Notes: a model not told the origin generated them from the letters alone. A stretch of 64,000 bases of DNA from an uncultured delta proteobacterium (GCA_963771175.1 CAVYSY010000044.1:139722-203721), one strand, 5' to 3'; counted from the first letter of the stretch, positions 1-64,000 are shown. Made by a program: numbers and translations.

Positions 1-1
1 C

Positions 2-457
2 ATGGGAGCCATGGCGCTCACGCTGCTCCTGGCCAGCGCCCTCCTCTACCGCCAGACGCGCGAGGTGCGCGGCGAGGGCGCGCAGGTGGAGTTCTCCAAC
101 CCCTTCGCGCTCGGCTCGGCGCTCAAGTTCACCCTGCTCTTCGCGGGGGTGCTGCTGGGCTCGCGCGCGGCCACCGAGTACCTCGGCAGCCGGGGCGCGT
201 ACCTCGCGGGCCTGCTGGCGGGGCTCACCGACGTGGACGCCATCACCCTCTCCATGGCGAAGCTGGCGCAGGGGGGCTCCGTGTCCGAGCAGGTGGCCGT
301 CACCACCCTCTTCCTCGGCACGGCGGCCAACACCCTCACCAAGGGGGTGATGGCGGCGGTGGTGGGCGGGTGGAGCTTCGGCCGCCAGGTGCTGCTCACC
401 TTCGGCGCCACGCTGGCCGTGGGCGCGGGGGCGCTCGCCGTGACGTACTGGTGGTGA
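2..457 (+). CDS. MgtC/SapB-DUF4010 family membrane protein, C-terminal part (5' end outside window)
   Basis: Hydrophobic ORF with NPFALGSALKF and LAGLTDVDAITLS motifs typical of DUF4010. Confidence 0.8.
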   Translation: MGAMALTLLLASALLYRQTREVRGEGAQVEFSNPFALGSALKFTLLFAGVLLGSRAATEYLGSRGAYLAGLLAGLTDVDAITLSMAKLAQGGSVSEQVAVTTLFLGTAANTLTKGVMAAVVGGWSFGRQVLLTFGATLAVGAGALAVTYWW

Positions 458-773
458 GCCCGTCACGCACGCCCCTCCGAATACGAGCGGACAGTTGGCG
501 TCGCGGAATCGAAAGCCACCCGACACTCAACCCGGACTTTCGACGGAGACCGCGTCCCCCCGCGACGGACGCGACATAAACTTCCGGAAGCACTGAAGCC
601 GCACCATCGGACGTACCCATTCGGCCCGAGAGGTTTCAACACGTCCACCAGCGAGCCGGCCGTCCGGGGGGAAGGGTCGACGCACTGGTGCCAAGGGGGG
701 ATTCACCGGGCGCGCATCCGGGGGACATGGGGCCCCGGGTTGCCGCGCCCGGTGTCTTTGCGGGCTCCGGCGC

Positions 774-1348
774 TCAGCGAGGCGCCTGGTACTCGAGACC
801 GCGGCAGGCCTCGGTGGCCAGGGACACCTCCTCCGGGGTGACGCCGGGGAAGGTGGCGCACAGGAAGAGGTCCTTCCCCAGGCGCCGGGCGCCGAAGAGC
901 GCCGGGTACTGCGCCCCACGCCCCCATCCGCCAGCTTCGGCGCGAGCGTCACCCGGACGAGCGTGAAGTCCTCGCCTCCCTCCTCCAGCTCCAACGAGCG
1001 CTCGAAGCCCTCGAAGGTCTGCCCAGGGACTCGGCGAGGGCCTCGGCGGAGGGCAACTGCGCGCCCTGGCCGCTGCGCAGGTCCACCCGGAGCACCGGGT
1101 GCCCCGGAGGGCCGAACTGGAAGCTGCCATCCGGTGCCACCTGCGCCGTCCAGCCCGGAGGGCATGGGCACCTTCACGCCCATCCGCCGCGGGGGAGCCG
1201 GCCGCCCTTCCGGAACTTCCGCCTCCGGAGTGACGGTCGACTCCTCCTCGCTCGGCCGCGAGCGCTCCCCGCAACCGTCGCAGCCGGACGCCAGCATGGC
1301 GAGCGCCACCAGGGCGGCGCGGACATGCGGGCGCCCGGCGGCGCGCAC
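774..1348 (-). CDS. Hypothetical lipoprotein, split over several frames
   Basis: Lipobox-like LASGC in ORF 527..1348; coding-like segments continue in ORFs 949..1140 and 774..1367; start overlaps the bactofilin stop. Confidence 0.55.
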
Positions 1349-1794
1349 TACTTCTTGCCCTCGCCACCCGGCGGCGGCGGGTTCTTCCCGAGGTTCTCCA
1401 TCTTGCTGGTGCCCTCGAAGATGACGCCGCGGTCCATGGTGAGCGCGGGCGACTCGAGGTTGCCCTTCACGCGCGCCGGCGCATGCAGCTCGATGAGCTG
1501 CGTGGCCCGCACGTTGCCCTCCACGGTGCCGTTGATGATGACGGTGCCGGCGTTGATTTCCGCCTGCACGCGGGCCCCATCACCGACGACGAGCACGTCC
1601 TTGGTGAAAATCTGGCCGTTGAACTTCCCGTCGATGCGAACCTGCCCCTCGAAGGTGAGCTTCCCCTCGAACTCGCTGCCCTTGCCCAGCAGCGTGTGAA
1701 CCTCACCCGGACGCGTTGCCACCGATTCATCCTCCCGTCTGCCGCCTAGTAGCGGTACGTTGATTTTTTCGTCTTTCTTGCCGAGGAGCGCCAC
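1348..1794 (-). CDS. bacM: Bactofilin (polymer-forming cytoskeletal protein), BacM-like
   Basis: TLLGKGSEFEGKLTFEGQVRIDGKFNG...GVIFEG bactofilin beta-helix signature; directly downstream of parB as in Myxococcus. Confidence 0.9.
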   Translation of the reverse strand: MALLGKKDEKINVPLLGGRREDESVATRPGEVHTLLGKGSEFEGKLTFEGQVRIDGKFNGQIFTKDVLVVGDGARVQAEINAGTVIINGTVEGNVRATQLIELHAPARVKGNLESPALTMDRGVIFEGTSKMENLGKNPPPPGGEGKK

Positions 1795-1797
1795 GCG

Positions 1798-2709
1798 CTA
1801 CTCCTTCCTGAGTACCTTCAGGATTCGATCGAGGTCATCGTACGAGAAGTAGTCGACCTCGATGGTGCCTTTTCCACTGCCCTTCTCCACCAGACGCACT
1901 TTGGTGCCCAGGGTGCGCTGCATCTCCTCCACCAGGGACTTCACCTGGGGGCTCTGCTTCTGCGGCCTGGCCGACTCCTTGGCCTTGGTGCCCTTGGCCT
2001 GCTGCACCAGCTTCTCGGTGTCGCGCACGCTGAGCTTGCGGGCCGCCACCTGCTGGGCCAGCTCCGTCATCTCGGGCAGGCGGGGCACGCCGAGCAGCGC
2101 GCGGGCGTGACCGGCGCTCAGCGCGCCCTCGCCCACCATGCGCTTCACGTCCTCGGGCAGGCCGAGCAGGCGCAGCGCATTGGCCACCGTGGAGCGCTCC
2201 TTGCCGACGCGCTGGGCCACCTGCTCCTGGGTGAGGCCGAACTCCTCGACGAGGCGGTGATAGCCCTCGGCCTCTTCCATGGGGTTGAGGTCCGCGCGCT
2301 GGAGGTTCTCCACCAGGGCGAGCTCGAAGGCCTCGACCTCCGTCACCTCGCGGATGATGGCCGGAATCTCGTGGAGGCCGGCGAGCTGCGAGGCGCGCCA
2401 GCGCCGCTCACCGGCGATGATTTTGTAGCCGTCCCCATCCTTGCGCACGAGCACCGGCATCAGGACGCCCTGCGCCTTGATGGACTCGGTGAGCTCGCGC
2501 AGCTTCTCCTCGTCGAAGTGGCGGCGAGGCTGGAGGGTGTCGCGGTGGATGGCCTCGATGGGGAGCTTCGTCACGCCGTTCTTCGGCGGGGCGACGGGCT
2601 CGGGAGGAGCCACCACCGCCACCGCGGCTGCGGGAGGCGGAGCGGCCTGGGGGATGAGGGCGGAGAGGCCACGGCCCAACGCCCGCTTCTGCTTGTCACC
2701 ATTCACCAC
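1798..2709 (-). CDS. parB: Chromosome partitioning protein ParB
   Basis: KRALGRGLSAL N-terminus, IIAGERRWRA box, ENLQRADL, HTH region. Confidence 0.97.
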   Translation of the reverse strand: MVNGDKQKRALGRGLSALIPQAAPPPAAAVAVVAPPEPVAPPKNGVTKLPIEAIHRDTLQPRRHFDEEKLRELTESIKAQGVLMPVLVRKDGDGYKIIAGERRWRASQLAGLHEIPAIIREVTEVEAFELALVENLQRADLNPMEEAEGYHRLVEEFGLTQEQVAQRVGKERSTVANALRLLGLPEDVKRMVGEGALSAGHARALLGVPRLPEMTELAQQVAARKLSVRDTEKLVQQAKGTKAKESARPQKQSPQVKSLVEEMQRTLGTKVRLVEKGSGKGTIEVDYFSYDDLDRILKVLRKE

Positions 2710-2987
2710 TGCGTCGTCTCCGCCGGGGTACGCCCCCGGCCCGCTGCACCGTGACGAGAGGGCTCGTCCGGTCGGGTCCGGTGCTTCGCCGCCGCCGGGT
2801 GGACCCGCTGAACCGGCGTGCGGGCTCGAAGAGAGGAACTGCTCCGAGCCGTGTCCTACGGTTGCCGCCGGGTGGACTCCCCGGAGCCGGGTGCTTCGTC
2901 CGCGCCCACCTCCCTTGAGGATGCGGGCGGGGGAGGGCCTGCTCGGAGCCCGCCTATATAAGGATGCGGGCGGAGCGGGCTCGCGAG

Positions 2988-3788
2988 CTAGGCGACCTTG
3001 CGAGCGGGAGGCGGCTGGGACTCGCGCTGCATGATTTCGCGGCCGAGCGCCAGGTAGCTCTCACAGCCCTTGGACTTGATGTCGTAGAGGATGATGGGCT
3101 TGCCGAAGGAGGGGCACTCGGACAGGCGCACGTTGCGCGGGACGACGGCCGTGAAGACCTGCTCCTTGAAGAAGCCGCGCACGTCGTCCACCACCTGGTG
3201 GGCGATGTTGGCCCGCGCGTCGAACATGGTGAGGAGAATCCCCTCCATCTTCAGCCCCGGGTTGAAGGCCTGCCGCACCAGGTCGATGGTGTGGTTGAGC
3301 TGGGAGAGGCCCTCGAGCGCGTAGTACTCGCACTGCAGCGGGATGAGCACCGAGTCCGCGGCGATCAGCGAGTTGAGCGTGAGCAGCCCGAGCGAGGGCG
3401 GGCAGTCGATGAGGATGTAGTCGTACTGCTCGGCCACGGGGCGGAGCGCGTCGCGGAGGCGGAACTCGCGGCGCTCCTGGCTGACGAGCTCGACCTCGGC
3501 GCCGGTGAGGTCCGGGGTGGCGGGGACGACCTGGAGGTAGCGCAGCTCGGTGGGGTGGATGAGCTCGCTGATGGGGCGACCGCCGAGGAGCGCGTCATAG
3601 ACGGTGCCCTGGAGCGACTCCCGCTTGAGCCCGAGCCCGCTGCCGGCATTCCCCTGGGGGTCCATGTCGACGAGGAGCACCTTGCGCTCAGCGGAGGCGA
3701 GGCTCGCGGCGAGGTTGATGGCGGTGGTCGTCTTACCGACGCCGCCCTTCTGGTTGGAGATGCAGATGATTCGACCCACGTGGCCCAT
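2988..3788 (-). CDS. parA: Chromosome partitioning ATPase ParA/Soj
   Basis: Deviant Walker [25 protein letters not shown]; start at ATG 3788 or GTG 3779 (AAGGA upstream of the GTG). Confidence 0.97.
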
Positions 3789-4192
3789 CCTTGCGACGCC
3801 CCGGGAGTACCGGGGGCTCTGCGGGGGAGGCATGTACCGGACCCGCATTGATCCACCAAATCGGCGTCTGATCCAGTCCACGACCGGATCAGACTTCTAG
3901 CTCGCCTGCCTGACATGCCTCCGGCGTGAGAACCCCGTCCGCCCGCGGGAGGATTCCCCCACTCCGGCCGGAAAAGAGACGGAGAGAGGGGCACGGCGGG
4001 CCCGGAGGAGCGCCGGGAGCCGCATCCGTGCATCAAAGACTCGCACACGCACCAGACCCAGAGAGGACCAGCGACTGGAGGCGAGCACTGGCGGAAACAC
4101 GCGCATCGGAGAACACGCCCCGAAAGACAGCCCCCGGCGAGGGGCTGGCCCGACCCCACCTGGATGACCGATCCACCGCCCCGCCCGATGGG

Positions 4193-6404
4193 CGTTCCAC
4201 GTGGAACACGCACCGAGGGCCCGTCACCCGGCGGAGCGTCCGCCCCTGGCCGGTGCGGGCGGCCCTGGCGCGACTCATGAGGAACCCACGCGCCACCTGG
4301 GGGACACACCACGCTCCTGTTGGGCCCGCCCACGCGCCAGGAATGGGCCGGCACGTTCCACGTGGAACACGGCCGCTTCGACCAGGTCGTCTCCCTTCGC
4401 CCAGCGTGTTCCCGGAACCGACGACCGAGGCCAGCGGCCAGAACTCGCGAATACACCCTCCACCAGGACCCCCGCCTTCCGCCCCGATGGACTCTCCCCA
4501 TGTGCCAGTGAGTGGGGACACGTTCCACGTGGAACACGGCCGCGCCGACCGCCTCCGCTCAGCCTCCCCCGACGCGCTCCCGGAACCGATGGCCGAGGCC
4601 AGGACAGAACTGGTGGGCCTCTCGTTCCGCCTGGGGCCCGCCTCCCGTCCTGAGGGATTCGCCCGTGAGCCGGGAAGCGGGGACGTGTTCCACGTGGAAC
4701 AAGAACCGCCCGCCCTTCACCTCCGCTCCGAACATGCTCCGGAGCTGGCGGCCCGTGCCTCAACGCAGAACTGGCTGAAACACGTTCCACGTGGAACACG
4801 CCCCCTGGCGCAGCCCCTGGTGAGGGGAATCGGGCGGCACGTTCCACGTGGAACAGGGATGCGAGGCTTCCACCACCGCCAGCACCCGCCCCCAGCCGAC
4901 CGGGTTGGCTGCCCCATCGCCCTGGCGAGGACTGTTCCACGTGGAACACGCACGGTCAGACATGGCTCCACCACTCGCCGCTGTCCGCCGGTCCCCGACC
5001 GAGGCGCCCGCCCTGATGACAGGGATTGGGCGGCTCCTTCCCCCGCCGCTGACTGGCTCGAAGCCGACTCCCCCGCGCACGTTCCACGTGGAACATCGCC
5101 CGCCGCACGCGCGACCCTCATTCCCTGCCAGGGACGAGCAGCCCCTCCTGTCTTGAATGACCGGGGAGGACAATCCCCAGGCACGTTCCACGTGGAACAC
5201 ATTCCGGTGGAAGGGGTCCCCCACCCCTCGCCTCGCAACGCACGCCTCCCAACCAGAAACCAAGCGGCCCTCCCCCTCCCCGCGAAGGGTCGAGGCACGA
5301 ACCTCCCAGGTTTGTTCCACGTGGAACACAGGCCGGAGGGACGAGGTGCCAGTTCCACCCGCGTGGCCCTCTGCCAGGGATGGAGTCGCCCTCCCCCTCC
5401 CACGAGAGGTCGAGGTGAAACACCTCCCAGGCACGTTTCACGTGGAACACGTTCCGGCGGGGCGAGTCGCCCGCCCCACCGCCACTCCCACTTTCCGTTG
5501 CCAGGGATTGAGCCGCCCTCCCCTGCGCCGGGTTGCAGCGCGGACCACTCAGGCACGTTCCACGTGGAACACGCTCCGGCCGGAGGGCTCCCTTCATCGC
5601 GCCATGACTCCCCTCCTGGCGGGAAACGCGCCTCGCCTTCTGTTGCGGACGCAGGGGTCGAGGCGAAGAACCTCCCGGTCACGTTCCACGTGGAACACAC
5701 GGGGTCGGACCCCGGCTCCGTTCCGCCCCGGAGCTCCGTCTCCCGCCCCCAGGCATCCGCCCACGCCACGCGGGGGGCGCGGAACGTTCCTCGGGTCAAC
5801 GCCTCCCGGGCGTTCCGGGCGCTCCCAGCAGCACCGCCCCCAGGGCGCGGATGACCCGTTCAATTATCTCCGCGTAGTTCGCCAGATGCGGCCGCAGGTG
5901 CTTCATCAACTCCGTCTGGCTGTTGGAGAGCAATCTCTCGAAGTCCATGCCGCTATCGAGCTGGGTCTTGTATTGCCCCAGCAGCTCCGTGCGCATCCGC
6001 GCATCCAGGTCGCTCCCCGCCTTCAACGCCCCCAGGAAATTCAGCGCCGCATCGACAGCGCGGCCCGCTTCCTCTCCGAAGTACAAGCGGGCGAGCAGCG
6101 GCTGCATGAAGCCAGTTCCGGTGGGCCAGCCACGCCGTCAGCACGGAGCCGACGATGGCGAAACACGCGGTGATGTAGGGGGCGAGCGACTGCACGACCT
6201 GAAGCGCGTCCGTCCGCATCCCCCCGCCTCCTCACCGCCCGTGTCGCCCCCACGCTCCTTCCAGAACCGGGCGCTCGCACCGCCTGTCTCGAAGAGAACC
6301 TCCGCTCCGCCCCGCACACCACTCGGGCGAAAACCCCAAGCTACTCAGCGGTCTCCACTCCCACCACGAGACCCTCGGGCCCTCTCGCTGTTCCACGTGG
6401 AACA
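4193..6404. promoter_or_regulatory. parS: parS cluster: 14 copies of the 16-bp palindrome (C/T)GTT(C/T)CACGTGGAACA
   Basis: Sites start at 4193, 4354, 4521, 4686, 4783, 4840, 4933, 5080, 5184, 5313, 5434, 5556, 5682 and 6389; match the bacterial parS consensus; adjacent to parAB. Confidence 0.96.
5796..6219 (-). CDS. Hypothetical protein with N-terminal TM segment (one frameshift near 6107)
   Basis: ORF 5953..6219 N-terminus (MRTDALQVV...IVGSVLTAWL) joins ORF 5796..6107. Confidence 0.5.
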
Positions 6405-6780
6405 CGACAGCCCGGACACGGTCTCACTCCCTCGGGGAAGTCACCGAGGAGGCTGGAGGGATTCCTCTACCGGTCGGAGCTCAACGAGCGGCTGGACATC
6501 GGATTCAACCGCTTCGTCTGGGGGCGCGAGGGCCGAACGTGGTGTTCGCTCCGCTCCGCGCTCGCCGCATGACTCGGATGCGGGCGCGGGCCGCGCAAGG
6601 GCGAGGAGCTCCTTCTCGGGCTCAGGGTCCGCGAGCAGCCTGGAGCCAGACGCCTGGAGCGCTGGCCTTCCGCCTCGAGGACACCCCGCGCAACACCGGA
6701 GACCTGATTCGCTCGTACCGGGCGGGCGGGCAGCCTCATGTGCCCGTCCCGCTCTCGGGGAGAGGGGGCCTCGCTCGGGT

Positions 6781-7221
6781 TCAACCCGGGGTGTGCATCA
6801 CCATCGGCCGGAAACCGAGCACGAGCTGATCTCCATCCTCCTCGATGAATCCCACCAGCACGGGCAACGCCGCGTAGAGGTCCTTGTACTCCTCGAAGAG
6901 GAGGAACCGTCCACCGACCTCGGGCGCCAGGGAGACCACCGTGCGCGACTCGCGCGGAACCAGCCGCACCTTGCCCGAGAGCTCGCCGCCCGCGGTGAAG
7001 AGCCGCAGTCCGAGGTCCATGAAGTCGGCGACTCCGTACTGGTAGCCCACCGAGGCCTCGGGTCCGACCTCGTCGGTGCCGTGGAGCTGCACGGTCCCTC
7101 GGATGTTCCAGCGGCTGTTGCCCGCGCCCAGGGTGTCGGCCGTCTGCAGCGCTCCCGCGGTGACGCAGCCCCACGATGAGAGACAGGAGCAGAGCAGGAG
7201 CAGGACTCGGAGTGGATGCAT
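6781..7221 (-). CDS. Hypothetical lipoprotein, possible outer-membrane beta-strand protein (3' end uncertain)
   Basis: Signal peptide with SWGC lipobox, then QTADTLGAG and alternating beta-strand pattern. Confidence 0.55.
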
Positions 7222-7428
7222 GAGAGTGAGAGGAGCCTCGAGTGCGGGTTGGAGGTGCATCGACGCGAAGCCTACGTGCCCCCAGCGCCTCTTCCGGAAA
7301 GAGGGTTGCCAGATGGAAGTGCTTCGCTGGCACCCTGCCCAGAAATAGAAAGAGGCGCCCGCCACGAAGCGAGCGCCTCTCTTGATGTCCGGGAGGAGTT
7401 CGGGGTCCTCCCCTCCCCTGCTCCCGCG

Positions 7429-8093
7429 TTACTCCGCCTTCGCGAACACGGCCACCTGCCGCTCCGCGCCCGAGAACGGCAGCCGGTAGGCGCGCGCGGA
7501 CACGACGCTGCAGGCCCCGCTCCCCGGCCGCGCGCTCGCAGCTCGTCCTCGCCGGCGCCTTGCCCAGCATCGCCACCACCCGGCCTCCCGGCGCCACGTA
7601 GGCCGGCGCCAGGTCCAGCCAGTCCGGCAGGTCCATGAAGGCGCGCGCAATCAGCACCGGTCCGCGCGCGGCAGACCCTCGGCCTCGGGCTTGCCCTCGG
7701 CGCGCGCGTGCACCGCCTCGCACCCCGTGAGCCCCAGCCGCCACGGCCACCGCCGCCTTGAGGAAGCCCACCTTCTTGCCCACCGCGTCCACCAGCGTCA
7801 CCGCCAGCGACGGCTGCGCCATCTTCAGCGGCAGTCCCGGGAAGCCCGCTCCGGCGCCCAGGTCCAGCACGCGTCGCCGCGCCCTCCACCTCCGGCAGCA
7901 CCGCCAGCGAGTCCAGGAAGTGCTTCTCCAGCACCTCCTCCGGCGCGGTAATCGCCGTCAGGTTCACCTTCGCGTTCCACTTGAGCAGCTCGCCCATCAG
8001 CCGGAACAGCCGCGGCGGCACGTCCTCCGCCACCGTCACCCCCAGCGCCCGGCATCCCTGCTGAAGCTGATCGGCGAAGCGCGCGTTATCCAC
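7429..8093 (-). CDS. rsmG: 16S rRNA m7G527 methyltransferase RsmG (GidB), frameshifted in this sequence
   Basis: [37 protein letters not shown] motifs spread over frames. Confidence 0.93.
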
Positions 8094-8178
8094 AGCCGAC
8101 CTCCTCTACCCGGGGTCTCAACCCCTCGGAATCACTCGCACCCAGGGGTGCCCCAGAGTTCTCCACACCTTGTCCACA
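8086..8178 (+). promoter_or_regulatory. Three DnaA-box matches
   Basis: TTATCCACA 8086-8094 (perfect), TTCTCCACA 8159-8167, TTGTCCACA 8170-8178, all in the same orientation. Confidence 0.65.
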
Positions 8179-10057
8179 GCCCCCTGTGCGATCAGACGTC
8201 GCACTCCCGAGGGCCACCCGTCCCGCCCAACCCGCTCCCGCTTCAGCGCCACCAGCAGCAGCGAGAAGCGCCGCCGGGGTCAGCCCCGGGATCCGCCGCG
8301 CCTGCCCCACCGTCGCCGGCCGGTGCTGCGCGCAGCTTCTCCACCGCCTCCGCCGCACAGCCCTCGCACCGTCCCGTAGCGCGAAGTCCCCCGGGATCCG
8401 CCACGCGTCCCACGCCTCCGCCTCCCGCGCCGCCGCCCGCTCCGCCTGCACGATGTAGCCCTCGTACTTCACCTCCACCTCCACCTCCTCCGCCACGTCC
8501 GCGGACAGGGCCGGCCAGCCCTCCGGCCTCTCCGCCGCCAGCGCCGCGTACGTCACCTCGGGCCGCTTCAGCCGCGCCGCCAGCCCCGTGCGCTTGAGCC
8601 GCGCCACCTCCTCCGCCACCGCCCGGCCTCGCGCCTCCACCCGCTCCAGCACCTCGCGCGGACACCAGCCCCACCCGGTGCCCGTGCTTCGCCAGCCGCA
8701 GGTCCGCGTTGCCCTCGCGCAGCTTCAGCCGGTGCTCCGAGCGGCTGGTGAACATGCGGAAGGGCTCGTCCACCCCCTTCGTCACCAGCTCGTCCACCAG
8801 CACCGCGCCGTGCGCCTCGTCCCGGCCCGAGCACCAGCGCCGGCTCGCCCGCGCACCTGCAGCCCCGCCTGAATCCCCGCGTACAGCCCCTGGAACGCCG
8901 CCTCCTCGTAGCCCGAGGTGCCGTTGAGCTGCCCGGCGAAGTAGAGGCCCTCCACCGCCTTCGTCTCCAGCGTCGCGCTTCAGCTGCGTGGGCGGCGCGT
9001 AGTCGTACTCCACCGCGTAGCCGTAGCGCACCACCTCCACCTGCTCGAGCCCCGGGATGGTGCGCAGGAAGTCGAGCTGCACGTCCGCCGGCATGCTGGT
9101 GGAGAGCCCCGCCGGGTACACCAGCGGCGAGTCGGGGCCCTCCGGCTCGAGGAACACCTGGTGCCGCTCGCGCGCGGCGAAGCGCACCACCTTGTCCTCC
9201 AGCGACGGGCAGTAGCGCGGGCCCCGGCCGACAATCTCCCCCTGGAACAGCGGCGAGCGGTGCAGGTTCTCGCGCAGCAGCCGGTGCGTCTCCGGCGGTG
9301 GTGTACGTGAGCGCGCAGGTGACGGCGGGCTGGCGCGGGAAGGTCCCCTCCCCCGCAGCCCAGCGCGTGCGCGAGGAGAGCGGGCGCGGCGGCCAGTCCC
9401 CCGGCTGGGGCTGCACGCGCGTCCCAGTCGATGCTGTCGCGCACGAGGCGCGCCGGAGTGCCCGTCTTGAAGCGGCCCAGGGTGAAGCCGAGCGAGCGCA
9501 GCGAGTCGCGACAGGCCGCGCGCCGCCTCGTCGCCCGAGCCGCCCGCCCACCTCCTTCTTCTCGCCCACGTGCATCAGCGCCTGGAGGAAGGTGCCGGTG
9601 GTGAGCAGCACCGCGCGCGCCGCCACCTGCGTGCCGTCGCCGAGCACCACGCCCGCCACGCGCCCGCCCTCGGCCGACCACGGCGGACACCTCGCCCTCG
9701 TGCACGGTGAGGTCCGGGTTGGGCCCACAGCACCGACTGCATGGTGCGCGCGTAGGCCTCCCGGTCGCACAGCACGCGCGTGGCCTGCACCGCCGGGCCC
9801 TTGGAGGCGTTCAGCGTCTTGAAGTGCGTGCCCGCGAGGTCCGCCACGCGGCCCATCTCGCCGCCGAGCGCGTCCAGCTCGCGCACCAGGTGGCCCTTGG
9901 CCGTGCCGCCCACCGCCGGGTTGCAGCTCATGACGGCGGCGCGCTCGCGCTTGAGGGTGAGGCCGAGGGTGTCCAGGCCCATGCGCGCGCAGGCGAGCGC
10001 GGCCTCGCAGCCCGCATGGCCCAGGCCCACCACGATGACGTCGTACCGCTGCTTCAT
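8086..10057 (-). CDS. mnmG: tRNA uridine modification enzyme MnmG (GidA), multiple frameshifts; 3' end approximate
   Basis: [69 protein letters not shown] motifs. Confidence 0.95.
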
Positions 10058-10260
10058 TCGCCAGGGGGGAGGGCGGGCAGGCGACTCGCGCTCGCCCGGG
10101 TGGAGCCTCACTTCTCACGCGATGGACGGGGGAAGGCAAGTCAGCTGAGCAACGTCACCGCCATGGAGGACCGTTCCTCCCGCCGCCCCACCGGGCCGGC
10201 AGGCAGTCCGAGCCGCGAGAGTCCGTGGGACGGATACTGCAGGTCCTGAGTCCTCTGAAG

Positions 10261-10346
10261 AAGGTCCGTGCAGAAGGGGGGGCCGCCGGGCGCGTTCTTG
10301 AAAAACCTGTCCGACAGTCGGACAGGTTTCTGAAAAGCGCGCCGGG
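10261..10346. repeat. Palindromic dispersed repeat, copy 1 (core AAACCTGTCCGAC-A-GTCGGACAGGTTT at 10303-10329)
   Basis: Perfect 13-bp arms with 1-nt spacer; ~85-bp homolog in inverted orientation at ~52567-52650. Confidence 0.85.
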
Positions 10347-10403
10347 AGCCAGACCCGTCGGTTCCGCTACCGACCGCTGGGCCCGAGCCTCTACCGTCGC
10401 CGA

Positions 10404-11186
10404 ATGACCTTTTCGACACAGACGATACAAGGGCCCGCGGGGCGGCTCGCCGTCACCACCGCAGGTGAGGGAGGGGTGCCTGTCCTCTTCGTGCACGGCA
10501 ACAGCGGCAACCGGACGCAGTGGGCGGCGCAGCAGGCGCACCTGAAGCAGCGCAGTGTGTCCTTCGACCTGCGGGGCATGGGCGAGTCGGAGCCGGACGC
10601 GGCGGGCCGCTACCACTACCGGGAGCTGGCCGAGGACGTGGGGGCGGTGGCGGACGCGCTGGGGCTCGAGCGCTTCGTGCTGGTGGGGCACAGCCTCGGC
10701 TGCGCGGTGGTGGCCGAGTACGCGGGGCGCCATCCCGAGCGCGTGGTGGGACTGGTGCTCGGAGACCCCGGGGACAGCGTGAAGGACCTGCCGCCGCAGG
10801 TGGTGGAGGCCTTCCGAGCGATGTTCCACCCGGAGCGCTACGAGGCCGGGCGCCTGAGGTGGTTCGAGCCGTTCCTGCGCGACGCGAAGCCGGAGACGCG
10901 CACGGCGGTGCTCGACTCGCTGTGCGCCACGCCGCGCGAGGTGGTGTACGGGGCCATCTGGAGCATGTTGGAGCTGGACCCGGCGGAGCAGCTCGCGCGC
11001 TACCCGGGCCCGAGGCTCGTCATCGCCGCGGCCCATACGCTGGAGACGTTCGGAGACAGGGCGCTGCACCGAGTAGTGCCCGGAATCGAGCTGAAGGCAC
11101 TCTCGGGGGTGAGCCACTGGCTGATGATGGATGACCCGGAGGGCTTCAACGCCGCGCTGGACGCATTCCTCCTCCGAGTGGCTTGA
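10404..11186 (+). CDS. Alpha/beta fold hydrolase
   Basis: FVHGNSG, DLRGMGES, GHSLG nucleophile elbow, C-terminal SHWL. Confidence 0.9.
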   Translation: MTFSTQTIQGPAGRLAVTTAGEGGVPVLFVHGNSGNRTQWAAQQAHLKQRSVSFDLRGMGESEPDAAGRYHYRELAEDVGAVADALGLERFVLVGHSLGCAVVAEYAGRHPERVVGLVLGDPGDSVKDLPPQVVEAFRAMFHPERYEAGRLRWFEPFLRDAKPETRTAVLDSLCATPREVVYGAIWSMLELDPAEQLARYPGPRLVIAAAHTLETFGDRALHRVVPGIELKALSGVSHWLMMDDPEGFNAALDAFLLRVA

Positions 11187-11242
11187 CGGTGCGGGATGCT
11201 CCGAGGGGAAGTCGGACCTCCACTCGAACCGGAAGGACTCCC

Positions 11243-11548
11243 ATGCGGAAGACATTCACGCTGCTGCTGTGCCTGCTGTCGGCGGGCTGCGTCACGGCGC
11301 AGGCCACGACGGGCTCGGTGCCGAAGGAGCGCGCCACCGAGTGCGTGGCGCACTGCGCGGCGTTGGACATGAAGCTGGCGGCGGTGGTCATCATCCGCAG
11401 CTCGGCCGGGTGCGTGTGCGAGCCGAAGGACGCGCAGGGGGGTGTGTCGAGCGGCACGGCGGCGGCCGCGGGGGGAGCGCTCATCGAGGAGGAGGCGTCC
11501 CAGCAGCAGGCGGCGCAGCAGCGGGCCAGCTACGCGAGCGGCCATTAG
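11243..11548 (+). CDS. Small Cys-rich lipoprotein, hypothetical
   Basis: MRKTFTLLLCLLSAGC lipobox; GAAGGA upstream. Confidence 0.65.
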   Translation: MRKTFTLLLCLLSAGCVTAQATTGSVPKERATECVAHCAALDMKLAAVVIIRSSAGCVCEPKDAQGGVSSGTAAAAGGALIEEEASQQQAAQQRASYASGH

Positions 11549-11773
11549 GCCCACCGACGGGAACACGCCCGAGCATGGGCCTGAAACCATCCGAGGAGAC
11601 AGTCGCCCGTGAGTGCACCCGGGCCACGACACCGGGACGGAGGTAACCTTTCCCGTTGTCCAGGGCTACACAACATCCCAAGTAGGGCGTAATCTGTCCG
11701 TATGAACCCTGGAGCCAGCGAGACTCCCTGGAGCCCACTTGAAGAGGCACGCCCGGCTGCTCATGCTCGGAAC

Positions 11774-12331
<558 letters not shown>

Positions 12332-12340
12332 GCCCGGGAC

Positions 12341-12925
<585 letters not shown>

Positions 12926-13000
12926 CCCGTGAGGCCGGTCGAACCTTCGTGGTACACCGCCCGCGTCTGACGCCGAGGTGGGCACCCTTCAAGGAACGAC

Positions 13001-14392
13001 ATGGCCACGAAAGCTCGGGGAAAAGCACAGCAGGCGAAGCGGGTGACGAGTCCGGCGCGCACAAGCAGCCCGCCGTCTCCGCCCGTGTACTTCCTCTCAT
13101 TGACCCTTGAGAACGTGCGCTGCTTCGGGCCCAAGCAGACCCTGCAGCTCTCCGATGGTGAGGGACGCCCGGCGAGATGGACGGTGATTCTCGGCAACAA
13201 CGGCATGGGCAAGACGACCCTGCTGCAGGCCCTCACCACCTTTGAACCTGTTGTGCTTGGACGAGCAGTCTGACGGGACCCCCCACTACGTGCCCAAGGG
13301 GTCATCCAGCACACTCGCTTGTCCTGGTCTCCGATTCGTCATCTAAGCGGATGACGCCCGCACTTTCCGTCGTGCTCACGGCTGGGACAGGCCGATGGCC
13401 GAGGGAGCCGAACAGGCATCGCAGAGCACCATCGTTATTCATTGACGGCCAACGAAAAGGGTCCACTGCCAGAGGGATTCAAGAGCCCTTCATCAATTTG
13501 GTGTGTTACGGCTATGGAGCAACTCGCCGGATGGGGGCTGGCTCATTGTCCGCCCCGAAAGAGTCCCAGCCCAGCGACAGCCTCTTCTTCGAAGATGTAC
13601 CGCTGAGGAACGCGGAAGAGTGGCTCCTGCAAGCCGACTACGCGGCCAGCAAGGAGTCTCCCGAACAGGTCAAGCAGCCACGGAGAGGCGCGACCGTATC
13701 AAGCAACTCCTGATCGACCTGCTCCCGGAGGTGAGCGACCTTCGCTTCGCGCCTCCCGATGCGAGCGAATCCCTGCGGCCCGGGTGGAGGTACAGACCCC
13801 CTACGGCTGGGTCGCGATGCGGAGCTTGAGCCTGGGATACCGAACACTCATCGCCTGGATGGTGGACCTCGCGAGCCGTCTGTTCGAGCGCTACCCCGAC
13901 AGTCCCAACCCGCTGGCCGAGCCGGCGGTCGTGCTCGTCGATGAAATCGACCTCCACCTGCATCCGAAGTGGCAGCGCCAGCTCATCGGCTATCTGACCG
14001 AGCGTTTCCCCAATACCCAGTTCATCGTGACCGCGCACAGTCCGCTCGTCGTGCAGAGCGCCACGGATGCGAACATCGTGGTCCTGCGGCGCGAGGGTGA
14101 CCACGTCGTCATCGACAACGACGTGGAATCCATCCGAGGCTGGCGGGTGGATCAAATCCTCACGAGCGACCTGTTCGGATTGGAGACGGCTCGGCCGCCC
14201 CAGATCGAGGAACTCCTCAAGGAGCGAACCGCGCTCCTTTCCAAGCCCCGCCTGACCACCAAGGACAAGGCCAGACTGCGCGAACTGGAATCCGCTATCG
14301 GGCCTCTGCCCACGGGTGAGACGAAGACCGAACGAGAGGCGCTCGAACTCATCCAGCGCGCCGCCGCGCGCCTGAAGGACGAACGAAAGTGA
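13001..14392 (+). CDS. AAA/ABC-type ATPase, PtuA (Septu)-like, frameshifted
   Basis: LENVRCF, Walker A GNNGMGKTT, YGYGATRR, LSLGYRT signature, Walker B LVDEIDLHLHPKWQ, TAHSP. Confidence 0.82.
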
Positions 14393-15131
14393 TTCGCGTC
14401 CGCAAGCCGGCCGAGCCGCCCGAGGTCCTTCGCACGAAAGGAGCCCGCTCCCGGCGTGCCCTGAGCGCGGCGTACTCGCGTGCCTCTCGGGGCTACGAGA
14501 CCGGCGAAGAAGTCCTTCGAGTTCGACTCGGCCATCTACGCCCATGCGGACGTCAAGCAGTCGCTCCGGGAGGCCCAGCACGACAAGTGCGCCTTCTGCG
14601 AATCGAAGTTCGCCCACATCTCCTACGGAGACGTCGAGCACTTCCGTCCCAAGGCGGGGTGGCGCCAGGAGGAAGGAGAGCCACTCAGTCGGCCCGGCTA
14701 TTACTGGCTCACCTACGAGTGGTCGAATCTGTTCCTGTCCTGCACGCTCTGCAATCAGCAGTTCAAGAGGAACCTCTTCCCGCTACAGACGCCCGCTCGT
14801 CGGGCTCGGAGCCATAAGGACGATGTGATGGCGGAAGACCCGCTGCTGCTCGATCCAGCAGTGGACGTCCCCGAAGCCTTCATTTCGTTCCGGGAAGAAG
14901 TGCCATACGCGGTGGATGGCAACGCACGCGGAGAGGCGACGATTCGCATCCTGGGGCTCCGGCGCCCGGAGACTGGCCGAGCAACGGAGGGAGCGCCTGG
15001 GCTATGTGAAGGCGCTCCAGAATCTCGTCCGACTCAATGGCCCAGAGGCCGCGGAGGCCCAGGAACTGCTCCAGCACATGCAGCGGGATTCAGCGGCGTA
15101 TGCCGCGATGAGTCGCGCCTTCCTGCGCTGA
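14389..15131 (+). CDS. HNH endonuclease, PtuB-like, frameshifted
   Basis: KCAFCES, DVEHFRPK, NLFLSCTLCN; GTGA overlap with the ATPase stop. Confidence 0.82.
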
Positions 15132-15140
15132 GGACCTCCT

Positions 15141-15205
15141 GAAACACGAAAGGTGAGAACCGCCGCGACCCGAGAGGCCGCGCGACCCTCACCCCGTGCC
15201 TCTCC
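15141..15205 (+). repeat. REP-like hairpin repeat, direct copy 1
   Basis: GAAACACGAA.GGTGAG...CGCGACCCGAG.GGCCGCGCGACCCTCACCCCG..GCCTCTCC; repeated at 16703. Confidence 0.75.
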
Positions 15206-15210
15206 ACGGC

Positions 15211-15696
15211 TCACCGGAATGAATCGACCACGAAGATGGAGGCGTTGGAGTACTCGATGATGGCCGTCCCGGGCTTCGACTCGGGGCGCTTCTTGAAATG
15301 CTCCCCGAACCGGGCGACCGCGCAAATGGGCACGGTGTCTCCGTCCGGGGGCTTCGCTTCGTAGTACCGGACGACCACCAGCGGTCCACTCGTCCACACC
15401 CGCCCGTAAAGCCGTGTGGCGGGTTCGAGCGTGCCCAGCGAGCCGTCGAGGAAGCTCTCGACGGGCCCGTCATAGAGCGTGATGGGGCTCATGTCGATCT
15501 GGTTGGCGTCGAGCTCCACGTCGGAGGCATCACTGACGTGCATCCGAAGAATCCGCATCGTCTTCAGGGCTTCTTCCGAGCACTTCTCCGGTCCGGGGCT
15601 GCCATCCGCCCTCAGGGACACGCCCGCCGAAGGGCAGCCCAGGGTCGCAAGAGGCAGGACGAGGAAGGGGAGTAGACGTGCTCTAGTCGATGGCAT
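15211..15696 (-). CDS. Hypothetical lipoprotein resembling the C-terminal domain of DUF2381-linked myxobacterial Ser/Thr kinases
   Basis: TLGC lipobox; DGPVES, TRLYGRVWT, VPICAVA segments; co-oriented with the DUF2381 gene. Confidence 0.6.
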   Translation of the reverse strand: MPSTRARLLPFLVLPLATLGCPSAGVSLRADGSPGPEKCSEEALKTMRILRMHVSDASDVELDANQIDMSPITLYDGPVESFLDGSLGTLEPATRLYGRVWTSGPLVVVRYYEAKPPDGDTVPICAVARFGEHFKKRPESKPGTAIIEYSNASIFVVDSFR

Positions 15697-15707
15697 GATG
15701 GGGGCTC

Positions 15708-16656
15708 CTACTCGCGCACGAGGCGTTCATCGAGAAGAACGTAGGCCTGCCTCCAGCCGTCCTCGCGGTAGATTTCCAAGAGCAGCCTAGCGCTCCCGAT
15801 CTCCGTCTTGAAGGCGCTTCCGTCCACCACGACGGCCACATGCCCGGTCTCGCCAGGGGCGATCTCGTCCCGGTCCGCGCGCAAGGCGAACTGCTGCTTG
15901 TCACCGAACACATAGGGCTCGCGGCTCCTCTCCCGGGCGAATCGTCACCAGGCGAGCCTCCCGCAGGCTCCACGGCTTCGAGGGGTTATCGTTCGTCACC
16001 GTGAACAGGACCGCGGCCTTCGCCTTGCCCGCGTAGACCTGGACCACCGTTGTCACGCCCTCTTCATCCTTCATCACGCGCTTCCCGCGTAGCTTGAACG
16101 GGGTCTGCGTGATGGCACCGGAAGCCAGGAGCTTCGCGAGCGCATGGTCTGGCGTGTCCTGCCGATAGAACCGGCGCACATCCTCCCGGAGAGCGTCTTC
16201 CCGCGCGCGGGCGTTCTTGAGCTGGTCCTGGAGCGCCTCGCGGGTATCCGGCTCGAGGAAGACGTTCACCTGTTGGTCTGGCCACTGCCCTTCCTCCCGC
16301 GTGGCCCCCACGAGGGTGAAGGGCACCTCGGTCCCATCCGCGAGCATCACCACCAGGATGAATCGGTCCTCGGGCTCGAGGGGCTGCAGCGGCTCGACGA
16401 GCACCCTCTTGCCGGCACACGCCACCGGCTCGAAGCGGCCTTCCCAGCCCAGCATCCGGGTTCCCGCCGCGACACAGGGTTGCTGAAACCGGAGCACGGT
16501 GGCCGCTTCGGGAGTCACGTACAACCGCTCGACCCGCTCATCCTGGCGACCGAAAACGTAGGCGCTCCGCACGTTGACCTCGCGTCCACGAGCGACGGCC
16601 ACGGACGCCATGAGGACGACCAGCAGGGCAGACCGGAGAGGTAAGGAGTCCCACAT
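15708..16656 (-). CDS. DUF2381 family protein (myxobacterial paralogous family), frameshift near 15905
   Basis: ATVLRF, WEGRFEP, LADGTEVPF, DQQVNV, DHALAKLL, IAPGETGHVAVVVD pattern. Confidence 0.75.
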
Positions 16657-16702
16657 ACGCGGGCCAACCTATCCGATGGTGCGAACAAACCTCCAGCCCC
16701 CG

Positions 16703-16781
16703 GAAACACGAAGGGTGAGGGCCCTCGCGACCCGAGTGGCCGCGCGACCCTCACCCCGATGCCTCTCCCGAGAGGAGAGGG
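16703..16781 (+). repeat. REP-like hairpin repeat, direct copy 2 (CCCTCACCCC...CTCTCCC...GGAGAGGG type)
   Basis: Homolog of 15141-15205 with complete terminal hairpin. Confidence 0.75.
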
Positions 16782-16788
16782 AAAGCGC

Positions 16789-19620
<2,832 letters not shown>

Positions 19621-19786
19621 GCGGGAGACCTGCTTGCGCGAAGGGTTCCGGGACTGCGAGCAGAAGCTACCAACCGGGCATGCCCGGGTCGTGTTCCCGA
19701 CGAGCGGAAGTGACGGCGAAAAAGCCCGGGGCTGAACGAAGCGGGGGGAGGACGTCGGGCAGGAGACCGCTCGGGCGGGGCGGTGC

Positions 19787-20290
19787 ATGCTCCCTGGGCA
19801 TAAGAGACGCCTTCTGTTGCTGCGCATGACCCTGGCGCTGTGCTTCGTGGTGCCCACCTCGTGCGCCACGTCTCGGGCCGTCGCCCCTGATGGCGAGCGA
19901 GCCCGCGCGGAGCCCAAGCGGGTGAGGGTCGACGAGCTGTCGGGAGACCGGCTGCGGCTCTCCTTCGAGCCGGTGGCACCCGACCCATCTCTGGAGGTGC
20001 TGTGCCTGGAGGAATCAAAGGAGGTGCTCGTGCTCCTGCACGAGTCCCTGCCCCAGTGGGAACTGCACTTGCGAGAGGAGTACCTCTTCCGTTTCGGCGA
20101 TGCTGTTCACCAAGGCCTTCGTGGTGGCGCTCACGGTGCGACTGTCATTGTTGGTGGGCGCACTGGAGCTCACCCAACTGGCCCGAGCATGCCTGCGCCT
20201 GTACCAGGAGGCCGAGGCCGCGCGGACGGTGCAGGAATTGGAAGCAGCGACGGAACACTTCGGCAAGGCACTGGGAGGCGCGGCGCGCAT
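19787..20290 (+). pseudogene. Internally deleted copy of the AHH-type lipoprotein toxin N-terminus
   Basis: Near-identical to the 42744 gene (LALCFVVPTSCATSRAV, LFTKAFVVALTVRLSLL) but with internal deletions and no toxin domain. Confidence 0.75.
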
Positions 20291-20352
20291 GGAAGACGAT
20301 GGCTCCATCAACCAGCCGGTCCAAATCTCCATCAACAAGCGTGCGCGGTAAC

Positions 20353-20575
20353 ACTCAAGCGTACTCCGCGACCTTTGGGACATGCCTCAACGCGCCAGGC
20401 CCTGCGGGAGTTGCGCGAGCAGTACCGTGCTTTCGTCTCGACATTCCGAGAAGCCGCAGCGCGCTGGCGGCAGGGGGACTTCTCGGCCCGCCTCCCCCTC
20501 TACGCCTTCCCGCCGCGCACCTTGCCCGGTCACGTTGCTCGAGTTCTTTGACACCATTCCCGACACCATTCCCGA
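20353..20575 (+). mobile_element. RAYT 3' fragment with right end and GACACCATTCCC x2
   Basis: Near-identical to 36844-37050; TCGAGTTCTTTGACACC at 20539-20555. Confidence 0.9.
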
Positions 20576-20784
20576 GACCGCCGCCCATCCAACTCCTCCT
20601 CGCCCCGCCGGAAGGTGCGCTCGGCCCCACCCCATACGCAACTCCTTGAAAACGCGCGCACGCATTCCCGGCCCGATTGAACGCCATACATTTCCGGTGC
20701 CAGCCATCGCATATCTGGATTCGCACAGCCGGAGGCGATGGCGGCGTAGCTTCACCGGGCACACCCACCATGGAGGTAGCGACC

Positions 20785-20897
20785 CTCCACCAGGAGCGCC
20801 GCGGCACCGATGGCAGCCCCCCCGCGTCCATGCGAAGCTGCGCGCACGGGGCCGTCGCATCTCCGAGAAGCGCGTCGCTCGCCTGATGCGGCAGGGG
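20785..20897 (+). mobile_element. IS3-family transposase fragment
   Basis: HQERRGT.GS.PRVHAKLRARG...KRVARLMRQ, an IS3 OrfB HTH segment. Confidence 0.65.
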
Positions 20898-20937
20898 GCC
20901 GGCAGCACGCGGAAGGCGCCCGGAATAAATACGTTAT

Positions 20938-21030
20938 GCCGGATTAAAGGCACCTCCAATGGGCTAGATAAACCAGTTTACCGGATTAAAAAGCGCTGCT
21001 GGCGCGATTTAAATCCGTTATAAAGGATTA
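20938..21030. promoter_or_regulatory. Putative operator/promoter of hipA-HTH operon
   Basis: AT-rich; CCGGATTAAA twice, inverted TTTAAATCCG, and GGATTA just before the ATG. Confidence 0.5.
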
Positions 21031-21031
21031 T

Positions 21032-22318
21032 ATGGAGCTCCATCTCCAGGCGCTGATCGACGGGTCGTGGCAGCGGGCAGCGCTGCTTGAGTTCCCTACG
21101 GTCAGGGAGGATCGACGCGGAGGATGCACCTTCGAGTACGAGCACGAGTACCTGCTTCGGTGGATCGCCGACCCGCCGCCGCTTGCGGCGGTAAGTCTCA
21201 ATCTACCGGTCGAGTTCGGCCCCAAGGTCTGGCGCCGTTGGCCGGCGTTCCTCGATGACCTGCGACCGATGGGGAGTGCCCGTGGCTGGTGGCTGCGGCG
21301 ACTGGACCTCGCGGATGAGGCGGCGAGTGACTTCGAAATCCTGCGGAGTGGCACGATTGCGCCGGTCGGCAATCTTCGAATCGAGGAGTCGGTTCCCGCG
21401 AAGAAGGAACCTCCCAAGCGGTTCCCTCGCCAGGTCGTCATCGACCGCGAGAACGCCTTCATCGAGTACGCCGCCAAGGCCGGCGCGCAGGTCGGAGGCG
21501 CGACAGGTGCCGGCGGCGATTCGCCGAAGCTCCTGCTCCGCTGCGACGCCGCGGAGCAGGTGTGGATCGACGTCTGGCAGGATGACCCCGCCTGTCCAGA
21601 TCGGCATTACCTCGTCAAGTTCGCGCGCAGCCGCAGCGAACGCGACCGAAACATCCTTCGGTCGGAGTACGTGTATTACAAAGCGCTCGCAGAGCTCGGA
21701 GTCGAAACCATTGCGCAAGAAGGGCTCGCGCTTCACGAAGGCCCCTCGGGCCCGAGCCTCTGGCTTCCCCGCTTTGACGTCGCGCGCCGAGACGGCCGCG
21801 AAATCCGGTACGGACTCGAGTCCCTCTACTCGCTGCTCAAGGCTGAGCCAGGCTCTTTCCAGAAGCATCAAGCGGCATTGAGTGCACTGAAAGACGTCGT
21901 TCCCGCGACGGTTTGGCCGACGGTGCGCCTCGAGTACCTGAAGCGCGACCTGCTGAATCTGGTGTTCGGCAACTCGGACAACCACTGCAGGAACATCGCC
22001 GTGCTCAAGACGGACAGTACCGTCCGCCTCGCGCCCATCTTCGACTTCGCGCCGATGAGGATGGACCTCGAAGGAATCACCCGCACCACGACGTGGGAAG
22101 GGTACGAAGCCGGCGGAGATGTCGACTGGGATGGGCTCCTTCGAAGCTTCGGCCCAGATGAGACGTCGTTGCGCGAGGGCCTCCACGACCTCGCTTTGCG
22201 CCTTCGCAATCTCCGCGAGCTCCTCGCGAACCTCAGGCTGCCGGATGAAACGCTGAATTTCGCGGGGCTGGACTTCCGCAGCATCGAGAAGCGCCTCCGC
22301 ACGTGGAGTCTCCTATGA
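21032..22318 (+). CDS. hipA: HipA-family Ser/Thr kinase toxin
   Basis: N-terminal coupling domain (SLNLP, PAFLDDLRP), GATGAGGDSPK loop, LVKF, LPRFD, GNSDNH.RN, LAPIFDF. Confidence 0.88.
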   Translation: MELHLQALIDGSWQRAALLEFPTVREDRRGGCTFEYEHEYLLRWIADPPPLAAVSLNLPVEFGPKVWRRWPAFLDDLRPMGSARGWWLRRLDLADEAASDFEILRSGTIAPVGNLRIEESVPAKKEPPKRFPRQVVIDRENAFIEYAAKAGAQVGGATGAGGDSPKLLLRCDAAEQVWIDVWQDDPACPDRHYLVKFARSRSERDRNILRSEYVYYKALAELGVETIAQEGLALHEGPSGPSLWLPRFDVARRDGREIRYGLESLYSLLKAEPGSFQKHQAALSALKDVVPATVWPTVRLEYLKRDLLNLVFGNSDNHCRNIAVLKTDSTVRLAPIFDFAPMRMDLEGITRTTTWEGYEAGGDVDWDGLLRSFGPDETSLREGLHDLALRLRNLRELLANLRLPDETLNFAGLDFRSIEKRLRTWSLL

Positions 22319-22707
22319 AGCGCGCCGACGTCGCCCGATTGACTGCGCTCGAACGCAAGGCGCTGCTGGAAGAGCTCGCTGCTATGGTCGCCACCGGAGA
22401 GTTCGGCCTCGGAGACGCCTCGCGCATCCTCCGCAGCACGATGCTGGGGATGGACCGGAAGACCTTCGCACAAGCCGTGAGGCTCTCCACCAGCGTCGTA
22501 GCGACGCTCGAGGACGATCCGAACGCGAACCCGACGCTCGAAACGCTCAACAAGGTCTTCGCGCCGTTCGGCGGAAAGGTCGCGTTGTCGTTTCCCCGCC
22601 TCGAAGAGCCACCGCCGCCCGACGATGCAGAGAGGCAGCGGCGAGAGATGCTCCGCGCCGCGCTCGCGAAGAGCAGGCGGCAGCGGCGGCGCTCGACAGA
22701 GTCGTAA
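22315..22707 (+). CDS. XRE-family HTH protein, putative antitoxin
   Basis: LRSTMLGMDRKTFAQAV...LEDDPNANPTLETLNKV; ATGA overlap with hipA. Confidence 0.8.
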   Translation: MKRADVARLTALERKALLEELAAMVATGEFGLGDASRILRSTMLGMDRKTFAQAVRLSTSVVATLEDDPNANPTLETLNKVFAPFGGKVALSFPRLEEPPPPDDAERQRREMLRAALAKSRRQRRRSTES

Positions 22708-22734
22708 GACCAGTCACGGCTCCGCTCATCACGG

Positions 22735-22797
22735 CCCGGGAAGGGAAGGGTGTCAAGGGAAGGGTGTCAAGGGAAGGGTGTCAGACACTTTGTACGG
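22735..22797 (+). repeat. RAYT-associated array GGGAAGGGTGTC x3 ending in AGACACTTTGTACGG
   Basis: Same units as the 33297 and 35577 arrays. Confidence 0.9.
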
Positions 22798-23081
22798 CGC
22801 GTCGTCATCCAGGGCTTCAGCGGAGAGTTCCTCGGGGAGTACGAAGTGGACCCCGTGTTCCAGGAGGACATCCGCATCCTCCCGTCACCGTGAGGGCTCC
22901 GCGAAGGGACATGTAACCGCGCACCGTCCTCATCACCGACGACCACGCCCTGGTGGCCCCGTCAACGTTCCCGTCCATAGGAAGCACGCGGCGGGTGCCA
23001 ATGAGCTTCGGAATGCTCGACCAAATTCGGGAACCTTTGGCTCCTCCCGGTGTCTCTGCGGCGACACTCGAGAGGGGGAGC

Positions 23082-25355
23082 ATGGCCATCACACCGGTTC
23101 GCCATCCGTCAGGACCCATTTTTCTAGTCGCACTCATCATGGGACTCGCCGCACGTGCGGCTCCCACGGCCGAGGGCACGCCGGAGCGCGTGGAGGCCAC
23201 TCCCGATGCGCGGCTCGCGGCGCTCTGTCGCGTCTGGGGCGCGGTGGAGCACTTCCATCCGGCCTTGCCCTCTCGGGACATCGACTGGGACGCGGCGCTG
23301 GTGGAGACGGCGCCCCGGGTGATGGAGGCCCGAAACCCCGAAGCCCTCTCCGATACCCTCCAGGGGATGCTCGGCAGGCTCGGGGACCCTGTGACGCGGG
23401 TCGCCCGGCAGGCACCGGCCGCCCCCGCTCCGAGCGCGCAGAGCACGCCCCTCTCTCGGCAGGTGGGGGAGGTGCTCGCGGTGGACCTCGACCGCCGCTT
23501 CGGGAACTTCCAGGAGCTCTACATGGCGGTGTCCTCGCTGGGCCCCGAGCTCGCGAAGGCCCGCCGCGTCGTCGTGGACCTCCGAGCCAGTGGCGCCGAC
23601 GAGGCCATCTGGATGGACCAGGCCCTGGGTTTCCTCGCGGGCGCGCTGCCCTCTGAACCGGTGACCGGCCCGGGTGAGCGGTACCTCCAGCACTCAGGCT
23701 ACCGGATACAATTCGGCGCCACCTCGGGTGGCTACGGCACCACGATGGACCTGAAGCTCGCCGAGGGCTTCGCCTCCGCGCCCGGTGCCCCCCAGCGCTC
23801 CGTGGCCTTCCTCGTCAACGCGCGCACTCCGCTCGTCCCCCTGCTGCTGGCCATGGTGGGCTCCTCCTCCCGCACCTTCCTCGTCGCGCAGGGCGCGCTC
23901 GACGAGAGCTCCGCCGTCAAGACGATGGAGTTGCCCCTCGCCGGTGGCCACCGCGCCGTCGTGCGCACCTCCGAGCTCGTCTTCCCCGAGGGCTCGCAAG
24001 GCCTGCGCGCGGATGTCACCGTGCCCGCGAGTGCCGACGAGGGAGAGCTGGGCCCCGCCTTCCAGGCCGCGCTGAAGCTCGTCCGCACGGGCAAGGCGAA
24101 GACCCCCGCGCGCCATGCCGCACAGCGGGCCGGATTGCCCACGTGGCACGCGGAGGAGACCTACGCGGAGCAGGAGTACCCCTCCCCCGGCCTCAGGACC
24201 CTGGCCGTCTGCCGCTTCTGGAACGTCATGCACTACTTCCACCCGGACCCGAAGGCGCTCGGCGACTGGGACGCGGTGCTGCCCGAGTTCCTCCGCAAGG
24301 CTCGCGAGGCCGCGGATGCCCGCGCATACGCGCTCACGCTCTATGAGCTGTCCGCCCGCGTCCATGACGGCCACATCTTCCTGGCCGAGCGCGGCACCGT
24401 CTTCCGCACGCTGGGCGAGGCGACCGCCCCCATCCTCCCGCGCTACGTGGAGGGCCGCCCCCTGATGACGGAGCTCCTCGATGTCAACGTGACCCGTGAG
24501 GCCGGGCTCGTTGTCGGGGACGAATTGCTCACCGTGGATGGACAGCCCGTGGAGGAGCGGGCCGCTTTCCTCCGGCGCCACCTCGCGGCCTCGACGCCCG
24601 CCGCCCTCTCGTTGAAGGTGGCGGAGATGCTGCTCGCCGGGCCGGATGGCTCGCAGGTCTCGTTGCGCGTCAGGTCCGTGGATGGCGGGCAGAAGGAGGT
24701 GAAGCTGCTCCGCTCCCGCGCCTTCCTCGCGCCCTTCCGGCAGCCCTCCGCCGAGGGCGAGCCCTACCGGACGCTCAAGGGCAACCTCGGCTATGTCGAT
24801 CTGCGGCTGCTCCGGGTGGAGCAGATCGACTCGATGCTGGAGGCCCTGCAGGGGACTCGCGGCATCATCTTCGACATGCGCGGCCAGCCCCAGAGCACGG
24901 CGTGGGAGCTGGCGCGCCGCCTCAACGTGAAGGGCACCGAGCACGCGGCGGTGGTTGCCCGGCCCCTGGTGTCCTCCGGCCAGCGCCGGGAACTGCGGTT
25001 CTCCGACACGGAGCTCTCCCGAGCCCAATCCCCTCGCTACACCGGCCGTACCGTGATGCTCGTGGACGAGCGTGCCTCCAGCCAGGCCGAGTACACCGCC
25101 ATGATGCTCCAGGCCGCCGCGGGCACCCGGCTCGTGGGAGCGCCCACCGCGGGTGCCGTGGGAGACACCACCAACGTGTGCCTGCCTGGGGCCGTCTGCG
25201 TCCTCTTCACGGGCCAGCTCCTGCTCTACCCGGATGGCCGTCCGGTGCAGGGCGTGGGCGTCACTCCAGACGTGGAGGTACGGCCCACCGTGCAGGGAAT
25301 CCTCGCGGGACGAGACGAGGTCCTCGAGCGGGCGATCTCAACGCTTCGCGAGTGA
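23082..25355 (+). CDS. S41 family (tail-specific) peptidase with PDZ-like region
   Basis: VWGAVEHFHP, DGH, IIFDMR, SQAE, GAPTAGAVG, GVGVTPDVEV. Confidence 0.85.
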   Translation: MAITPVRHPSGPIFLVALIMGLAARAAPTAEGTPERVEATPDARLAALCRVWGAVEHFHPALPSRDIDWDAALVETAPRVMEARNPEALSDTLQGMLGRLGDPVTRVARQAPAAPAPSAQSTPLSRQVGEVLAVDLDRRFGNFQELYMAVSSLGPELAKARRVVVDLRASGADEAIWMDQALGFLAGALPSEPVTGPGERYLQHSGYRIQFGATSGGYGTTMDLKLAEGFASAPGAPQRSVAFLVNARTPLVPLLLAMVGSSSRTFLVAQGALDESSAVKTMELPLAGGHRAVVRTSELVFPEGSQGLRADVTVPASADEGELGPAFQAALKLVRTGKAKTPARHAAQRAGLPTWHAEETYAEQEYPSPGLRTLAVCRFWNVMHYFHPDPKALGDWDAVLPEFLRKAREAADARAYALTLYELSARVHDGHIFLAERGTVFRTLGEATAPILPRYVEGRPLMTELLDVNVTREAGLVVGDELLTVDGQPVEERAAFLRRHLAASTPAALSLKVAEMLLAGPDGSQVSLRVRSVDGGQKEVKLLRSRAFLAPFRQPSAEGEPYRTLKGNLGYVDLRLLRVEQIDSMLEALQGTRGIIFDMRGQPQSTAWELARRLNVKGTEHAAVVARPLVSSGQRRELRFSDTELSRAQSPRYTGRTVMLVDERASSQAEYTAMMLQAAAGTRLVGAPTAGAVGDTTNVCLPGAVCVLFTGQLLLYPDGRPVQGVGVTPDVEVRPTVQGILAGRDEVLERAISTLRE

Positions 25356-25481
25356 GACGCGATGTACCGGGGCCCTGGACGTGGTGACAGCGACGTGCCC
25401 GCGGTGCGGGATTTCAGGAAGGCTTTGGGCCCACGAATCGCGCGCTGACCGGCTCTGGCGGTCGAGCAGGTGTTCCGGCAC

Positions 25482-25516
25482 CCCGAAAAGGTGTCCCGAA
25501 AAGGTGTCAGACACTT
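25482..25516 (+). repeat. RAYT-associated variant units CCCGAAAAGGTGT x2 + CAGACACTT
   Basis: Core GGTGTCAGACACTT shared with the arrays. Confidence 0.75.
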
Positions 25517-25522
25517 CGTCTC

Positions 25523-25561
25523 GGCCCCCCTCAACAGGGCTCCCATTCGTCTTATGCTTCG
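25523..25561 (+). repeat. ~39-bp repeat shared with 41663-41701, putative IS91-family end
   Basis: GCCCCCCTCAACAGGGC(T/C)CCCATTCGTCTTATGCTTCG in both places. Confidence 0.7.
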
Positions 25562-25566
25562 CGCGC

Positions 25567-26484
25567 ATGAGACTCGTGCTCCTGGCGTCGCTCGGTTTGC
25601 TCCTCGGCTGTGCCGTTCCCCACAAGAACGCGCGGTACTCGAACTCCGCACAGGAGCAGGGAGACGCGCGGGTCGGTCAAATCCTCTCGTCCGAGTGGTC
25701 GTTCGAGACGTCCTCCTTCTGGCTCGAGGGGCCCGAGGGGCTCATCTTGATCGACACGCAGTTCCTTCCGTCCGCGTTGCGGAAAGGGATTGCCTACGCC
25801 GAGGGGGCCACGGGCAAGAAGGTCAAGCTGGCCATCGTCCTGCACCCGAACCCCGACCGTTTCAACGGAACGGCCTGGCTCGAGAAGCGCGGAGTCCCGG
25901 TCGTCACCTCCGAGCAGGTCCGCGAGCGCATTCCCGAGGTCCACGACAGATGGGCTCCCGCCCTCTTCGAGAAGTACCAGGCGGGCGGGTACCCCTGGAG
26001 CGTCGTGCTCCCCGACAGCTTCGGAAGCAGCACGACGGAGCTGAGCGCGGGGGGCCTCACCGTGAAGGCGCACGTGCTTGGCGGCGGGTGCAGCCCGGCC
26101 CATGTGGTCGTCGAGTGGGAAGGGCATCTCTTCGTCGGGGACCTGGTGGCGAATGGCACGCACAGCTGGTTCGAGAATGGCCGGACCGACGCGTGGCTCG
26201 AGCGCCTGGACGAGCTGCGCGCGTTGCACCCGAAGTGGATCCACCCGGGGCGCGGCTTCACGGACGGGCCCGAGCTGCTCGACCGGCAGACGGACTACGT
26301 CCACACCGTGGTCGAAGCGGTCGCGGCGGAGCACCCACGGGGCCGGCCCACTCCGGAAGCGTTCGCACGCATCACGGAGCGGGTGAACCAGCGCTACCCC
26401 GACCACCACTACCCCGCCTTTCTGCCGATGGTCCTGCGCGCGGAGTGGGCGCGCCAGGCCGCCCTCCTCGCCGATTCACGGTAG
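25567..26484 (+). CDS. MBL-fold metallo-hydrolase lipoprotein (atypical HPNPDR motif)
   Basis: LLGC lipobox, LIDT, LHPNPDRFNG, LFVGDL, IHPGRG. Confidence 0.8.
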   Translation: MRLVLLASLGLLLGCAVPHKNARYSNSAQEQGDARVGQILSSEWSFETSSFWLEGPEGLILIDTQFLPSALRKGIAYAEGATGKKVKLAIVLHPNPDRFNGTAWLEKRGVPVVTSEQVRERIPEVHDRWAPALFEKYQAGGYPWSVVLPDSFGSSTTELSAGGLTVKAHVLGGGCSPAHVVVEWEGHLFVGDLVANGTHSWFENGRTDAWLERLDELRALHPKWIHPGRGFTDGPELLDRQTDYVHTVVEAVAAEHPRGRPTPEAFARITERVNQRYPDHHYPAFLPMVLRAEWARQAALLADSR

Positions 26485-26510
26485 GCACCGGCGGGCTGCC
26501 ATGAGCCCGA

Positions 26511-26531
26511 GGGAAGGTGTCAAAGAACTCG
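26511..26531 (+). repeat. Isolated RAYT left end
   Basis: GGGAAGGTGTCAAAGAACTCG. Confidence 0.8.
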
Positions 26532-26593
26532 TTCAGCGGCCGATGACGTGACGCACACGCTCGACCCCTCACACAGGCGTGCGCGTCCGCTTC

Positions 26594-27406
26594 CTACTCC
26601 CCGAGCGATTGGGGCGGCGGTTTGGCGCTGAAGACGGGCGCGTAGCACTTGCCCTGGTGCTCGAAGAGCCCATCCGGGCACGGGGCCTTGAGGGCGTGCT
26701 CCATCCAGCAGCCGCCCACGAGTTCCACGTCGACGTATTTCCTGCAAGGGGGGCGCTTTTGTCCCTTGAAGGCCTCGCGCGGCAGAGAACGGGCGAGTGC
26801 GGGCACTCCCGCGTCCGGGGTATCCATGGCGCTGGAGAATGAGTACGGATTCGCGTCCGCCGTGAGCACCTCGTCGCTCGTGAGCACCTCATCGCTCATG
26901 AGCGCGGGCGGTGTGATTGCCAGGGACTCCGGGCCGCTCGGCGGTGGAGCCTCGAAGGCCAGATGCACCAGCGCGATGAGCAGGACGCCCACTGTGGCGG
27001 CGCTCACCACGCCCAACCCCAGGTGCCACCGGAGGCGGGGCGCGTGGGAGTCGGATACGGCGCGGACCATGCGCCGCACCTCCTCGAGCACACCGTCCAA
27101 CGTGAGCAGCAGCGACTCCGCCGACTGCCTGTCCTGGGCCCTGGCCCAGTCGGTGTGCTCCACCTCCATGGCGGAGTAGCCTCGAGAGGCCCAGGAGCCG
27201 AGGAACACCCGCCAGTGCTTCCCTGGTGCCTTTGCCTCTTGGGCGGCGTGCTTGCGCACCAGGGCCGTGGCCCCGCTCGTCTCGTGCGTGGCCAGATAGA
27301 GTTCCTCCTGGAGGTCAGTGGACTGCTGTACCTGCTCCTGAATCAGGTACGGCCCCAAGCGTTCCGGTTCCTCCCCGCTCGTTTCGAGCTTCTTCTCCTC
27401 GTCCAT
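26594..27406 (-). CDS. Hypothetical membrane protein with Cys-rich C-terminus (FKGQKRPPC...GGCW...CY.P)
   Basis: One TM segment; C-terminal motif recalled from myxobacterial kinase-associated families; GAGGAG RBS. Confidence 0.7.
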   Translation of the reverse strand: MDEEKKLETSGEEPERLGPYLIQEQVQQSTDLQEELYLATHETSGATALVRKHAAQEAKAPGKHWRVFLGSWASRGYSAMEVEHTDWARAQDRQSAESLLLTLDGVLEEVRRMVRAVSDSHAPRLRWHLGLGVVSAATVGVLLIALVHLAFEAPPPSGPESLAITPPALMSDEVLTSDEVLTADANPYSFSSAMDTPDAGVPALARSLPREAFKGQKRPPCRKYVDVELVGGCWMEHALKAPCPDGLFEHQGKCYAPVFSAKPPPQSLGE

Positions 27407-27584
27407 GCGTGCTCCTCACGAGCCTCCGCGCCTGCTGGAGGCCAGAGGCGGGTGTTCGCATGAACCACGCCCGACATCCAGGAGGTACTCGGTTCGTCAG
27501 GTGGGGGCCTACTCACAGGTGCCCTGGCGCGTTCACCTCCGCGCTGGGACACAGTTGGGCGCCCCACCTCGCGGCCTCCTTCGG

Positions 27585-27638
27585 CGGGAAGGGTGTCCAG
27601 CAAGGGGGGCCGGGAAGGGTGTCAGACACTTTGTACGG
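27585..27638 (+). repeat. RAYT-associated array (GGGAAGGGTGTC x2 + AGACACTTTGTACGG)
   Basis: Direct sequence match to array units. Confidence 0.88.
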
Positions 27639-27821
27639 CCTTTGCAATGGCCGGTTCTCGATACCCATCGGTGAGAAACCTACCCGCCGTTGGGCCCTCC
27701 CGGGCCGTGTGGCTCGCCACTGCTGGGGCCGTCCTGAACGTGCAGTCGTTCCCGCTGCGGTTCCTGTCCGGGGCTGCAGAAAGGGTCGGAAGAGGAGAGA
27801 CACGGCGGTGCGAGCACTCTG

Positions 27822-28111
27822 GGGAGGTGGAGGCAGGCGCGCAGGGGAAGCCTGTCATGGGAGCGCGAGCGGTGCAGAGCAGCCCAGCACGGCCCGAGCG
27901 TCTCAAGCGTACTCCGCGGACCTTTGGGACATGCCTCAACGCGCCAGGCCCTGCGGGAGTTGCGCGAGCAGTACCGTGCTTTCGTCTCGACATTCCGAGA
28001 AGCCGCAGCGCGCTGGCGGCGGGGGACTTCTCGGCCCGCTTCCCCCTCTACTCCTTCCCGCCGCGCACCTTGCCCGGTCACGTTGCTCGCGTTCTTTGAC
28101 ACCATTCCCGG
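27822..28111 (+). mobile_element. RAYT 3' fragment with right end
   Basis: Matches 36752-37052 (EVEA..QGKPVMGARAVQ...PGHVARVL) plus GTTCTTTGACACCATTCCCG. Confidence 0.9.
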
Positions 28112-28357
28112 CGGTCACACGTGCGCCCCCTGACGTGTCAGTGACGTGTCAGCGACACGTCAGGAGGCACCCCTGAGTCGCCCGCTCTCCTCGTGCCCAA
28201 GGGGAAGCGCACGCGTTCCGCTTGGAACCGGTTTCAGTCGGATCCTCGGGCAGACCTTCGCACGAGGAGAGAGCTGCCGGATCCCTACCGAGATCGGCCC
28301 TGGCTGGCCGCGTTTGCACCAGGCCCCGCGCAACTCGCTACCCGAGGAGATGGAGAG

Positions 28358-29397
28358 ATGAACGACGTGGGCGGTATCTCGAAGCGGCATCGCTCTGTAT
28401 GGGATTGATGGTGTTGATGGCCACCCCGGCCTGGGCTCAGAGAGGACAGCCAGCTCTGGCTCGACTCCCAGAGCGGCGCCCCCATCAGCAGCACCGTGGT
28501 GCTCAAGAAGGACCGGCCGTATTTCCTCACGATGAAGGGGACGCTATAGCGCGTGGGGTGGCCTCTCCTCCCCCGGCGCGAGGTCGGGCAAGCCGGATCC
28601 CGCGCCCCTGTTCCCGAGCCCGAAGGGAGCGAACAAGCTGGTCGGCATCGACCCCGAGTTCGTCTACGCGTGGCCCAAGGGCTCCGGCCTGGAGAAGGGC
28701 ACGGAGCCTTCTCCCCGGAGGAACACCGCCATCGAGGTCAGCCTGGACGGCGGGAAGACCTGGAAGCACCCGGCCAGCACGGCGTCCTTCAACGCGGCCG
28801 AGCACGAGTACAACTACGAGCTGGACGGGAGGCGACAACGCGGTGCAGGTGCGCCTCGTCGACAAGCCCTACGGCGACAACTACTGGGCGCGTGCAGCTC
28901 TCCGTGCAGCCCGCGGAGGAGCTGTGGCTCGACTCCCGGAGCGGCGCGCCCCGGAGTGCCACAGCGAGAGGGTGCTCAAGAAGGGCAAGCCGTACCGCTT
29001 CGAGCGATGCAGGGGACCTTCAGCACGTGGGGCAGCATCGCCACCCCTGGCGCGAGGTCGGGCAAGCCGGATCTCGCGCCCATGTTCCGAGCGCGCAGGG
29101 AGTGAATCAGCAGGTCGGCATCGACCCCGAGTTCGTCTACGCATGGCCCCAGGGCTCCAGCCTGGAGAAGGGCACGGAGCCTTCTCCCCGGAGGAACACC
29201 GGCACCCTCGAGATCAGCCTGGACGGGGGGAAGACCTGGAAGCACCCGGCCAGCACGGCGACCTTCAACGCGACCGACCACAAGTACACCTATGAGGTAA
29301 CGGGGGACGACAACGCGCTGCAGGTGCGCTTCGTGGATCAGCCCTACGGCGACAACTCCGGGCGCGTGCGAGCTCTTCCTGCTGCCCGCGGCCTGAG
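28358..29397 (+). CDS. Secreted protein made of two tandem ~155-aa repeats, frameshifted
   Basis: Signal-like ATPAWA; nucleotide repeat period ~468 bp (28454 vs 28922); VGIDPEFVYAWP, ISLDGGKTWKHP, VD.PYGDN. Confidence 0.65.
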
Positions 29398-29716
29398 CAG
29401 ACCGCCAGGGGACCGGCCCCGGGGCTCCAGGTTCTTCGGAACCTGGGGCCTTTTGGTTCCCTCCGGACCGGGCTGCACACCCTGGGGTGCATCAGGAGCA
29501 CCCCATATGACCACCGTGAAAGTCGGTTCCTCCAAGCAGTGGTAGACGACCTACGCCGGTATGAGCTCGGAATAGGGGACAACGACCCTCTCCCACCTCC
29601 AGAGCATCCGTATCCGGAGTACGTGGCGGAGCTCGAGAGGGCGAAGATGCACCTCGCAAACAATCCCAGGCTGGCGCCCGCGGTCGAGCTTCTCAAGCGA
29701 TTCGTCAGTTTGGGAG

Positions 29717-30066
29717 CCCGAGATGGTGTCAAAGGACTCGAACCGCAGGACTCGAGCCAGAACGAGACTCGGCGTGGACGGGTGAACCTACCGGCCCCCA
29801 GGTCATTCTGAGGACTTGGGGTTGGCCCACAGGGAGCATCCGGCCTGGCGGCGCGTACGCAGGGGATGGGCTGGCCGTTGGGGCATGCCTCCGCGCGCCA
29901 GTCGCTGAGGGAGTTGCGCGAGCAGTACCGTGCCTTCGTCGCGGCGTTCCAAGAGGCGGCGGCTCGGTGGAGGCGGGGGGACTTCTCGGCGAGCTTTCCT
30001 CTCTACTCCTTCCCGCCGCGTGTCGTGCCGGGTCGTGTCGCGCGAGTCCTTTGACACCCTCTCGGG
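29717..30066 (+). mobile_element. Non-autonomous (MITE-like) RAYT derivative with both ends
   Basis: GGTGTCAAAGGACTCG 29725-29740 and CGAGTCCTTTGACACC 30043-30058; mini-ORF 29866-30054 fuses MGWPL to the transposase C-terminus. Confidence 0.9.
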
Positions 30067-30108
30067 GGTGGGGAGGGCGACGCGCCACACCGCCTGAGCT
30101 CGTCAATC

Positions 30109-30705
30109 CTAGATGGGCACGCTCTCGGGGCGACTGATGAAAAGGGCATCGAAGAGGGTGGTGTGGGGCGGTTCCTTGGGCTCGACGATGAGCGGGACGG
30201 GAGTGCGGGCGAGCTCGCGAGGAAGGGCGGTCACCCCGAACGTGGCCTCGAGCTTCCTGGCGACGACCTCGGCGGGAGCCTGCATCTCGGGTGGAAGCGA
30301 CTCCAGGAAGACCCGCTCTTCAACGCGCTGCCTGCCGCTGTAGTGGAGGTGCAAGCCATAGATGGCGTAGACAGGCGCCAGGATGCTGACACAGCCGACG
30401 ACGCACCAGACAACTGGCTGCGGTGGTTTCTCCACTTTCGGGTACACGGCACAACGAAAAGACGCATTACACGTGGACGTGAAGTTCCCGACATTCAGTC
30501 CTGGCAGCGCTGCCTGGAGGTCATCCACGAACGCGTCCCACTGGTCCATCTTCTTGCGCTCTTGCACCCACAGCGAGAGGAAGCGCTCGGCCTCGGGGCT
30601 GTTCTCGCGCCTGAGATCGAAGTCCTTGTCCGCACGGTAGTAGTTGTGGACGAGGGCAAGCAAGGACTCCGCCGAGAGGGGAATAGGGCTAGAATTCAAT
30701 GACAT
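30109..30705 (-). CDS. Hypothetical protein, possible immunity partner of upstream lipoprotein
   Basis: Clean ORF overlapping the upstream gene; VVGCVSILAPVY segment. Confidence 0.6.
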   Translation of the reverse strand: MSLNSSPIPLSAESLLALVHNYYRADKDFDLRRENSPEAERFLSLWVQERKKMDQWDAFVDDLQAALPGLNVGNFTSTCNASFRCAVYPKVEKPPQPVVWCVVGCVSILAPVYAIYGLHLHYSGRQRVEERVFLESLPPEMQAPAEVVARKLEATFGVTALPRELARTPVPLIVEPKEPPHTTLFDALFISRPESVPI

Positions 30706-31168
30706 GGGGCGTTGTTTCCTTGTCGCACAGGGTCGTGACTTGGGAGCCGAGTACGGCACGATTCAGAATCGTGTGAAACGTACTCTTGAAGTCCTGACAC
30801 ACGAGGCCGGGGCTCGGAGAATTGGGGAAGCCAAGCACGATTCTTCCGGCCTCGTTGGCGCAATCAGCGGCGATGCGCTGCGCAAGTGCTGTGGAGATGG
30901 ACCCATCCGTTTGGGTCGCCAGGGGCATCTCGACTCCAAACTTGCAGAAGAAGGTGTTCCAGGTGGCGGTGTTGACGATGGGGACGTGCAGGCATGCGGC
31001 ACGCCATCCGCCCGAGCCTGATTTGGGTTTCTTGACGACCGTGACGAACTGAAAATGGTGGGGCTGGTAGTGGTTGATGCTGCACCCCGCGAGGAGTGGA
31101 AGCATGACGACGAACAGGTTCCGGAGCGGGAATGCACGTCTTCGCGCGGGTTGCCCTGAAATGCTCAC
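30689..31168 (-). CDS. Cys-rich lipoprotein, hypothetical (start uncertain)
   Basis: LLAGC lipobox; FQFVTVV, GGWRAAC; lower GC than the core genes. Confidence 0.6.
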   Translation of the reverse strand: MSISGQPARRRAFPLRNLFVVMLPLLAGCSINHYQPHHFQFVTVVKKPKSGSGGWRAACLHVPIVNTATWNTFFCKFGVEMPLATQTDGSISTALAQRIAADCANEAGRIVLGFPNSPSPGLVCQDFKSTFHTILNRAVLGSQVTTLCDKETTPHVIEF

Positions 31169-31316
31169 GGTGTCACCTCGGCCCAGCGGGGATGGTTGCC
31201 CGCGAGGGTAGCAACGTTCATGCGACCCGCGCCCCCGTCTTCCGCCGACTGCGGGCGCGCGTTCTGGAGCGGACGGTCACGGTATGGCCCAACGGGGATG
31301 TGGAGGTGGACTCGAA

Positions 31317-31438
31317 CCCGAGACGGTGTCAAAGGACTCGAACCGCAGGACTCGAGCCAGAACGAGACTCCTCGCGCCAGGCACTGCGGGAGTTGCGCGA
31401 GCAGTACCGTGACTTCGTCGCGGCGTTCCAAGAGGCGC
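31317..31438 (+). mobile_element. RAYT left end fused to short internal transposase segment
   Basis: GGTGTCAAAGGACTCG at 31325, identical to the 29725 left end for ~44 bp, then RQALRELREQY coding. Confidence 0.85.
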
Positions 31439-31503
31439 GACGAGCTTTCCTCAACCTCGCGTCTCCGGTGAAGAATCGGGCGTCCGCTCACATCGGAGAC
31501 GAC

Positions 31504-33252
31504 ATGCTGATGTTCTCGTTGGTGGCCGTGGTGCTCGCGGCCGAGCCGCCCCCCACCTCCACGCCGCTCTACCCGCCGGCGGAGGCCATCGCCGACGCGC
31601 TCTCCGGGCCGCTGGTCCCGATGGTCGGGGATACTGGCTTCGGTCCCAACGAGCGGCTCCCGGACTGCTTCTACCGAAACGACCGTGTCATCGTCATCAA
31701 CCGCTACTGCGGCAAGCGGGAGATCAACACCACCGGCATCCAGATCATGCACCCCGAGCGGGGCGTCCTCTACTTCTACGCGGAGGCGAGCGCGCCGATC
31801 AGCTCGCTCACCCGCGAGGACTACGAGCAGTGGCGCATCGAGGTGCGCGACCCGCTGCCCGGACTCCGCGTCGACCAGTCGCTGGCGGAAGTGCTGCAGT
31901 GGATGCACCGGAGAACGCGCGAGGCGCAGCAGGTGTGTTGGACCGGCTTCGGCTCGCCCGGCGGCGTCCCCACCGGGTGCCACTACAAGACGCCCGAGCT
32001 CAAGCAGGCCTGGATGGACGCTCATGACGCCCTGCTCAAGAGCCCGCCCCCTGGCTGGTACGAGCTCGTCCGGGAGATGCGCGGACTGATCGGCAAGAAG
32101 CCGCCGCCGGTGAAGGCCCCGCCCGCCGCCGACACCGCCGGACCCGGGCCCGCGCGCATCGTCGTCCGGGTGTTCGAGTACTTCACGCACCAGCCGGTGG
32201 TGGGCGCCCGCGTCCTCTTCCGCGAGCTGGACGGCGCCGGGGAGCGCGTGGGAGTGACCGACGCCAGCGGCAAGGTGGCGGTGCGGACGCCGAGCACCCG
32301 CTTCGAGCCCGTGAAGGTCGAGCTCGAGGGGCTGCTCCCGCCCGAGGAGCTGCGGCCCATCTGGAGCGCGTTCAAGACGCTCGACCCGACGCGCCACGCG
32401 CAGGGGAAGGACGAGGTCCGCTGGGAGCTTCCGGTCGTCCGCCGGGCGTGGCTGGAAGCGAACATGAAGGTCCGGACCCGGGAGCAGGCCGACGCCGTGG
32501 CCGCCGACTGGGGGAGCGAGTGCGGGCCGGGCGGTCCCAGCGCGGTCGAGTTCCGCGAGGGCGCCTGGCACTACACCTTCTCGTGCCTGGAGATGTACGT
32601 CGACCCGTGGAAGGGGAAGGGCGGCGGGCGCAAGCTCCAGCCGGCTCCTCCCAGCGCGGCCCCGCTCTACCCGCCGGCGGAGGCGCTGGCGGACGCGGTG
32701 TCCGGTCCGCTGCGGCATGTGGGGACCACCCTCTGGTACGGCCGCTACGGGATTCCTTCGTGCATCTACCGGAACGAGAAGGTCTTCGTCATCAACTCGT
32801 ACTGCACGCTGAAGGAGCTCAACCGCACCGGGGTCATCGTCATCCACCCCGAGCGCGGCGTGGTGCAGCTCAAGGCGCGCGGCGTCCAGGACAAGCCGGT
32901 CAGCACGCTGAGGCGCGCGCAGTACGCCGAGTGGGGGTTCTCGTCGACGGATGGCCAGCGCGGCCTCACCCTCGATGCGAGCGCGGACGCGCTGGTCGCC
33001 TGGGAGGAGCGGCGCCACCGCTACTACCGAAATCCCGGCTGCGGGGCGGGGCAGGCCGGCGCGTCCTCCAAGATGCGCGGCAAGTGCGAGGAGAAGACGC
33101 CAGGGTTCGAGGCCTGGTGGCGGGGCGTGTATCCCCCCATTCTCGAGGCGCCGCCCGAGAGCTGGTACGCGCTCGTGAAGGACCTGCGCCAGCGCGCGCG
33201 CAAGGACGGGAAGCCGGACCCGCGGCTGGCGAAGGGCGCCCCGGAGGAGTGA
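31504..33252 (+). CDS. Secreted protein with two homologous Cys-containing domains
   Basis: Signal-like N-terminus; PLYPPAEA.ADA.SGPL, C.YRN..V.VIN.YC and HPERGV each occur twice. Confidence 0.75.
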   Translation: MLMFSLVAVVLAAEPPPTSTPLYPPAEAIADALSGPLVPMVGDTGFGPNERLPDCFYRNDRVIVINRYCGKREINTTGIQIMHPERGVLYFYAEASAPISSLTREDYEQWRIEVRDPLPGLRVDQSLAEVLQWMHRRTREAQQVCWTGFGSPGGVPTGCHYKTPELKQAWMDAHDALLKSPPPGWYELVREMRGLIGKKPPPVKAPPAADTAGPGPARIVVRVFEYFTHQPVVGARVLFRELDGAGERVGVTDASGKVAVRTPSTRFEPVKVELEGLLPPEELRPIWSAFKTLDPTRHAQGKDEVRWELPVVRRAWLEANMKVRTREQADAVAADWGSECGPGGPSAVEFREGAWHYTFSCLEMYVDPWKGKGGGRKLQPAPPSAAPLYPPAEALADAVSGPLRHVGTTLWYGRYGIPSCIYRNEKVFVINSYCTLKELNRTGVIVIHPERGVVQLKARGVQDKPVSTLRRAQYAEWGFSSTDGQRGLTLDASADALVAWEERRHRYYRNPGCGAGQAGASSKMRGKCEEKTPGFEAWWRGVYPPILEAPPESWYALVKDLRQRARKDGKPDPRLAKGAPEE

Positions 33253-33296
33253 CCGGGGCTTTCTTTGCTGGCATCGCACCGTGCGCGGCGAGGTCG

Positions 33297-33631
33297 CCCG
33301 GGAAGGGTGTCAGACACTTTGTACCCTCCGGGAAGGGTGTCGCGGGAAGGGTGTCAGACACTTTGTACGGCCTCCACGCCGGGAAGGGTGTCCGCGGGAA
33401 GGGTGTCGGGAAGGGTGTCAGACACTTTGTACGGGCCACCCTCTCGGCGACGTGTCCGACTTGATGCCCTTGCCCCGGAAGTGGTGTCAAAGAACTCGAC
33501 GCGAGGCTGGAACGCGAACGGTCCACGGCCTGGACGGGTGAAACTCCCAGGAAGGGTGTCAGACACTTTGTACGGGCCACCCTCTCGGCCCGGGAAGGGT
33601 GTCGGGAAGGGTGTCAGACACTTTGCACGGG
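33297..33631 (+). repeat. Large RAYT-associated modular array including a left end (33483-33499)
   Basis: ~9 GGAAGGGTGTC units and several AGACACTTTGTAC modules. Confidence 0.92.
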
Positions 33632-33915
33632 CGTGTACCTCGAGGGGCCGCGCGGCCTCTCCACCGACCGGGCGCCCTGCTCGGGCGGCCCCTGTCAGCG
33701 GCCCTCCTCGGCCCCTCCGCTCCAGCCCTCACCCTCAACACGGCCTCTATTCCGCCTATGCGCTCTGTGACCCCTGCCCGGGCGACAGTGCGCGCATCGA
33801 ACGTGGAGGGGCTGTTCTCATGGGTTGGCATGCCCGAGCGAGACTCGCCTACCGCTGGTGTTCCTTTGCCGGCGCGTTGCCGGGTGGGAAGCGTGCATGG
33901 GATGCTCATTCGAGA

Positions 33916-35553
33916 ATGAGCGCCCACCGTCTCCTCACCTGCCTGCTGCTGGCCTTGCCGCTGCTCGCCTGCCAGGCGCATCAGGCTCCACTCGCTCCGG
34001 GCGACTCCCTGCCAGTCGAAAGGTTCAATCAGCTCATCAACGAGAGGCCCCGTTGTGCCTCGGTGGTGGAGTGCACCTCCATTGCCAGCCGCGAGCCGGC
34101 GCTGTTCTCGTTCATCCTGGACCTGACGCTACCCGAGCTGCCGCTCCCCAGACTGCTGGATGGGTTCGAGTACCAGCATGAACGCCCGGCGGTGACGCGC
34201 ATCGTCCATGCGCAAGTGTGGACGCTCCTGGAGTCCTCCCTGAAGGAGGCCGCCGCGCATCCCTCCCGGCAGGTCGTGCCGTCCGAGCTGATGGAGCGCA
34301 TGTTCGTGCTCGCTGAGCAGGAGCTGCGATCTCCGGGACCGGAGCGGTTCCCGGTGATGAAGTTGCTGAAGGCGCTGGCGGAGTTCCCCCAAGGTCGCGC
34401 GTGGCTCGTGCAGTGGTGCTTCTCGGGGGAGGATGCGGTGGCGGTCGCCGCCAGTCTCGTCCTCGTGGAGCTCGAGCCCGAGCCCACCACGGCGAAGGAC
34501 TCCGCGGTCTCCTCCCGAGCCATCGAGGTCATCTGGCGGTGCTTCCTCGTGCAGCGGCCCCAGGGCTCCTGTCTGCCGGAGCTGGCACCGCCCCATCCGT
34601 TCTCGGAGCGCATCACCCAGGCCGTCCTGGCCCTGCCCGTGTTCCACTCCCGGCTCATCGCACTCATCGAGACGGACGCCGAGCAGGGCTCCCTGTACCC
34701 GGGGGACCTCGACCTTTACGAGGTGCTCGTGCGCGCCCCGCTGCTCGAGGAGAAGCTCCTGGCCTGGTCCGAGCACCCCTCTCCCACGGTCGCCGGTCTC
34801 GCGAGTGACAGGGTCGTCCGGCGGCGTCGGGACCCCGGCGGGAGCGAGTGGCCGCGCGTCCGGCGTTTCTTGCTGCGGTACGCGGCGAGCGGTAGGGCTT
34901 TCGTCTCCCTGGCCACGGCCAGGCTGCTCGGTCACGAGGGCGAGTTGTCCGCGGAGGAGGTGGCGCAGGTGATCGCCCTTTCCCGCTCTTCTTCGAAGGA
35001 CGTCCGTCTGGCGAGCATTCATCTCCTGGTGCGGCTGACGCGGGAGCATGGCTCGGCCCGCCTGGCTGTTCTCGAGGTGCTCCAGCGCGATGAGGTGGGG
35101 CTGGTGACGGAGGCGATTCGGCGCCTCGTCGAGCTGTCCTCGTCTCGCGAGACGCACGCCCCGGACTGGTACTCGCGTACCGTGGCCGAGTGGTTCCTGA
35201 AGGTCCCGGCCCATCGGTTCCGCGAAGAGGCCTGGCGGGTCCCCCTCTGGTGGGCACTCGAGCAAGTCGAGGTCGTGTTCCGGCGGCGCTTCAGGCCCTT
35301 TGTGAAGACGGAGCCGGTTCTCGCTATCTGCGGCGGCGATCTCGGCGTGAATGAGCTGGAGGAACAGGCACGGAAGAATCTGCTCGCATTCGGGGTCGAA
35401 CAGACGCCGTCCCCCTCCGCGTGGGAACTGGCGGAGCGCCGTAGGAGCGACGAGCGGGCCGAGGCGCGGGAAGTCGACACGCTGCTGCGCGCGCGCGAGC
35501 GGTTCTCGCGGTTCCATGATTGGCGAGAGGGGCGAGGCTCCGGCTGGCCGTGA
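33916..35553 (+). CDS. Hypothetical alpha-helical (HEAT-like) lipoprotein
   Basis: LLAC lipobox; Leu-rich helical repeats such as DVRLASIHLL. Confidence 0.6.
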   Translation: MSAHRLLTCLLLALPLLACQAHQAPLAPGDSLPVERFNQLINERPRCASVVECTSIASREPALFSFILDLTLPELPLPRLLDGFEYQHERPAVTRIVHAQVWTLLESSLKEAAAHPSRQVVPSELMERMFVLAEQELRSPGPERFPVMKLLKALAEFPQGRAWLVQWCFSGEDAVAVAASLVLVELEPEPTTAKDSAVSSRAIEVIWRCFLVQRPQGSCLPELAPPHPFSERITQAVLALPVFHSRLIALIETDAEQGSLYPGDLDLYEVLVRAPLLEEKLLAWSEHPSPTVAGLASDRVVRRRRDPGGSEWPRVRRFLLRYAASGRAFVSLATARLLGHEGELSAEEVAQVIALSRSSSKDVRLASIHLLVRLTREHGSARLAVLEVLQRDEVGLVTEAIRRLVELSSSRETHAPDWYSRTVAEWFLKVPAHRFREEAWRVPLWWALEQVEVVFRRRFRPFVKTEPVLAICGGDLGVNELEEQARKNLLAFGVEQTPSPSAWELAERRRSDERAEAREVDTLLRARERFSRFHDWREGRGSGWP

Positions 35554-35576
35554 CGAGTGGCACTCCGCGGGCGGGT

Positions 35577-35960
35577 CCGGGAAGGGTGCCGGGAAGGGTG
35601 CCCGGGAAGGGTGCCAGACACTTTGTACGGGGACACTTTGTACGGGCCACCCTCTCGGCGACGTGTCCTCGGCGACGTGTCCGACTTGATGCCCTTGCCC
35701 CCCGGGAAGGGTGTCCGGGAAGGGTGTCAGACACTTTGTACTCCGGGAAGGGTGTCCGGGAAGGGTGTCTCCGGGAAGGGTGTCAGACACTTTGTACGGG
35801 GAAGGGTGTCGGGGAAGGGTGTCAGACACTTTGTACGGGGATACTTTGTACGGGCCACCCTCTCGGCGACGTGTCCTCGGCGACGTGTCCCCGGGAAGGG
35901 TGTCAGACACTTTGTACGGGCCACCCTCTCGGCGACGTGTCCGACTTGATGCCCTTGCCG
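35577..35960 (+). repeat. Large RAYT-associated modular array upstream of the transposase
   Basis: ~11 GGAAGGGTG(T/C)C units plus GACACTTTGTACGGG and CTCGGCGACGTGTC modules. Confidence 0.92.
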
Positions 35961-35965
35961 GAAGT

Positions 35966-37045
35966 GGTGTCAAAGAACTCGACGCGAGGCTGGAGCGCGA
36001 ACGGTCCACGGCCTGGACGGGTGAAACACCCTGTCTGCTCGTCTTTCCAAGCACTTGAGGGCTGGCCCACGGGGTGCATTCGGCCTCGCACCGTACGAGG
36101 GGGAGGGGATGGGCTGGCCGTTGAGGATGTTCCAGGAGGAGGGCTACTACTTCGTCACGTCCAGGTGCTTCCAGGGACGGCTGCTGCTGCGTCCCAGCGC
36201 AGAGGTGAACGAGGTGGTGGGAGGCGTGCTGGCGCGAGCCGTCCAGCAGAGCGCCGGCACCGTGCGACTGCACGCCTTCACCTTCGCCTCCAACCATTTC
36301 CACCTGCTGGTGTGGGCTCGGGGAGCAGCTCTCGCCTCCTTCATGCAGTACCTGCGCGCCAACCTCTCCAAGAAGGTAGGGAGGCTGGTGGACTGGAGGG
36401 GTGGTTTCTGGGAGCGGCGCTACTCAGCGGAGCCGGTGTTGGACGACACGGCGTTGGTGGGGCGACTGCGCTACATCCTCGCCCATGGAGTGAAAGAGGG
36501 CCTGGTGGAGAGAAGCACCGAGTGGCCGGGCCTCACGAGCCTGCCGCAGTTGCTGGGACCGGCGCGGCGGCTGTTCCGATGGTTCAACTGGACGAAGCGC
36601 TGGGGCGAACGGAGGCGCCAGGACATGGCCGCGGCGCAGGGGCGTTTCGCGCAGGAGTGGGCCGAGCCGGTGGAGTTGGAGGTGGCGCCGCTGCCTTGCT
36701 GGAAGAGCTCGAGCGAAGAGGAGAGACAGCGCGCGGTGCGAGCACTGCTGCGGGAGGTGGAGGCCGAGGCCCGTGCGCAGGGGAAGCCTGTCATGGGAGC
36801 GCGAGCGGTGCAGGAGCAGCACCCGCATACCCGGCCCGAGCGTCTCAAGCGTACTCCGCGACCTTTGGGACATGCATCCACGCGCCAGGCCCTGCGGGAG
36901 TTGCGCGAGCAGTACCGTGCTTTCGTCTCGACATTCCGAGAAGCCGCAGCGCGCTGGCGGCAGGGGGACTTCTCGGCCCGCTTCCCCCTCTACTCCTTCC
37001 CGCCGCGCACCTTGCCCGGTCACGTTGCTCGAGTTCTTTGACACC
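35966..37045 (+). mobile_element. RAYT element delimited by 17-bp perfect inverted repeats
   Basis: GGTGTCAAAGAACTCGA 35966-35982 / TCGAGTTCTTTGACACC 37029-37045. Confidence 0.9.
36109..37041 (+). CDS. REP-associated tyrosine transposase (Y1/HUH, IS200/IS605 superfamily)
   Basis: YYFVTSRC, SNHFHLL HUH motif, [32 protein letters not shown]; intact frame. Confidence 0.9.
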   Translation: MGWPLRMFQEEGYYFVTSRCFQGRLLLRPSAEVNEVVGGVLARAVQQSAGTVRLHAFTFASNHFHLLVWARGAALASFMQYLRANLSKKVGRLVDWRGGFWERRYSAEPVLDDTALVGRLRYILAHGVKEGLVERSTEWPGLTSLPQLLGPARRLFRWFNWTKRWGERRRQDMAAAQGRFAQEWAEPVELEVAPLPCWKSSSEEERQRAVRALLREVEAEARAQGKPVMGARAVQEQHPHTRPERLKRTPRPLGHASTRQALRELREQYRAFVSTFREAAARWRQGDFSARFPLYSFPPRTLPGHVARVL

Positions 37046-37083
37046 ATTCCCGGGACACCATTCCCGGCGACACCATTCCCGGG
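37040..37083 (+). repeat. Right-end iteration GACACCATTCCCG x3
   Basis: Read directly from the sequence. Confidence 0.9.
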
Positions 37084-37170
37084 CCAACGCCAGTCATTCG
37101 TGAGCCGGTCACGGAGTATTTTGTCAGACATCGAGGCAGCGCGGCTCACTCGGGAGTGAGCCGTGCCACG

Positions 37171-38115
37171 TCATTCCTCCACGCCCCAGAGCCCCACGGT
37201 CCCATCGCCCTGGCCCCAGGCGATGAGGCGCCCGTCTGGGGAGAAGACCGCGTGACTCGACTGCATGTCATTGTCGTCCGAGTGTTCGTACAGGATGGAG
37301 CCGCTGTGGAAGTCCAACACGGAGAAGCCCGTGCCCCCTGCCGCCAGCAGCGCGCCGTCCGGGCTGAAGCTCACGTTGTTCGTCCCGATGGATTCCATCT
37401 TCCGAATCACCTCCCATCGCGTGAGGTCCAACGTGGAGAGGCCGTGGGAAGGAGTTCCCGCGACAAGCAGTGGCTCGGAGGGATGGAATGCCACGCTCCA
37501 TACCCAATAGGCCTCCAGGGGGACTTCCTTCGTGAGCGTCCCCGTGGCCACATCCCAGATGAGGACACTGCCGGGGGCGCTCTGTCCCTGATGGCCCGCG
37601 CCGGCGGCTGCCAGCCGGCCATCTGGCGAGAGCGCGCACCCATAGAGCAGACGCGTGCGCTTCTCCAGCTCCCCCACCCGCTGCCACCGCTCTACATCCC
37701 ACAACCATGCGTCCCCGTTACCGCCCGTGATGAGCAACGTTCGTCCATCGGCGGCCAGGGTGAGACCGCTCACGCCCGCGCCCAGGTCGTGCTCGCGCCG
37801 GAGCGCTCCGTCGACGGCCGACCACTCCTGCAGCACGCCTCCAAGTGTCGCCGAGAGCACCCGGTCAACCCCGGCGAGCACCACCGCAGCCGCCCCGTTC
37901 TTCAGGGATAGGGACACCGCAGGGGACTCGGTCCGCTCGGAGAGCTTCCACCAGCGCATCCGGTCCTGGCCCCGCTGCTCCGTGGAGCTCAACCACCGGC
38001 CGTCGCCGCTGAAGCCCAGGTGCTGCCCTGAAGGCCAGGGCGGCCCGCCGGGTCCCAGTCGTCGCAGCGGGGCCAGGCGCCCGGCATTGGTTGTATTCAG
38101 AAGTTGCTGGCTCAT
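37171..38115 (-). CDS. WD40 repeat protein
   Basis: Repeated FSPDG..LA, DG.V.LW and WD motifs. Confidence 0.88.
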   Translation of the reverse strand: MSQQLLNTTNAGRLAPLRRLGPGGPPWPSGQHLGFSGDGRWLSSTEQRGQDRMRWWKLSERTESPAVSLSLKNGAAAVVLAGVDRVLSATLGGVLQEWSAVDGALRREHDLGAGVSGLTLAADGRTLLITGGNGDAWLWDVERWQRVGELEKRTRLLYGCALSPDGRLAAAGAGHQGQSAPGSVLIWDVATGTLTKEVPLEAYWVWSVAFHPSEPLLVAGTPSHGLSTLDLTRWEVIRKMESIGTNNVSFSPDGALLAAGGTGFSVLDFHSGSILYEHSDDNDMQSSHAVFSPDGRLIAWGQGDGTVGLWGVEE

Positions 38116-38262
38116 GTGGCTCTCCGTGGCCAGGCCGAGACACGAGGGCAGCCGGACCTCGCCGCTGCCCCCGTGTCCGCCCTTGTCGTGGTTCACAACA
38201 GCGGGATGTGGGTCTCGTCTCCCCAATACAGCATGAGCTGCTTCAGCTCTGCGGCCATTGTG

Positions 38263-38371
38263 CGCTCGGCGTTGCAAGTGACGCCGCACTTCCACTCGCT
38301 GGTACCGGACGGCGTCTTCGTGCCGGGGGAGGGCGGCGTGCGCTTCGAGGCGTTGCTTCCGCCCACGCAAG
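38263..38371 (+). mobile_element. IS91-family (Y2 HUH) transposase fragment, HUH region
   Basis: SALQVTPHFHSLVPDGVF motif. Confidence 0.75.
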
Positions 38372-38409
38372 CCCGGGAAGTCAGAGGACTCGTTCCCGGG
38401 AAGGGCGCG

Positions 38410-41187
38410 CTACCTGGCCGCGACACCTTGCTCGATGACCTTGGCCGTCTGGCCGGCCGCCTCGAGCGCGGCGTTGACCGCGTCGCGTGGGCCGCTGATG
38501 ACCACGACCATCCGCTCCTCGGCGAGATCAGCGGCGGCCGCCGCGGCGACCGCATCCGGCGTCGTCGCCGAGATCGCCGCGACCTGTGCGTCGGAGAAGG
38601 ACAGCGGCAGCGACATCACCGCGGCCGTCTCGAGCTCGTCGGCGCGGACGGTCGCCCCGGCGGAATCGGCGAGCGCCCGGCCGAGCGCCCGACGTCGGGC
38701 GCGAACGAAGTCCTCGGCGAGCGTGCCGACCCGCGTCCGAACGGTCGCCAGCTCACCGACGAGCGCGACCAGTGCCTTGCCAGAGCGATCCAGCTCGAGC
38801 TCGCCGGTGACGAGCAGTGCGCCGCCGCCGATGCCTCCGAGGTAGTCAACCGAGACACCGTAGCTGGCTCCGAGCCCCTCGCGGACGACGCGCATGCGAT
38901 CCTCCAGCATCGCGCGGAGCACCTGGCGCGCGGCGACGTCACGAATCGGATCCGAGGCCGTGGAGAATGCAATCGTGACGCCCACCTGGGTCGCGTCCTC
39001 GTCGACGACGGCGACCCAGCTCGGCCCCTTCGCCGGATTACTCGGCGGTACCCTCGCGGGAGGAGGCGGCGCCTCGCCGTCCCACCCGCCGAAGAGCTCT
39101 TCGATCGTCCTTCTCATCACGGCGACGTCGAAGCCACCCGAGACGATCAGCGTCGCGCCGTTGGCACGGTAGTAGCGCTCACGGAACTCCTCGAGCTCGC
39201 TGACGGAAATCTTCAGGATGTCGGCGGGGCGGGGGCGACGTCTCGCGTACGGGTGATCGGCGCCGAAGAGGCGAACCCTGAGCACGTGGCCACTGCGCGC
39301 CTCCGCGTCGTCATCGTGGTCGTGGGCTGCGCGGGCTCGGCTCTGGAGCTCGGCGACATCGTCGTCCGGGAAGATGCCGGCGTCGAGGAGCCAGAACAGG
39401 CGCCAGAGGTGCCAGTCCGCGAACGTCGCGATGCCGCGCGCCGAGAACACCGTCGCCCGTTCCCCGACGCTGACGTCGAGCCGCGTGCCGAGCTCGCTCG
39501 CGAAGGTGATCCGCTCGACGTCGATGCTCCGGTAGAGGCGGTTGGTATCGTTCGCGAGCAGTCGCGCGGTCAGCTCCGCGAGCCCTGGCGAGTCGACAGG
39601 ATTCTCCGCCGAGCCGTAGGGGAACACCAGCCGCGCGTCGACGAGCGGGGTGTTGGGGTCCGGCGCGAGCAGCACGCGCATCCCATTCCACAGCGTCATC
39701 TCCTCCACCTTGCTGGCGACACGCGACGCACGCGTATCGAGCGGGCGGCTCGCCTCGGAGGGGTCGACCGGTGTGCGCCAGGGTTGGAGGTCGTGCTCGC
39801 GGTGGCGCGTCGGGACCTCGGCGCGGGTCGAGAGCGCCTTCTTTCCGCTCGGCCGGACCAGCGCGACGTGACTGTGCGTGCGGCCCAGCGTCGCGTTCGC
39901 GTACATGGCGATGTCGATGATCGTCGTGCGGTCGAGCTTCTCGAGCTCCTCGAGGAAGAACCCATTGTGGTCGGTGTACTGGGGGAAGTCAGCGAGCCAG
40001 GAGCCGGCCCCGTCGAACGCGTCATAGGTGCCGACAAGGCTCGTGCGGAGCTGGGCTCGGGAGGCTTCGATCATGCGCTTGCGCTCGTTGACGAGCATCG
40101 ACGCGGCGGCGAACACCTTGTCGACCGCCTCCTCGAGCCGCGCCGGCTCCGACACCGAGACGACCGCGGTCAGCAGCGGCGCGCGCACTCCGCCGAACAG
40201 CGTGACACCGGCGTTGGTGATCCACTTCTCGCGTTCATCCAGGGTGCGCAGCTCGGTGCCGAGCATCGTCGCGACGACCGCGTGCAGCGTGGACTCGCTC
40301 GCCCCCCACGAGGGTGCGCGGAAGAAGATGAACGCGGTCGCCTCGTCGATGTCGGCGGTGTGCGTCGACGTTCCGCCGGTGAGCTCCGCCGGCTCGAGCG
40401 GAGTGCGCGCGACGGTGGACTTCCGCTTGAGCCCGCCGAACGCCGCGCGCACCGCGTGGATTGCCTTGTCGGTGCGGAAGTTGCCGGTGACGACGAGGAT
40501 CGCACGATCGGGCGCGTAGTGCGCGGCGATGAAGGCACACACCTCCTCGCGCGTCACCTGGGCAATCTCCCGCGAGCTCACCCGGCGCCCGTAGGGGTGC
40601 TGCTTGCCCCACAGCGTCGCCACGAGCTCGTCGTGCAGGGTCTCGTGGCGCGAGTGGCGCCATGAGTCCTCCGCGAGGACGACGTCACGCTCGCGCTCGA
40701 ACATCGCATCGTCGATCCGGTCGCACGTCACCTGCATCCGGCGCGCCTCGATCGCGACGAGCTTCGCGAGTTGCTCAGCGAGCGCCATCGCCGTGTAGTG
40801 CGTCTCGTCGGAATTGGTCCACGCGTTGTAATAGAGCGCGGTGTCGGAGAGCTCGTCCGCGATCGTCGGGCCACCGGCCTCGGCTCTCGCGGTGAACAAG
40901 AGGTGCTCGACGAGGTGGGCCATCCCGGCGCGCCCCGGCGGATCCTCGGCGGCACCGACGAGATATCGGACGTCGACGCCGACGAGGTTCGTGCGCGCGT
41001 CCTGCATCAGGGCGATCGTCAGCCCGTTCTGCGCGCGCATCATCACGATGCCGTGGTCGATGCGGAAGTCACGCTTCCCGCTCTGCAGACTTCCGAAGCG
41101 GGGCGGCCGCGCGGCCCGGAGGCCGGTACAGGCGGAGAGACAGATGAACGCGACCACCCAGACACAGCGAAAGGACGGGACCCTCAT
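38410..41187 (-). CDS. M16 family zinc metallopeptidase lipoprotein
   Basis: LSAC lipobox, GMAHLVEHLLF, YNAWTNSDETHY, second-half LWNGMRV, REGLGASYG. Confidence 0.88.
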   Translation of the reverse strand: MRVPSFRCVWVVAFICLSACTGLRAARPPRFGSLQSGKRDFRIDHGIVMMRAQNGLTIALMQDARTNLVGVDVRYLVGAAEDPPGRAGMAHLVEHLLFTARAEAGGPTIADELSDTALYYNAWTNSDETHYTAMALAEQLAKLVAIEARRMQVTCDRIDDAMFERERDVVLAEDSWRHSRHETLHDELVATLWGKQHPYGRRVSSREIAQVTREEVCAFIAAHYAPDRAILVVTGNFRTDKAIHAVRAAFGGLKRKSTVARTPLEPAELTGGTSTHTADIDEATAFIFFRAPSWGASESTLHAVVATMLGTELRTLDEREKWITNAGVTLFGGVRAPLLTAVVSVSEPARLEEAVDKVFAAASMLVNERKRMIEASRAQLRTSLVGTYDAFDGAGSWLADFPQYTDHNGFFLEELEKLDRTTIIDIAMYANATLGRTHSHVALVRPSGKKALSTRAEVPTRHREHDLQPWRTPVDPSEASRPLDTRASRVASKVEEMTLWNGMRVLLAPDPNTPLVDARLVFPYGSAENPVDSPGLAELTARLLANDTNRLYRSIDVERITFASELGTRLDVSVGERATVFSARGIATFADWHLWRLFWLLDAGIFPDDDVAELQSRARAAHDHDDDAEARSGHVLRVRLFGADHPYARRRPRPADILKISVSELEEFRERYYRANGATLIVSGGFDVAVMRRTIEELFGGWDGEAPPPPARVPPSNPAKGPSWVAVVDEDATQVGVTIAFSTASDPIRDVAARQVLRAMLEDRMRVVREGLGASYGVSVDYLGGIGGGALLVTGELELDRSGKALVALVGELATVRTRVGTLAEDFVRARRRALGRALADSAGATVRADELETAAVMSLPLSFSDAQVAAISATTPDAVAAAAAADLAEERMVVVISGPRDAVNAALEAAGQTAKVIEQGVAAR

Positions 41188-41457
41188 CAATGCGACTGTA
41201 CGGGAGTGAGAGTCGGGTCCGCAGGGAGGCCCTCGCTGCCACTGCTCGAAGCTCAACATCCCGCCTGTCACTCCTTCAGGTTCGGGAGTGGCCCCGTGCA
41301 GTCATCGCCACCACGGAGAGGCATGACCTCGTGAGTTCTCCACCCGGACGGTACTTCCGCCGTGGTATGGAGCGACCGCATCGGGCTTCCAGTCACGCCA
41401 CTCGGGCGTGGTAGGGAAGAGCGACGAGGAGCAGCGCATGACGGCCACGAAGAAGCT

Positions 41458-41624
41458 CCCCCAAGCAGGTGCGGAGGAGGCGAGCGTGGCGTCCCAGGCA
41501 GCGGTCAGCAAGGAGCCGATGACGGAGAGGACGTCGGGAGTGGACCAGGCAGAACTGCGGAGGAGGACGTTCGACTTCGACGTATTCGCCAGCGTGAGGT
41601 GTGGAGGCAGGCGGCGGGTCATAG
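41458..41624 (+). mobile_element. IS91-family transposase C-terminal fragment
   Basis: VD.AEL.RRTFDFDVFA.VRCGGRRRV, a degenerate C-terminal zinc ribbon. Confidence 0.7.
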
Positions 41625-41662
41625 CCCGTACGGCCCCCGTCAACAGCCCTCCTCGGCCCTTC

Positions 41663-41701
41663 TGCCCCCCTCAACAGGGCCCCCATTCGTCTTATGCTTC
41701 G
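41663..41701 (+). repeat. ~39-bp repeat shared with 25523-25561, putative IS91-family end
   Basis: Follows the IS91 C-terminal fragment. Confidence 0.7.
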
Positions 41702-41801
41702 AAGCGGGCGCATGGACTCGGAAGCACTTCGTCGCGCCGGTCGGCTACAACCCGGAGAAGGACGTGTTCATCGTGATGGAACCGTCCGAAAGGCCCCTGT
41801 C

Positions 41802-42455
41802 ATGACCCTGAAGCTCTATGCCCACCCGTTCTCGTCGTATTGCCAGAAGGTGCTCATCGCGCTGTACGAGAACGGGACGCCGTTCGAATACCGCATGCTG
41901 GAGCAGGACGGCGCGATGCGCGAGCTGGAAGCGCTCTGGCCCCTGAAGCGCTTCCCCGTGCTGGTGGACGGGGGCCGCACCATCGTCGAGGCGAGCTGCG
42001 TCATCGAGCACCTCCAACTCTACCACCCGGGGCCGGTGCGGCTGCTCCCCGAGGATGCCAAGGCGGCGCTGGAGGTGCGGATGCTGGACCGATTCTTCGA
42101 CAACTACGTCTCCACGCCGCAGCAGAAGGTGGTGTTCGACCGTCTGCGACCGGAAGCGGACCGCGACGCCTACGGGGTGGCCGAGGCTCGCAAGCTGCTC
42201 GAAACGGCCTATGCGTGGCTCGACAAGACGCTGGTCGGAAGGACGTGGGCGGCGGGCGAGGACTTCACCCTGGCCGACTGCGCCGCCGCGCCATTCCTGT
42301 TCTACGCGGACTGGACGCACTCCATCTCCGAGGACTTCTCCCGCGTGCGGGCCTACCGGAAGCGGCTGCTGGCGAGGCCCTCATTCGCGCGCGCGGTGGA
42401 TGAGGCGCGGCCATTCCGCCGGTACTTCCCCCTCGGAGCGCCGAACCGGGACTGA
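41802..42455 (+). CDS. Glutathione S-transferase family protein
   Basis: LYAHPFSSYCQKV, FPVLVD, FTLADC. Confidence 0.92.
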   Translation: MTLKLYAHPFSSYCQKVLIALYENGTPFEYRMLEQDGAMRELEALWPLKRFPVLVDGGRTIVEASCVIEHLQLYHPGPVRLLPEDAKAALEVRMLDRFFDNYVSTPQQKVVFDRLRPEADRDAYGVAEARKLLETAYAWLDKTLVGRTWAAGEDFTLADCAAAPFLFYADWTHSISEDFSRVRAYRKRLLARPSFARAVDEARPFRRYFPLGAPNRD

Positions 42456-42743
42456 CCGCGGGGCTCCCCAAGCGGGACAGCGGGATGGTGCGACCCATCA
42501 TGCGACTCCTGAAGCGGTCACGCAGCTGATCGACAACCACTATGCGGCGATGATGAACGCGGTCGGGAACGTCCAGTCGCAACGAAACACTTGGAAAAAC
42601 GAATTCTGGCGAGTGCCCGTAGCCCAACCGCCACCGGTGAGTGCCACTTCATTCGACTTCCAATGGGAAACCATAGCGCCAAACCGGTTTCGCGTGTCTG
42701 TGTATCACATCGAATTTCAGCAACAACACTACATGAACGAAGC

Positions 42744-44055
42744 ATGAAGGGATGCCTCATGCTGCTGCGCATGGCCCTGGCGCTGTGCTTCGTGGTGCCC
42801 ACCTCGTGTGCCACGTCTCGGGCCGTCGCCCCTGATGGCGAGCGAGCCCGCGCGGAGCCCAAGATGGTGAGGGTCGAGGCGCTGTCCGGAGACCGACTGC
42901 AGCTCTCCTTCGCGCCGGTGGCACCCGACCCGTCCCTGGAGGTGCTGCGCCTGGAGGAAGCCAGGGACGACGCTCGCACTGCTGCACGAGTCCCTGCCCC
43001 CGAGGCAGAAGCCCCGGCTCCGGCTCGTCCTGGCTTCCACGGGGCAGGGTGAAGGCACGCCCGCGCCGTGGGAGCTGCGCTTGCGCGAGGAGTACCTCTC
43101 CCGCTTCGGCGAGTCGCTGCTGCCCCTGCCGCAATCACTGGAGTCGAGCCGCCTCTTCCTCGCCCTCAAGCTGTCCCCCCGCTACATGGGTGCGGGGGTG
43201 CGCGAGGCGGCGCAAGAGCTCTTCTCCTCCCCCGTCTTCCTCTCAAGCGTGGCGCTCTCGGTGCTCGTGTACTTTGCCGCCTGGCTGGCGCCCGAGCCGC
43301 TGTTCACCAAGGCCTTCGTGGTGGCACTCACCGTCCGCCTGTCGCTGCTGGTGGGCGCCCTGGAGCTCACCCACCTGGCCCGGGCCTGTCTGCGCCTGTA
43401 CCAGGAGGCCGAGGCCGCCAGGACGGTGCAGGAGTTGGAGGCCGCGGCGGAGCACTTCGGCAAGGCGATGGGGGGCACGGCGCTCCGGGCGCTGATGATG
43501 GTGGCCAGCATGGGCATCTCCAAGGGCCTGCCCCAGGTGCCGCAGGGCGGCCTCGGCTCCCTGCTGAGCGCCCCCCGGTATGCCCTGGCCGAGGGCATGA
43601 CGCTGCAGGGCGCGACGACGGTACAGATGGTGGCCGACGGCACCGTCCTCGTGACGGGCGTGGCGGCGGGCACGGCGGCCGCCGCGGTGGGCAGCGCCTG
43701 CGCCGATGGCTCCGAAGAGAAGGACGGCCACCACTGGCACCACCTCGCCACCAACAAGAACGAAGTCTCGACGGCATCCGGCGGTCCCTGGACCCCACTG
43801 TTCGAGGAAATCTTCGAGGCGGCGGGGATGAGCCTGGACGCAGCGGAGAACCTCGTCTACCTCAAGGGTCACAAGGGTCCGCACCCGGAGGAGTACCACC
43901 GCAGGGTGTACGAGGAGCTCAGCACGGCGGTCACAGGCTGCGGAACCGTCTCTCACTGCAAGCGCAAGCTGGTGGAGGCGCTCAGGAAGCTCGCGGATGA
44001 GGTATGCACCCCCGGGTCACGACTCCACCGGCTGGTGACGAAGTCCCAGGACTGA
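42744..44055 (+). CDS. AHH-domain polymorphic lipoprotein toxin (SitA-like), frameshifted near the 5' end
   Basis: PTSC lipobox; C-terminal WHHLATNKN...ENLV.L.GHKGPHPEEYH. Confidence 0.82.
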
Positions 44056-44071
44056 GGCCGGAGCGAGAAAC

Positions 44072-44638
44072 ATGCCCAAGTACTACGACTTGAAGGACGA
44101 CAGGTACCATCCCGGCCGCTGGCACTTGAGAAGTCCCGTCGATGAACACGGGCAGAAAATCAATCCCTGGCAGTTCGACAAAGGCCGACGGCTCGACCCC
44201 CAGGGACATCATCCGTTTCCCCGTGAGAGCCCGACGGAGTGGAGCTGGACTTCAGCTGGGCCGCCTTCAGCATCCCCGTGGTCAACAGTCGTTTCGTCCA
44301 ACTCTTCGAGCGCCTGGGCATCCAGGAGGTGCAGTTCCTCCCCGTCCAGGTGGAGGACCACGCCGGGCCCTATTTCATCCTCAACACCCTGCGCATCCTC
44401 CGCTGCATCGACGAGGCCCGGTGCGAGGAGGTGCGGCACTGGAAGCCCGAGGATGGCCAACCCGAGAAGGTGGGCCAGTACCGGTACATCGCGGGAATGC
44501 GCATCGACCCGACGAAAGTGGAAGGAGCGCGCATCTTCCGCCCCTGGGGCTGGCCGCTGGCCCTCATCATCTCCGAGGACCTCAAGGAGGCCCTGGAGCG
44601 CGAGGGCCTCACCGGCACGAAGCTTCACCGAGGCCTGA
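44072..44638 (+). CDS. Imm11/DUF1629-type immunity protein, one frameshift
   Basis: Directly downstream of the toxin; LDFS, EVQFLPV, YFILN, CIDE, IDP.KV....IFR. Confidence 0.78.
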   Translation: MPKYYDLKDDRYHPGRWHLRSPVDEHGQKINPWQFDKGRRLDPQGHHPFPRESPTEWSWTSAGPPSASPWSTVVSSNSSSAWASRRCSSSPSRWRTTPGPISSSTPCASSAASTRPGARRCGTGSPRMANPRRWASTGTSRECASTRRKWKERASSAPGAGRWPSSSPRTSRRPWSARASPARSFTEA

Positions 44639-44669
44639 AGCCCCTCCACCCGTGTCCCGCGAGCCCCCG

Positions 44670-45623
44670 CTACCAGCACCGAGCGGCGAACGCCGCGAGC
44701 TCGCGGTTGAACCGTCTCGAGTCCTCCCAGAAGGGCGAGTGGCCAACGCCGGGGTAGAGGGAGAGCTGGGCGTCGGGGATGACGGAGGCGATGTGGCGGC
44801 TGGAGTCGGTCCGCATGACGCGGTCCTCCAGGCCATGGGAGACGAGCACGGGGAGGGTGAGGCGGTGCAGCACGTCGTCGTTGTCCACGGAGCGCGAGCA
44901 GAGCGCCTCGCGCACGTGCGGCGGCACGAGCTGGTTGTAGCCGAGCACCGCGCCACGGGTCTCCGGCGACACGGGCCGGTGGTAGAGCAGCGAGACGAAG
45001 GAGTCCAGGGAGGCGCGGCAGGTGGCCTCGTCCTGGGCGAAGAGGCCGGGGATGAGCCCGAGCATCTCGGGGGCGAGCATCCCGAAGGCCTCCTCGGAGC
45101 CGCACTTCACCATGGCGGAGACGAAGTGGATGCCGGACACCTGCTCCTGGCCGTAGTGGCGCAGGTAGTCGGAGATGACGAGGCCGCCGTAGCTCCACCC
45201 CACGAGCAGGGGGCGCTCGAGCTCGAGCCCGGAGATGACGGCCTGCAGGTCCTCGGCCCACAGGTGGCCCTCGGCATACGCGCCGCGGGGCTTGTCCGAG
45301 TACCCATGGCCCCGCAAGTCGAGGGCCACCAGGCGGAAGCCCAGGGCCAGGGCGCTCTGGAACTGGCGCCACCACGCCAGGTGGCACTGGGAGAAGCCGT
45401 GGACGAAGAGAAGCGTGGGCCCGTAGAGGTCGCCCGCGTCGTAGGCGGCCAGTCGGAGGCCACCTCCCCCCTGGAGGGAGTGGACGCGGATGGGCACGGA
45501 CTCGGAGAAGGGGGACTCCCGTCCGGGGTCGCGCATCAGCGAGGGGGACTCCAGGAGGGTGCCCCTCGAAGCCCGCTCCGAGGAAGAAGACGGCTGCACT
45601 GAAGGAGAGTGGGTGTCGTGCAT
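44670..45623 (-). CDS. Alpha/beta fold hydrolase
   Basis: FVHGFS, DLRGHG.S, GWSYGG, GHSPF. Confidence 0.9.
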   Translation of the reverse strand: MHDTHSPSVQPSSSSERASRGTLLESPSLMRDPGRESPFSESVPIRVHSLQGGGGLRLAAYDAGDLYGPTLLFVHGFSQCHLAWWRQFQSALALGFRLVALDLRGHGYSDKPRGAYAEGHLWAEDLQAVISGLELERPLLVGWSYGGLVISDYLRHYGQEQVSGIHFVSAMVKCGSEEAFGMLAPEMLGLIPGLFAQDEATCRASLDSFVSLLYHRPVSPETRGAVLGYNQLVPPHVREALCSRSVDNDDVLHRLTLPVLVSHGLEDRVMRTDSSRHIASVIPDAQLSLYPGVGHSPFWEDSRRFNRELAAFAARCW

Positions 45624-45912
45624 GGAAGGCCCTGGCCCGGGAACGCGCGTCGTCCAGATAGGAGTACGCACTGGGACAATCGGAGGAGAGCCCTCGCTTC
45701 ATTCCGGCCCTCCAGAAGTTCCTGGGAAGACGGGTTTCACGCCCTTCGCCGTCCGCTCGTGAACAGGGGGGCCGTCCGGGGACGAGGAGCCAGCGCCCGC
45801 CTGCACGGCGTGGACCCGGACCGCCCCGGGAGGCGAGGAGCGCGGACATCGTGCCGGGAGGCGGTTAATAGTAAGCCCTCGGAATACACCGCAGGTCTCA
45901 GGAGCCTCGCGC

Positions 45913-47706
45913 ATGAAACGCTTCTTCATCGGTTCGCTCGCGGTCGTGGGCGGGCTGACCCTCCTCTTCGTGGGAGCCATTTTCGGACTGGCCATGCTGG
46001 GAGCGGCGAGCAAGCCGAGCGTCCCCGGCAACGTGGTGCTCGAGCTGGAGGTGGACGAGCCGCTGGCGGAGTACGCGGCGGACGACTCGCTGACGAGCGC
46101 CTTCGGCAAGGAGCCGACGACGGTGCGGGACGTGGTGGACGCGCTGGAGAAGGCGGGGGAGGACGAGCGGGTGAAGGGGCTGGTGGTGCGGCTCAACGGC
46201 ACGCCGGGGAGCTCGGCGGTGGTGCAGGAGGTGCGCGACGCGGTGAAGGCCTTCCGGGCCAAGGGCAAGAAGGCGGTGGCGTACGCGGACACCTTCGGCG
46301 AGGGCGGGGGGGCGACGGGCTCGTACTACCTGGCCTCGGCGTTCGACGAGGTCTACATCCAGCCGTCGGGGGACTTGTCCATCCTGGGGCCGGCGGTGGA
46401 GACGCCGTTCGGGCGGGACGCGCTGGAGAAGCTCGGGGTGAAGCCGAGGATTGGCAAGCGCTACGAGTACAAGAACGCGGTGAACACGTACACGGAGCAG
46501 ACGTACACGCCGGAGCACCGCGAGGCGACGGAGCGCTTCCTGACGAGCCTCTTCGGGCAGATGGTGAAGGGGGTGGCCGAGGGCCGGAAGCTGAGCGAGG
46601 AGCAGGTGAAGGCGGCGGTGGACGCGGCGCCGCTGCTGGGCTCGCAGGCGGTGGAGGCGAAGCTGGTGGACGGGCTGCTGTACCGCGACGAGGTGTACGA
46701 GAAGGTGAAGAAGGACGCGGGCGAGGGGGCTCGGCTGCTCTACCTGCACAAGTACCTGGAGCGAGCGGGGCGGCCGAACGTGAGCGGCGCGTCGACGGTG
46801 GCGCTCATCTACGGGGCGGGAGGGATTGCGCGGGGCGAGAGCCAGACGAACCCGATGTCGGGTGAAGTGACGATGGGCAGCGAGACGGTGGCGGCGGCGT
46901 TCCGCAAGGCGGTGGAGGACGAGCGGGTGAAGGCGATTGTCTTCCGGGTGGACAGCCCTGGGGGCAGCTACGTGGCGAGCGACACGGTGAGGCGCGAGGT
47001 GAAGCGGGCGAGGGAGAAGGGCAAGCCGGTCATCGTGTCGATGGGGACGTACGCGGCGAGCGGCGGCTATTTCGTGGCGATGGACGCGGACAAGATTGTC
47101 GCGCAGCCGGGGACGCTGACGGGGAGCATCGGGGTGTTCGGCGGGAAGCTGGTGACGGCGGACCTGTGGGAGAAGCTGGGGGTGAACTGGGAGCCGCTGG
47201 GGGTGGGGAAGAACGCGACCATGTACAGCACGGACCTGGACTTCACGCCGGAGCAGCTGGCGAAGAACGAGGCCTTCCTGGACCGGGTGTACGAGGACTT
47301 CACGGCGAAGGCGGCGGAGGGGCGCAAGCTGCCGGTGGAGAAGCTGCGCGAGGTGGCGAAGGGGCGGGTGTGGACGGGGGAGGACGCGAAGGAGCGGGGG
47401 CTGGTGGACGAGCTGGGCGGCTTCCCGGTGGCGCTGAAGCTGGCGAAGGAGGCGGCGAAGCTGGAGGGCCCGGTGCGGGTGGAGCTGTTCCCGAAGAAGA
47501 AGGGAGCGGCGGAGGTGCTGGCGGCGCTGCTGGGTGACAAGAAGGAGGACAGCAGCGACCAGGAGGGCGCGGGCGTGCGCGTGGTGATGCCGTGGACGGC
47601 GGTGTTCCAGCAGACGCGAGCGCTGTACCAGCTCGGCGTGAAGCTGGGCGTGGTGAGCGAGCGCCAGCAGGTGCTGTCGGCCCCGGTGCCCGACACCACC
47701 TGGTAG
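45913..47706 (+). CDS. sppA: Signal peptide peptidase SppA (protease IV, long form)
   Basis: YYLAS, RVDSPGGS, SMGTYAASGGY, TGSIGV, GRVWTG. Confidence 0.95.
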   Translation: MKRFFIGSLAVVGGLTLLFVGAIFGLAMLGAASKPSVPGNVVLELEVDEPLAEYAADDSLTSAFGKEPTTVRDVVDALEKAGEDERVKGLVVRLNGTPGSSAVVQEVRDAVKAFRAKGKKAVAYADTFGEGGGATGSYYLASAFDEVYIQPSGDLSILGPAVETPFGRDALEKLGVKPRIGKRYEYKNAVNTYTEQTYTPEHREATERFLTSLFGQMVKGVAEGRKLSEEQVKAAVDAAPLLGSQAVEAKLVDGLLYRDEVYEKVKKDAGEGARLLYLHKYLERAGRPNVSGASTVALIYGAGGIARGESQTNPMSGEVTMGSETVAAAFRKAVEDERVKAIVFRVDSPGGSYVASDTVRREVKRAREKGKPVIVSMGTYAASGGYFVAMDADKIVAQPGTLTGSIGVFGGKLVTADLWEKLGVNWEPLGVGKNATMYSTDLDFTPEQLAKNEAFLDRVYEDFTAKAAEGRKLPVEKLREVAKGRVWTGEDAKERGLVDELGGFPVALKLAKEAAKLEGPVRVELFPKKKGAAEVLAALLGDKKEDSSDQEGAGVRVVMPWTAVFQQTRALYQLGVKLGVVSERQQVLSAPVPDTTW

Positions 47707-47730
47707 CCAGACACCCCGAGCTGTAACCAG

Positions 47731-47777
47731 ACGCCTGGAGGTAGCGGAGAAGCCACTCCGCGGCCTCCAGGCGTTTT
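47731..47777 (+). terminator. Probable intrinsic terminator after sppA
   Basis: ACGCCTGGAGG...CCTCCAGGCGT stem followed by T-run. Confidence 0.6.
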
Positions 47778-48004
47778 GCCGTGGTTCAGAGGAGCTCGGT
47801 GCCTCCGAGCGTCCAGCAGCCAACACGAAGCGCGTCCGATACCCGGACCAACCCGAAGTCCCGTGAAGACAGACAGCTCCTGGCGCCCACCAGGAAGCAC
47901 ATGGCGCGAACGGAGAAGACAGACAGCGGCAGATGCCCTACAGAGGCGCGCGCCAGACCGGGCCCGGGGGGACCGGGGAGTCACGGCACGCGAGGGGGCA
48001 GTCG

Positions 48005-49000
48005 ATGCAGACGAAGAAGCGCCTGGGCGAAATCCTGGTGGAGCTGGGGGCGGTGGACGAGCTGCAGCTCCAGTCCGCGCTGGCGTACCAGCGCAAGTGG
48101 GGCGTGCCGCTGGGGCAGGTGGTGGTGGACCTGCGCTTCTGCTCGGGGGAGCAGGTGCTGGGAGCGCTGGCGCGGCAGACGGGCGTGTCGGCGGTGGCGC
48201 TGGACGCGGAGCTGCTGGACCCGAAGCTGGCGAAGCTGATGCCGAGGCGGCTGGCGGAGCAGCACCGGGTGGTGCCGCTGCGAGTCGAGGGCCCGCGGGA
48301 CATGGTGCTGGTGGTGGCGATCGCCGCGCCGGCGAGCATGCACTCGCTGGACGCGGTGCGGAGCGTGACGGGCAAGCTGCGCGTGGTGCCGAGGCTGGCG
48401 ACGGACGCGGCCATCTCGCGGGCCCTCGAGCGGCTCTACCTCGGAGGAGGGGAGGCACCGAGGCGGCCGGAGGTGGCGGCCATCACGCTGCCCGAGGCGG
48501 ACGTGGACCTGCTGGTGCAGGTGGACTGGCCGGCGCGTCCCATCCTCATTCCGACCCTGGACCTGGAGCAGGAGCCGCTGGAGCTGCCGCTGCTGGAGCC
48601 GCTGGACGTGGCGGAGCTGGCGGGGCTGGTGGAGCTGGACGGGCCCGAGCCGGGCAGGGTGCTCCTCTACGGCTGGGGAGCGGCGGCGTCGGAGGGGCTG
48701 GTGCGCGTGGTGGGCGAGGCGGGCTTCCGGGTGAGCGTGGCGAGCACGGCCGAAGTACTGGCCGCGGACGAGCGCGCGGTGGTGCTGGCGCCGCTGCCCT
48801 CGCTGGAGGCGATGGAGCAGCGGCCTCGGGCGCAGCTCCTGGCGGCGGGCAAGGTGCCCGAGCAGGACGTGGAGCGGGCGCGGGCGCTCGGAGCGCGAGG
48901 CTTCCTGGCGGCGCCGCTGGACACGGACCTGATGCTGCGCGCGGTGCGTCGGCTGCTGCGCGCGGCGGGCCAGGCGCCCCGGCTCCGAGCGGTGGGCTGA
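48005..49000 (+). CDS. MshEN/GspE-N-terminal domain protein without ATPase domain
   Basis: RLGEILVELG...L..AL..Q.....LG motif, LAEQHRVVPL; no Walker A. Confidence 0.8.
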   Translation: MQTKKRLGEILVELGAVDELQLQSALAYQRKWGVPLGQVVVDLRFCSGEQVLGALARQTGVSAVALDAELLDPKLAKLMPRRLAEQHRVVPLRVEGPRDMVLVVAIAAPASMHSLDAVRSVTGKLRVVPRLATDAAISRALERLYLGGGEAPRRPEVAAITLPEADVDLLVQVDWPARPILIPTLDLEQEPLELPLLEPLDVAELAGLVELDGPEPGRVLLYGWGAAASEGLVRVVGEAGFRVSVASTAEVLAADERAVVLAPLPSLEAMEQRPRAQLLAAGKVPEQDVERARALGARGFLAAPLDTDLMLRAVRRLLRAAGQAPRLRAVG

Positions 49001-49021
49001 GGCGCCTCGGGCTTCACGCGC

Positions 49022-49606
49022 TCAGCGCACCACCTCCAGGTGGGGCTCGGTGGGCAGCCACAGCGAGGCGAGCTCCAGCGCGAGCGAGGCGAAGGGCTCG
49101 GCGCGGACCATGGCCTCGCCCTCGTAGGTGTCGACGAGGAGCCAGCCGCGCTTGACGCGCTGGAACACCTCGAGCGTGTGGGCCGAGGGGTCCACGAGCC
49201 ACACGTGGGACACGCCGGCGCGCGCGTAGGCGGGCAGCTTGCGAGTCCTATCCAGCGCCGCGGTGGACGGCGCGAGCACCTCGCACACCCAATCCGGCGC
49301 GAGCGTGAGGAACGGCTCCTCGGGAGTGGGGGCCTCGGAGAGCCGGTCCCGACGCCAGCCGGCGAGGTCCGGCACGAGCACATCCCGGCCGAGCCGCAGC
49401 TCGGGGGCACGCAGGAAGCACCAGCGCCCGGAGCCCCCGCGCCGAGGGTCCAACCGCTCTCCGAGCTCTACTCCCAACATGAAGGCGGCACGGGCCTGAC
49501 CTGGCGCCGGCCGGGGCGAAGCCACCAGCTCCTCGTCGACAATCTCTCCCACCCATCCCATCGGCAGCGCCTCGAGAACCGAGTACGCAGCCTGGCTGTT
49601 GCACAT
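49022..49606 (-). CDS. Uma2 (DUF820) family endonuclease
   Basis: SPRP, PELRL, VPDLAGW, PDWVCEVLAPST, WLVDP. Confidence 0.9.
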   Translation of the reverse strand: MCNSQAAYSVLEALPMGWVGEIVDEELVASPRPAPGQARAAFMLGVELGERLDPRRGGSGRWCFLRAPELRLGRDVLVPDLAGWRRDRLSEAPTPEEPFLTLAPDWVCEVLAPSTAALDRTRKLPAYARAGVSHVWLVDPSAHTLEVFQRVKRGWLLVDTYEGEAMVRAEPFASLALELASLWLPTEPHLEVVR

Positions 49607-49700
49607 CGGAATCACCCTGTCCTCCTACGGCCCTCGTGGGCCGGGCAGGGGAGGCATTCTAGGGAGGGGTCTGACATCTCCCGGGCGACCGGGAGGGTGT

Positions 49701-51032
49701 CTACTTTCCGATGCAGAAGCGCTGGAAGATGGCGTCGAGCAGGGCGTCGGAGGCGGAGGTTCCCGACACCTCCCCCAGGGCCTCGAGCGCGAGTCCCACC
49801 TCGCCGGAGAGGACCTCCAGCGTGGCCACGCGGCAGGCGCTCTCGGCGCGAGCCAGGGCCTCGGAGGCGCGGCGGAGCGCATCGGCATGGCGCTCGGAGA
49901 CGAGCGCGACGGCGGAGGGAGCACCGCCGCCCCACAACCGCGCGAGCAGCAGGGAGCGGAGCTGCTCCACGCCCTCTCCGGTGAGCCCGCTGACGCGCAC
50001 GTCCGCCCCCAAGTTCTCCACAACCCGGACGTCACACTTCCCGGAGACGCGCAGCACGGGAGTGGCCCCGGCCTCGCGAAGCCAGGCCTCCGCCTCGTCC
50101 CCGCCCGCCTCGGGAGGAAGCACGAGCACGGCGAGGTCCACGGCGGCCAACACGTCCCGGGTGCGAGCGATGCCCAGGGCCTCGATGCGGCCAGGAGCCG
50201 CGCGCAGCCCGGCGGTATCGAGCAGGGTGACGCCGAGCCCCTCCCACTCGACGCGGGACTCCAGCACGTCGCGCGTGGTGCCCGGCTCCTCGTCGACGAG
50301 CGCCCGCTCCTCGCCCACGAGCCGGTTGAACAGGGTGGACTTGCCCGCGTTCACCGGCCCGTAGAGGGCCACCCGAGCCCCACGGCGCACGAGCCGTCCC
50401 CGCCCCACCTCGGCCAGCAGGCCCTCGGCGACGGCGCGCAGCTCGGAGACCCGGTGCTCCGCGCCCTCATCCGCGCCCTCGGCCTCCTCGGGGAAGTTGA
50501 GCACGCCCTCCAGGTCGGCATGGAGCGAGCGGAGAGGCTCCTCCAGCGCCCGGACCCGGGCCGACAGCGCTCCGGCGAGCCCGGCGGCGGCGGCCCGGAC
50601 GGCGGCCTCGGAGTCGGCGGCGACGAGGTCCGCGACGGCCTCGGCGCGGGTCAAATCCATCCGGCCGTTGAGGAAGGCGCGCCGGGTGAACTCGCCGGGC
50701 CCGGCGGGGCGCACGGCGGGGTGCTCCAGCGCGCGCGCCAGCAACATGCGCAGGAGCCGGGGGCTGCCATGGGCCTGCAGTTCGACGACGTCCTCGCCGG
50801 TGAAGGACTGGGGCGCGCGGAAGTAGAGGAACAGCCCCTCGTCGAGCACGGCGCCGGCGGCATCGACGAAGGAGGCCAGGTACGCATGCCGGGGCGTGGG
50901 AGAAGCAGGCACGCCGGGAGCGAGCATCCGGCCGACCTCGAGGGAAGCGGGCCCGGAGAGGCGGAGGATGCCCACGGCGCCAGCGGTGGGGGAGGTGGCG
51001 AGCGCGGCGAGCGTGGCGGGAGAGGAGCTCAT
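49701..51032 (-). CDS. mnmE: tRNA modification GTPase MnmE (TrmE)
   Basis: SFTGEDVVE, GEFTRRAFLNG, GPVNAGKST, GTTRD, DTAG, FCIGK C-terminus. Confidence 0.97.
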   Translation of the reverse strand: MSSSPATLAALATSPTAGAVGILRLSGPASLEVGRMLAPGVPASPTPRHAYLASFVDAAGAVLDEGLFLYFRAPQSFTGEDVVELQAHGSPRLLRMLLARALEHPAVRPAGPGEFTRRAFLNGRMDLTRAEAVADLVAADSEAAVRAAAAGLAGALSARVRALEEPLRSLHADLEGVLNFPEEAEGADEGAEHRVSELRAVAEGLLAEVGRGRLVRRGARVALYGPVNAGKSTLFNRLVGEERALVDEEPGTTRDVLESRVEWEGLGVTLLDTAGLRAAPGRIEALGIARTRDVLAAVDLAVLVLPPEAGGDEAEAWLREAGATPVLRVSGKCDVRVVENLGADVRVSGLTGEGVEQLRSLLLARLWGGGAPSAVALVSERHADALRRASEALARAESACRVATLEVLSGEVGLALEALGEVSGTSASDALLDAIFQRFCIGK

Positions 51033-51075
51033 GCGGGGGACGTCATCAGGCCCCCGCGCCCCCGGGAGGACGGAG

Positions 51076-52248
51076 CTACGGACAGGCGGGAGCGGCGGGG
51101 GATTGGAGATTCTCGTTGAAGGAACCGTTGCAGGACACGCTGCCATTGCCCTCGACCTGCCCCCCGCCCCGGAACTGGGAGCTGGCGATGCGGACGACGA
51201 GGCCCGGGGCGCTGCGCACGGACCAGGTGGTGCCGACGAGGGTGGAGCGCAGCACGTCCACGGTATAGGAGCCGCCGTCGGAGCGGGAGACCTCCAGTGC
51301 GAGCGCCTGCCGCCCCCCTGTACCCGAGCCCGAGAGGGTGCCGTCCCGGACGGTGGCCTGGCACGAGCTCAGCCGCAGCCCGATGGAGACCCCGCCCTCG
51401 GAGCCGGAGACCTCGGCCCGCACGAGCTCCACGGTGGAGCCCGCGGCCTCCACGCCCACACTCTCGGACGCACCGCCCAGGCTGGTGGCGAACGAGTCCC
51501 ACAGCCCCAGGGTGCCGCGCTGCACGGAGACGCCGAGCGCCCGCGTCCCTCCCCGCGCCACGGCGGAGGAGCCCGAGAGCGTCACGGTGCAGCCCTCGCA
51601 CGAGAACCCCACGGTATCGCCCTGCGCGGAGGAGGCCACGGCCTGGACGCGCTCGAAACCACCGGGGCCGGGGCCGGCGGAGGAGCGGATGGCGACGGTG
51701 CGCCGCTGTCCGTCCCGGGCGAGGGCCACCACGTCCCGAGCGCGGAACAGGGGCGTCTCGGTGGAGAGCGCCAGGGCCTCCTCGCCTCCGCCCACGTGCT
51801 CCACGGTGAGCGCGCTCAACTCGGTGCGCTCCTCGGCCACGAGGGTGGCGCCCGGGGCGCTGGAGCGCACGGTGGTGAGCGCATGCCCCGAGCCCTGGAT
51901 GTGGATGAATGAGCGCATCCGCAACCCCTGGGCGCCGAGGTCGTACACGCCGGGCTCCAGGAAGAGCAGCCAGGGCTCCTCCGCGGAGACCTTCGCGATG
52001 GACTGGAGCGCGTTGCGGAGGTTCTCGCCGCCGATGAGCGGGTTGTCGCCCGGGGGGACGACGCGGATGCGGGCGAAGTTGCCCGGAGGCCCCGCGGGTC
52101 CAGGGTCTCCCTTGGGACCCGGCTCGCCTCTCGGTCCGACAGTGCCCTCTCCAGCAGCGGGAGGGGGGTCTTCCTTCGTCCCGGGCTCGGGCTCGTCTCC
52201 GCAGGCCGAGACGAGCGTGGTGAGGATGCACACGGTGGAGAAGGACAC
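51076..52248 (-). CDS. Lipoprotein with short collagen-like repeat and beta-helix-like domain
   Basis: VSAC lipobox, GPRGEPGPKGDPGPAGPPG, LEPGVYDLG. Confidence 0.7.
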   Translation of the reverse strand: MSFSTVCILTTLVSACGDEPEPGTKEDPPPAAGEGTVGPRGEPGPKGDPGPAGPPGNFARIRVVPPGDNPLIGGENLRNALQSIAKVSAEEPWLLFLEPGVYDLGAQGLRMRSFIHIQGSGHALTTVRSSAPGATLVAEERTELSALTVEHVGGGEEALALSTETPLFRARDVVALARDGQRRTVAIRSSAGPGPGGFERVQAVASSAQGDTVGFSCEGCTVTLSGSSAVARGGTRALGVSVQRGTLGLWDSFATSLGGASESVGVEAAGSTVELVRAEVSGSEGGVSIGLRLSSCQATVRDGTLSGSGTGGRQALALEVSRSDGGSYTVDVLRSTLVGTTWSVRSAPGLVVRIASSQFRGGGQVEGNGSVSCNGSFNENLQSPAAPACP

Positions 52249-52566
52249 GGCGCCGCATGGTGAGACCCTCCCTATGCCCTGGGGGCACGGCCCACCGGTG
52301 GAGTCACCAGAAGGGACTGGGAGGAACTAGGGGCGACCCCTCCAGGCGTCCAGCCGACGCAGCGGCCCACTCCCGCTGGGAGACGGTGCGAACGTCCACC
52401 AGCGGTGGCCCGGCACGGGAGACTGCCCACCGACCGACAGATGCCCGCGACACCAGGGCACCTGCACCGCGGGGCTAATCCTGGAACGTCGTTTCAGGGG
52501 TGACGAGCAGCACCAGTGCGTCCGCACCGCACACGCCAGCCACGACACCTGAGACCCACCCGCCTC

Positions 52567-52650
52567 CTGGGCGCACTTTTCAGAAACCTGTCCGACTGTC
52601 GGACAGGTTTTTGAAGACCGCGCCCGGCGCCCCCCCCTGCACGGACTTTC
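52567..52650. repeat. Palindromic dispersed repeat, copy 2 (core 52584-52610), inverted relative to copy 1
   Basis: AAACCTGTCCGAC-T-GTCGGACAGGTTT with flanks homologous to 10261-10346. Confidence 0.85.
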
Positions 52651-52660
52651 TTCGGATGGC

Positions 52661-52891
52661 TCAGCTCCGAGGACCCTGCTCGGGAGTGGAGCCGCGAGCG
52701 GCGCGCTCGACGGCGTCGCGGTTCTCCTGGATGTACTTCTCGACGGCGGTGTCCTCGAGCTCGAGGTCCCTCAGCACGCCCGGGTAGACGAACTTGAAGG
52801 CGGGAGACTCCTCGTCCCCGCGCAGCCGGAAGCTCATCTTCAGCACGGCCGCGCCGTAGAGCTTGTCCTTGAGCGACTTGGCCTTGCCCAT
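52661..52891 (-). CDS. Small hypothetical protein
   Basis: Clean ORF MGKAKSLKDKLYGAAVLKMSFRL; AGGAGAAAGG upstream; co-oriented with jag. Confidence 0.7.
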   Translation of the reverse strand: MGKAKSLKDKLYGAAVLKMSFRLRGDEESPAFKFVYPGVLRDLELEDTAVEKYIQENRDAVERAARGSTPEQGPRS

Positions 52892-52924
52892 TGCTTGCCC
52901 TTTCTCCTGGCCGCGAGGGGCCAC

Positions 52925-53723
52925 TCACCCCTCGAGGTCTTCATCCTCGTCATCGTCCGGCAGCATGCTCCGCTTGGGCAGCGGGGCGGGCTTGTCCGGG
53001 GTGAACACCACGCGCCGGTTGCGGCCCTCGCCTTCGCAAGAGACCTTCACGCCGGGGACTCCTTCAACAGCCTTCATGACGCGCGCGCGGTCGTCCTGCT
53101 TTAACGTGACGAGCGCGTAGAAGCGCCCCAGGGAAGCCGACTTCTCGGCCAGCTTGCGGGCGACCTCACGCAGGGCCGCATCCTCGGCGACCTCCAGGGT
53201 GCGCTCGTCCGATTCCCCTCCACGCACCGGAGCCTTCGCCTGCTGCGCCGGTGCCTTGGCCTGCTGGGCCGGGGCCTGCTGACCCCGGGCGGGCTTGGGC
53301 TGCCGCGGCGCCGGGGCGGGCTGGAGCCGGAGCCGGAGCCTGCGCGGGCGCCTGCTGGGTGGGGGGCACGGCCTGGGCGGCGGCCTGCTCCCGCTTCAAC
53401 CGCTCGCCACGGGGCTCCGGGTGCGAGCCAGCACCCAGGAGCACGAAGCGCCGCTCGGCGCCTGGGCGGTGGAGCATCTTGTTGAGGAGGAACTGCAGCG
53501 AGTCCACCACCTGGCTGCGCTTGCCGGAGTCCACGCCCGGGGGCGGCTCGCCCTGGAAGTGGAGGGCGACGGAGAGGCTGCCGTCGCTGGCGTCCTTGAA
53601 GTCGATGCGTGCCGGGAAGCCCATCATCCCGAGGATGTCGGTGAGGAGCGTCTCCACGCGGGCGCGCAGGTCCGCGCCACCCGCGGGAGTCGAAGGAGTC
53701 TCCGGTGCCTGCACGTCGCTCAC
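52925..53723 (-). CDS. jag: Jag/KhpB (EloR)-like RNA-binding protein, frameshifted
   Basis: Position after yidC; DSLQFLLNK KH-like and EGEGRNRRVV R3H-like motifs. Confidence 0.75.
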
Positions 53724-55548
53724 TTGCGTTTGCCTCCCGCGACGGCCGGGGTCGGAGTGGGTCCACCGCCGCCGCCGCGCTTCTCCAACCACTTCCGCAG
53801 CCCGTACTGCTGAGCGATGGAGAGGATGTTGTTGGTGAAGATGTAGAGCGCGAGCCCCGCCGGGTAGTTGAAGAGGGTGGCGGTGAAGATGATGGGCACC
53901 ACCTAGGTCATCATCTTGGCCTGGGTCGGGTCACCCATCTGCGGCTGCAGCTTCTGGGTGATGATCATGCTGACGCCCAGCAGCGATGGGCAGCAGGTAG
54001 GTGGGGTCCTTGTAGGTGAGGTCGCGCCACACCGGGCCGAAGAAGGGCTCCTGGTAGATGTCGTAGCTGTTGCGCAGCGCCGTGAAGAGCGCAATCCAGA
54101 CGGGCATCTGGATGAGCAGGGGCAGGCAGCCGCCGAGCGGGTTCACCTTGGCCTCCTGGTACAGCTTCATCATCTCCGTGTTCTGCCGGTCTCGGTCCTC
54201 CGGCGTACTTCTTGCTGGAGCTCCTCGATGCGCGGCTGGAGCTTCTTCATCTGCCTCCATGCTGACCATGGAGCGGTGGGTGAGGGGCAGCAGGACCAGC
54301 TTCACCAGCACGGTGAGCAGGATGATGGCCACGCCCCAGTTGCTCGTGAGGCCGTGGAAGAACTTCATGATGGTGACCAGCAGCTTGGCGATGACGGCCC
54401 AGATGCCGTAGTCGATCGTCTCGGTGAGCTGCGGGTTGTAGGCGGCGGTGGGATGCCGGCGGCCTCGCGCAGGGCCTGGCCGGGCACGGCGGCCAGCAGG
54501 TCCGGCTCCTTGGGCCCGAGGTAGCCGCCGAAGCGGTACGTCACCGTCTGGCCGGCGGCCACGGTGAGCGGGAAGCTGGCGATGACGGCGCGCGCCTCGG
54601 GGGTGGCCACGAACGAGCAGCGGCCCTGCATCGCGCCCTCCAGCGGGTAGAGCGCCGAGAGGAAGTACTGCTGGTCGATGCCGAAGAAGTGCACCGGGCC
54701 GCGCAGCTCCTCGGCGTCGGGCTGGTCCTGGTCCGGGCCCCAGCTTGTGCTTCTCCTCGCCCACGTGGCACGAGGCGTAGCTGAGGTTGCCCACGCCGCC
54801 GAAGAAGGACGGGGGGTGCTCGGCCTTCGGGTCGATGGCGCGGTTGTAGTGGACCTCCAGCTCACCGGTGAGCGGCTGCGCCGAGGTGTTCTTCACCTGG
54901 AGGGTGTAGACGAGCTCGAAGCCCTCCTTCGGCCACTGCAGCGACCTGGTCACCTCCCACGGCCCCTGGCGCGCGGTGAAGGTGGCGCCGCCCTCGGTGG
55001 CGCCCTCGGCCACGGCGTAGGGGGTGTTGGCCGCCAGGGGAGAGGGGCCGCGTAATGGCCACCGCCAGCGGCAGGGGCTGGCCCGGCACCGGCTGCGCCA
55101 GGTTCATCTGCGGCGGCGGAGGCACCTGCCCACCGAAGAGCAGCTTGTAGCCCTCGGAGACGGAGATCTGCCCCTGCTCGCGCATCTTGTCGCCCTGGAG
55201 CTCGGCCGAGGTGAGGCCCGCGCCCTGGGAGGAGAAGACGTAGTGCGCCTGCTCGCGCCGCGCCTCCACGGTGCGCACCGGGGGCGGCGGGGCCTCGCCG
55301 TTGGCCACCGCGGGGCCGGGCTCGGGAGTCCCCGTGGGGCCCGGCGGGGGAGCGGCGACGGGCGCGGTGCCCGCATCCGCCACGGCGGCCACCTGGCCCG
55401 CGTCCGCGCCCTCGGCGCCCGGCGGCGGCCCCTTGGGTCCGAAGAGGAAGGTGTAGGCGAAGGTGAGCACCATCGCGAGCGCGAGCGCTACCAGCAGTCG
55501 CCGCTGCGAGTCAGGCGATTGGGGCGAGAGCGGATCGAGGTTGTTCAT
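53720..55548 (-). CDS. yidC: Membrane protein insertase YidC, multiple frameshifts
   Basis: FSSQGA, QQYFLSA, GPKE, NWGVAIILLTVLVK, NPLGGCLP.LIQMP, DLT..DP, PAGLALY. Confidence 0.95.
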
Positions 55549-55561
55549 AAGAGGGGGGCGA

Positions 55562-55780
55562 CTACGGCACCGGGTCGATGCCGCCAGGGTGGAAGGGCTG
55601 GCAGCGCAGCAGGCGCCAAAGGATGAGACGTACACCGCGGAGGGCGCCGTGCTTCTGGAGCGCCTCCATGGCGTACACCGAGCAGGTGGGGTGGAAGCGA
55701 CAGGCCGGAGGCAGCAGCGGCGAGATGAAGCGCTTGTAGAACCGGATGGGCAGCGCGAGCAGATAGGCGAGCGGGCTCAT
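55562..55780 (-). CDS. yidD: Membrane protein insertion efficiency factor YidD
   Basis: [18 protein letters not shown]...RC.PF.PGG.DPVP. Confidence 0.95.
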
Positions 55781-56178
55781 CGAGCGGACTCCCGGGGGCC
55801 TGACGGGAAGAGCCTCAGCAGCTTGCGGGTGACTCCATCGAAGGCGCGCGACAACTCGGGGAGGGAGGCATCCTTGGCGGACTGGCGCACGACCAGGACG
55901 ACATCCACACCGGGGGGCCACTGGCCTCGGCGCTTGCGGAAGAGCTCGCGCAGGAGCCTTCGCAGGCGGGCACGCACCACGGCATTGCCCACCTTGCTGG
56001 AAACGGTGAGACCCACGCGGCTGTAGGGCCGACCGTTGGGCCTCGCGAGCCCCAGGAGACAGTCAGAGGGAATCTTCTGACCTTTGTCCTGGACCTCGAG
56101 GAACTCGCGCCGCCGAAGCAGGCGGACGGCCTTGGGAAAGCGCTCGTCAGGAGCTGGCGCCTGGCCCTCGGCCTTCAT
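55777..56178 (-). CDS. rnpA: Ribonuclease P protein component
   Basis: [27 protein letters not shown]. Confidence 0.95.
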
Positions 56179-56191
56179 GCGAGCGTCTCGA

Positions 56192-56344
56192 CTACTTCTT
56201 GTAGGCGGAGACCACCAGGCGCTTGCGGCCCTTGGCGCGGCGGCGGCTGAGGACGTCCTGGCCCGCGCGGGTGGAGTTGCGCTTGCGGAACCCGTGGGTA
56301 CGGTTGCGCTTGATCTTCGACGGCTGATAGGTGCGCTTGGACAC
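56192..56344 (-). CDS. rpmH: 50S ribosomal protein L34 (below ORF-track cutoff)
   Basis: Manual translation [50 protein letters not shown]. Confidence 0.96.
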
Positions 56345-56392
56345 GGCTGAACTCCTGGGACATCGGGGCACGCGCCCCTGAGGCGGGCGCCC

Positions 56393-56401
56393 TTATCCAC
56401 G
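56393..56401 (+). promoter_or_regulatory. DnaA-box-like site in rpmH-dnaA intergenic region
   Basis: TTATCCACG (8/9 match). Confidence 0.5.
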
Positions 56402-56705
56402 AGACTGAGGAAGGCGGCGCTCGTAACCCGATCTCCCACCCAAGTCAACGAAGGATCACTCCGGCTGTCCAGCCAGCCCGGGTTTCCGTCGTTTTGCGCC
56501 CCACACCCGGGGTGAAGCGGGGGCGAGGTGGGAACATGCCGCCCACAACCCCCGGGAGGGCGCGGGGGATTCCTGCGATCAGAAGGGGGGGCGTAGGGGT
56601 GCGGAATGTTTGAGGTTGGGGCCGAGAAGTTTGATCGCCCAGGGGGGGCCTGTTAGCACGGACGGCCCCCTGCCTGGCGGTGCGCCAGTGCATTGGAGCC
56701 CTTTC

Positions 56706-58058
56706 GTGAACGCGCTCGCCCGACCCCTCCCGATAACGCCAAGTGCCGAGAATCTCTGGGACCGGATGCTGGACTGCCTGCGGCAGGACAAGCGGGACTA
56801 CGCGCTGACGTGGATCGGCCGGATGCAGCCGCTGGCGGTCCGCGACGACACGTTGGTGCTGGGGGTGCCAGATCGCTTCTTCCGTGACTGGGTGGACAAC
56901 CACTACCGGGAACTGATGGAGACGACGCTGGCCCGGGTGTCGGACGGGCCGATGCAGTTGGACTATGAGGTGGTGGAGGGCATGGCCCCGCCGCCGGAGC
57001 TGCAACCCGCACAGGTGGTCAAGCCCGAGGGCCGGCGGCCACCGCGGTTGAACGCGCGCTTCACCTTCCAGAGCTTCGTGGTGGCCGACAGCAACCAGCT
57101 CGCGGCGGCGGCGGCACAGGCGGTGTCCGACAGCCCGGGGCGGGCCTACAACCCGCTCTACATCTATGGAGGGACGGGGCTGGGCAAGACGCACCTGCTG
57201 CATGCCATCGGCAACAAGATCTGGGAGAACAACCCGACGCAGCGGGTGGTGTACCTGTCGAGCGAGCAGTTCACCAACGAGTACATCGAGAGCGTGCGAG
57301 AGCAGCGGATGCCGGAGTTCCGGAGGAAGTTCCGGGACGACTGCGACGTGCTGCTGCTGGACGACGTGCAGTTCCTGGGACGCAAGGAAGAGACGCAGCG
57401 GGAGTTCTTCCACACGTTCAACACGCTGCACGAGCTCGGCAAGGCGATCATCCTGACGAGCGACATGGTGCCGGCGGAGGTGCCCGGGCTGGAGGATCGG
57501 CTGCGGAGTCGGTTCAACATGGGGCTGATTACCGACATCCAGGAGCCGAGCTTCGAGACGCGGGTGGCGATTCTGCAGAAGAAGGCGGTGCAGGAGGGGC
57601 TGGAGCTGCCGGACGAGGCGGCGCACTTCATCGCTCGGGCCATCCAGAAGAACGTGAGGGAGCTGGAGGGGGCGCTGGTGAAGGTGAGCGCCATCCACTC
57701 GCTGTCGAGGCACCCGGTGACGGTGGACTTCGTGGCGCACGTGCTGAAGGACGTGCTGCCGGCGAAGCAGTCGGTGGACGTGGAGAGCATCCAGCGCGAG
57801 GTGGCGCGGTACTACAAGGTGCCGGTGGAGGCGCTGAAGGAGGACCGGAGGCACAAGGCGCTGGCGCACGCGCGGCAGGTGGCGATGTACCTGAGCCGGA
57901 AGCTGACGAAGGGCTCGTTCCCGGAGATCGCCGCGAGGTTCAACAAGGACCACTCGACGGTCATCTCGGCGGTGCGCAAGGTGGAGAAGCAGCGCGAGAC
58001 GGACGCCGCGGTGAAGCGCGAGCTGGACGAGCTGGAGTCGAAGCTGACCGGCGAGTAG
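56706..58058 (+). CDS. dnaA: Chromosomal replication initiator DnaA
   Basis: YNPLYIYGGTGLGKTHL, LLLDDVQFL, FFHTFN, NVRELEGAL, RQVAMYL, DHSTV; GTG start estimated. Confidence 0.98.
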   Translation: MNALARPLPITPSAENLWDRMLDCLRQDKRDYALTWIGRMQPLAVRDDTLVLGVPDRFFRDWVDNHYRELMETTLARVSDGPMQLDYEVVEGMAPPPELQPAQVVKPEGRRPPRLNARFTFQSFVVADSNQLAAAAAQAVSDSPGRAYNPLYIYGGTGLGKTHLLHAIGNKIWENNPTQRVVYLSSEQFTNEYIESVREQRMPEFRRKFRDDCDVLLLDDVQFLGRKEETQREFFHTFNTLHELGKAIILTSDMVPAEVPGLEDRLRSRFNMGLITDIQEPSFETRVAILQKKAVQEGLELPDEAAHFIARAIQKNVRELEGALVKVSAIHSLSRHPVTVDFVAHVLKDVLPAKQSVDVESIQREVARYYKVPVEALKEDRRHKALAHARQVAMYLSRKLTKGSFPEIAARFNKDHSTVISAVRKVEKQRETDAAVKRELDELESKLTGE

Positions 58059-58155
58059 GCAAGTTGCCACGCGCCGGAAGCACCGAAAGCCCCCACCACG
58101 AAACAAAACCGCACCGCGCCACCAAAATAAGAGTGGACTTTGCTATGAGCCTCCC

Positions 58156-58890
58156 GTGCCGCCATACCGAAATCCACCTCTCGTAGAGGCCATCTACGAG
58201 GTATTCGTCCAAGATGCGCCAGGCTGGTCGCAGCTCTCAGCCGCTCACTTGGAGCAGAGCCTATCGGCGTCCTATTCGGGACAGCGGGAAGTGCTGGAAT
58301 CGGTCAACCTGGACATCCACTTGGGACCAACAGGGAAGCCCGATTCCACGGTAGCCCCACAAGCTTCCCGGATCCGGCTTTGGACCGCGGACCGAAGTTC
58401 TCTCGTGCGATTCGGTAGCCAGATGGCGGCGCTGAACGTGCTCTCCGCATATTCAGGGTACGAAGCGCAAGCCCCTCACCTGCGCGCTTTTTTCGATGCC
58501 TACATTGAGGCCAGCCGACCGACTAAGCTTGCATGGGTCGGACAGCGTTATGTAAACAAAATCGTTCTTCCCGCTGGCGCCCCAGAGGCCAGCACTTATT
58601 TTCAGCTCTATCCTCGGCTGCCCGCGGCCACACCTCATCGTACATTCGCCCTCCAAGTGGTATCGGACAGTTTCGACGGTGGGGAAGTGGTGATGAGTCT
58701 TCTGTTCCAAGGTCAGAGCGCCGATCGTCCAATATACTTCCTGGACATCTATGCTCGTTCGACTCGCGAGATAGCGCCGAACACACAGGAAATCGTGCGG
58801 TGGCAGTCGGCCGCGCACGAAGCAGTGAGACGCTCCTTCTCCATGGCTTTGACCGATGCCTGCCGTGAGTTGTTTCAGGAGGTGACGTGA
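58156..58890 (+). CDS. TIGR04255-like protein
   Basis: Y.NPPLVEA.YEV N-terminus, VGQRYVNKI, YFLDIY; lower GC than dnaA. Confidence 0.7.
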   Translation: MPPYRNPPLVEAIYEVFVQDAPGWSQLSAAHLEQSLSASYSGQREVLESVNLDIHLGPTGKPDSTVAPQASRIRLWTADRSSLVRFGSQMAALNVLSAYSGYEAQAPHLRAFFDAYIEASRPTKLAWVGQRYVNKIVLPAGAPEASTYFQLYPRLPAATPHRTFALQVVSDSFDGGEVVMSLLFQGQSADRPIYFLDIYARSTREIAPNTQEIVRWQSAAHEAVRRSFSMALTDACRELFQEVT

Positions 58891-59189
58891 TGCTGTTCGG
58901 TCCTGCTTATTCCACAAGCGTCCTCACCCACTACGACATCACCCCTGCCGCTATCGTGCGGACGTGGGATCATCAAGCGTCGATCTCCTCGGTGCTTCTA
59001 CCTCATGAGGATCTTTCGACGCCTCCGAACCAACAGACGACTCCCCAACTCATCGAGGAGGGGGCGATGACGGTACGCGCCCTGGCCATCCTTCCGGTAG
59101 ACCCGGAAGCAGATCGCATGATGGCGGAGTGGATCGCCGAGCAACCCCCTCCCGCGCCCCGCAAGCTACTTACACGCAAGCGGAAGTAG
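58887..59189 (+). CDS. Small hypothetical protein coupled to the TIGR04255-like gene
   Basis: GTGA overlap; AGGAGG RBS. Confidence 0.55.
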   Translation: MMLFGPAYSTSVLTHYDITPAAIVRTWDHQASISSVLLPHEDLSTPPNQQTTPQLIEEGAMTVRALAILPVDPEADRMMAEWIAEQPPPAPRKLLTRKRK

Positions 59190-59310
59190 GGGTGCCATGG
59201 GAGAGCGGTGGCCGCCCGTCTACGACGTATCCACTCGGCGGAGCGGTGCAGCGTGGCGACGGAGATGTGGTAACGAGCGCGCCGCCCCGCTCGACCGGGA
59301 GGGGCGGCGC

Positions 59311-60975
59311 TCAGGTCGCCGAGGGTGAGGGAGTCAGCGCGGCGGCCTCACGCGCGGCCTTCCACATGGGAGGAAGCAGTTGCTCGAGCTGGCGCTGCGG
59401 CCAGCCCCGGGAGAGCTTCTCCAGCACGTCAGCCAGCCAGGCCCACGGGTCCACGCCAGCCAGCGTGCAGGTGGCCACCAGCGAGTACACGCACGCGGCG
59501 CGCTCGGCTCCCGCGTCGCTGCCGGCGAACAGGTAGTTTTTCCTGCCGACGGCAATCTCCCGCAGCCGCAGCTCCGAGGCGTTGTTGTGCAGTGGCAGGC
59601 GCGCGTCTTCCAGGAAGCGCAGCAGCGGCGTCCACTGGTTGAGGGCATAGCGACACGCCTGTGCCAATGGACTCTTGGGCGGCTCCCGTGGCCAGGTGTC
59701 CGCCACCCAGCGCCCCAGTTGCTCGGTGACGGGACGCGAGAGCGTGTCGCGCCTGCGCAGCCTCTCGGCCTCGTCCACCTGCTGCTCGTCGGCTTCGCGC
59801 TCCACCTCGAAGAGCCGGCCGATGAGCGAGAGCGGCAGCGCCGCCCGCGTGTCGCCGGCCTCCAGCGCCTCGACGAAGTAGCGCCGGCAGTGGCTCCAGC
59901 ACCCCACCTCCACCGCGGTGGCGCCCTCACGAGTGAAGAGCTTGTCGTAGCCCTTGTACCCGTCCACCAGCAACCAGCCCTCGCGCCCCTCCAGGAAGGA
60001 CAGCGGCCCCTCTTCCTTCCAATCCGGCGTGTATACGAAGGCCGCCCAGGTGGTGTCCCCCAAGTACACCCACATGTGCCCGCGCTTGAGGCCGTTGGGG
60101 TGCTCCCTGTCGAGCACCTTCAGGTGCGTGTCGTCGCTCTGCAGCACGTGCGAGGCCAGTGCCCGCCGGGCCACCTCCCGCGCCAGCGGCTGGAGGAGGT
60201 CGGCACCCGCCGCCACCCAATCCGAGAGCGTCGAGGTACGCAGCTCCACGCCATGGCGCGCGTAGATTCCGCTCAGCCGGTGCAGCGGCAGGTGGTCCTT
60301 GAATTTGGATACCAGGACGTGGGCCACCAGTCCCGGCCCGGGCAATCCCCCCTCAATCACCCTGTCGGCCGGAGGTGCCACCACCAGCCCGTCGCCACAC
60401 GGCCGGCAGACGTACTTGGGCCGCACCTCCTCAATCACCTTGAAGTGGCCGGGCACCCACTCCAACGTCTCGCTCTTCTCCTCGCCACAGCGCGACTTGT
60501 CCCGCCCGCACGCCTCGCACCGCAGCGCCTCGGGCGGGGGCTGGTGGACGCGCTGCTCACGCGGCAGGTGGGAGGGCAGCGGGCGGCGCCCGTGTCCCTT
60601 GCGCTCCTTCTTTCGTGGCTCCTCGCGTGGCGGCTCTGGCGGGGACGTGGAGCCCTCCGCGACGCGAGCCTCCCCGACACCAGGCTCCGTCGCGCCTTGG
60701 GCCCCGGCGCCCTCCTGGCCCAATTGCGTCAGCAACAGCGAGAGTTGCTCACCGGAGAGCTTCTCGCTGGTGCGGCCAAAGTGCTGGCGCATCGCCTTGC
60801 GCAGGCGCAGCGTAAGCTCGGTGTTCTTCTCCACCAACTGAGAGAGCAGGCCCACCACCAGCTCAATGGCCTGCTCGTCCTGGCCCTCGGCCAGCAGCGC
60901 CCGCAGCAGCGCCGCCACGCCGCTCACGTCCGTCGTTTTCTTGCCGGGGACCGCGCCGCTCATGTCCCGGGACAT
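59311..60975 (-). CDS. tnpC: IS66 transposase TnpC
   Basis: FGRTSEK, LPSHLPR, KFKDHLPLHR, DDT, DGY, CWSHCRR, NNASE. Confidence 0.95.
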   Translation of the reverse strand: MSRDMSGAVPGKKTTDVSGVAALLRALLAEGQDEQAIELVVGLLSQLVEKNTELTLRLRKAMRQHFGRTSEKLSGEQLSLLLTQLGQEGAGAQGATEPGVGEARVAEGSTSPPEPPREEPRKKERKGHGRRPLPSHLPREQRVHQPPPEALRCEACGRDKSRCGEEKSETLEWVPGHFKVIEEVRPKYVCRPCGDGLVVAPPADRVIEGGLPGPGLVAHVLVSKFKDHLPLHRLSGIYARHGVELRTSTLSDWVAAGADLLQPLAREVARRALASHVLQSDDTHLKVLDREHPNGLKRGHMWVYLGDTTWAAFVYTPDWKEEGPLSFLEGREGWLLVDGYKGYDKLFTREGATAVEVGCWSHCRRYFVEALEAGDTRAALPLSLIGRLFEVEREADEQQVDEAERLRRRDTLSRPVTEQLGRWVADTWPREPPKSPLAQACRYALNQWTPLLRFLEDARLPLHNNASELRLREIAVGRKNYLFAGSDAGAERAACVYSLVATCTLAGVDPWAWLADVLEKLSRGWPQRQLEQLLPPMWKAAREAAALTPSPSAT

Positions 60976-61011
60976 GAGCCATGGCCCGGCCACAGGACGC
61001 AAGAGGTTTTC

Positions 61012-61383
61012 TCACGCAGCCGACTTCAAAGGTGGGGGCTGCCAGCGCGGCCGCCGGACGCTGGCCTTCAAATCAATCCCCTCCAGCAGCAGCGTGAGCT
61101 CCACGGCCTCCAGGGTGAGGGCGGAGCCGTCCTCGGGCAGCGGACGCGGCAGGCGGAAGCTGCCCTTCTCCAGGCGCTTGGAGAAGAGACAGAAGCCGCC
61201 CGAGTGCCACCACAGCACCTTCACCATGTCGCGCGTGCGGTTGAAGAAGACGAAGAGGTGTCCACTCAATGGGTCCTCTCGCAGTACCTGCCTCGCCAGC
61301 AAGGAGAGCCCGTCGAAGGACTTGCGCATGTCCACCGGCTGGCTCGCCAGGTGGATGCGCACCGAGGAGGGCAGTGTCAGCAT
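61012..61383 (-). CDS. tnpB: IS66 accessory protein TnpB
   Basis: [25 protein letters not shown]. Confidence 0.95.
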
Positions 61384-61754
61384 GCTTCCTCCAGTGCCCT
61401 CACCAACCGCGCCAGCGCGTTCGCGTCGAAGCCGGGCTCCACCCGGATGCGTCGGCCCCTGGCCAGTAGCACCTCCATGCTGGCTGTGCCCGGTGCCCGC
61501 TGTGCTTCTGGCGACGGCGGCGCCGCGATGTGCACCGGGACGAACGAGAGCGCCTCGCCCGCCTCCTCGGCCCGCCGCTTCTTCCACCACCTCAGCCGCT
61601 GTGGACCGAGCCCGTGGCGGCGGGCGAACTCCGCCACCGACAACCCGCTCGCCTCGTAGGCCTCCAGCACCGCCTGCGCCTCGGCCTCCGTCCAGTAGTT
61701 GCTTGCCGCGGCCCTCGCCAGCGTTGCGTCCACTCTTTCCGTGTTGCGTCCCAT
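61377..61754 (-). CDS. tnpA: IS66 accessory protein TnpA
   Basis: [14 protein letters not shown]...WW, FVPV. Confidence 0.9.
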
Positions 61755-61827
61755 GTCTACACCTCCTGGAACGCGACGCTGAACGGCTCCTCCCTCACTC
61801 GGAAGGTGTGGTCCGCCGAGCGCTTAC

Positions 61828-62480
61828 TCTACGACGCTGAAGAACTCCACCTTGGAGATGCCGTTCGCGTCGCTCGGGTTGGCGGAGAGGGTGACGTTGC
61901 CCTGGACGATGGAGCCGTCCGCCGGCGCGGAGAGGGGGAATGGAGGGGGGGCGTGGTGTCCGCGTTCTGCACGGCCACGGTGATGACCTTGCTGGCCACC
62001 AACGAGCCCGCCCGATACGCCTCGGCCTTCAGCTCGTAGCGGCCGTCCGCGACCCAGGGGCTGGTGGCCCAGGTGAGGTCGAAAGGCGCGCTGGAGGTGC
62101 GGCTGTAGAAGCGCACGCCCTCCACGGTGGCGCCGCTCACACTGGCCTGCAGCGAGACGGTGGCGCCGCTGGTGGGCGAGGAGAAGGACACCGAGGCCGC
62201 CGCGTTCTTCACCAGGACGCGGAGGGTGCCGGTGGCCTTGAGCACCGTGCCCTTCCACGCCTCCGCCTTGAGCTCGTACGCGCCATCGGCCACCCAGGGG
62301 TTGGTGGCCCAGGTGGCGCCGTAGGGGGACGTGGTGTCCGAGGCGAGCAGGTACCAGTCGGTCGCGCCGTCCGCTCGGCTGTAGAGCTTCACCGTGTCCA
62401 CGGCGCCGCCGCCCACCGAGGTGTTGAAGGCCACGTTCCCGGACACGGTGGCACCGGGGGAGGGCGTATCAATGGAGACC
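61828..62480 (-). pseudogene. Bacterial Ig-like repeat protein fragment, interrupted by IS66 and 5'-truncated
   Basis: Repeated SP..GATVSG, W.T.PWVADG.YELKAEA, ISKVEFF; no start or signal peptide before the RAYT MITE. Confidence 0.7.
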
Positions 62481-62516
62481 TGGATTGACGCTCACCTCCG
62501 GCTCCGCCGGGGGCCA

Positions 62517-62748
62517 AGATGGTGTCAAAGACTTGAGTGCGTCTGGCAAAGCCTGGGTGAGGAGGAAGCGAGGCGGGAGCGGAAACTTTGCGAAGGGACC
62601 CTGTGGTTTCAAACCCCGTCTGGCAAAGCAGTACCGGGCCTTCGTCGCGGTGTTTCGAGAGGTGGTGGCTCGGTGCGCTTTCCTCTTTCCCCTCTTCTCT
62701 TTCCCACCGCGTGTCGTGCCGGATCGTGCTGCTCAAATTCTTTGACGT
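62517..62748 (+). mobile_element. Degenerate RAYT MITE-like derivative
   Basis: GGTGTCAAAGAC left end; KQYRAFVAVFRE...FSFPPRVVPDR; TTCTTTGAC right end. Confidence 0.75.
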
Positions 62749-62837
62749 CTTCGGGACGCGACAATCCGTCTTTCCTCTTCGTCCCCGCCATCGTGTTGAG
62801 CCGCGTCGCTTGAGTTCCTTGAAGTCTTCTCTGGGGG

Positions 62838-63630
62838 TTATGGCTCGCCCCGTGGTGTCCCTCCAAGCGTCGAAATGTGCAAAGTTTGTGCATTGGCGAA
62901 CATTTTTTGAGTTGTATGTGACTTCTCTTTGTGGAGCGAAAATGGCAACAGAAATAGCATTCGAATGATGATGGGGAACGCCACAAATACCACGGCTGCT
63001 TTTACTGCGCTATCCAGTGGATAAGGTGCAGTTTCTCCGAGCAGATATAGTGCGATAACGGTCGCCAGCATTCGCGCATCACGATTCAATAGGGCTCGGG
63101 TCGGGCTCATCGCTCTTGATGAGCTTTACCTTCGGATCTCCTCGGTACTTCACGTCAAATTCCCCGGCCTGCGAAACTAGCAATTGTATTCTGATCCAAT
63201 CGCTAGGTAGCATCTTTTCGAGTTGGTATTTGTGGGTGCCATTGGGTAGGTCTGGTTGGTTGACGAGCACTGGCTGCGCCACGTCCAGTGACACTTCTGT
63301 GTGCGCGCCAACGATTTTTGACTGCGCCCCAAGTGTCACCACTAGATGACTCGAATCAATCGTGGTCTCACGTGAGGTGTTGCTCAGGAATACTTCGAAA
63401 TATGAGAGTTCTTTGTACTGGTTGCCAGCGTAGAAGACGTTTAATTGTCCGAATGCGCCCTGTTTGGTGGGGAGTGAGTAATCGACTCTTGTGCTTCGGA
63501 GGGTGAGTTTTGTTTGAGAGCGGGTTGCTAGCCAACGGTTGGAGATGAAGGTGCAGGGTTGCTCCTGCCAAGCCGCCTGTTAGCCAGGGCATTGCGGTCT
63601 TGAGTCCTTCTAAAAAGTCCATGGTCATTC
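62838..63630 (-). CDS. Low-GC hypothetical membrane protein, split over frames
   Basis: N-terminal TM (MPWLTGGLAGA), consecutive ORFs 63368, 63079 and 62838, C-terminal hydrophobic stretches. Confidence 0.45.
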
Positions 63631-63772
63631 GCAGTTTGCCTAGTTTGGTCCAAGGAGTCGTGAGCGCTGCTATGTCGCCCACACCCTAGGCGTGGCAGTC
63701 GCTTGAGAGCAAGAGCTGCGATTTGGTGCTGAATCGCGCGCGTATAGTATAGGTGAGATAGGCGACCTGTTG

Positions 63773-63842
63773 CCGAGACGGTGTCAAAGGACTCGAAACG
63801 CGGGACTCGAAGCCAGAACGAGACTCGGCGTGGGCGGGTGAT
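63773..63842 (+). mobile_element. RAYT left end (29725/31325 subfamily)
   Basis: CCGAGACGGTGTCAAAGGACTCG...CCAGAACGAGACTCGGCGTGG.CGGGTGA. Confidence 0.85.
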
Positions 63843-64000
63843 GCTGCCGGTCTCCACCTCTTTCCGAGGACTTGTGGTTGTCTCGCGAGGTGCGTTCGGC
63901 CTTGCGGGAGGATGGGATGGGTCGGCCGCTGAGGATGTTCCTGGCCGGAGCATCCAGGGGGGCGCTGACTCTAGCGCGCGATGCCACCTTTGCCCACCCG

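Follow-up and report, generated by a model that had tools for sequence, protein, structure and literature searches.

Co-oriented terminal repeats of a TIRtron-like element mark rearrangement breakpoints in a myxobacterial gene island

Introduction

A genome with a REPIN-RAYT system reportedly has a single RAYT and hundreds of scattered REPINs. Among other elements, IS608 has TTAC as its target and cleavage site. The enzymes of IS91/ISCR elements and Helitrons have two catalytic tyrosines (Y2), and those of Helitrons a helicase domain as well. Cargo that contains a truncated piece of its former neighbour is classically taken as a sign of mobilisation by an element. TIRtrons, with their terminal inverted repeat (TIR)-associated tyrosine transposases (TIRYT), are presented by Di Nocera et al. 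(2013, PMC3733652), who place a GGGGWSAS motif in the TIR of most published TIRtrons; the TIRYT subclass is also discussed in Quentin et al. (2018, PMC6006769). REPIN-RAYT systems (Bertels & Rainey 2011, PMC3116915) and REP/BIME clusters (Ton-Hoang 2012, PMC3333891) serve here as a further comparison.

Here we describe an island in an Archangium-type myxobacterium that carries an element whose nearest published kind is the TIRtron/TIRYT rather than the classic REP-RAYT system. As in those accounts of TIRtrons, a RAYT-like Y1/HUH gene is bounded by terminal inverted repeats instead of REP hairpins, the repeat family is moderately abundant and occurs as singles, dimers and groups, and the protein exceeds classic RAYTs in length. 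Unlike most TIRtrons in the published account, the ends here, CCGGGAAGGGTGTCAAAG, have by eye no evident GGGGWSAS. Four features go beyond what the TIRtron sections of PMC3733652 and PMC6006769 describe: several diverged gene copies per genome, tandemly stuttered ends, copies crowded into few accessory islands in one orientation, and rearrangement breakpoints at the ends.

Results

The intact element and its transposase

The window (the whole 64,000-nucleotide stretch that was analysed) contains an intact 1,080-bp element on the + strand at 35966-37045, recognised by its perfect 17-bp terminal inverted repeats, GGTGTCAAAGAACTCGA, in which 35966-35982 and 37029-37045 are identical at 17/17 positions. 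Its open reading frame (36109-37041), which the initial annotation had rightly called the one intact Y1/HUH transposase, encodes a 310-aa RayT-like Y1/HUH protein, and the stop codon lies within the right repeat. The HUH motif NHFHLLV (H63, H65) and RYILAHGVKEGLV (Y122, H126), where Y122 is the catalytic tyrosine in the pattern Y-x3-N/Q/H, are invariant in 18/18 aligned relatives and align with EHMHCI and DYIYINPVKHGWV of the Escherichia coli TnpA-REP structure 4er8. The window protein scored 21.5 bits against Pfam PF01797 (Y1_Tnp), below the curated cut-off of 23, and all 18 relatives matched Y1_Tnp at E <= 0.01 (lowest E, 1.6e-6). When an AlphaFold model (pLDDT 81) was compared with the PDB by Foldseek, the top eight matches were all Y1 transposases, none at E <= 0.001; 4er8 ranked first (E 6.9e-3, probability 1.00, TM 0.62 on the target), followed by the ISDra2, IS200 and IS608 transposases. 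The HUH motifs are like those of the IS200/IS605 elements IS608 and ISDra2, and the predicted Y1 fold may be as well. Unlike that family, with its two like-oriented subterminal hairpins, the element has true inverted termini, and its protein carries a ~170-aa C-terminal extension, for which the family search gave no match.

We rejected a classic REP-RAYT identity because NCBIfam NF047646 (REP_Tyr_transpos), which covered residues 6-140, scored 53 bits, under its equivalog cut-off of 80, because the window ends fold into hairpins no better than shuffles do (z = -0.72, -0.46, -0.59 and +0.93) and because the gene is present in multiple copies. The window's ends are flat 17-bp inverted repeats, not the REP hairpins of a RAYT/REPtron, and several gene copies with strongly clustered repeats stand against its single gene and dispersed high-copy repeats. 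An IS91/ISCR/Helitron identity was likewise rejected: the N-terminal domain matches those of Y1 transposases and aligns with one catalytic Tyr, the Pfam search of the transposase gave no helicase domain, and the ends are symmetrical inverted repeats that lack ori/ter asymmetry.

Elsewhere in this genome (G000) are four further long paralogues with ~83% DNA identity to the window element, whose termini agree with it wherever an end exists and which have tandem end repeats in 3/4 cases. Only 2/5 long copies keep an intact ORF; counted by gene, the transposase has 2 intact and 3 frameshifted copies and 13 additional fragment loci.

Element-derived loci between cargo units

The island spans ~19.8-42.8 kb of the window (~23 kb), is origin-proximal and strain-specific, and is missing between its two flank genes in 5/5 complete same-genus genomes, where the gap is 204 bp-2.4 kb. 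Its left border is a decayed partial duplicate (B'; 19798-20286, + strand) of the 5' region of an AHH-nuclease toxin gene, with 87.6-89.2% identity to 42743-43484. The full copy of that gene begins the right flank, where Pfam matched AHH (43081-44055) and Imm11 (44239-44757).

Nine element-derived loci lie at 20354-37083, all of them in the + orientation (two-sided chance, ~0.004); besides the intact element, they comprise solo ends, ends repeated in tandem ("stuttered" arrays), pieces of the transposase gene and MITE-like deletion derivatives. The first, a transposase-gene 3' fragment with the right terminal repeat and two tandem GACACCATTCCC units (20354-20574; 97.3% identity to 36844-37066), is followed by an IS3-like scrap (20575-20950) ahead of the hipA unit (20951-22735, + strand), which consists of a hipA-like kinase gene (21032-22318; HipA_C, 78.9 bits) and an HTH gene (22303-22707). 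A left-end array of three AAGGGAAGGGTGTC units and then AGACACTTTGTAC (22737-22797; TRF, 3.1 copies, 100% match) precedes a gene for an S41 peptidase with a PDZ domain (23027-25362, + strand; Pfam match). Between this gene and one for a metallo-beta-lactamase-fold hydrolase (25555-26484, + strand; Lactamase_B, 43.6 bits) is a left-end variant, two CCCGAAAAGGTGTC and then AGACACTTCGT (25482-25520; TRF and sequence reading). A solo left terminal repeat, GGTGTCAAAGAACTCGT, read in the sequence at 26509-26535, adjoins a gene for a 270-aa membrane protein (26594-27406, - strand); this multi-copy family, with ~9 copies or fragments in the genome, is usually found beside these ends, several members being <~100 bp from one.

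Next comes a gutted element, with a left-end array (27585-27638) and a 3' gene fragment with the right end (27789-28111; 93.5% identity to 36715-37053). An ORF for a protein with internal tandem repeats (28553-29545, + strand; no Pfam match) separates it from a MITE-like internal-deletion derivative of a second element subfamily (29716-30058), in which sequence comparison found the left end, the first codons, the 3' end and the right end. Two small ORFs (30109-30759 and 30689-31168; together 30109-31168, - strand), candidate lipoproteins in the initial annotation, had no match in the family search; beyond them are a left end and 3' gene scrap, again of the second subfamily by sequence comparison (31320-31436), and a large ORF for a putative secreted protein (31480-33252, + strand; no Pfam match), the start of which we placed after the scrap. 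A stack of left-end units (33297-33632; TRF; 85.5% identity to 35771-36031) includes a left terminal repeat copy and the first ~65 bp of the element interior. An unrelated ~140-nt repeat of a dispersed family (33625-33765) then precedes the last large ORF, for a putative HEAT-like lipoprotein (33766-35553, + strand; no Pfam match). The intact element follows, with left arrays of CCGGGAAGGGTGTC, AGACACTTTGTACGGG and CTCGGCGACGTGTC units (35576-35965; TRF and sequence) and a right array of three GACACCATTCCCGG units (37040-37083; TRF, 3.1 copies).

The initial annotation had reported end motifs of one polarity at almost every boundary between units, and no interrupted cargo gene. All of its coordinates hold, and the loci sit between called ORFs, with no called cargo ORF in the window interrupted. 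Its GGTGTC end motif is real but proved to be the tip of the 17-bp TIR; the arrays are the outermost 12-14 nt in tandem, or sometimes the entire end repeated, and two element subfamilies are represented. The array that it drew also stands in position, but the island continues beyond it to about 42760, and the remainder, 37.1-42.8 kb, contains no ends.

In its co-oriented sites between promoter-poor units of 1-2.5 kb and its modular gain and loss, the island is like integrons and CALIN arrays. Unlike in integrons, a scan of 42 window ORFs or ORF versions gave no integrase-family or tyrosine-recombinase gene, transposon ends make up the sites, and the units are site-less: cargo borders vary by 2-20 nt with no shared motif, border comparison found no attC-like or other own recombination site, and no tandem cassette with its own site was found. 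On these scanned ORFs and unit borders, an integron identity was rejected.

Clustering, polarity and growth of the ends

The window contains 84 GGTGTC motifs, compared with 44.2 +/- 6.0 in 100 shuffles (largest, 56). The 12-mer GGGAAGGGTGTC has 23 copies in the 9.83-Mb assembly, 21 of which are in the island (22743-35893), all on the + strand; GGGAATGGTGTC, the mirror unit, occupies the - strand at positions 20550, 20562, 28098, 37040, 37054 and 37069. A genome-wide search found 193 end-like sites, versus 10 in the reversed-genome control. These include 53 on the 52-kb contig C49 and 24, in two clusters, on C44, so that 77/193 sites (40%) occupy 2.6% of the assembly. The sites form 86 clusters (57 singletons, 15 pairs and larger groups with at most 38 members), with two dense end clusters besides the island, and clustering is seen in complete relatives too. 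Such extreme local clustering rules out the even, REP-like spread that the initial annotation had set against its own reading, and ordinary REP behaviour was rejected. The sites favour intergenic DNA: with crude ORF calling, 21/103 good sites fell inside ORFs, which make up 71% of the genome.

The genome also has ~25 end-dimers. The 52-bp form, GGTGTCAGACGACTCGT-N18-ACGAGTCCTTTGACACC, folds as a hairpin of -12.5 kcal/mol, equalled by 0/200 shuffles, and the 52-bp dimers in the other cluster on C44 belong to a variant private to it, which matches that cluster's own transposase end. The dimer thus resembles a REPIN in being a hairpin, lying outside genes and flanking the transposase gene, and repeat clusters occur in both systems; the low dimer and site numbers, their concentration on two contigs and the 2 intact plus 3 frameshifted genes are unlike REPIN-RAYT.

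Arrays expand in place: units share locus-specific prefixes within each array, and G000 and X20, a second data set from a near-identical strain, have different numbers of short end units at 30065 and 26511-26534. Truncated units stop exactly after GGTGTC, and because they end there, with the recurrent break following the final C, the sequence suggests a cut site at GGTGTC, comparable to the fixed short TTAC of IS608.

Polarity is uniform elsewhere as well, at 13/15 b-type left-end loci on C49 and 18/18 loci at 1.50-2.14 Mb in the relative G001, where it is constant inside clusters yet independent of replichore. Such uniformity would suit a dedicated capture platform, an HUH analogue of the integron, in which the RayT-like enzyme itself excises, captures and stacks cargo. 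Cargo between two co-oriented ends might leave as single-stranded circles, or a covalently held end might be joined to arbitrary 3'-OH DNA; the cargo would then be reinserted at another end, stacking units beside the transposase gene. The recurrent break after the C of GGTGTC also fits, as the TnpA-REP of E. coli (PMC8266576) can pass its cleaved end on to any oligonucleotide with C as its last base. We nevertheless think an enzyme-driven platform unlikely, given the variable, motif-less cargo borders, the fold of the window ends, the end-free stretch at 37.1-42.8 kb and searches that found neither a circle junction nor such a tandem cassette.

Rearrangements at the ends

X20 consists of k-mer contigs from one sequencing run; these end in repeats, so joints are visible only close to repeats, and the unit order of G000 is as given by its assembly. 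Units shared by the two are 98-99% identical and arranged differently. Among the X20 joints listed that have at least 30 nt on the shorter side, 8/9 touch element-derived sequence (22735>31318, 27619>31317, 29979>31441, 30065>20949, 31319>29718, 33253>35702, 35924>25525 and 36354>25553), and the ninth, 29454/33740, lies inside an unrelated repeat; X20 has 22 more joints beyond those listed. Joint 33253>35702 omits an array and the cargo gene 33766-35553, between two direct-repeat arrays. X20 also has a longer version of the junction at 31320-31436, and one contig spans 31441-33253 with 19 differences.

Homology to the relative G009 stops at 22735, and the left-end array begins at 22737. Synteny breaks at all end-bearing junctions examined (the window's 9 loci, C49:30913, C49:34593, two on C6, two on C28 and one on C54), and blocks within the window's end-free flanks remain collinear with G001. 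A unit on C6, between two end-dimers, holds 51 bp of a former neighbour, the 5'UTR plus ATGCG of an aminotransferase gene that adjoins the unit in G016 and G017; the intact gene lies 46 kb away in G000, and the captured piece stops within 7 nt of the dimer. In this cargo, as in its HUH chemistry, the element is like IS91/ISCR/Helitron capture and composite transposons. The ends are real rearrangement breakpoints, as the initial annotation had expected for cargo gain, loss and order. Several of these observations would also suit capture by the enzyme: the unit absent from X20 is the one directly upstream of the intact transposase gene, the X20 hipA unit, flanked by a right end and a left end, directly abuts the right-end repeat, and the 51-bp piece ends beside a dimer.

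Cargo homologues in relatives weigh against such capture. The hipA/HTH unit occurs in other contexts in G013 (97% identity) and G009 (95%), the S41 unit at other, end-free loci in G001 (94%), G003 (90%) and G015 (86%), the small-ORF pair at a different locus in G001 (90%), and an 83% homologue of the tandem-repeat protein, in which the internal repeat matches, in G014. Most homologues are at scattered loci without ends within several kilobases, and none had ends beside them at L001, L004-L008, L013-L016 or L022-L026; hence, units also travel by an end-independent route. The relatives are different species, so conserved accessory junctions would be rare anyway. Gene C44:54053-55444 left the ancestral site of the S41 peptidase with no end at its new borders, and the vacated ancestral sites, C57:~168.85 kb and C40:375.1-376.6 kb, showed no end scar. 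Together with the site-less units, these findings do not support the attC-like role first proposed for the ends.

End-free relocation, common in the genus, would agree with a hypervariable region of the ordinary kind, assembled through horizontal transfer and illegitimate recombination, where elements merely accumulate: insertions are tolerated, hops are short, and breakpoints would meet ends since both are confined to intergenic gaps. Cargo is closer to scattered species (hipA unit, 97%; S41, 94%) than is the left flank core (86-87%), a horizontal-transfer signature that needs no element, and the island border falls in a polymorphic-toxin locus that also has IS3 and other IS scraps. Passive accumulation nevertheless seems improbable to us, as the indel at 33253>35702 is bounded by two direct-repeat arrays, the truncated neighbour gene abuts a dimer, and the synteny breaks coincide with end-bearing junctions while end-free flanks stay collinear.

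Discussion

The anatomy of the element, the local clustering of its ends, the growth of the arrays in place and the rearrangement breakpoints at the ends are directly observed. The reading that we favour, and hold to be reasonably probable, is that the island core has been repeatedly colonised by a TIRtron/TIRYT, whose ends then act as portable recombination sites that reorder units. The TIR-bounded RayT-like Y1/HUH element and its non-autonomous derivatives would settle the island repeatedly in a single orientation, presumably by local transposition. Each end would grow in place as its outermost 12-14 nt are repeated, either by the enzyme or by slippage of replication at the enzyme's nick sites, and the dense, co-oriented, near-identical ends would become portable recombination sites. 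Exchange between them would delete, insert and re-order the intervening gene units, through either host homologous recombination (also with DNA acquired from related strains) or catalysis by the HUH enzyme. Against this reading count the mostly end-free cargo homologues, the C44 gene that moved with no end at its borders, the scar-free ancestral sites and the intact ORF in just 2/5 long copies.

The ends probably help shuffle genes, because X20 holds the same genes in arrangements that break at ends. Of the initial proposal that the ends are recombination or capture sites, the recombination behaviour is borne out; stacking of cargo by the HUH protein itself can be put forward only conditionally. 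If enzyme-driven capture were true, bacteria would have a third type of gene-cassette system besides integrons and ISCR elements, one in which the captured units include pieces cut at arbitrary points, and the TIRYT branch of "domesticated" transposases, as yet unexplained, would gain a function.

The element and its family

The intact RayT-like element lies at 35966-37045 of the window, spans 1,080 bp, and is bounded by a perfect 17-bp inverted repeat, GGTGTCAAAGAACTCGA, found at 35966-35982 and reverse complemented at 37029-37045. Its transposase open reading frame (ORF) (36109-37041) encodes a protein of 310 amino acids, and the stop codon falls within the right repeat. Outside the repeats are tandem arrays of end units, at 35576-35965 on the left (units CCGGGAAGGGTGTC, AGACACTTTGTACGGG, and CTCGGCGACGTGTC) and at 37040-37083 on the right (three copies of GACACCATTCCCGG). 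Each array unit is the outermost 12 to 14 nt of an end, and shortened copies terminate exactly after GGTGTC. The initial annotation had reported further pieces of the element, and a BLAST search of the complete assembly with the element as query recovered them: a 3′ fragment of the transposase gene with its right end at 20354-20574 (97%) and another at 27789-28111 (93.5%). BLAST and reading of the sequence also located the left-end arrays (22737-22797, 25482-25520, 27585-27638, and 33297-33632), one solo left end (26509-26535), and two derivatives of a second subfamily, one of them MITE-like (29716-30058) and the other at 31320-31436. Additional fragments of the element are present at 62682-62746 and 63780-63944. 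The 50 bp immediately preceding the first transposase fragment (20305-20354) are 98% identical to sequences on four other contigs of the same assembly (C19, C26, C8, and C5) and probably represent the terminus of a different insertion sequence.

The transposase scored below the cutoff for both Pfam Y1_Tnp (21.5 bits, cutoff 23) and NCBIfam REP_Tyr_transpos (53 bits, cutoff 80), and its nearest database proteins, from Archangium, Cystobacter, and Vitiosangium and named RayT or transposase at source, are just 86% identical. In an alignment with 18 relatives, residues H63, H65, and Y122 are invariant, and all 18 match Y1_Tnp at an E value of ≤0.01. A single-sequence search against solved structures gave no match at an E value of ≤1; a profile search ranked E. 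coli TnpA-REP (4er8) first, at an E value of only 0.21, with the HUH and Tyr motifs aligned. The leading Foldseek matches of an AlphaFold model (pLDDT 81) were again 4er8, followed by the ISDra2, IS200, and IS608 transposases, none of them past an E value of 0.001. Residues ~145 to 310 had no match in these family and structure comparisons.

The ends in the window folded into hairpins no better than shuffled sequences did. A gene with flat inverted repeats, which recur as singles, dimers, and groups, resembles the TIRtron/TIRYT class of Di Nocera et al. (PMC3733652), in which repeats are likewise found as singles, dimers, and groups; the classic REP-RAYT system is a poorer fit. Elsewhere, the assembly does contain a hairpin-forming version, a 52-bp dimer, GGTGTCAGACGACTCGT-N18-ACGAGTCCTTTGACACC, with a folding energy of −12.5 kcal/mol that none of 200 shuffles equaled. 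Our literature searches brought up no description of such islands in myxobacteria or of TIRYT ends shuffling genes.

Ends are clustered and co-oriented

An even spread of the end motif through the genome, which the initial annotation had itself named as evidence against its reading, was not what we found. The ends are strongly local: of the 23 exact copies of the 12-mer GGGAAGGGTGTC in the 9.83-Mb assembly, 21 lie inside the island. A looser model, allowing up to three mismatches to GGTGTCAAAGGACTCGA, gave 193 sites, versus 10 in the reversed genome; 53 of the 193 are on a single 52-kb contig (C49), 24 are in two clusters on the island-bearing contig (C44), and 57 are singletons. Crudely called ORFs make up 71% of the genome and contain 21 of 103 good end sites. 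In the other C44 cluster, the dimers carry a variant private to that cluster, and this variant matches the end of the cluster's own transposase. In relatives, too, the listed end positions are bunched (for example, at 1.497 to 1.580 Mb in the complete genome G001 and at 65 to 81 kb in G004), and outside the genus one or two sites were found in two of eight genomes. We rejected the idea that the island is a transferred piece of an end-saturated donor, since all 12 same-genus genomes hold just 17 to 178 end-like sites each.

Polarity is uniform inside clusters, as the initial annotation had noted for the window, where all nine loci are co-oriented. On C49, 13 of the 15 b-type left-end loci share one orientation, as do all 18 loci at 1.50 to 2.14 Mb in G001. 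We rejected replication-strand bias as the cause because local GC skew in the window's own assembly is patternless: plus-strand end loci number 18 where C exceeds G and 7 where G exceeds C, and minus-strand loci number 8 and 6, respectively. In G001, where dnaA is at 13.52 Mb, the 1.50- to 2.14-Mb block is on the minus strand, and six of seven loci at 3.59 to 3.97 Mb are on the plus strand. If the terminus is opposite the origin, these oppositely polar blocks fall on one replichore, which argues against polarity that follows the replichore, although not decisively, because inversions could mask such a pattern.

The island is strain specific

The window carries parB, parA, mnmE, and dnaA and therefore represents the origin region; an IS66-family transposase gene (59311-61002, minus strand) lies 1.3 kb downstream of dnaA. 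In all five complete same-genus genomes, 204 bp to 2.4 kb separates the genes that flank the island (16705-19777 and ~42763 onward), which makes the intervening ~23 kb strain specific. At its left border (19798-20286) is a decayed 5′ duplicate, 87.6 to 89.2% identical, of the AHH-nuclease polymorphic toxin gene that opens the right flank, where 43081-44757 contains that gene together with an Imm11 immunity gene. Campbell-type integration is a possible source of this duplication, but AHH/Imm11 polymorphic-toxin loci duplicate 5′ parts unaided, and we did not retain it.

Homologues of the cargo are scattered through the relatives (sampled at one genome per species) and are frequently more similar than the flanks: the hipA unit is 97% identical in G013 and 95% in G009, and the S41 peptidase is 94% identical in G001, compared with 86 to 87% for the left flank gene. 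Ends are lacking near most of these homologues. The hipA unit departs from this in two genomes: a solo left end is 20 nt from it in G009, and a right end is ~190 nt from it in G013. DNA that is contiguous in the window's assembly (C57:168829-168864) is split by the S41 gene in both G003 and G015. For the S41 gene and for an operon on C49, we searched the empty ancestral site for end scars and found none. Comparison of C57:164775-168864 with two loci in relatives (L005 and L008) revealed slots the size of a gene that are filled in some genomes and empty in others; their borders coincide with gene edges, and no repeat was detected. One slot on C57, empty here, is filled in G003 and G015 by two genes that this assembly has separately on C44. 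The genus seems often to relocate single genes.

The membrane protein of the island (26594-27406, minus strand; 270 amino acids) has a kinase-like N terminus, one transmembrane segment, and a Cys-rich C terminus. Further members of its family are at C49:7342-8223, C49:51266-52151, C44:34679-35484, C30:24375-25291, and C54:102685-103591. The family is multicopy in all genomes of the genus (73 to 80% identical) and is usually ~100 bp to 1.5 kb from a transposon end; in two cases it is the divergent neighbor of the transposase gene. It may travel regularly with the element or may be favored as a target. Of the WD40 gene (37171-38370, minus strand), the first ~108 nt with the upstream edge (38264-38372) are present in many copies in relatives (90 to 94%). 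So, in most genus genomes (78 to 86%), are ~2 kb directly after the right-end arrays of the C49 transposase (C49:37900-39950).

Rearrangement breakpoints fall at ends

None of the nine element loci in the window lies inside a cargo ORF called with our own crude GC3 filter, in keeping with the initial annotation. Homology to G009 ends at 22735, and an end array begins at 22737. We then compared the island with sequencing run X20, in which the shared units are 98 to 99% identical yet otherwise arranged. Among the joints listed from its k-mer contigs (counted with at least 30 nt on the shorter side; there are 22 further joints), eight of nine touch element-derived sequence. In X20, the start of the hipA unit (20949) directly follows a right end with one additional terminal repeat; 22735 and a left end of the type at 31318 are separated by 18 other letters; 33253 is linked to 35702, skipping the array-plus-gene unit between two direct-repeat arrays; and the start of the hydrolase gene (25553) is linked to 36354, within a transposase paralogue. 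The remaining four are 27619>31317, 29979>31441, 31319>29718, and 35924>25525. The ninth joint, between opposite strands (29454/33740), is within an unrelated dispersed repeat family. Joints whose shorter side falls below 30 nt were considered unreliable and excluded (20353>26511, 23493>38332, 26534>38314, 26689>27152, 29950>36529, and 19801>20027). Runs X1, X2, X3, and X20 have coverage gaps at four units (S41, tandem-repeat, HEAT-like, and WD40), so absence was counted only where a contig runs directly from one side of the unit to the other, skipping it; the best run examined contains a fraction of 0.48 of the sampled words of this assembly, whose own reads were not found among the runs.

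The unrelated repeat is ~140 to 165 nt long (33625-33765 and 41455-41690; also 25525-25553) and terminates in ...CCTCAACAGGGCYCCCATTCGTCTTATG, the ATG of which apparently starts the downstream gene. It has 24 matches (up to six mismatches) in this assembly and dozens at 80 to 89% in each complete relative, and it may be a MITE carrying a promoter or leader.

Elsewhere in the assembly, every end examined (on C49, C28, C54, and C6) is a synteny break, in contrast to the end-free flanks in the window, which form blocks collinear with G001. At least 11 of 17 relatives have the three-gene block C49:30913-34593, at no fewer than three kinds of locus; it was end free in the four loci examined. The unit C28:139857-142936 is bordered by an end on one side here and on the opposite side in G015. 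The unit C6:41713-43085 is flanked by two dimers and carries 51 bp (5′ untranslated region plus ATGCG) of an aminotransferase gene that adjoins it in G016 and G017, and an intact copy of that gene is at C6:88584-89334. Taken together, these results identify the ends as sites of DNA rearrangement, beyond passive litter; that breakpoints and ends coincide purely by chance we regard as improbable.

How the ends act

Sequence comparison indicates that the end arrays grow in place. Every left array on C49 repeats its own locus-specific prefix, such as GCTCAG-, GGCCAG-, or CACAGCCAG-GGTGTC, and the copy number of end units differs between the window and X20 at 30065 and at 26511-26534.

The initial annotation had proposed an integron-like capture array. 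Breakpoints at ends are borne out, but the integron-like mechanism is disfavored on several counts: the cargo carries no site of its own, unit borders differ by a few nucleotides, units also relocate without ends (C44:54053-55444), empty sites retain no scar, and the remainder of the island is end free. Dedicated, enzyme-driven capture of the cargo appears unlikely. Two routes are consistent with the data. Homologous exchange could take place between co-oriented ends (50 bp to 1 kb), including with incoming DNA of related strains, or the HUH enzyme could carry out strand transfer; for E. coli TnpA-REP, one study (PMC8266576) describes strand transfer that accepts any 3′-C end. We favor, with some reservation, homologous exchange between ends, or a mixture of it with HUH strand transfer, as the most likely explanation.

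The role of RAYT/TIRYT enzymes and the way in which their repeats spread are an open question in the field, and this genus is unusually readable in that respect. It has several diverged copies of the gene, each with its own local end population; stuttered end sequences that would mark the likely cut site; and near-identical strains in which whole genes are gained, lost, and reordered at ends. A direct test is therefore feasible of whether an HUH family, or co-oriented end litter, drives modular gene shuffling in these very large, plastic genomes.
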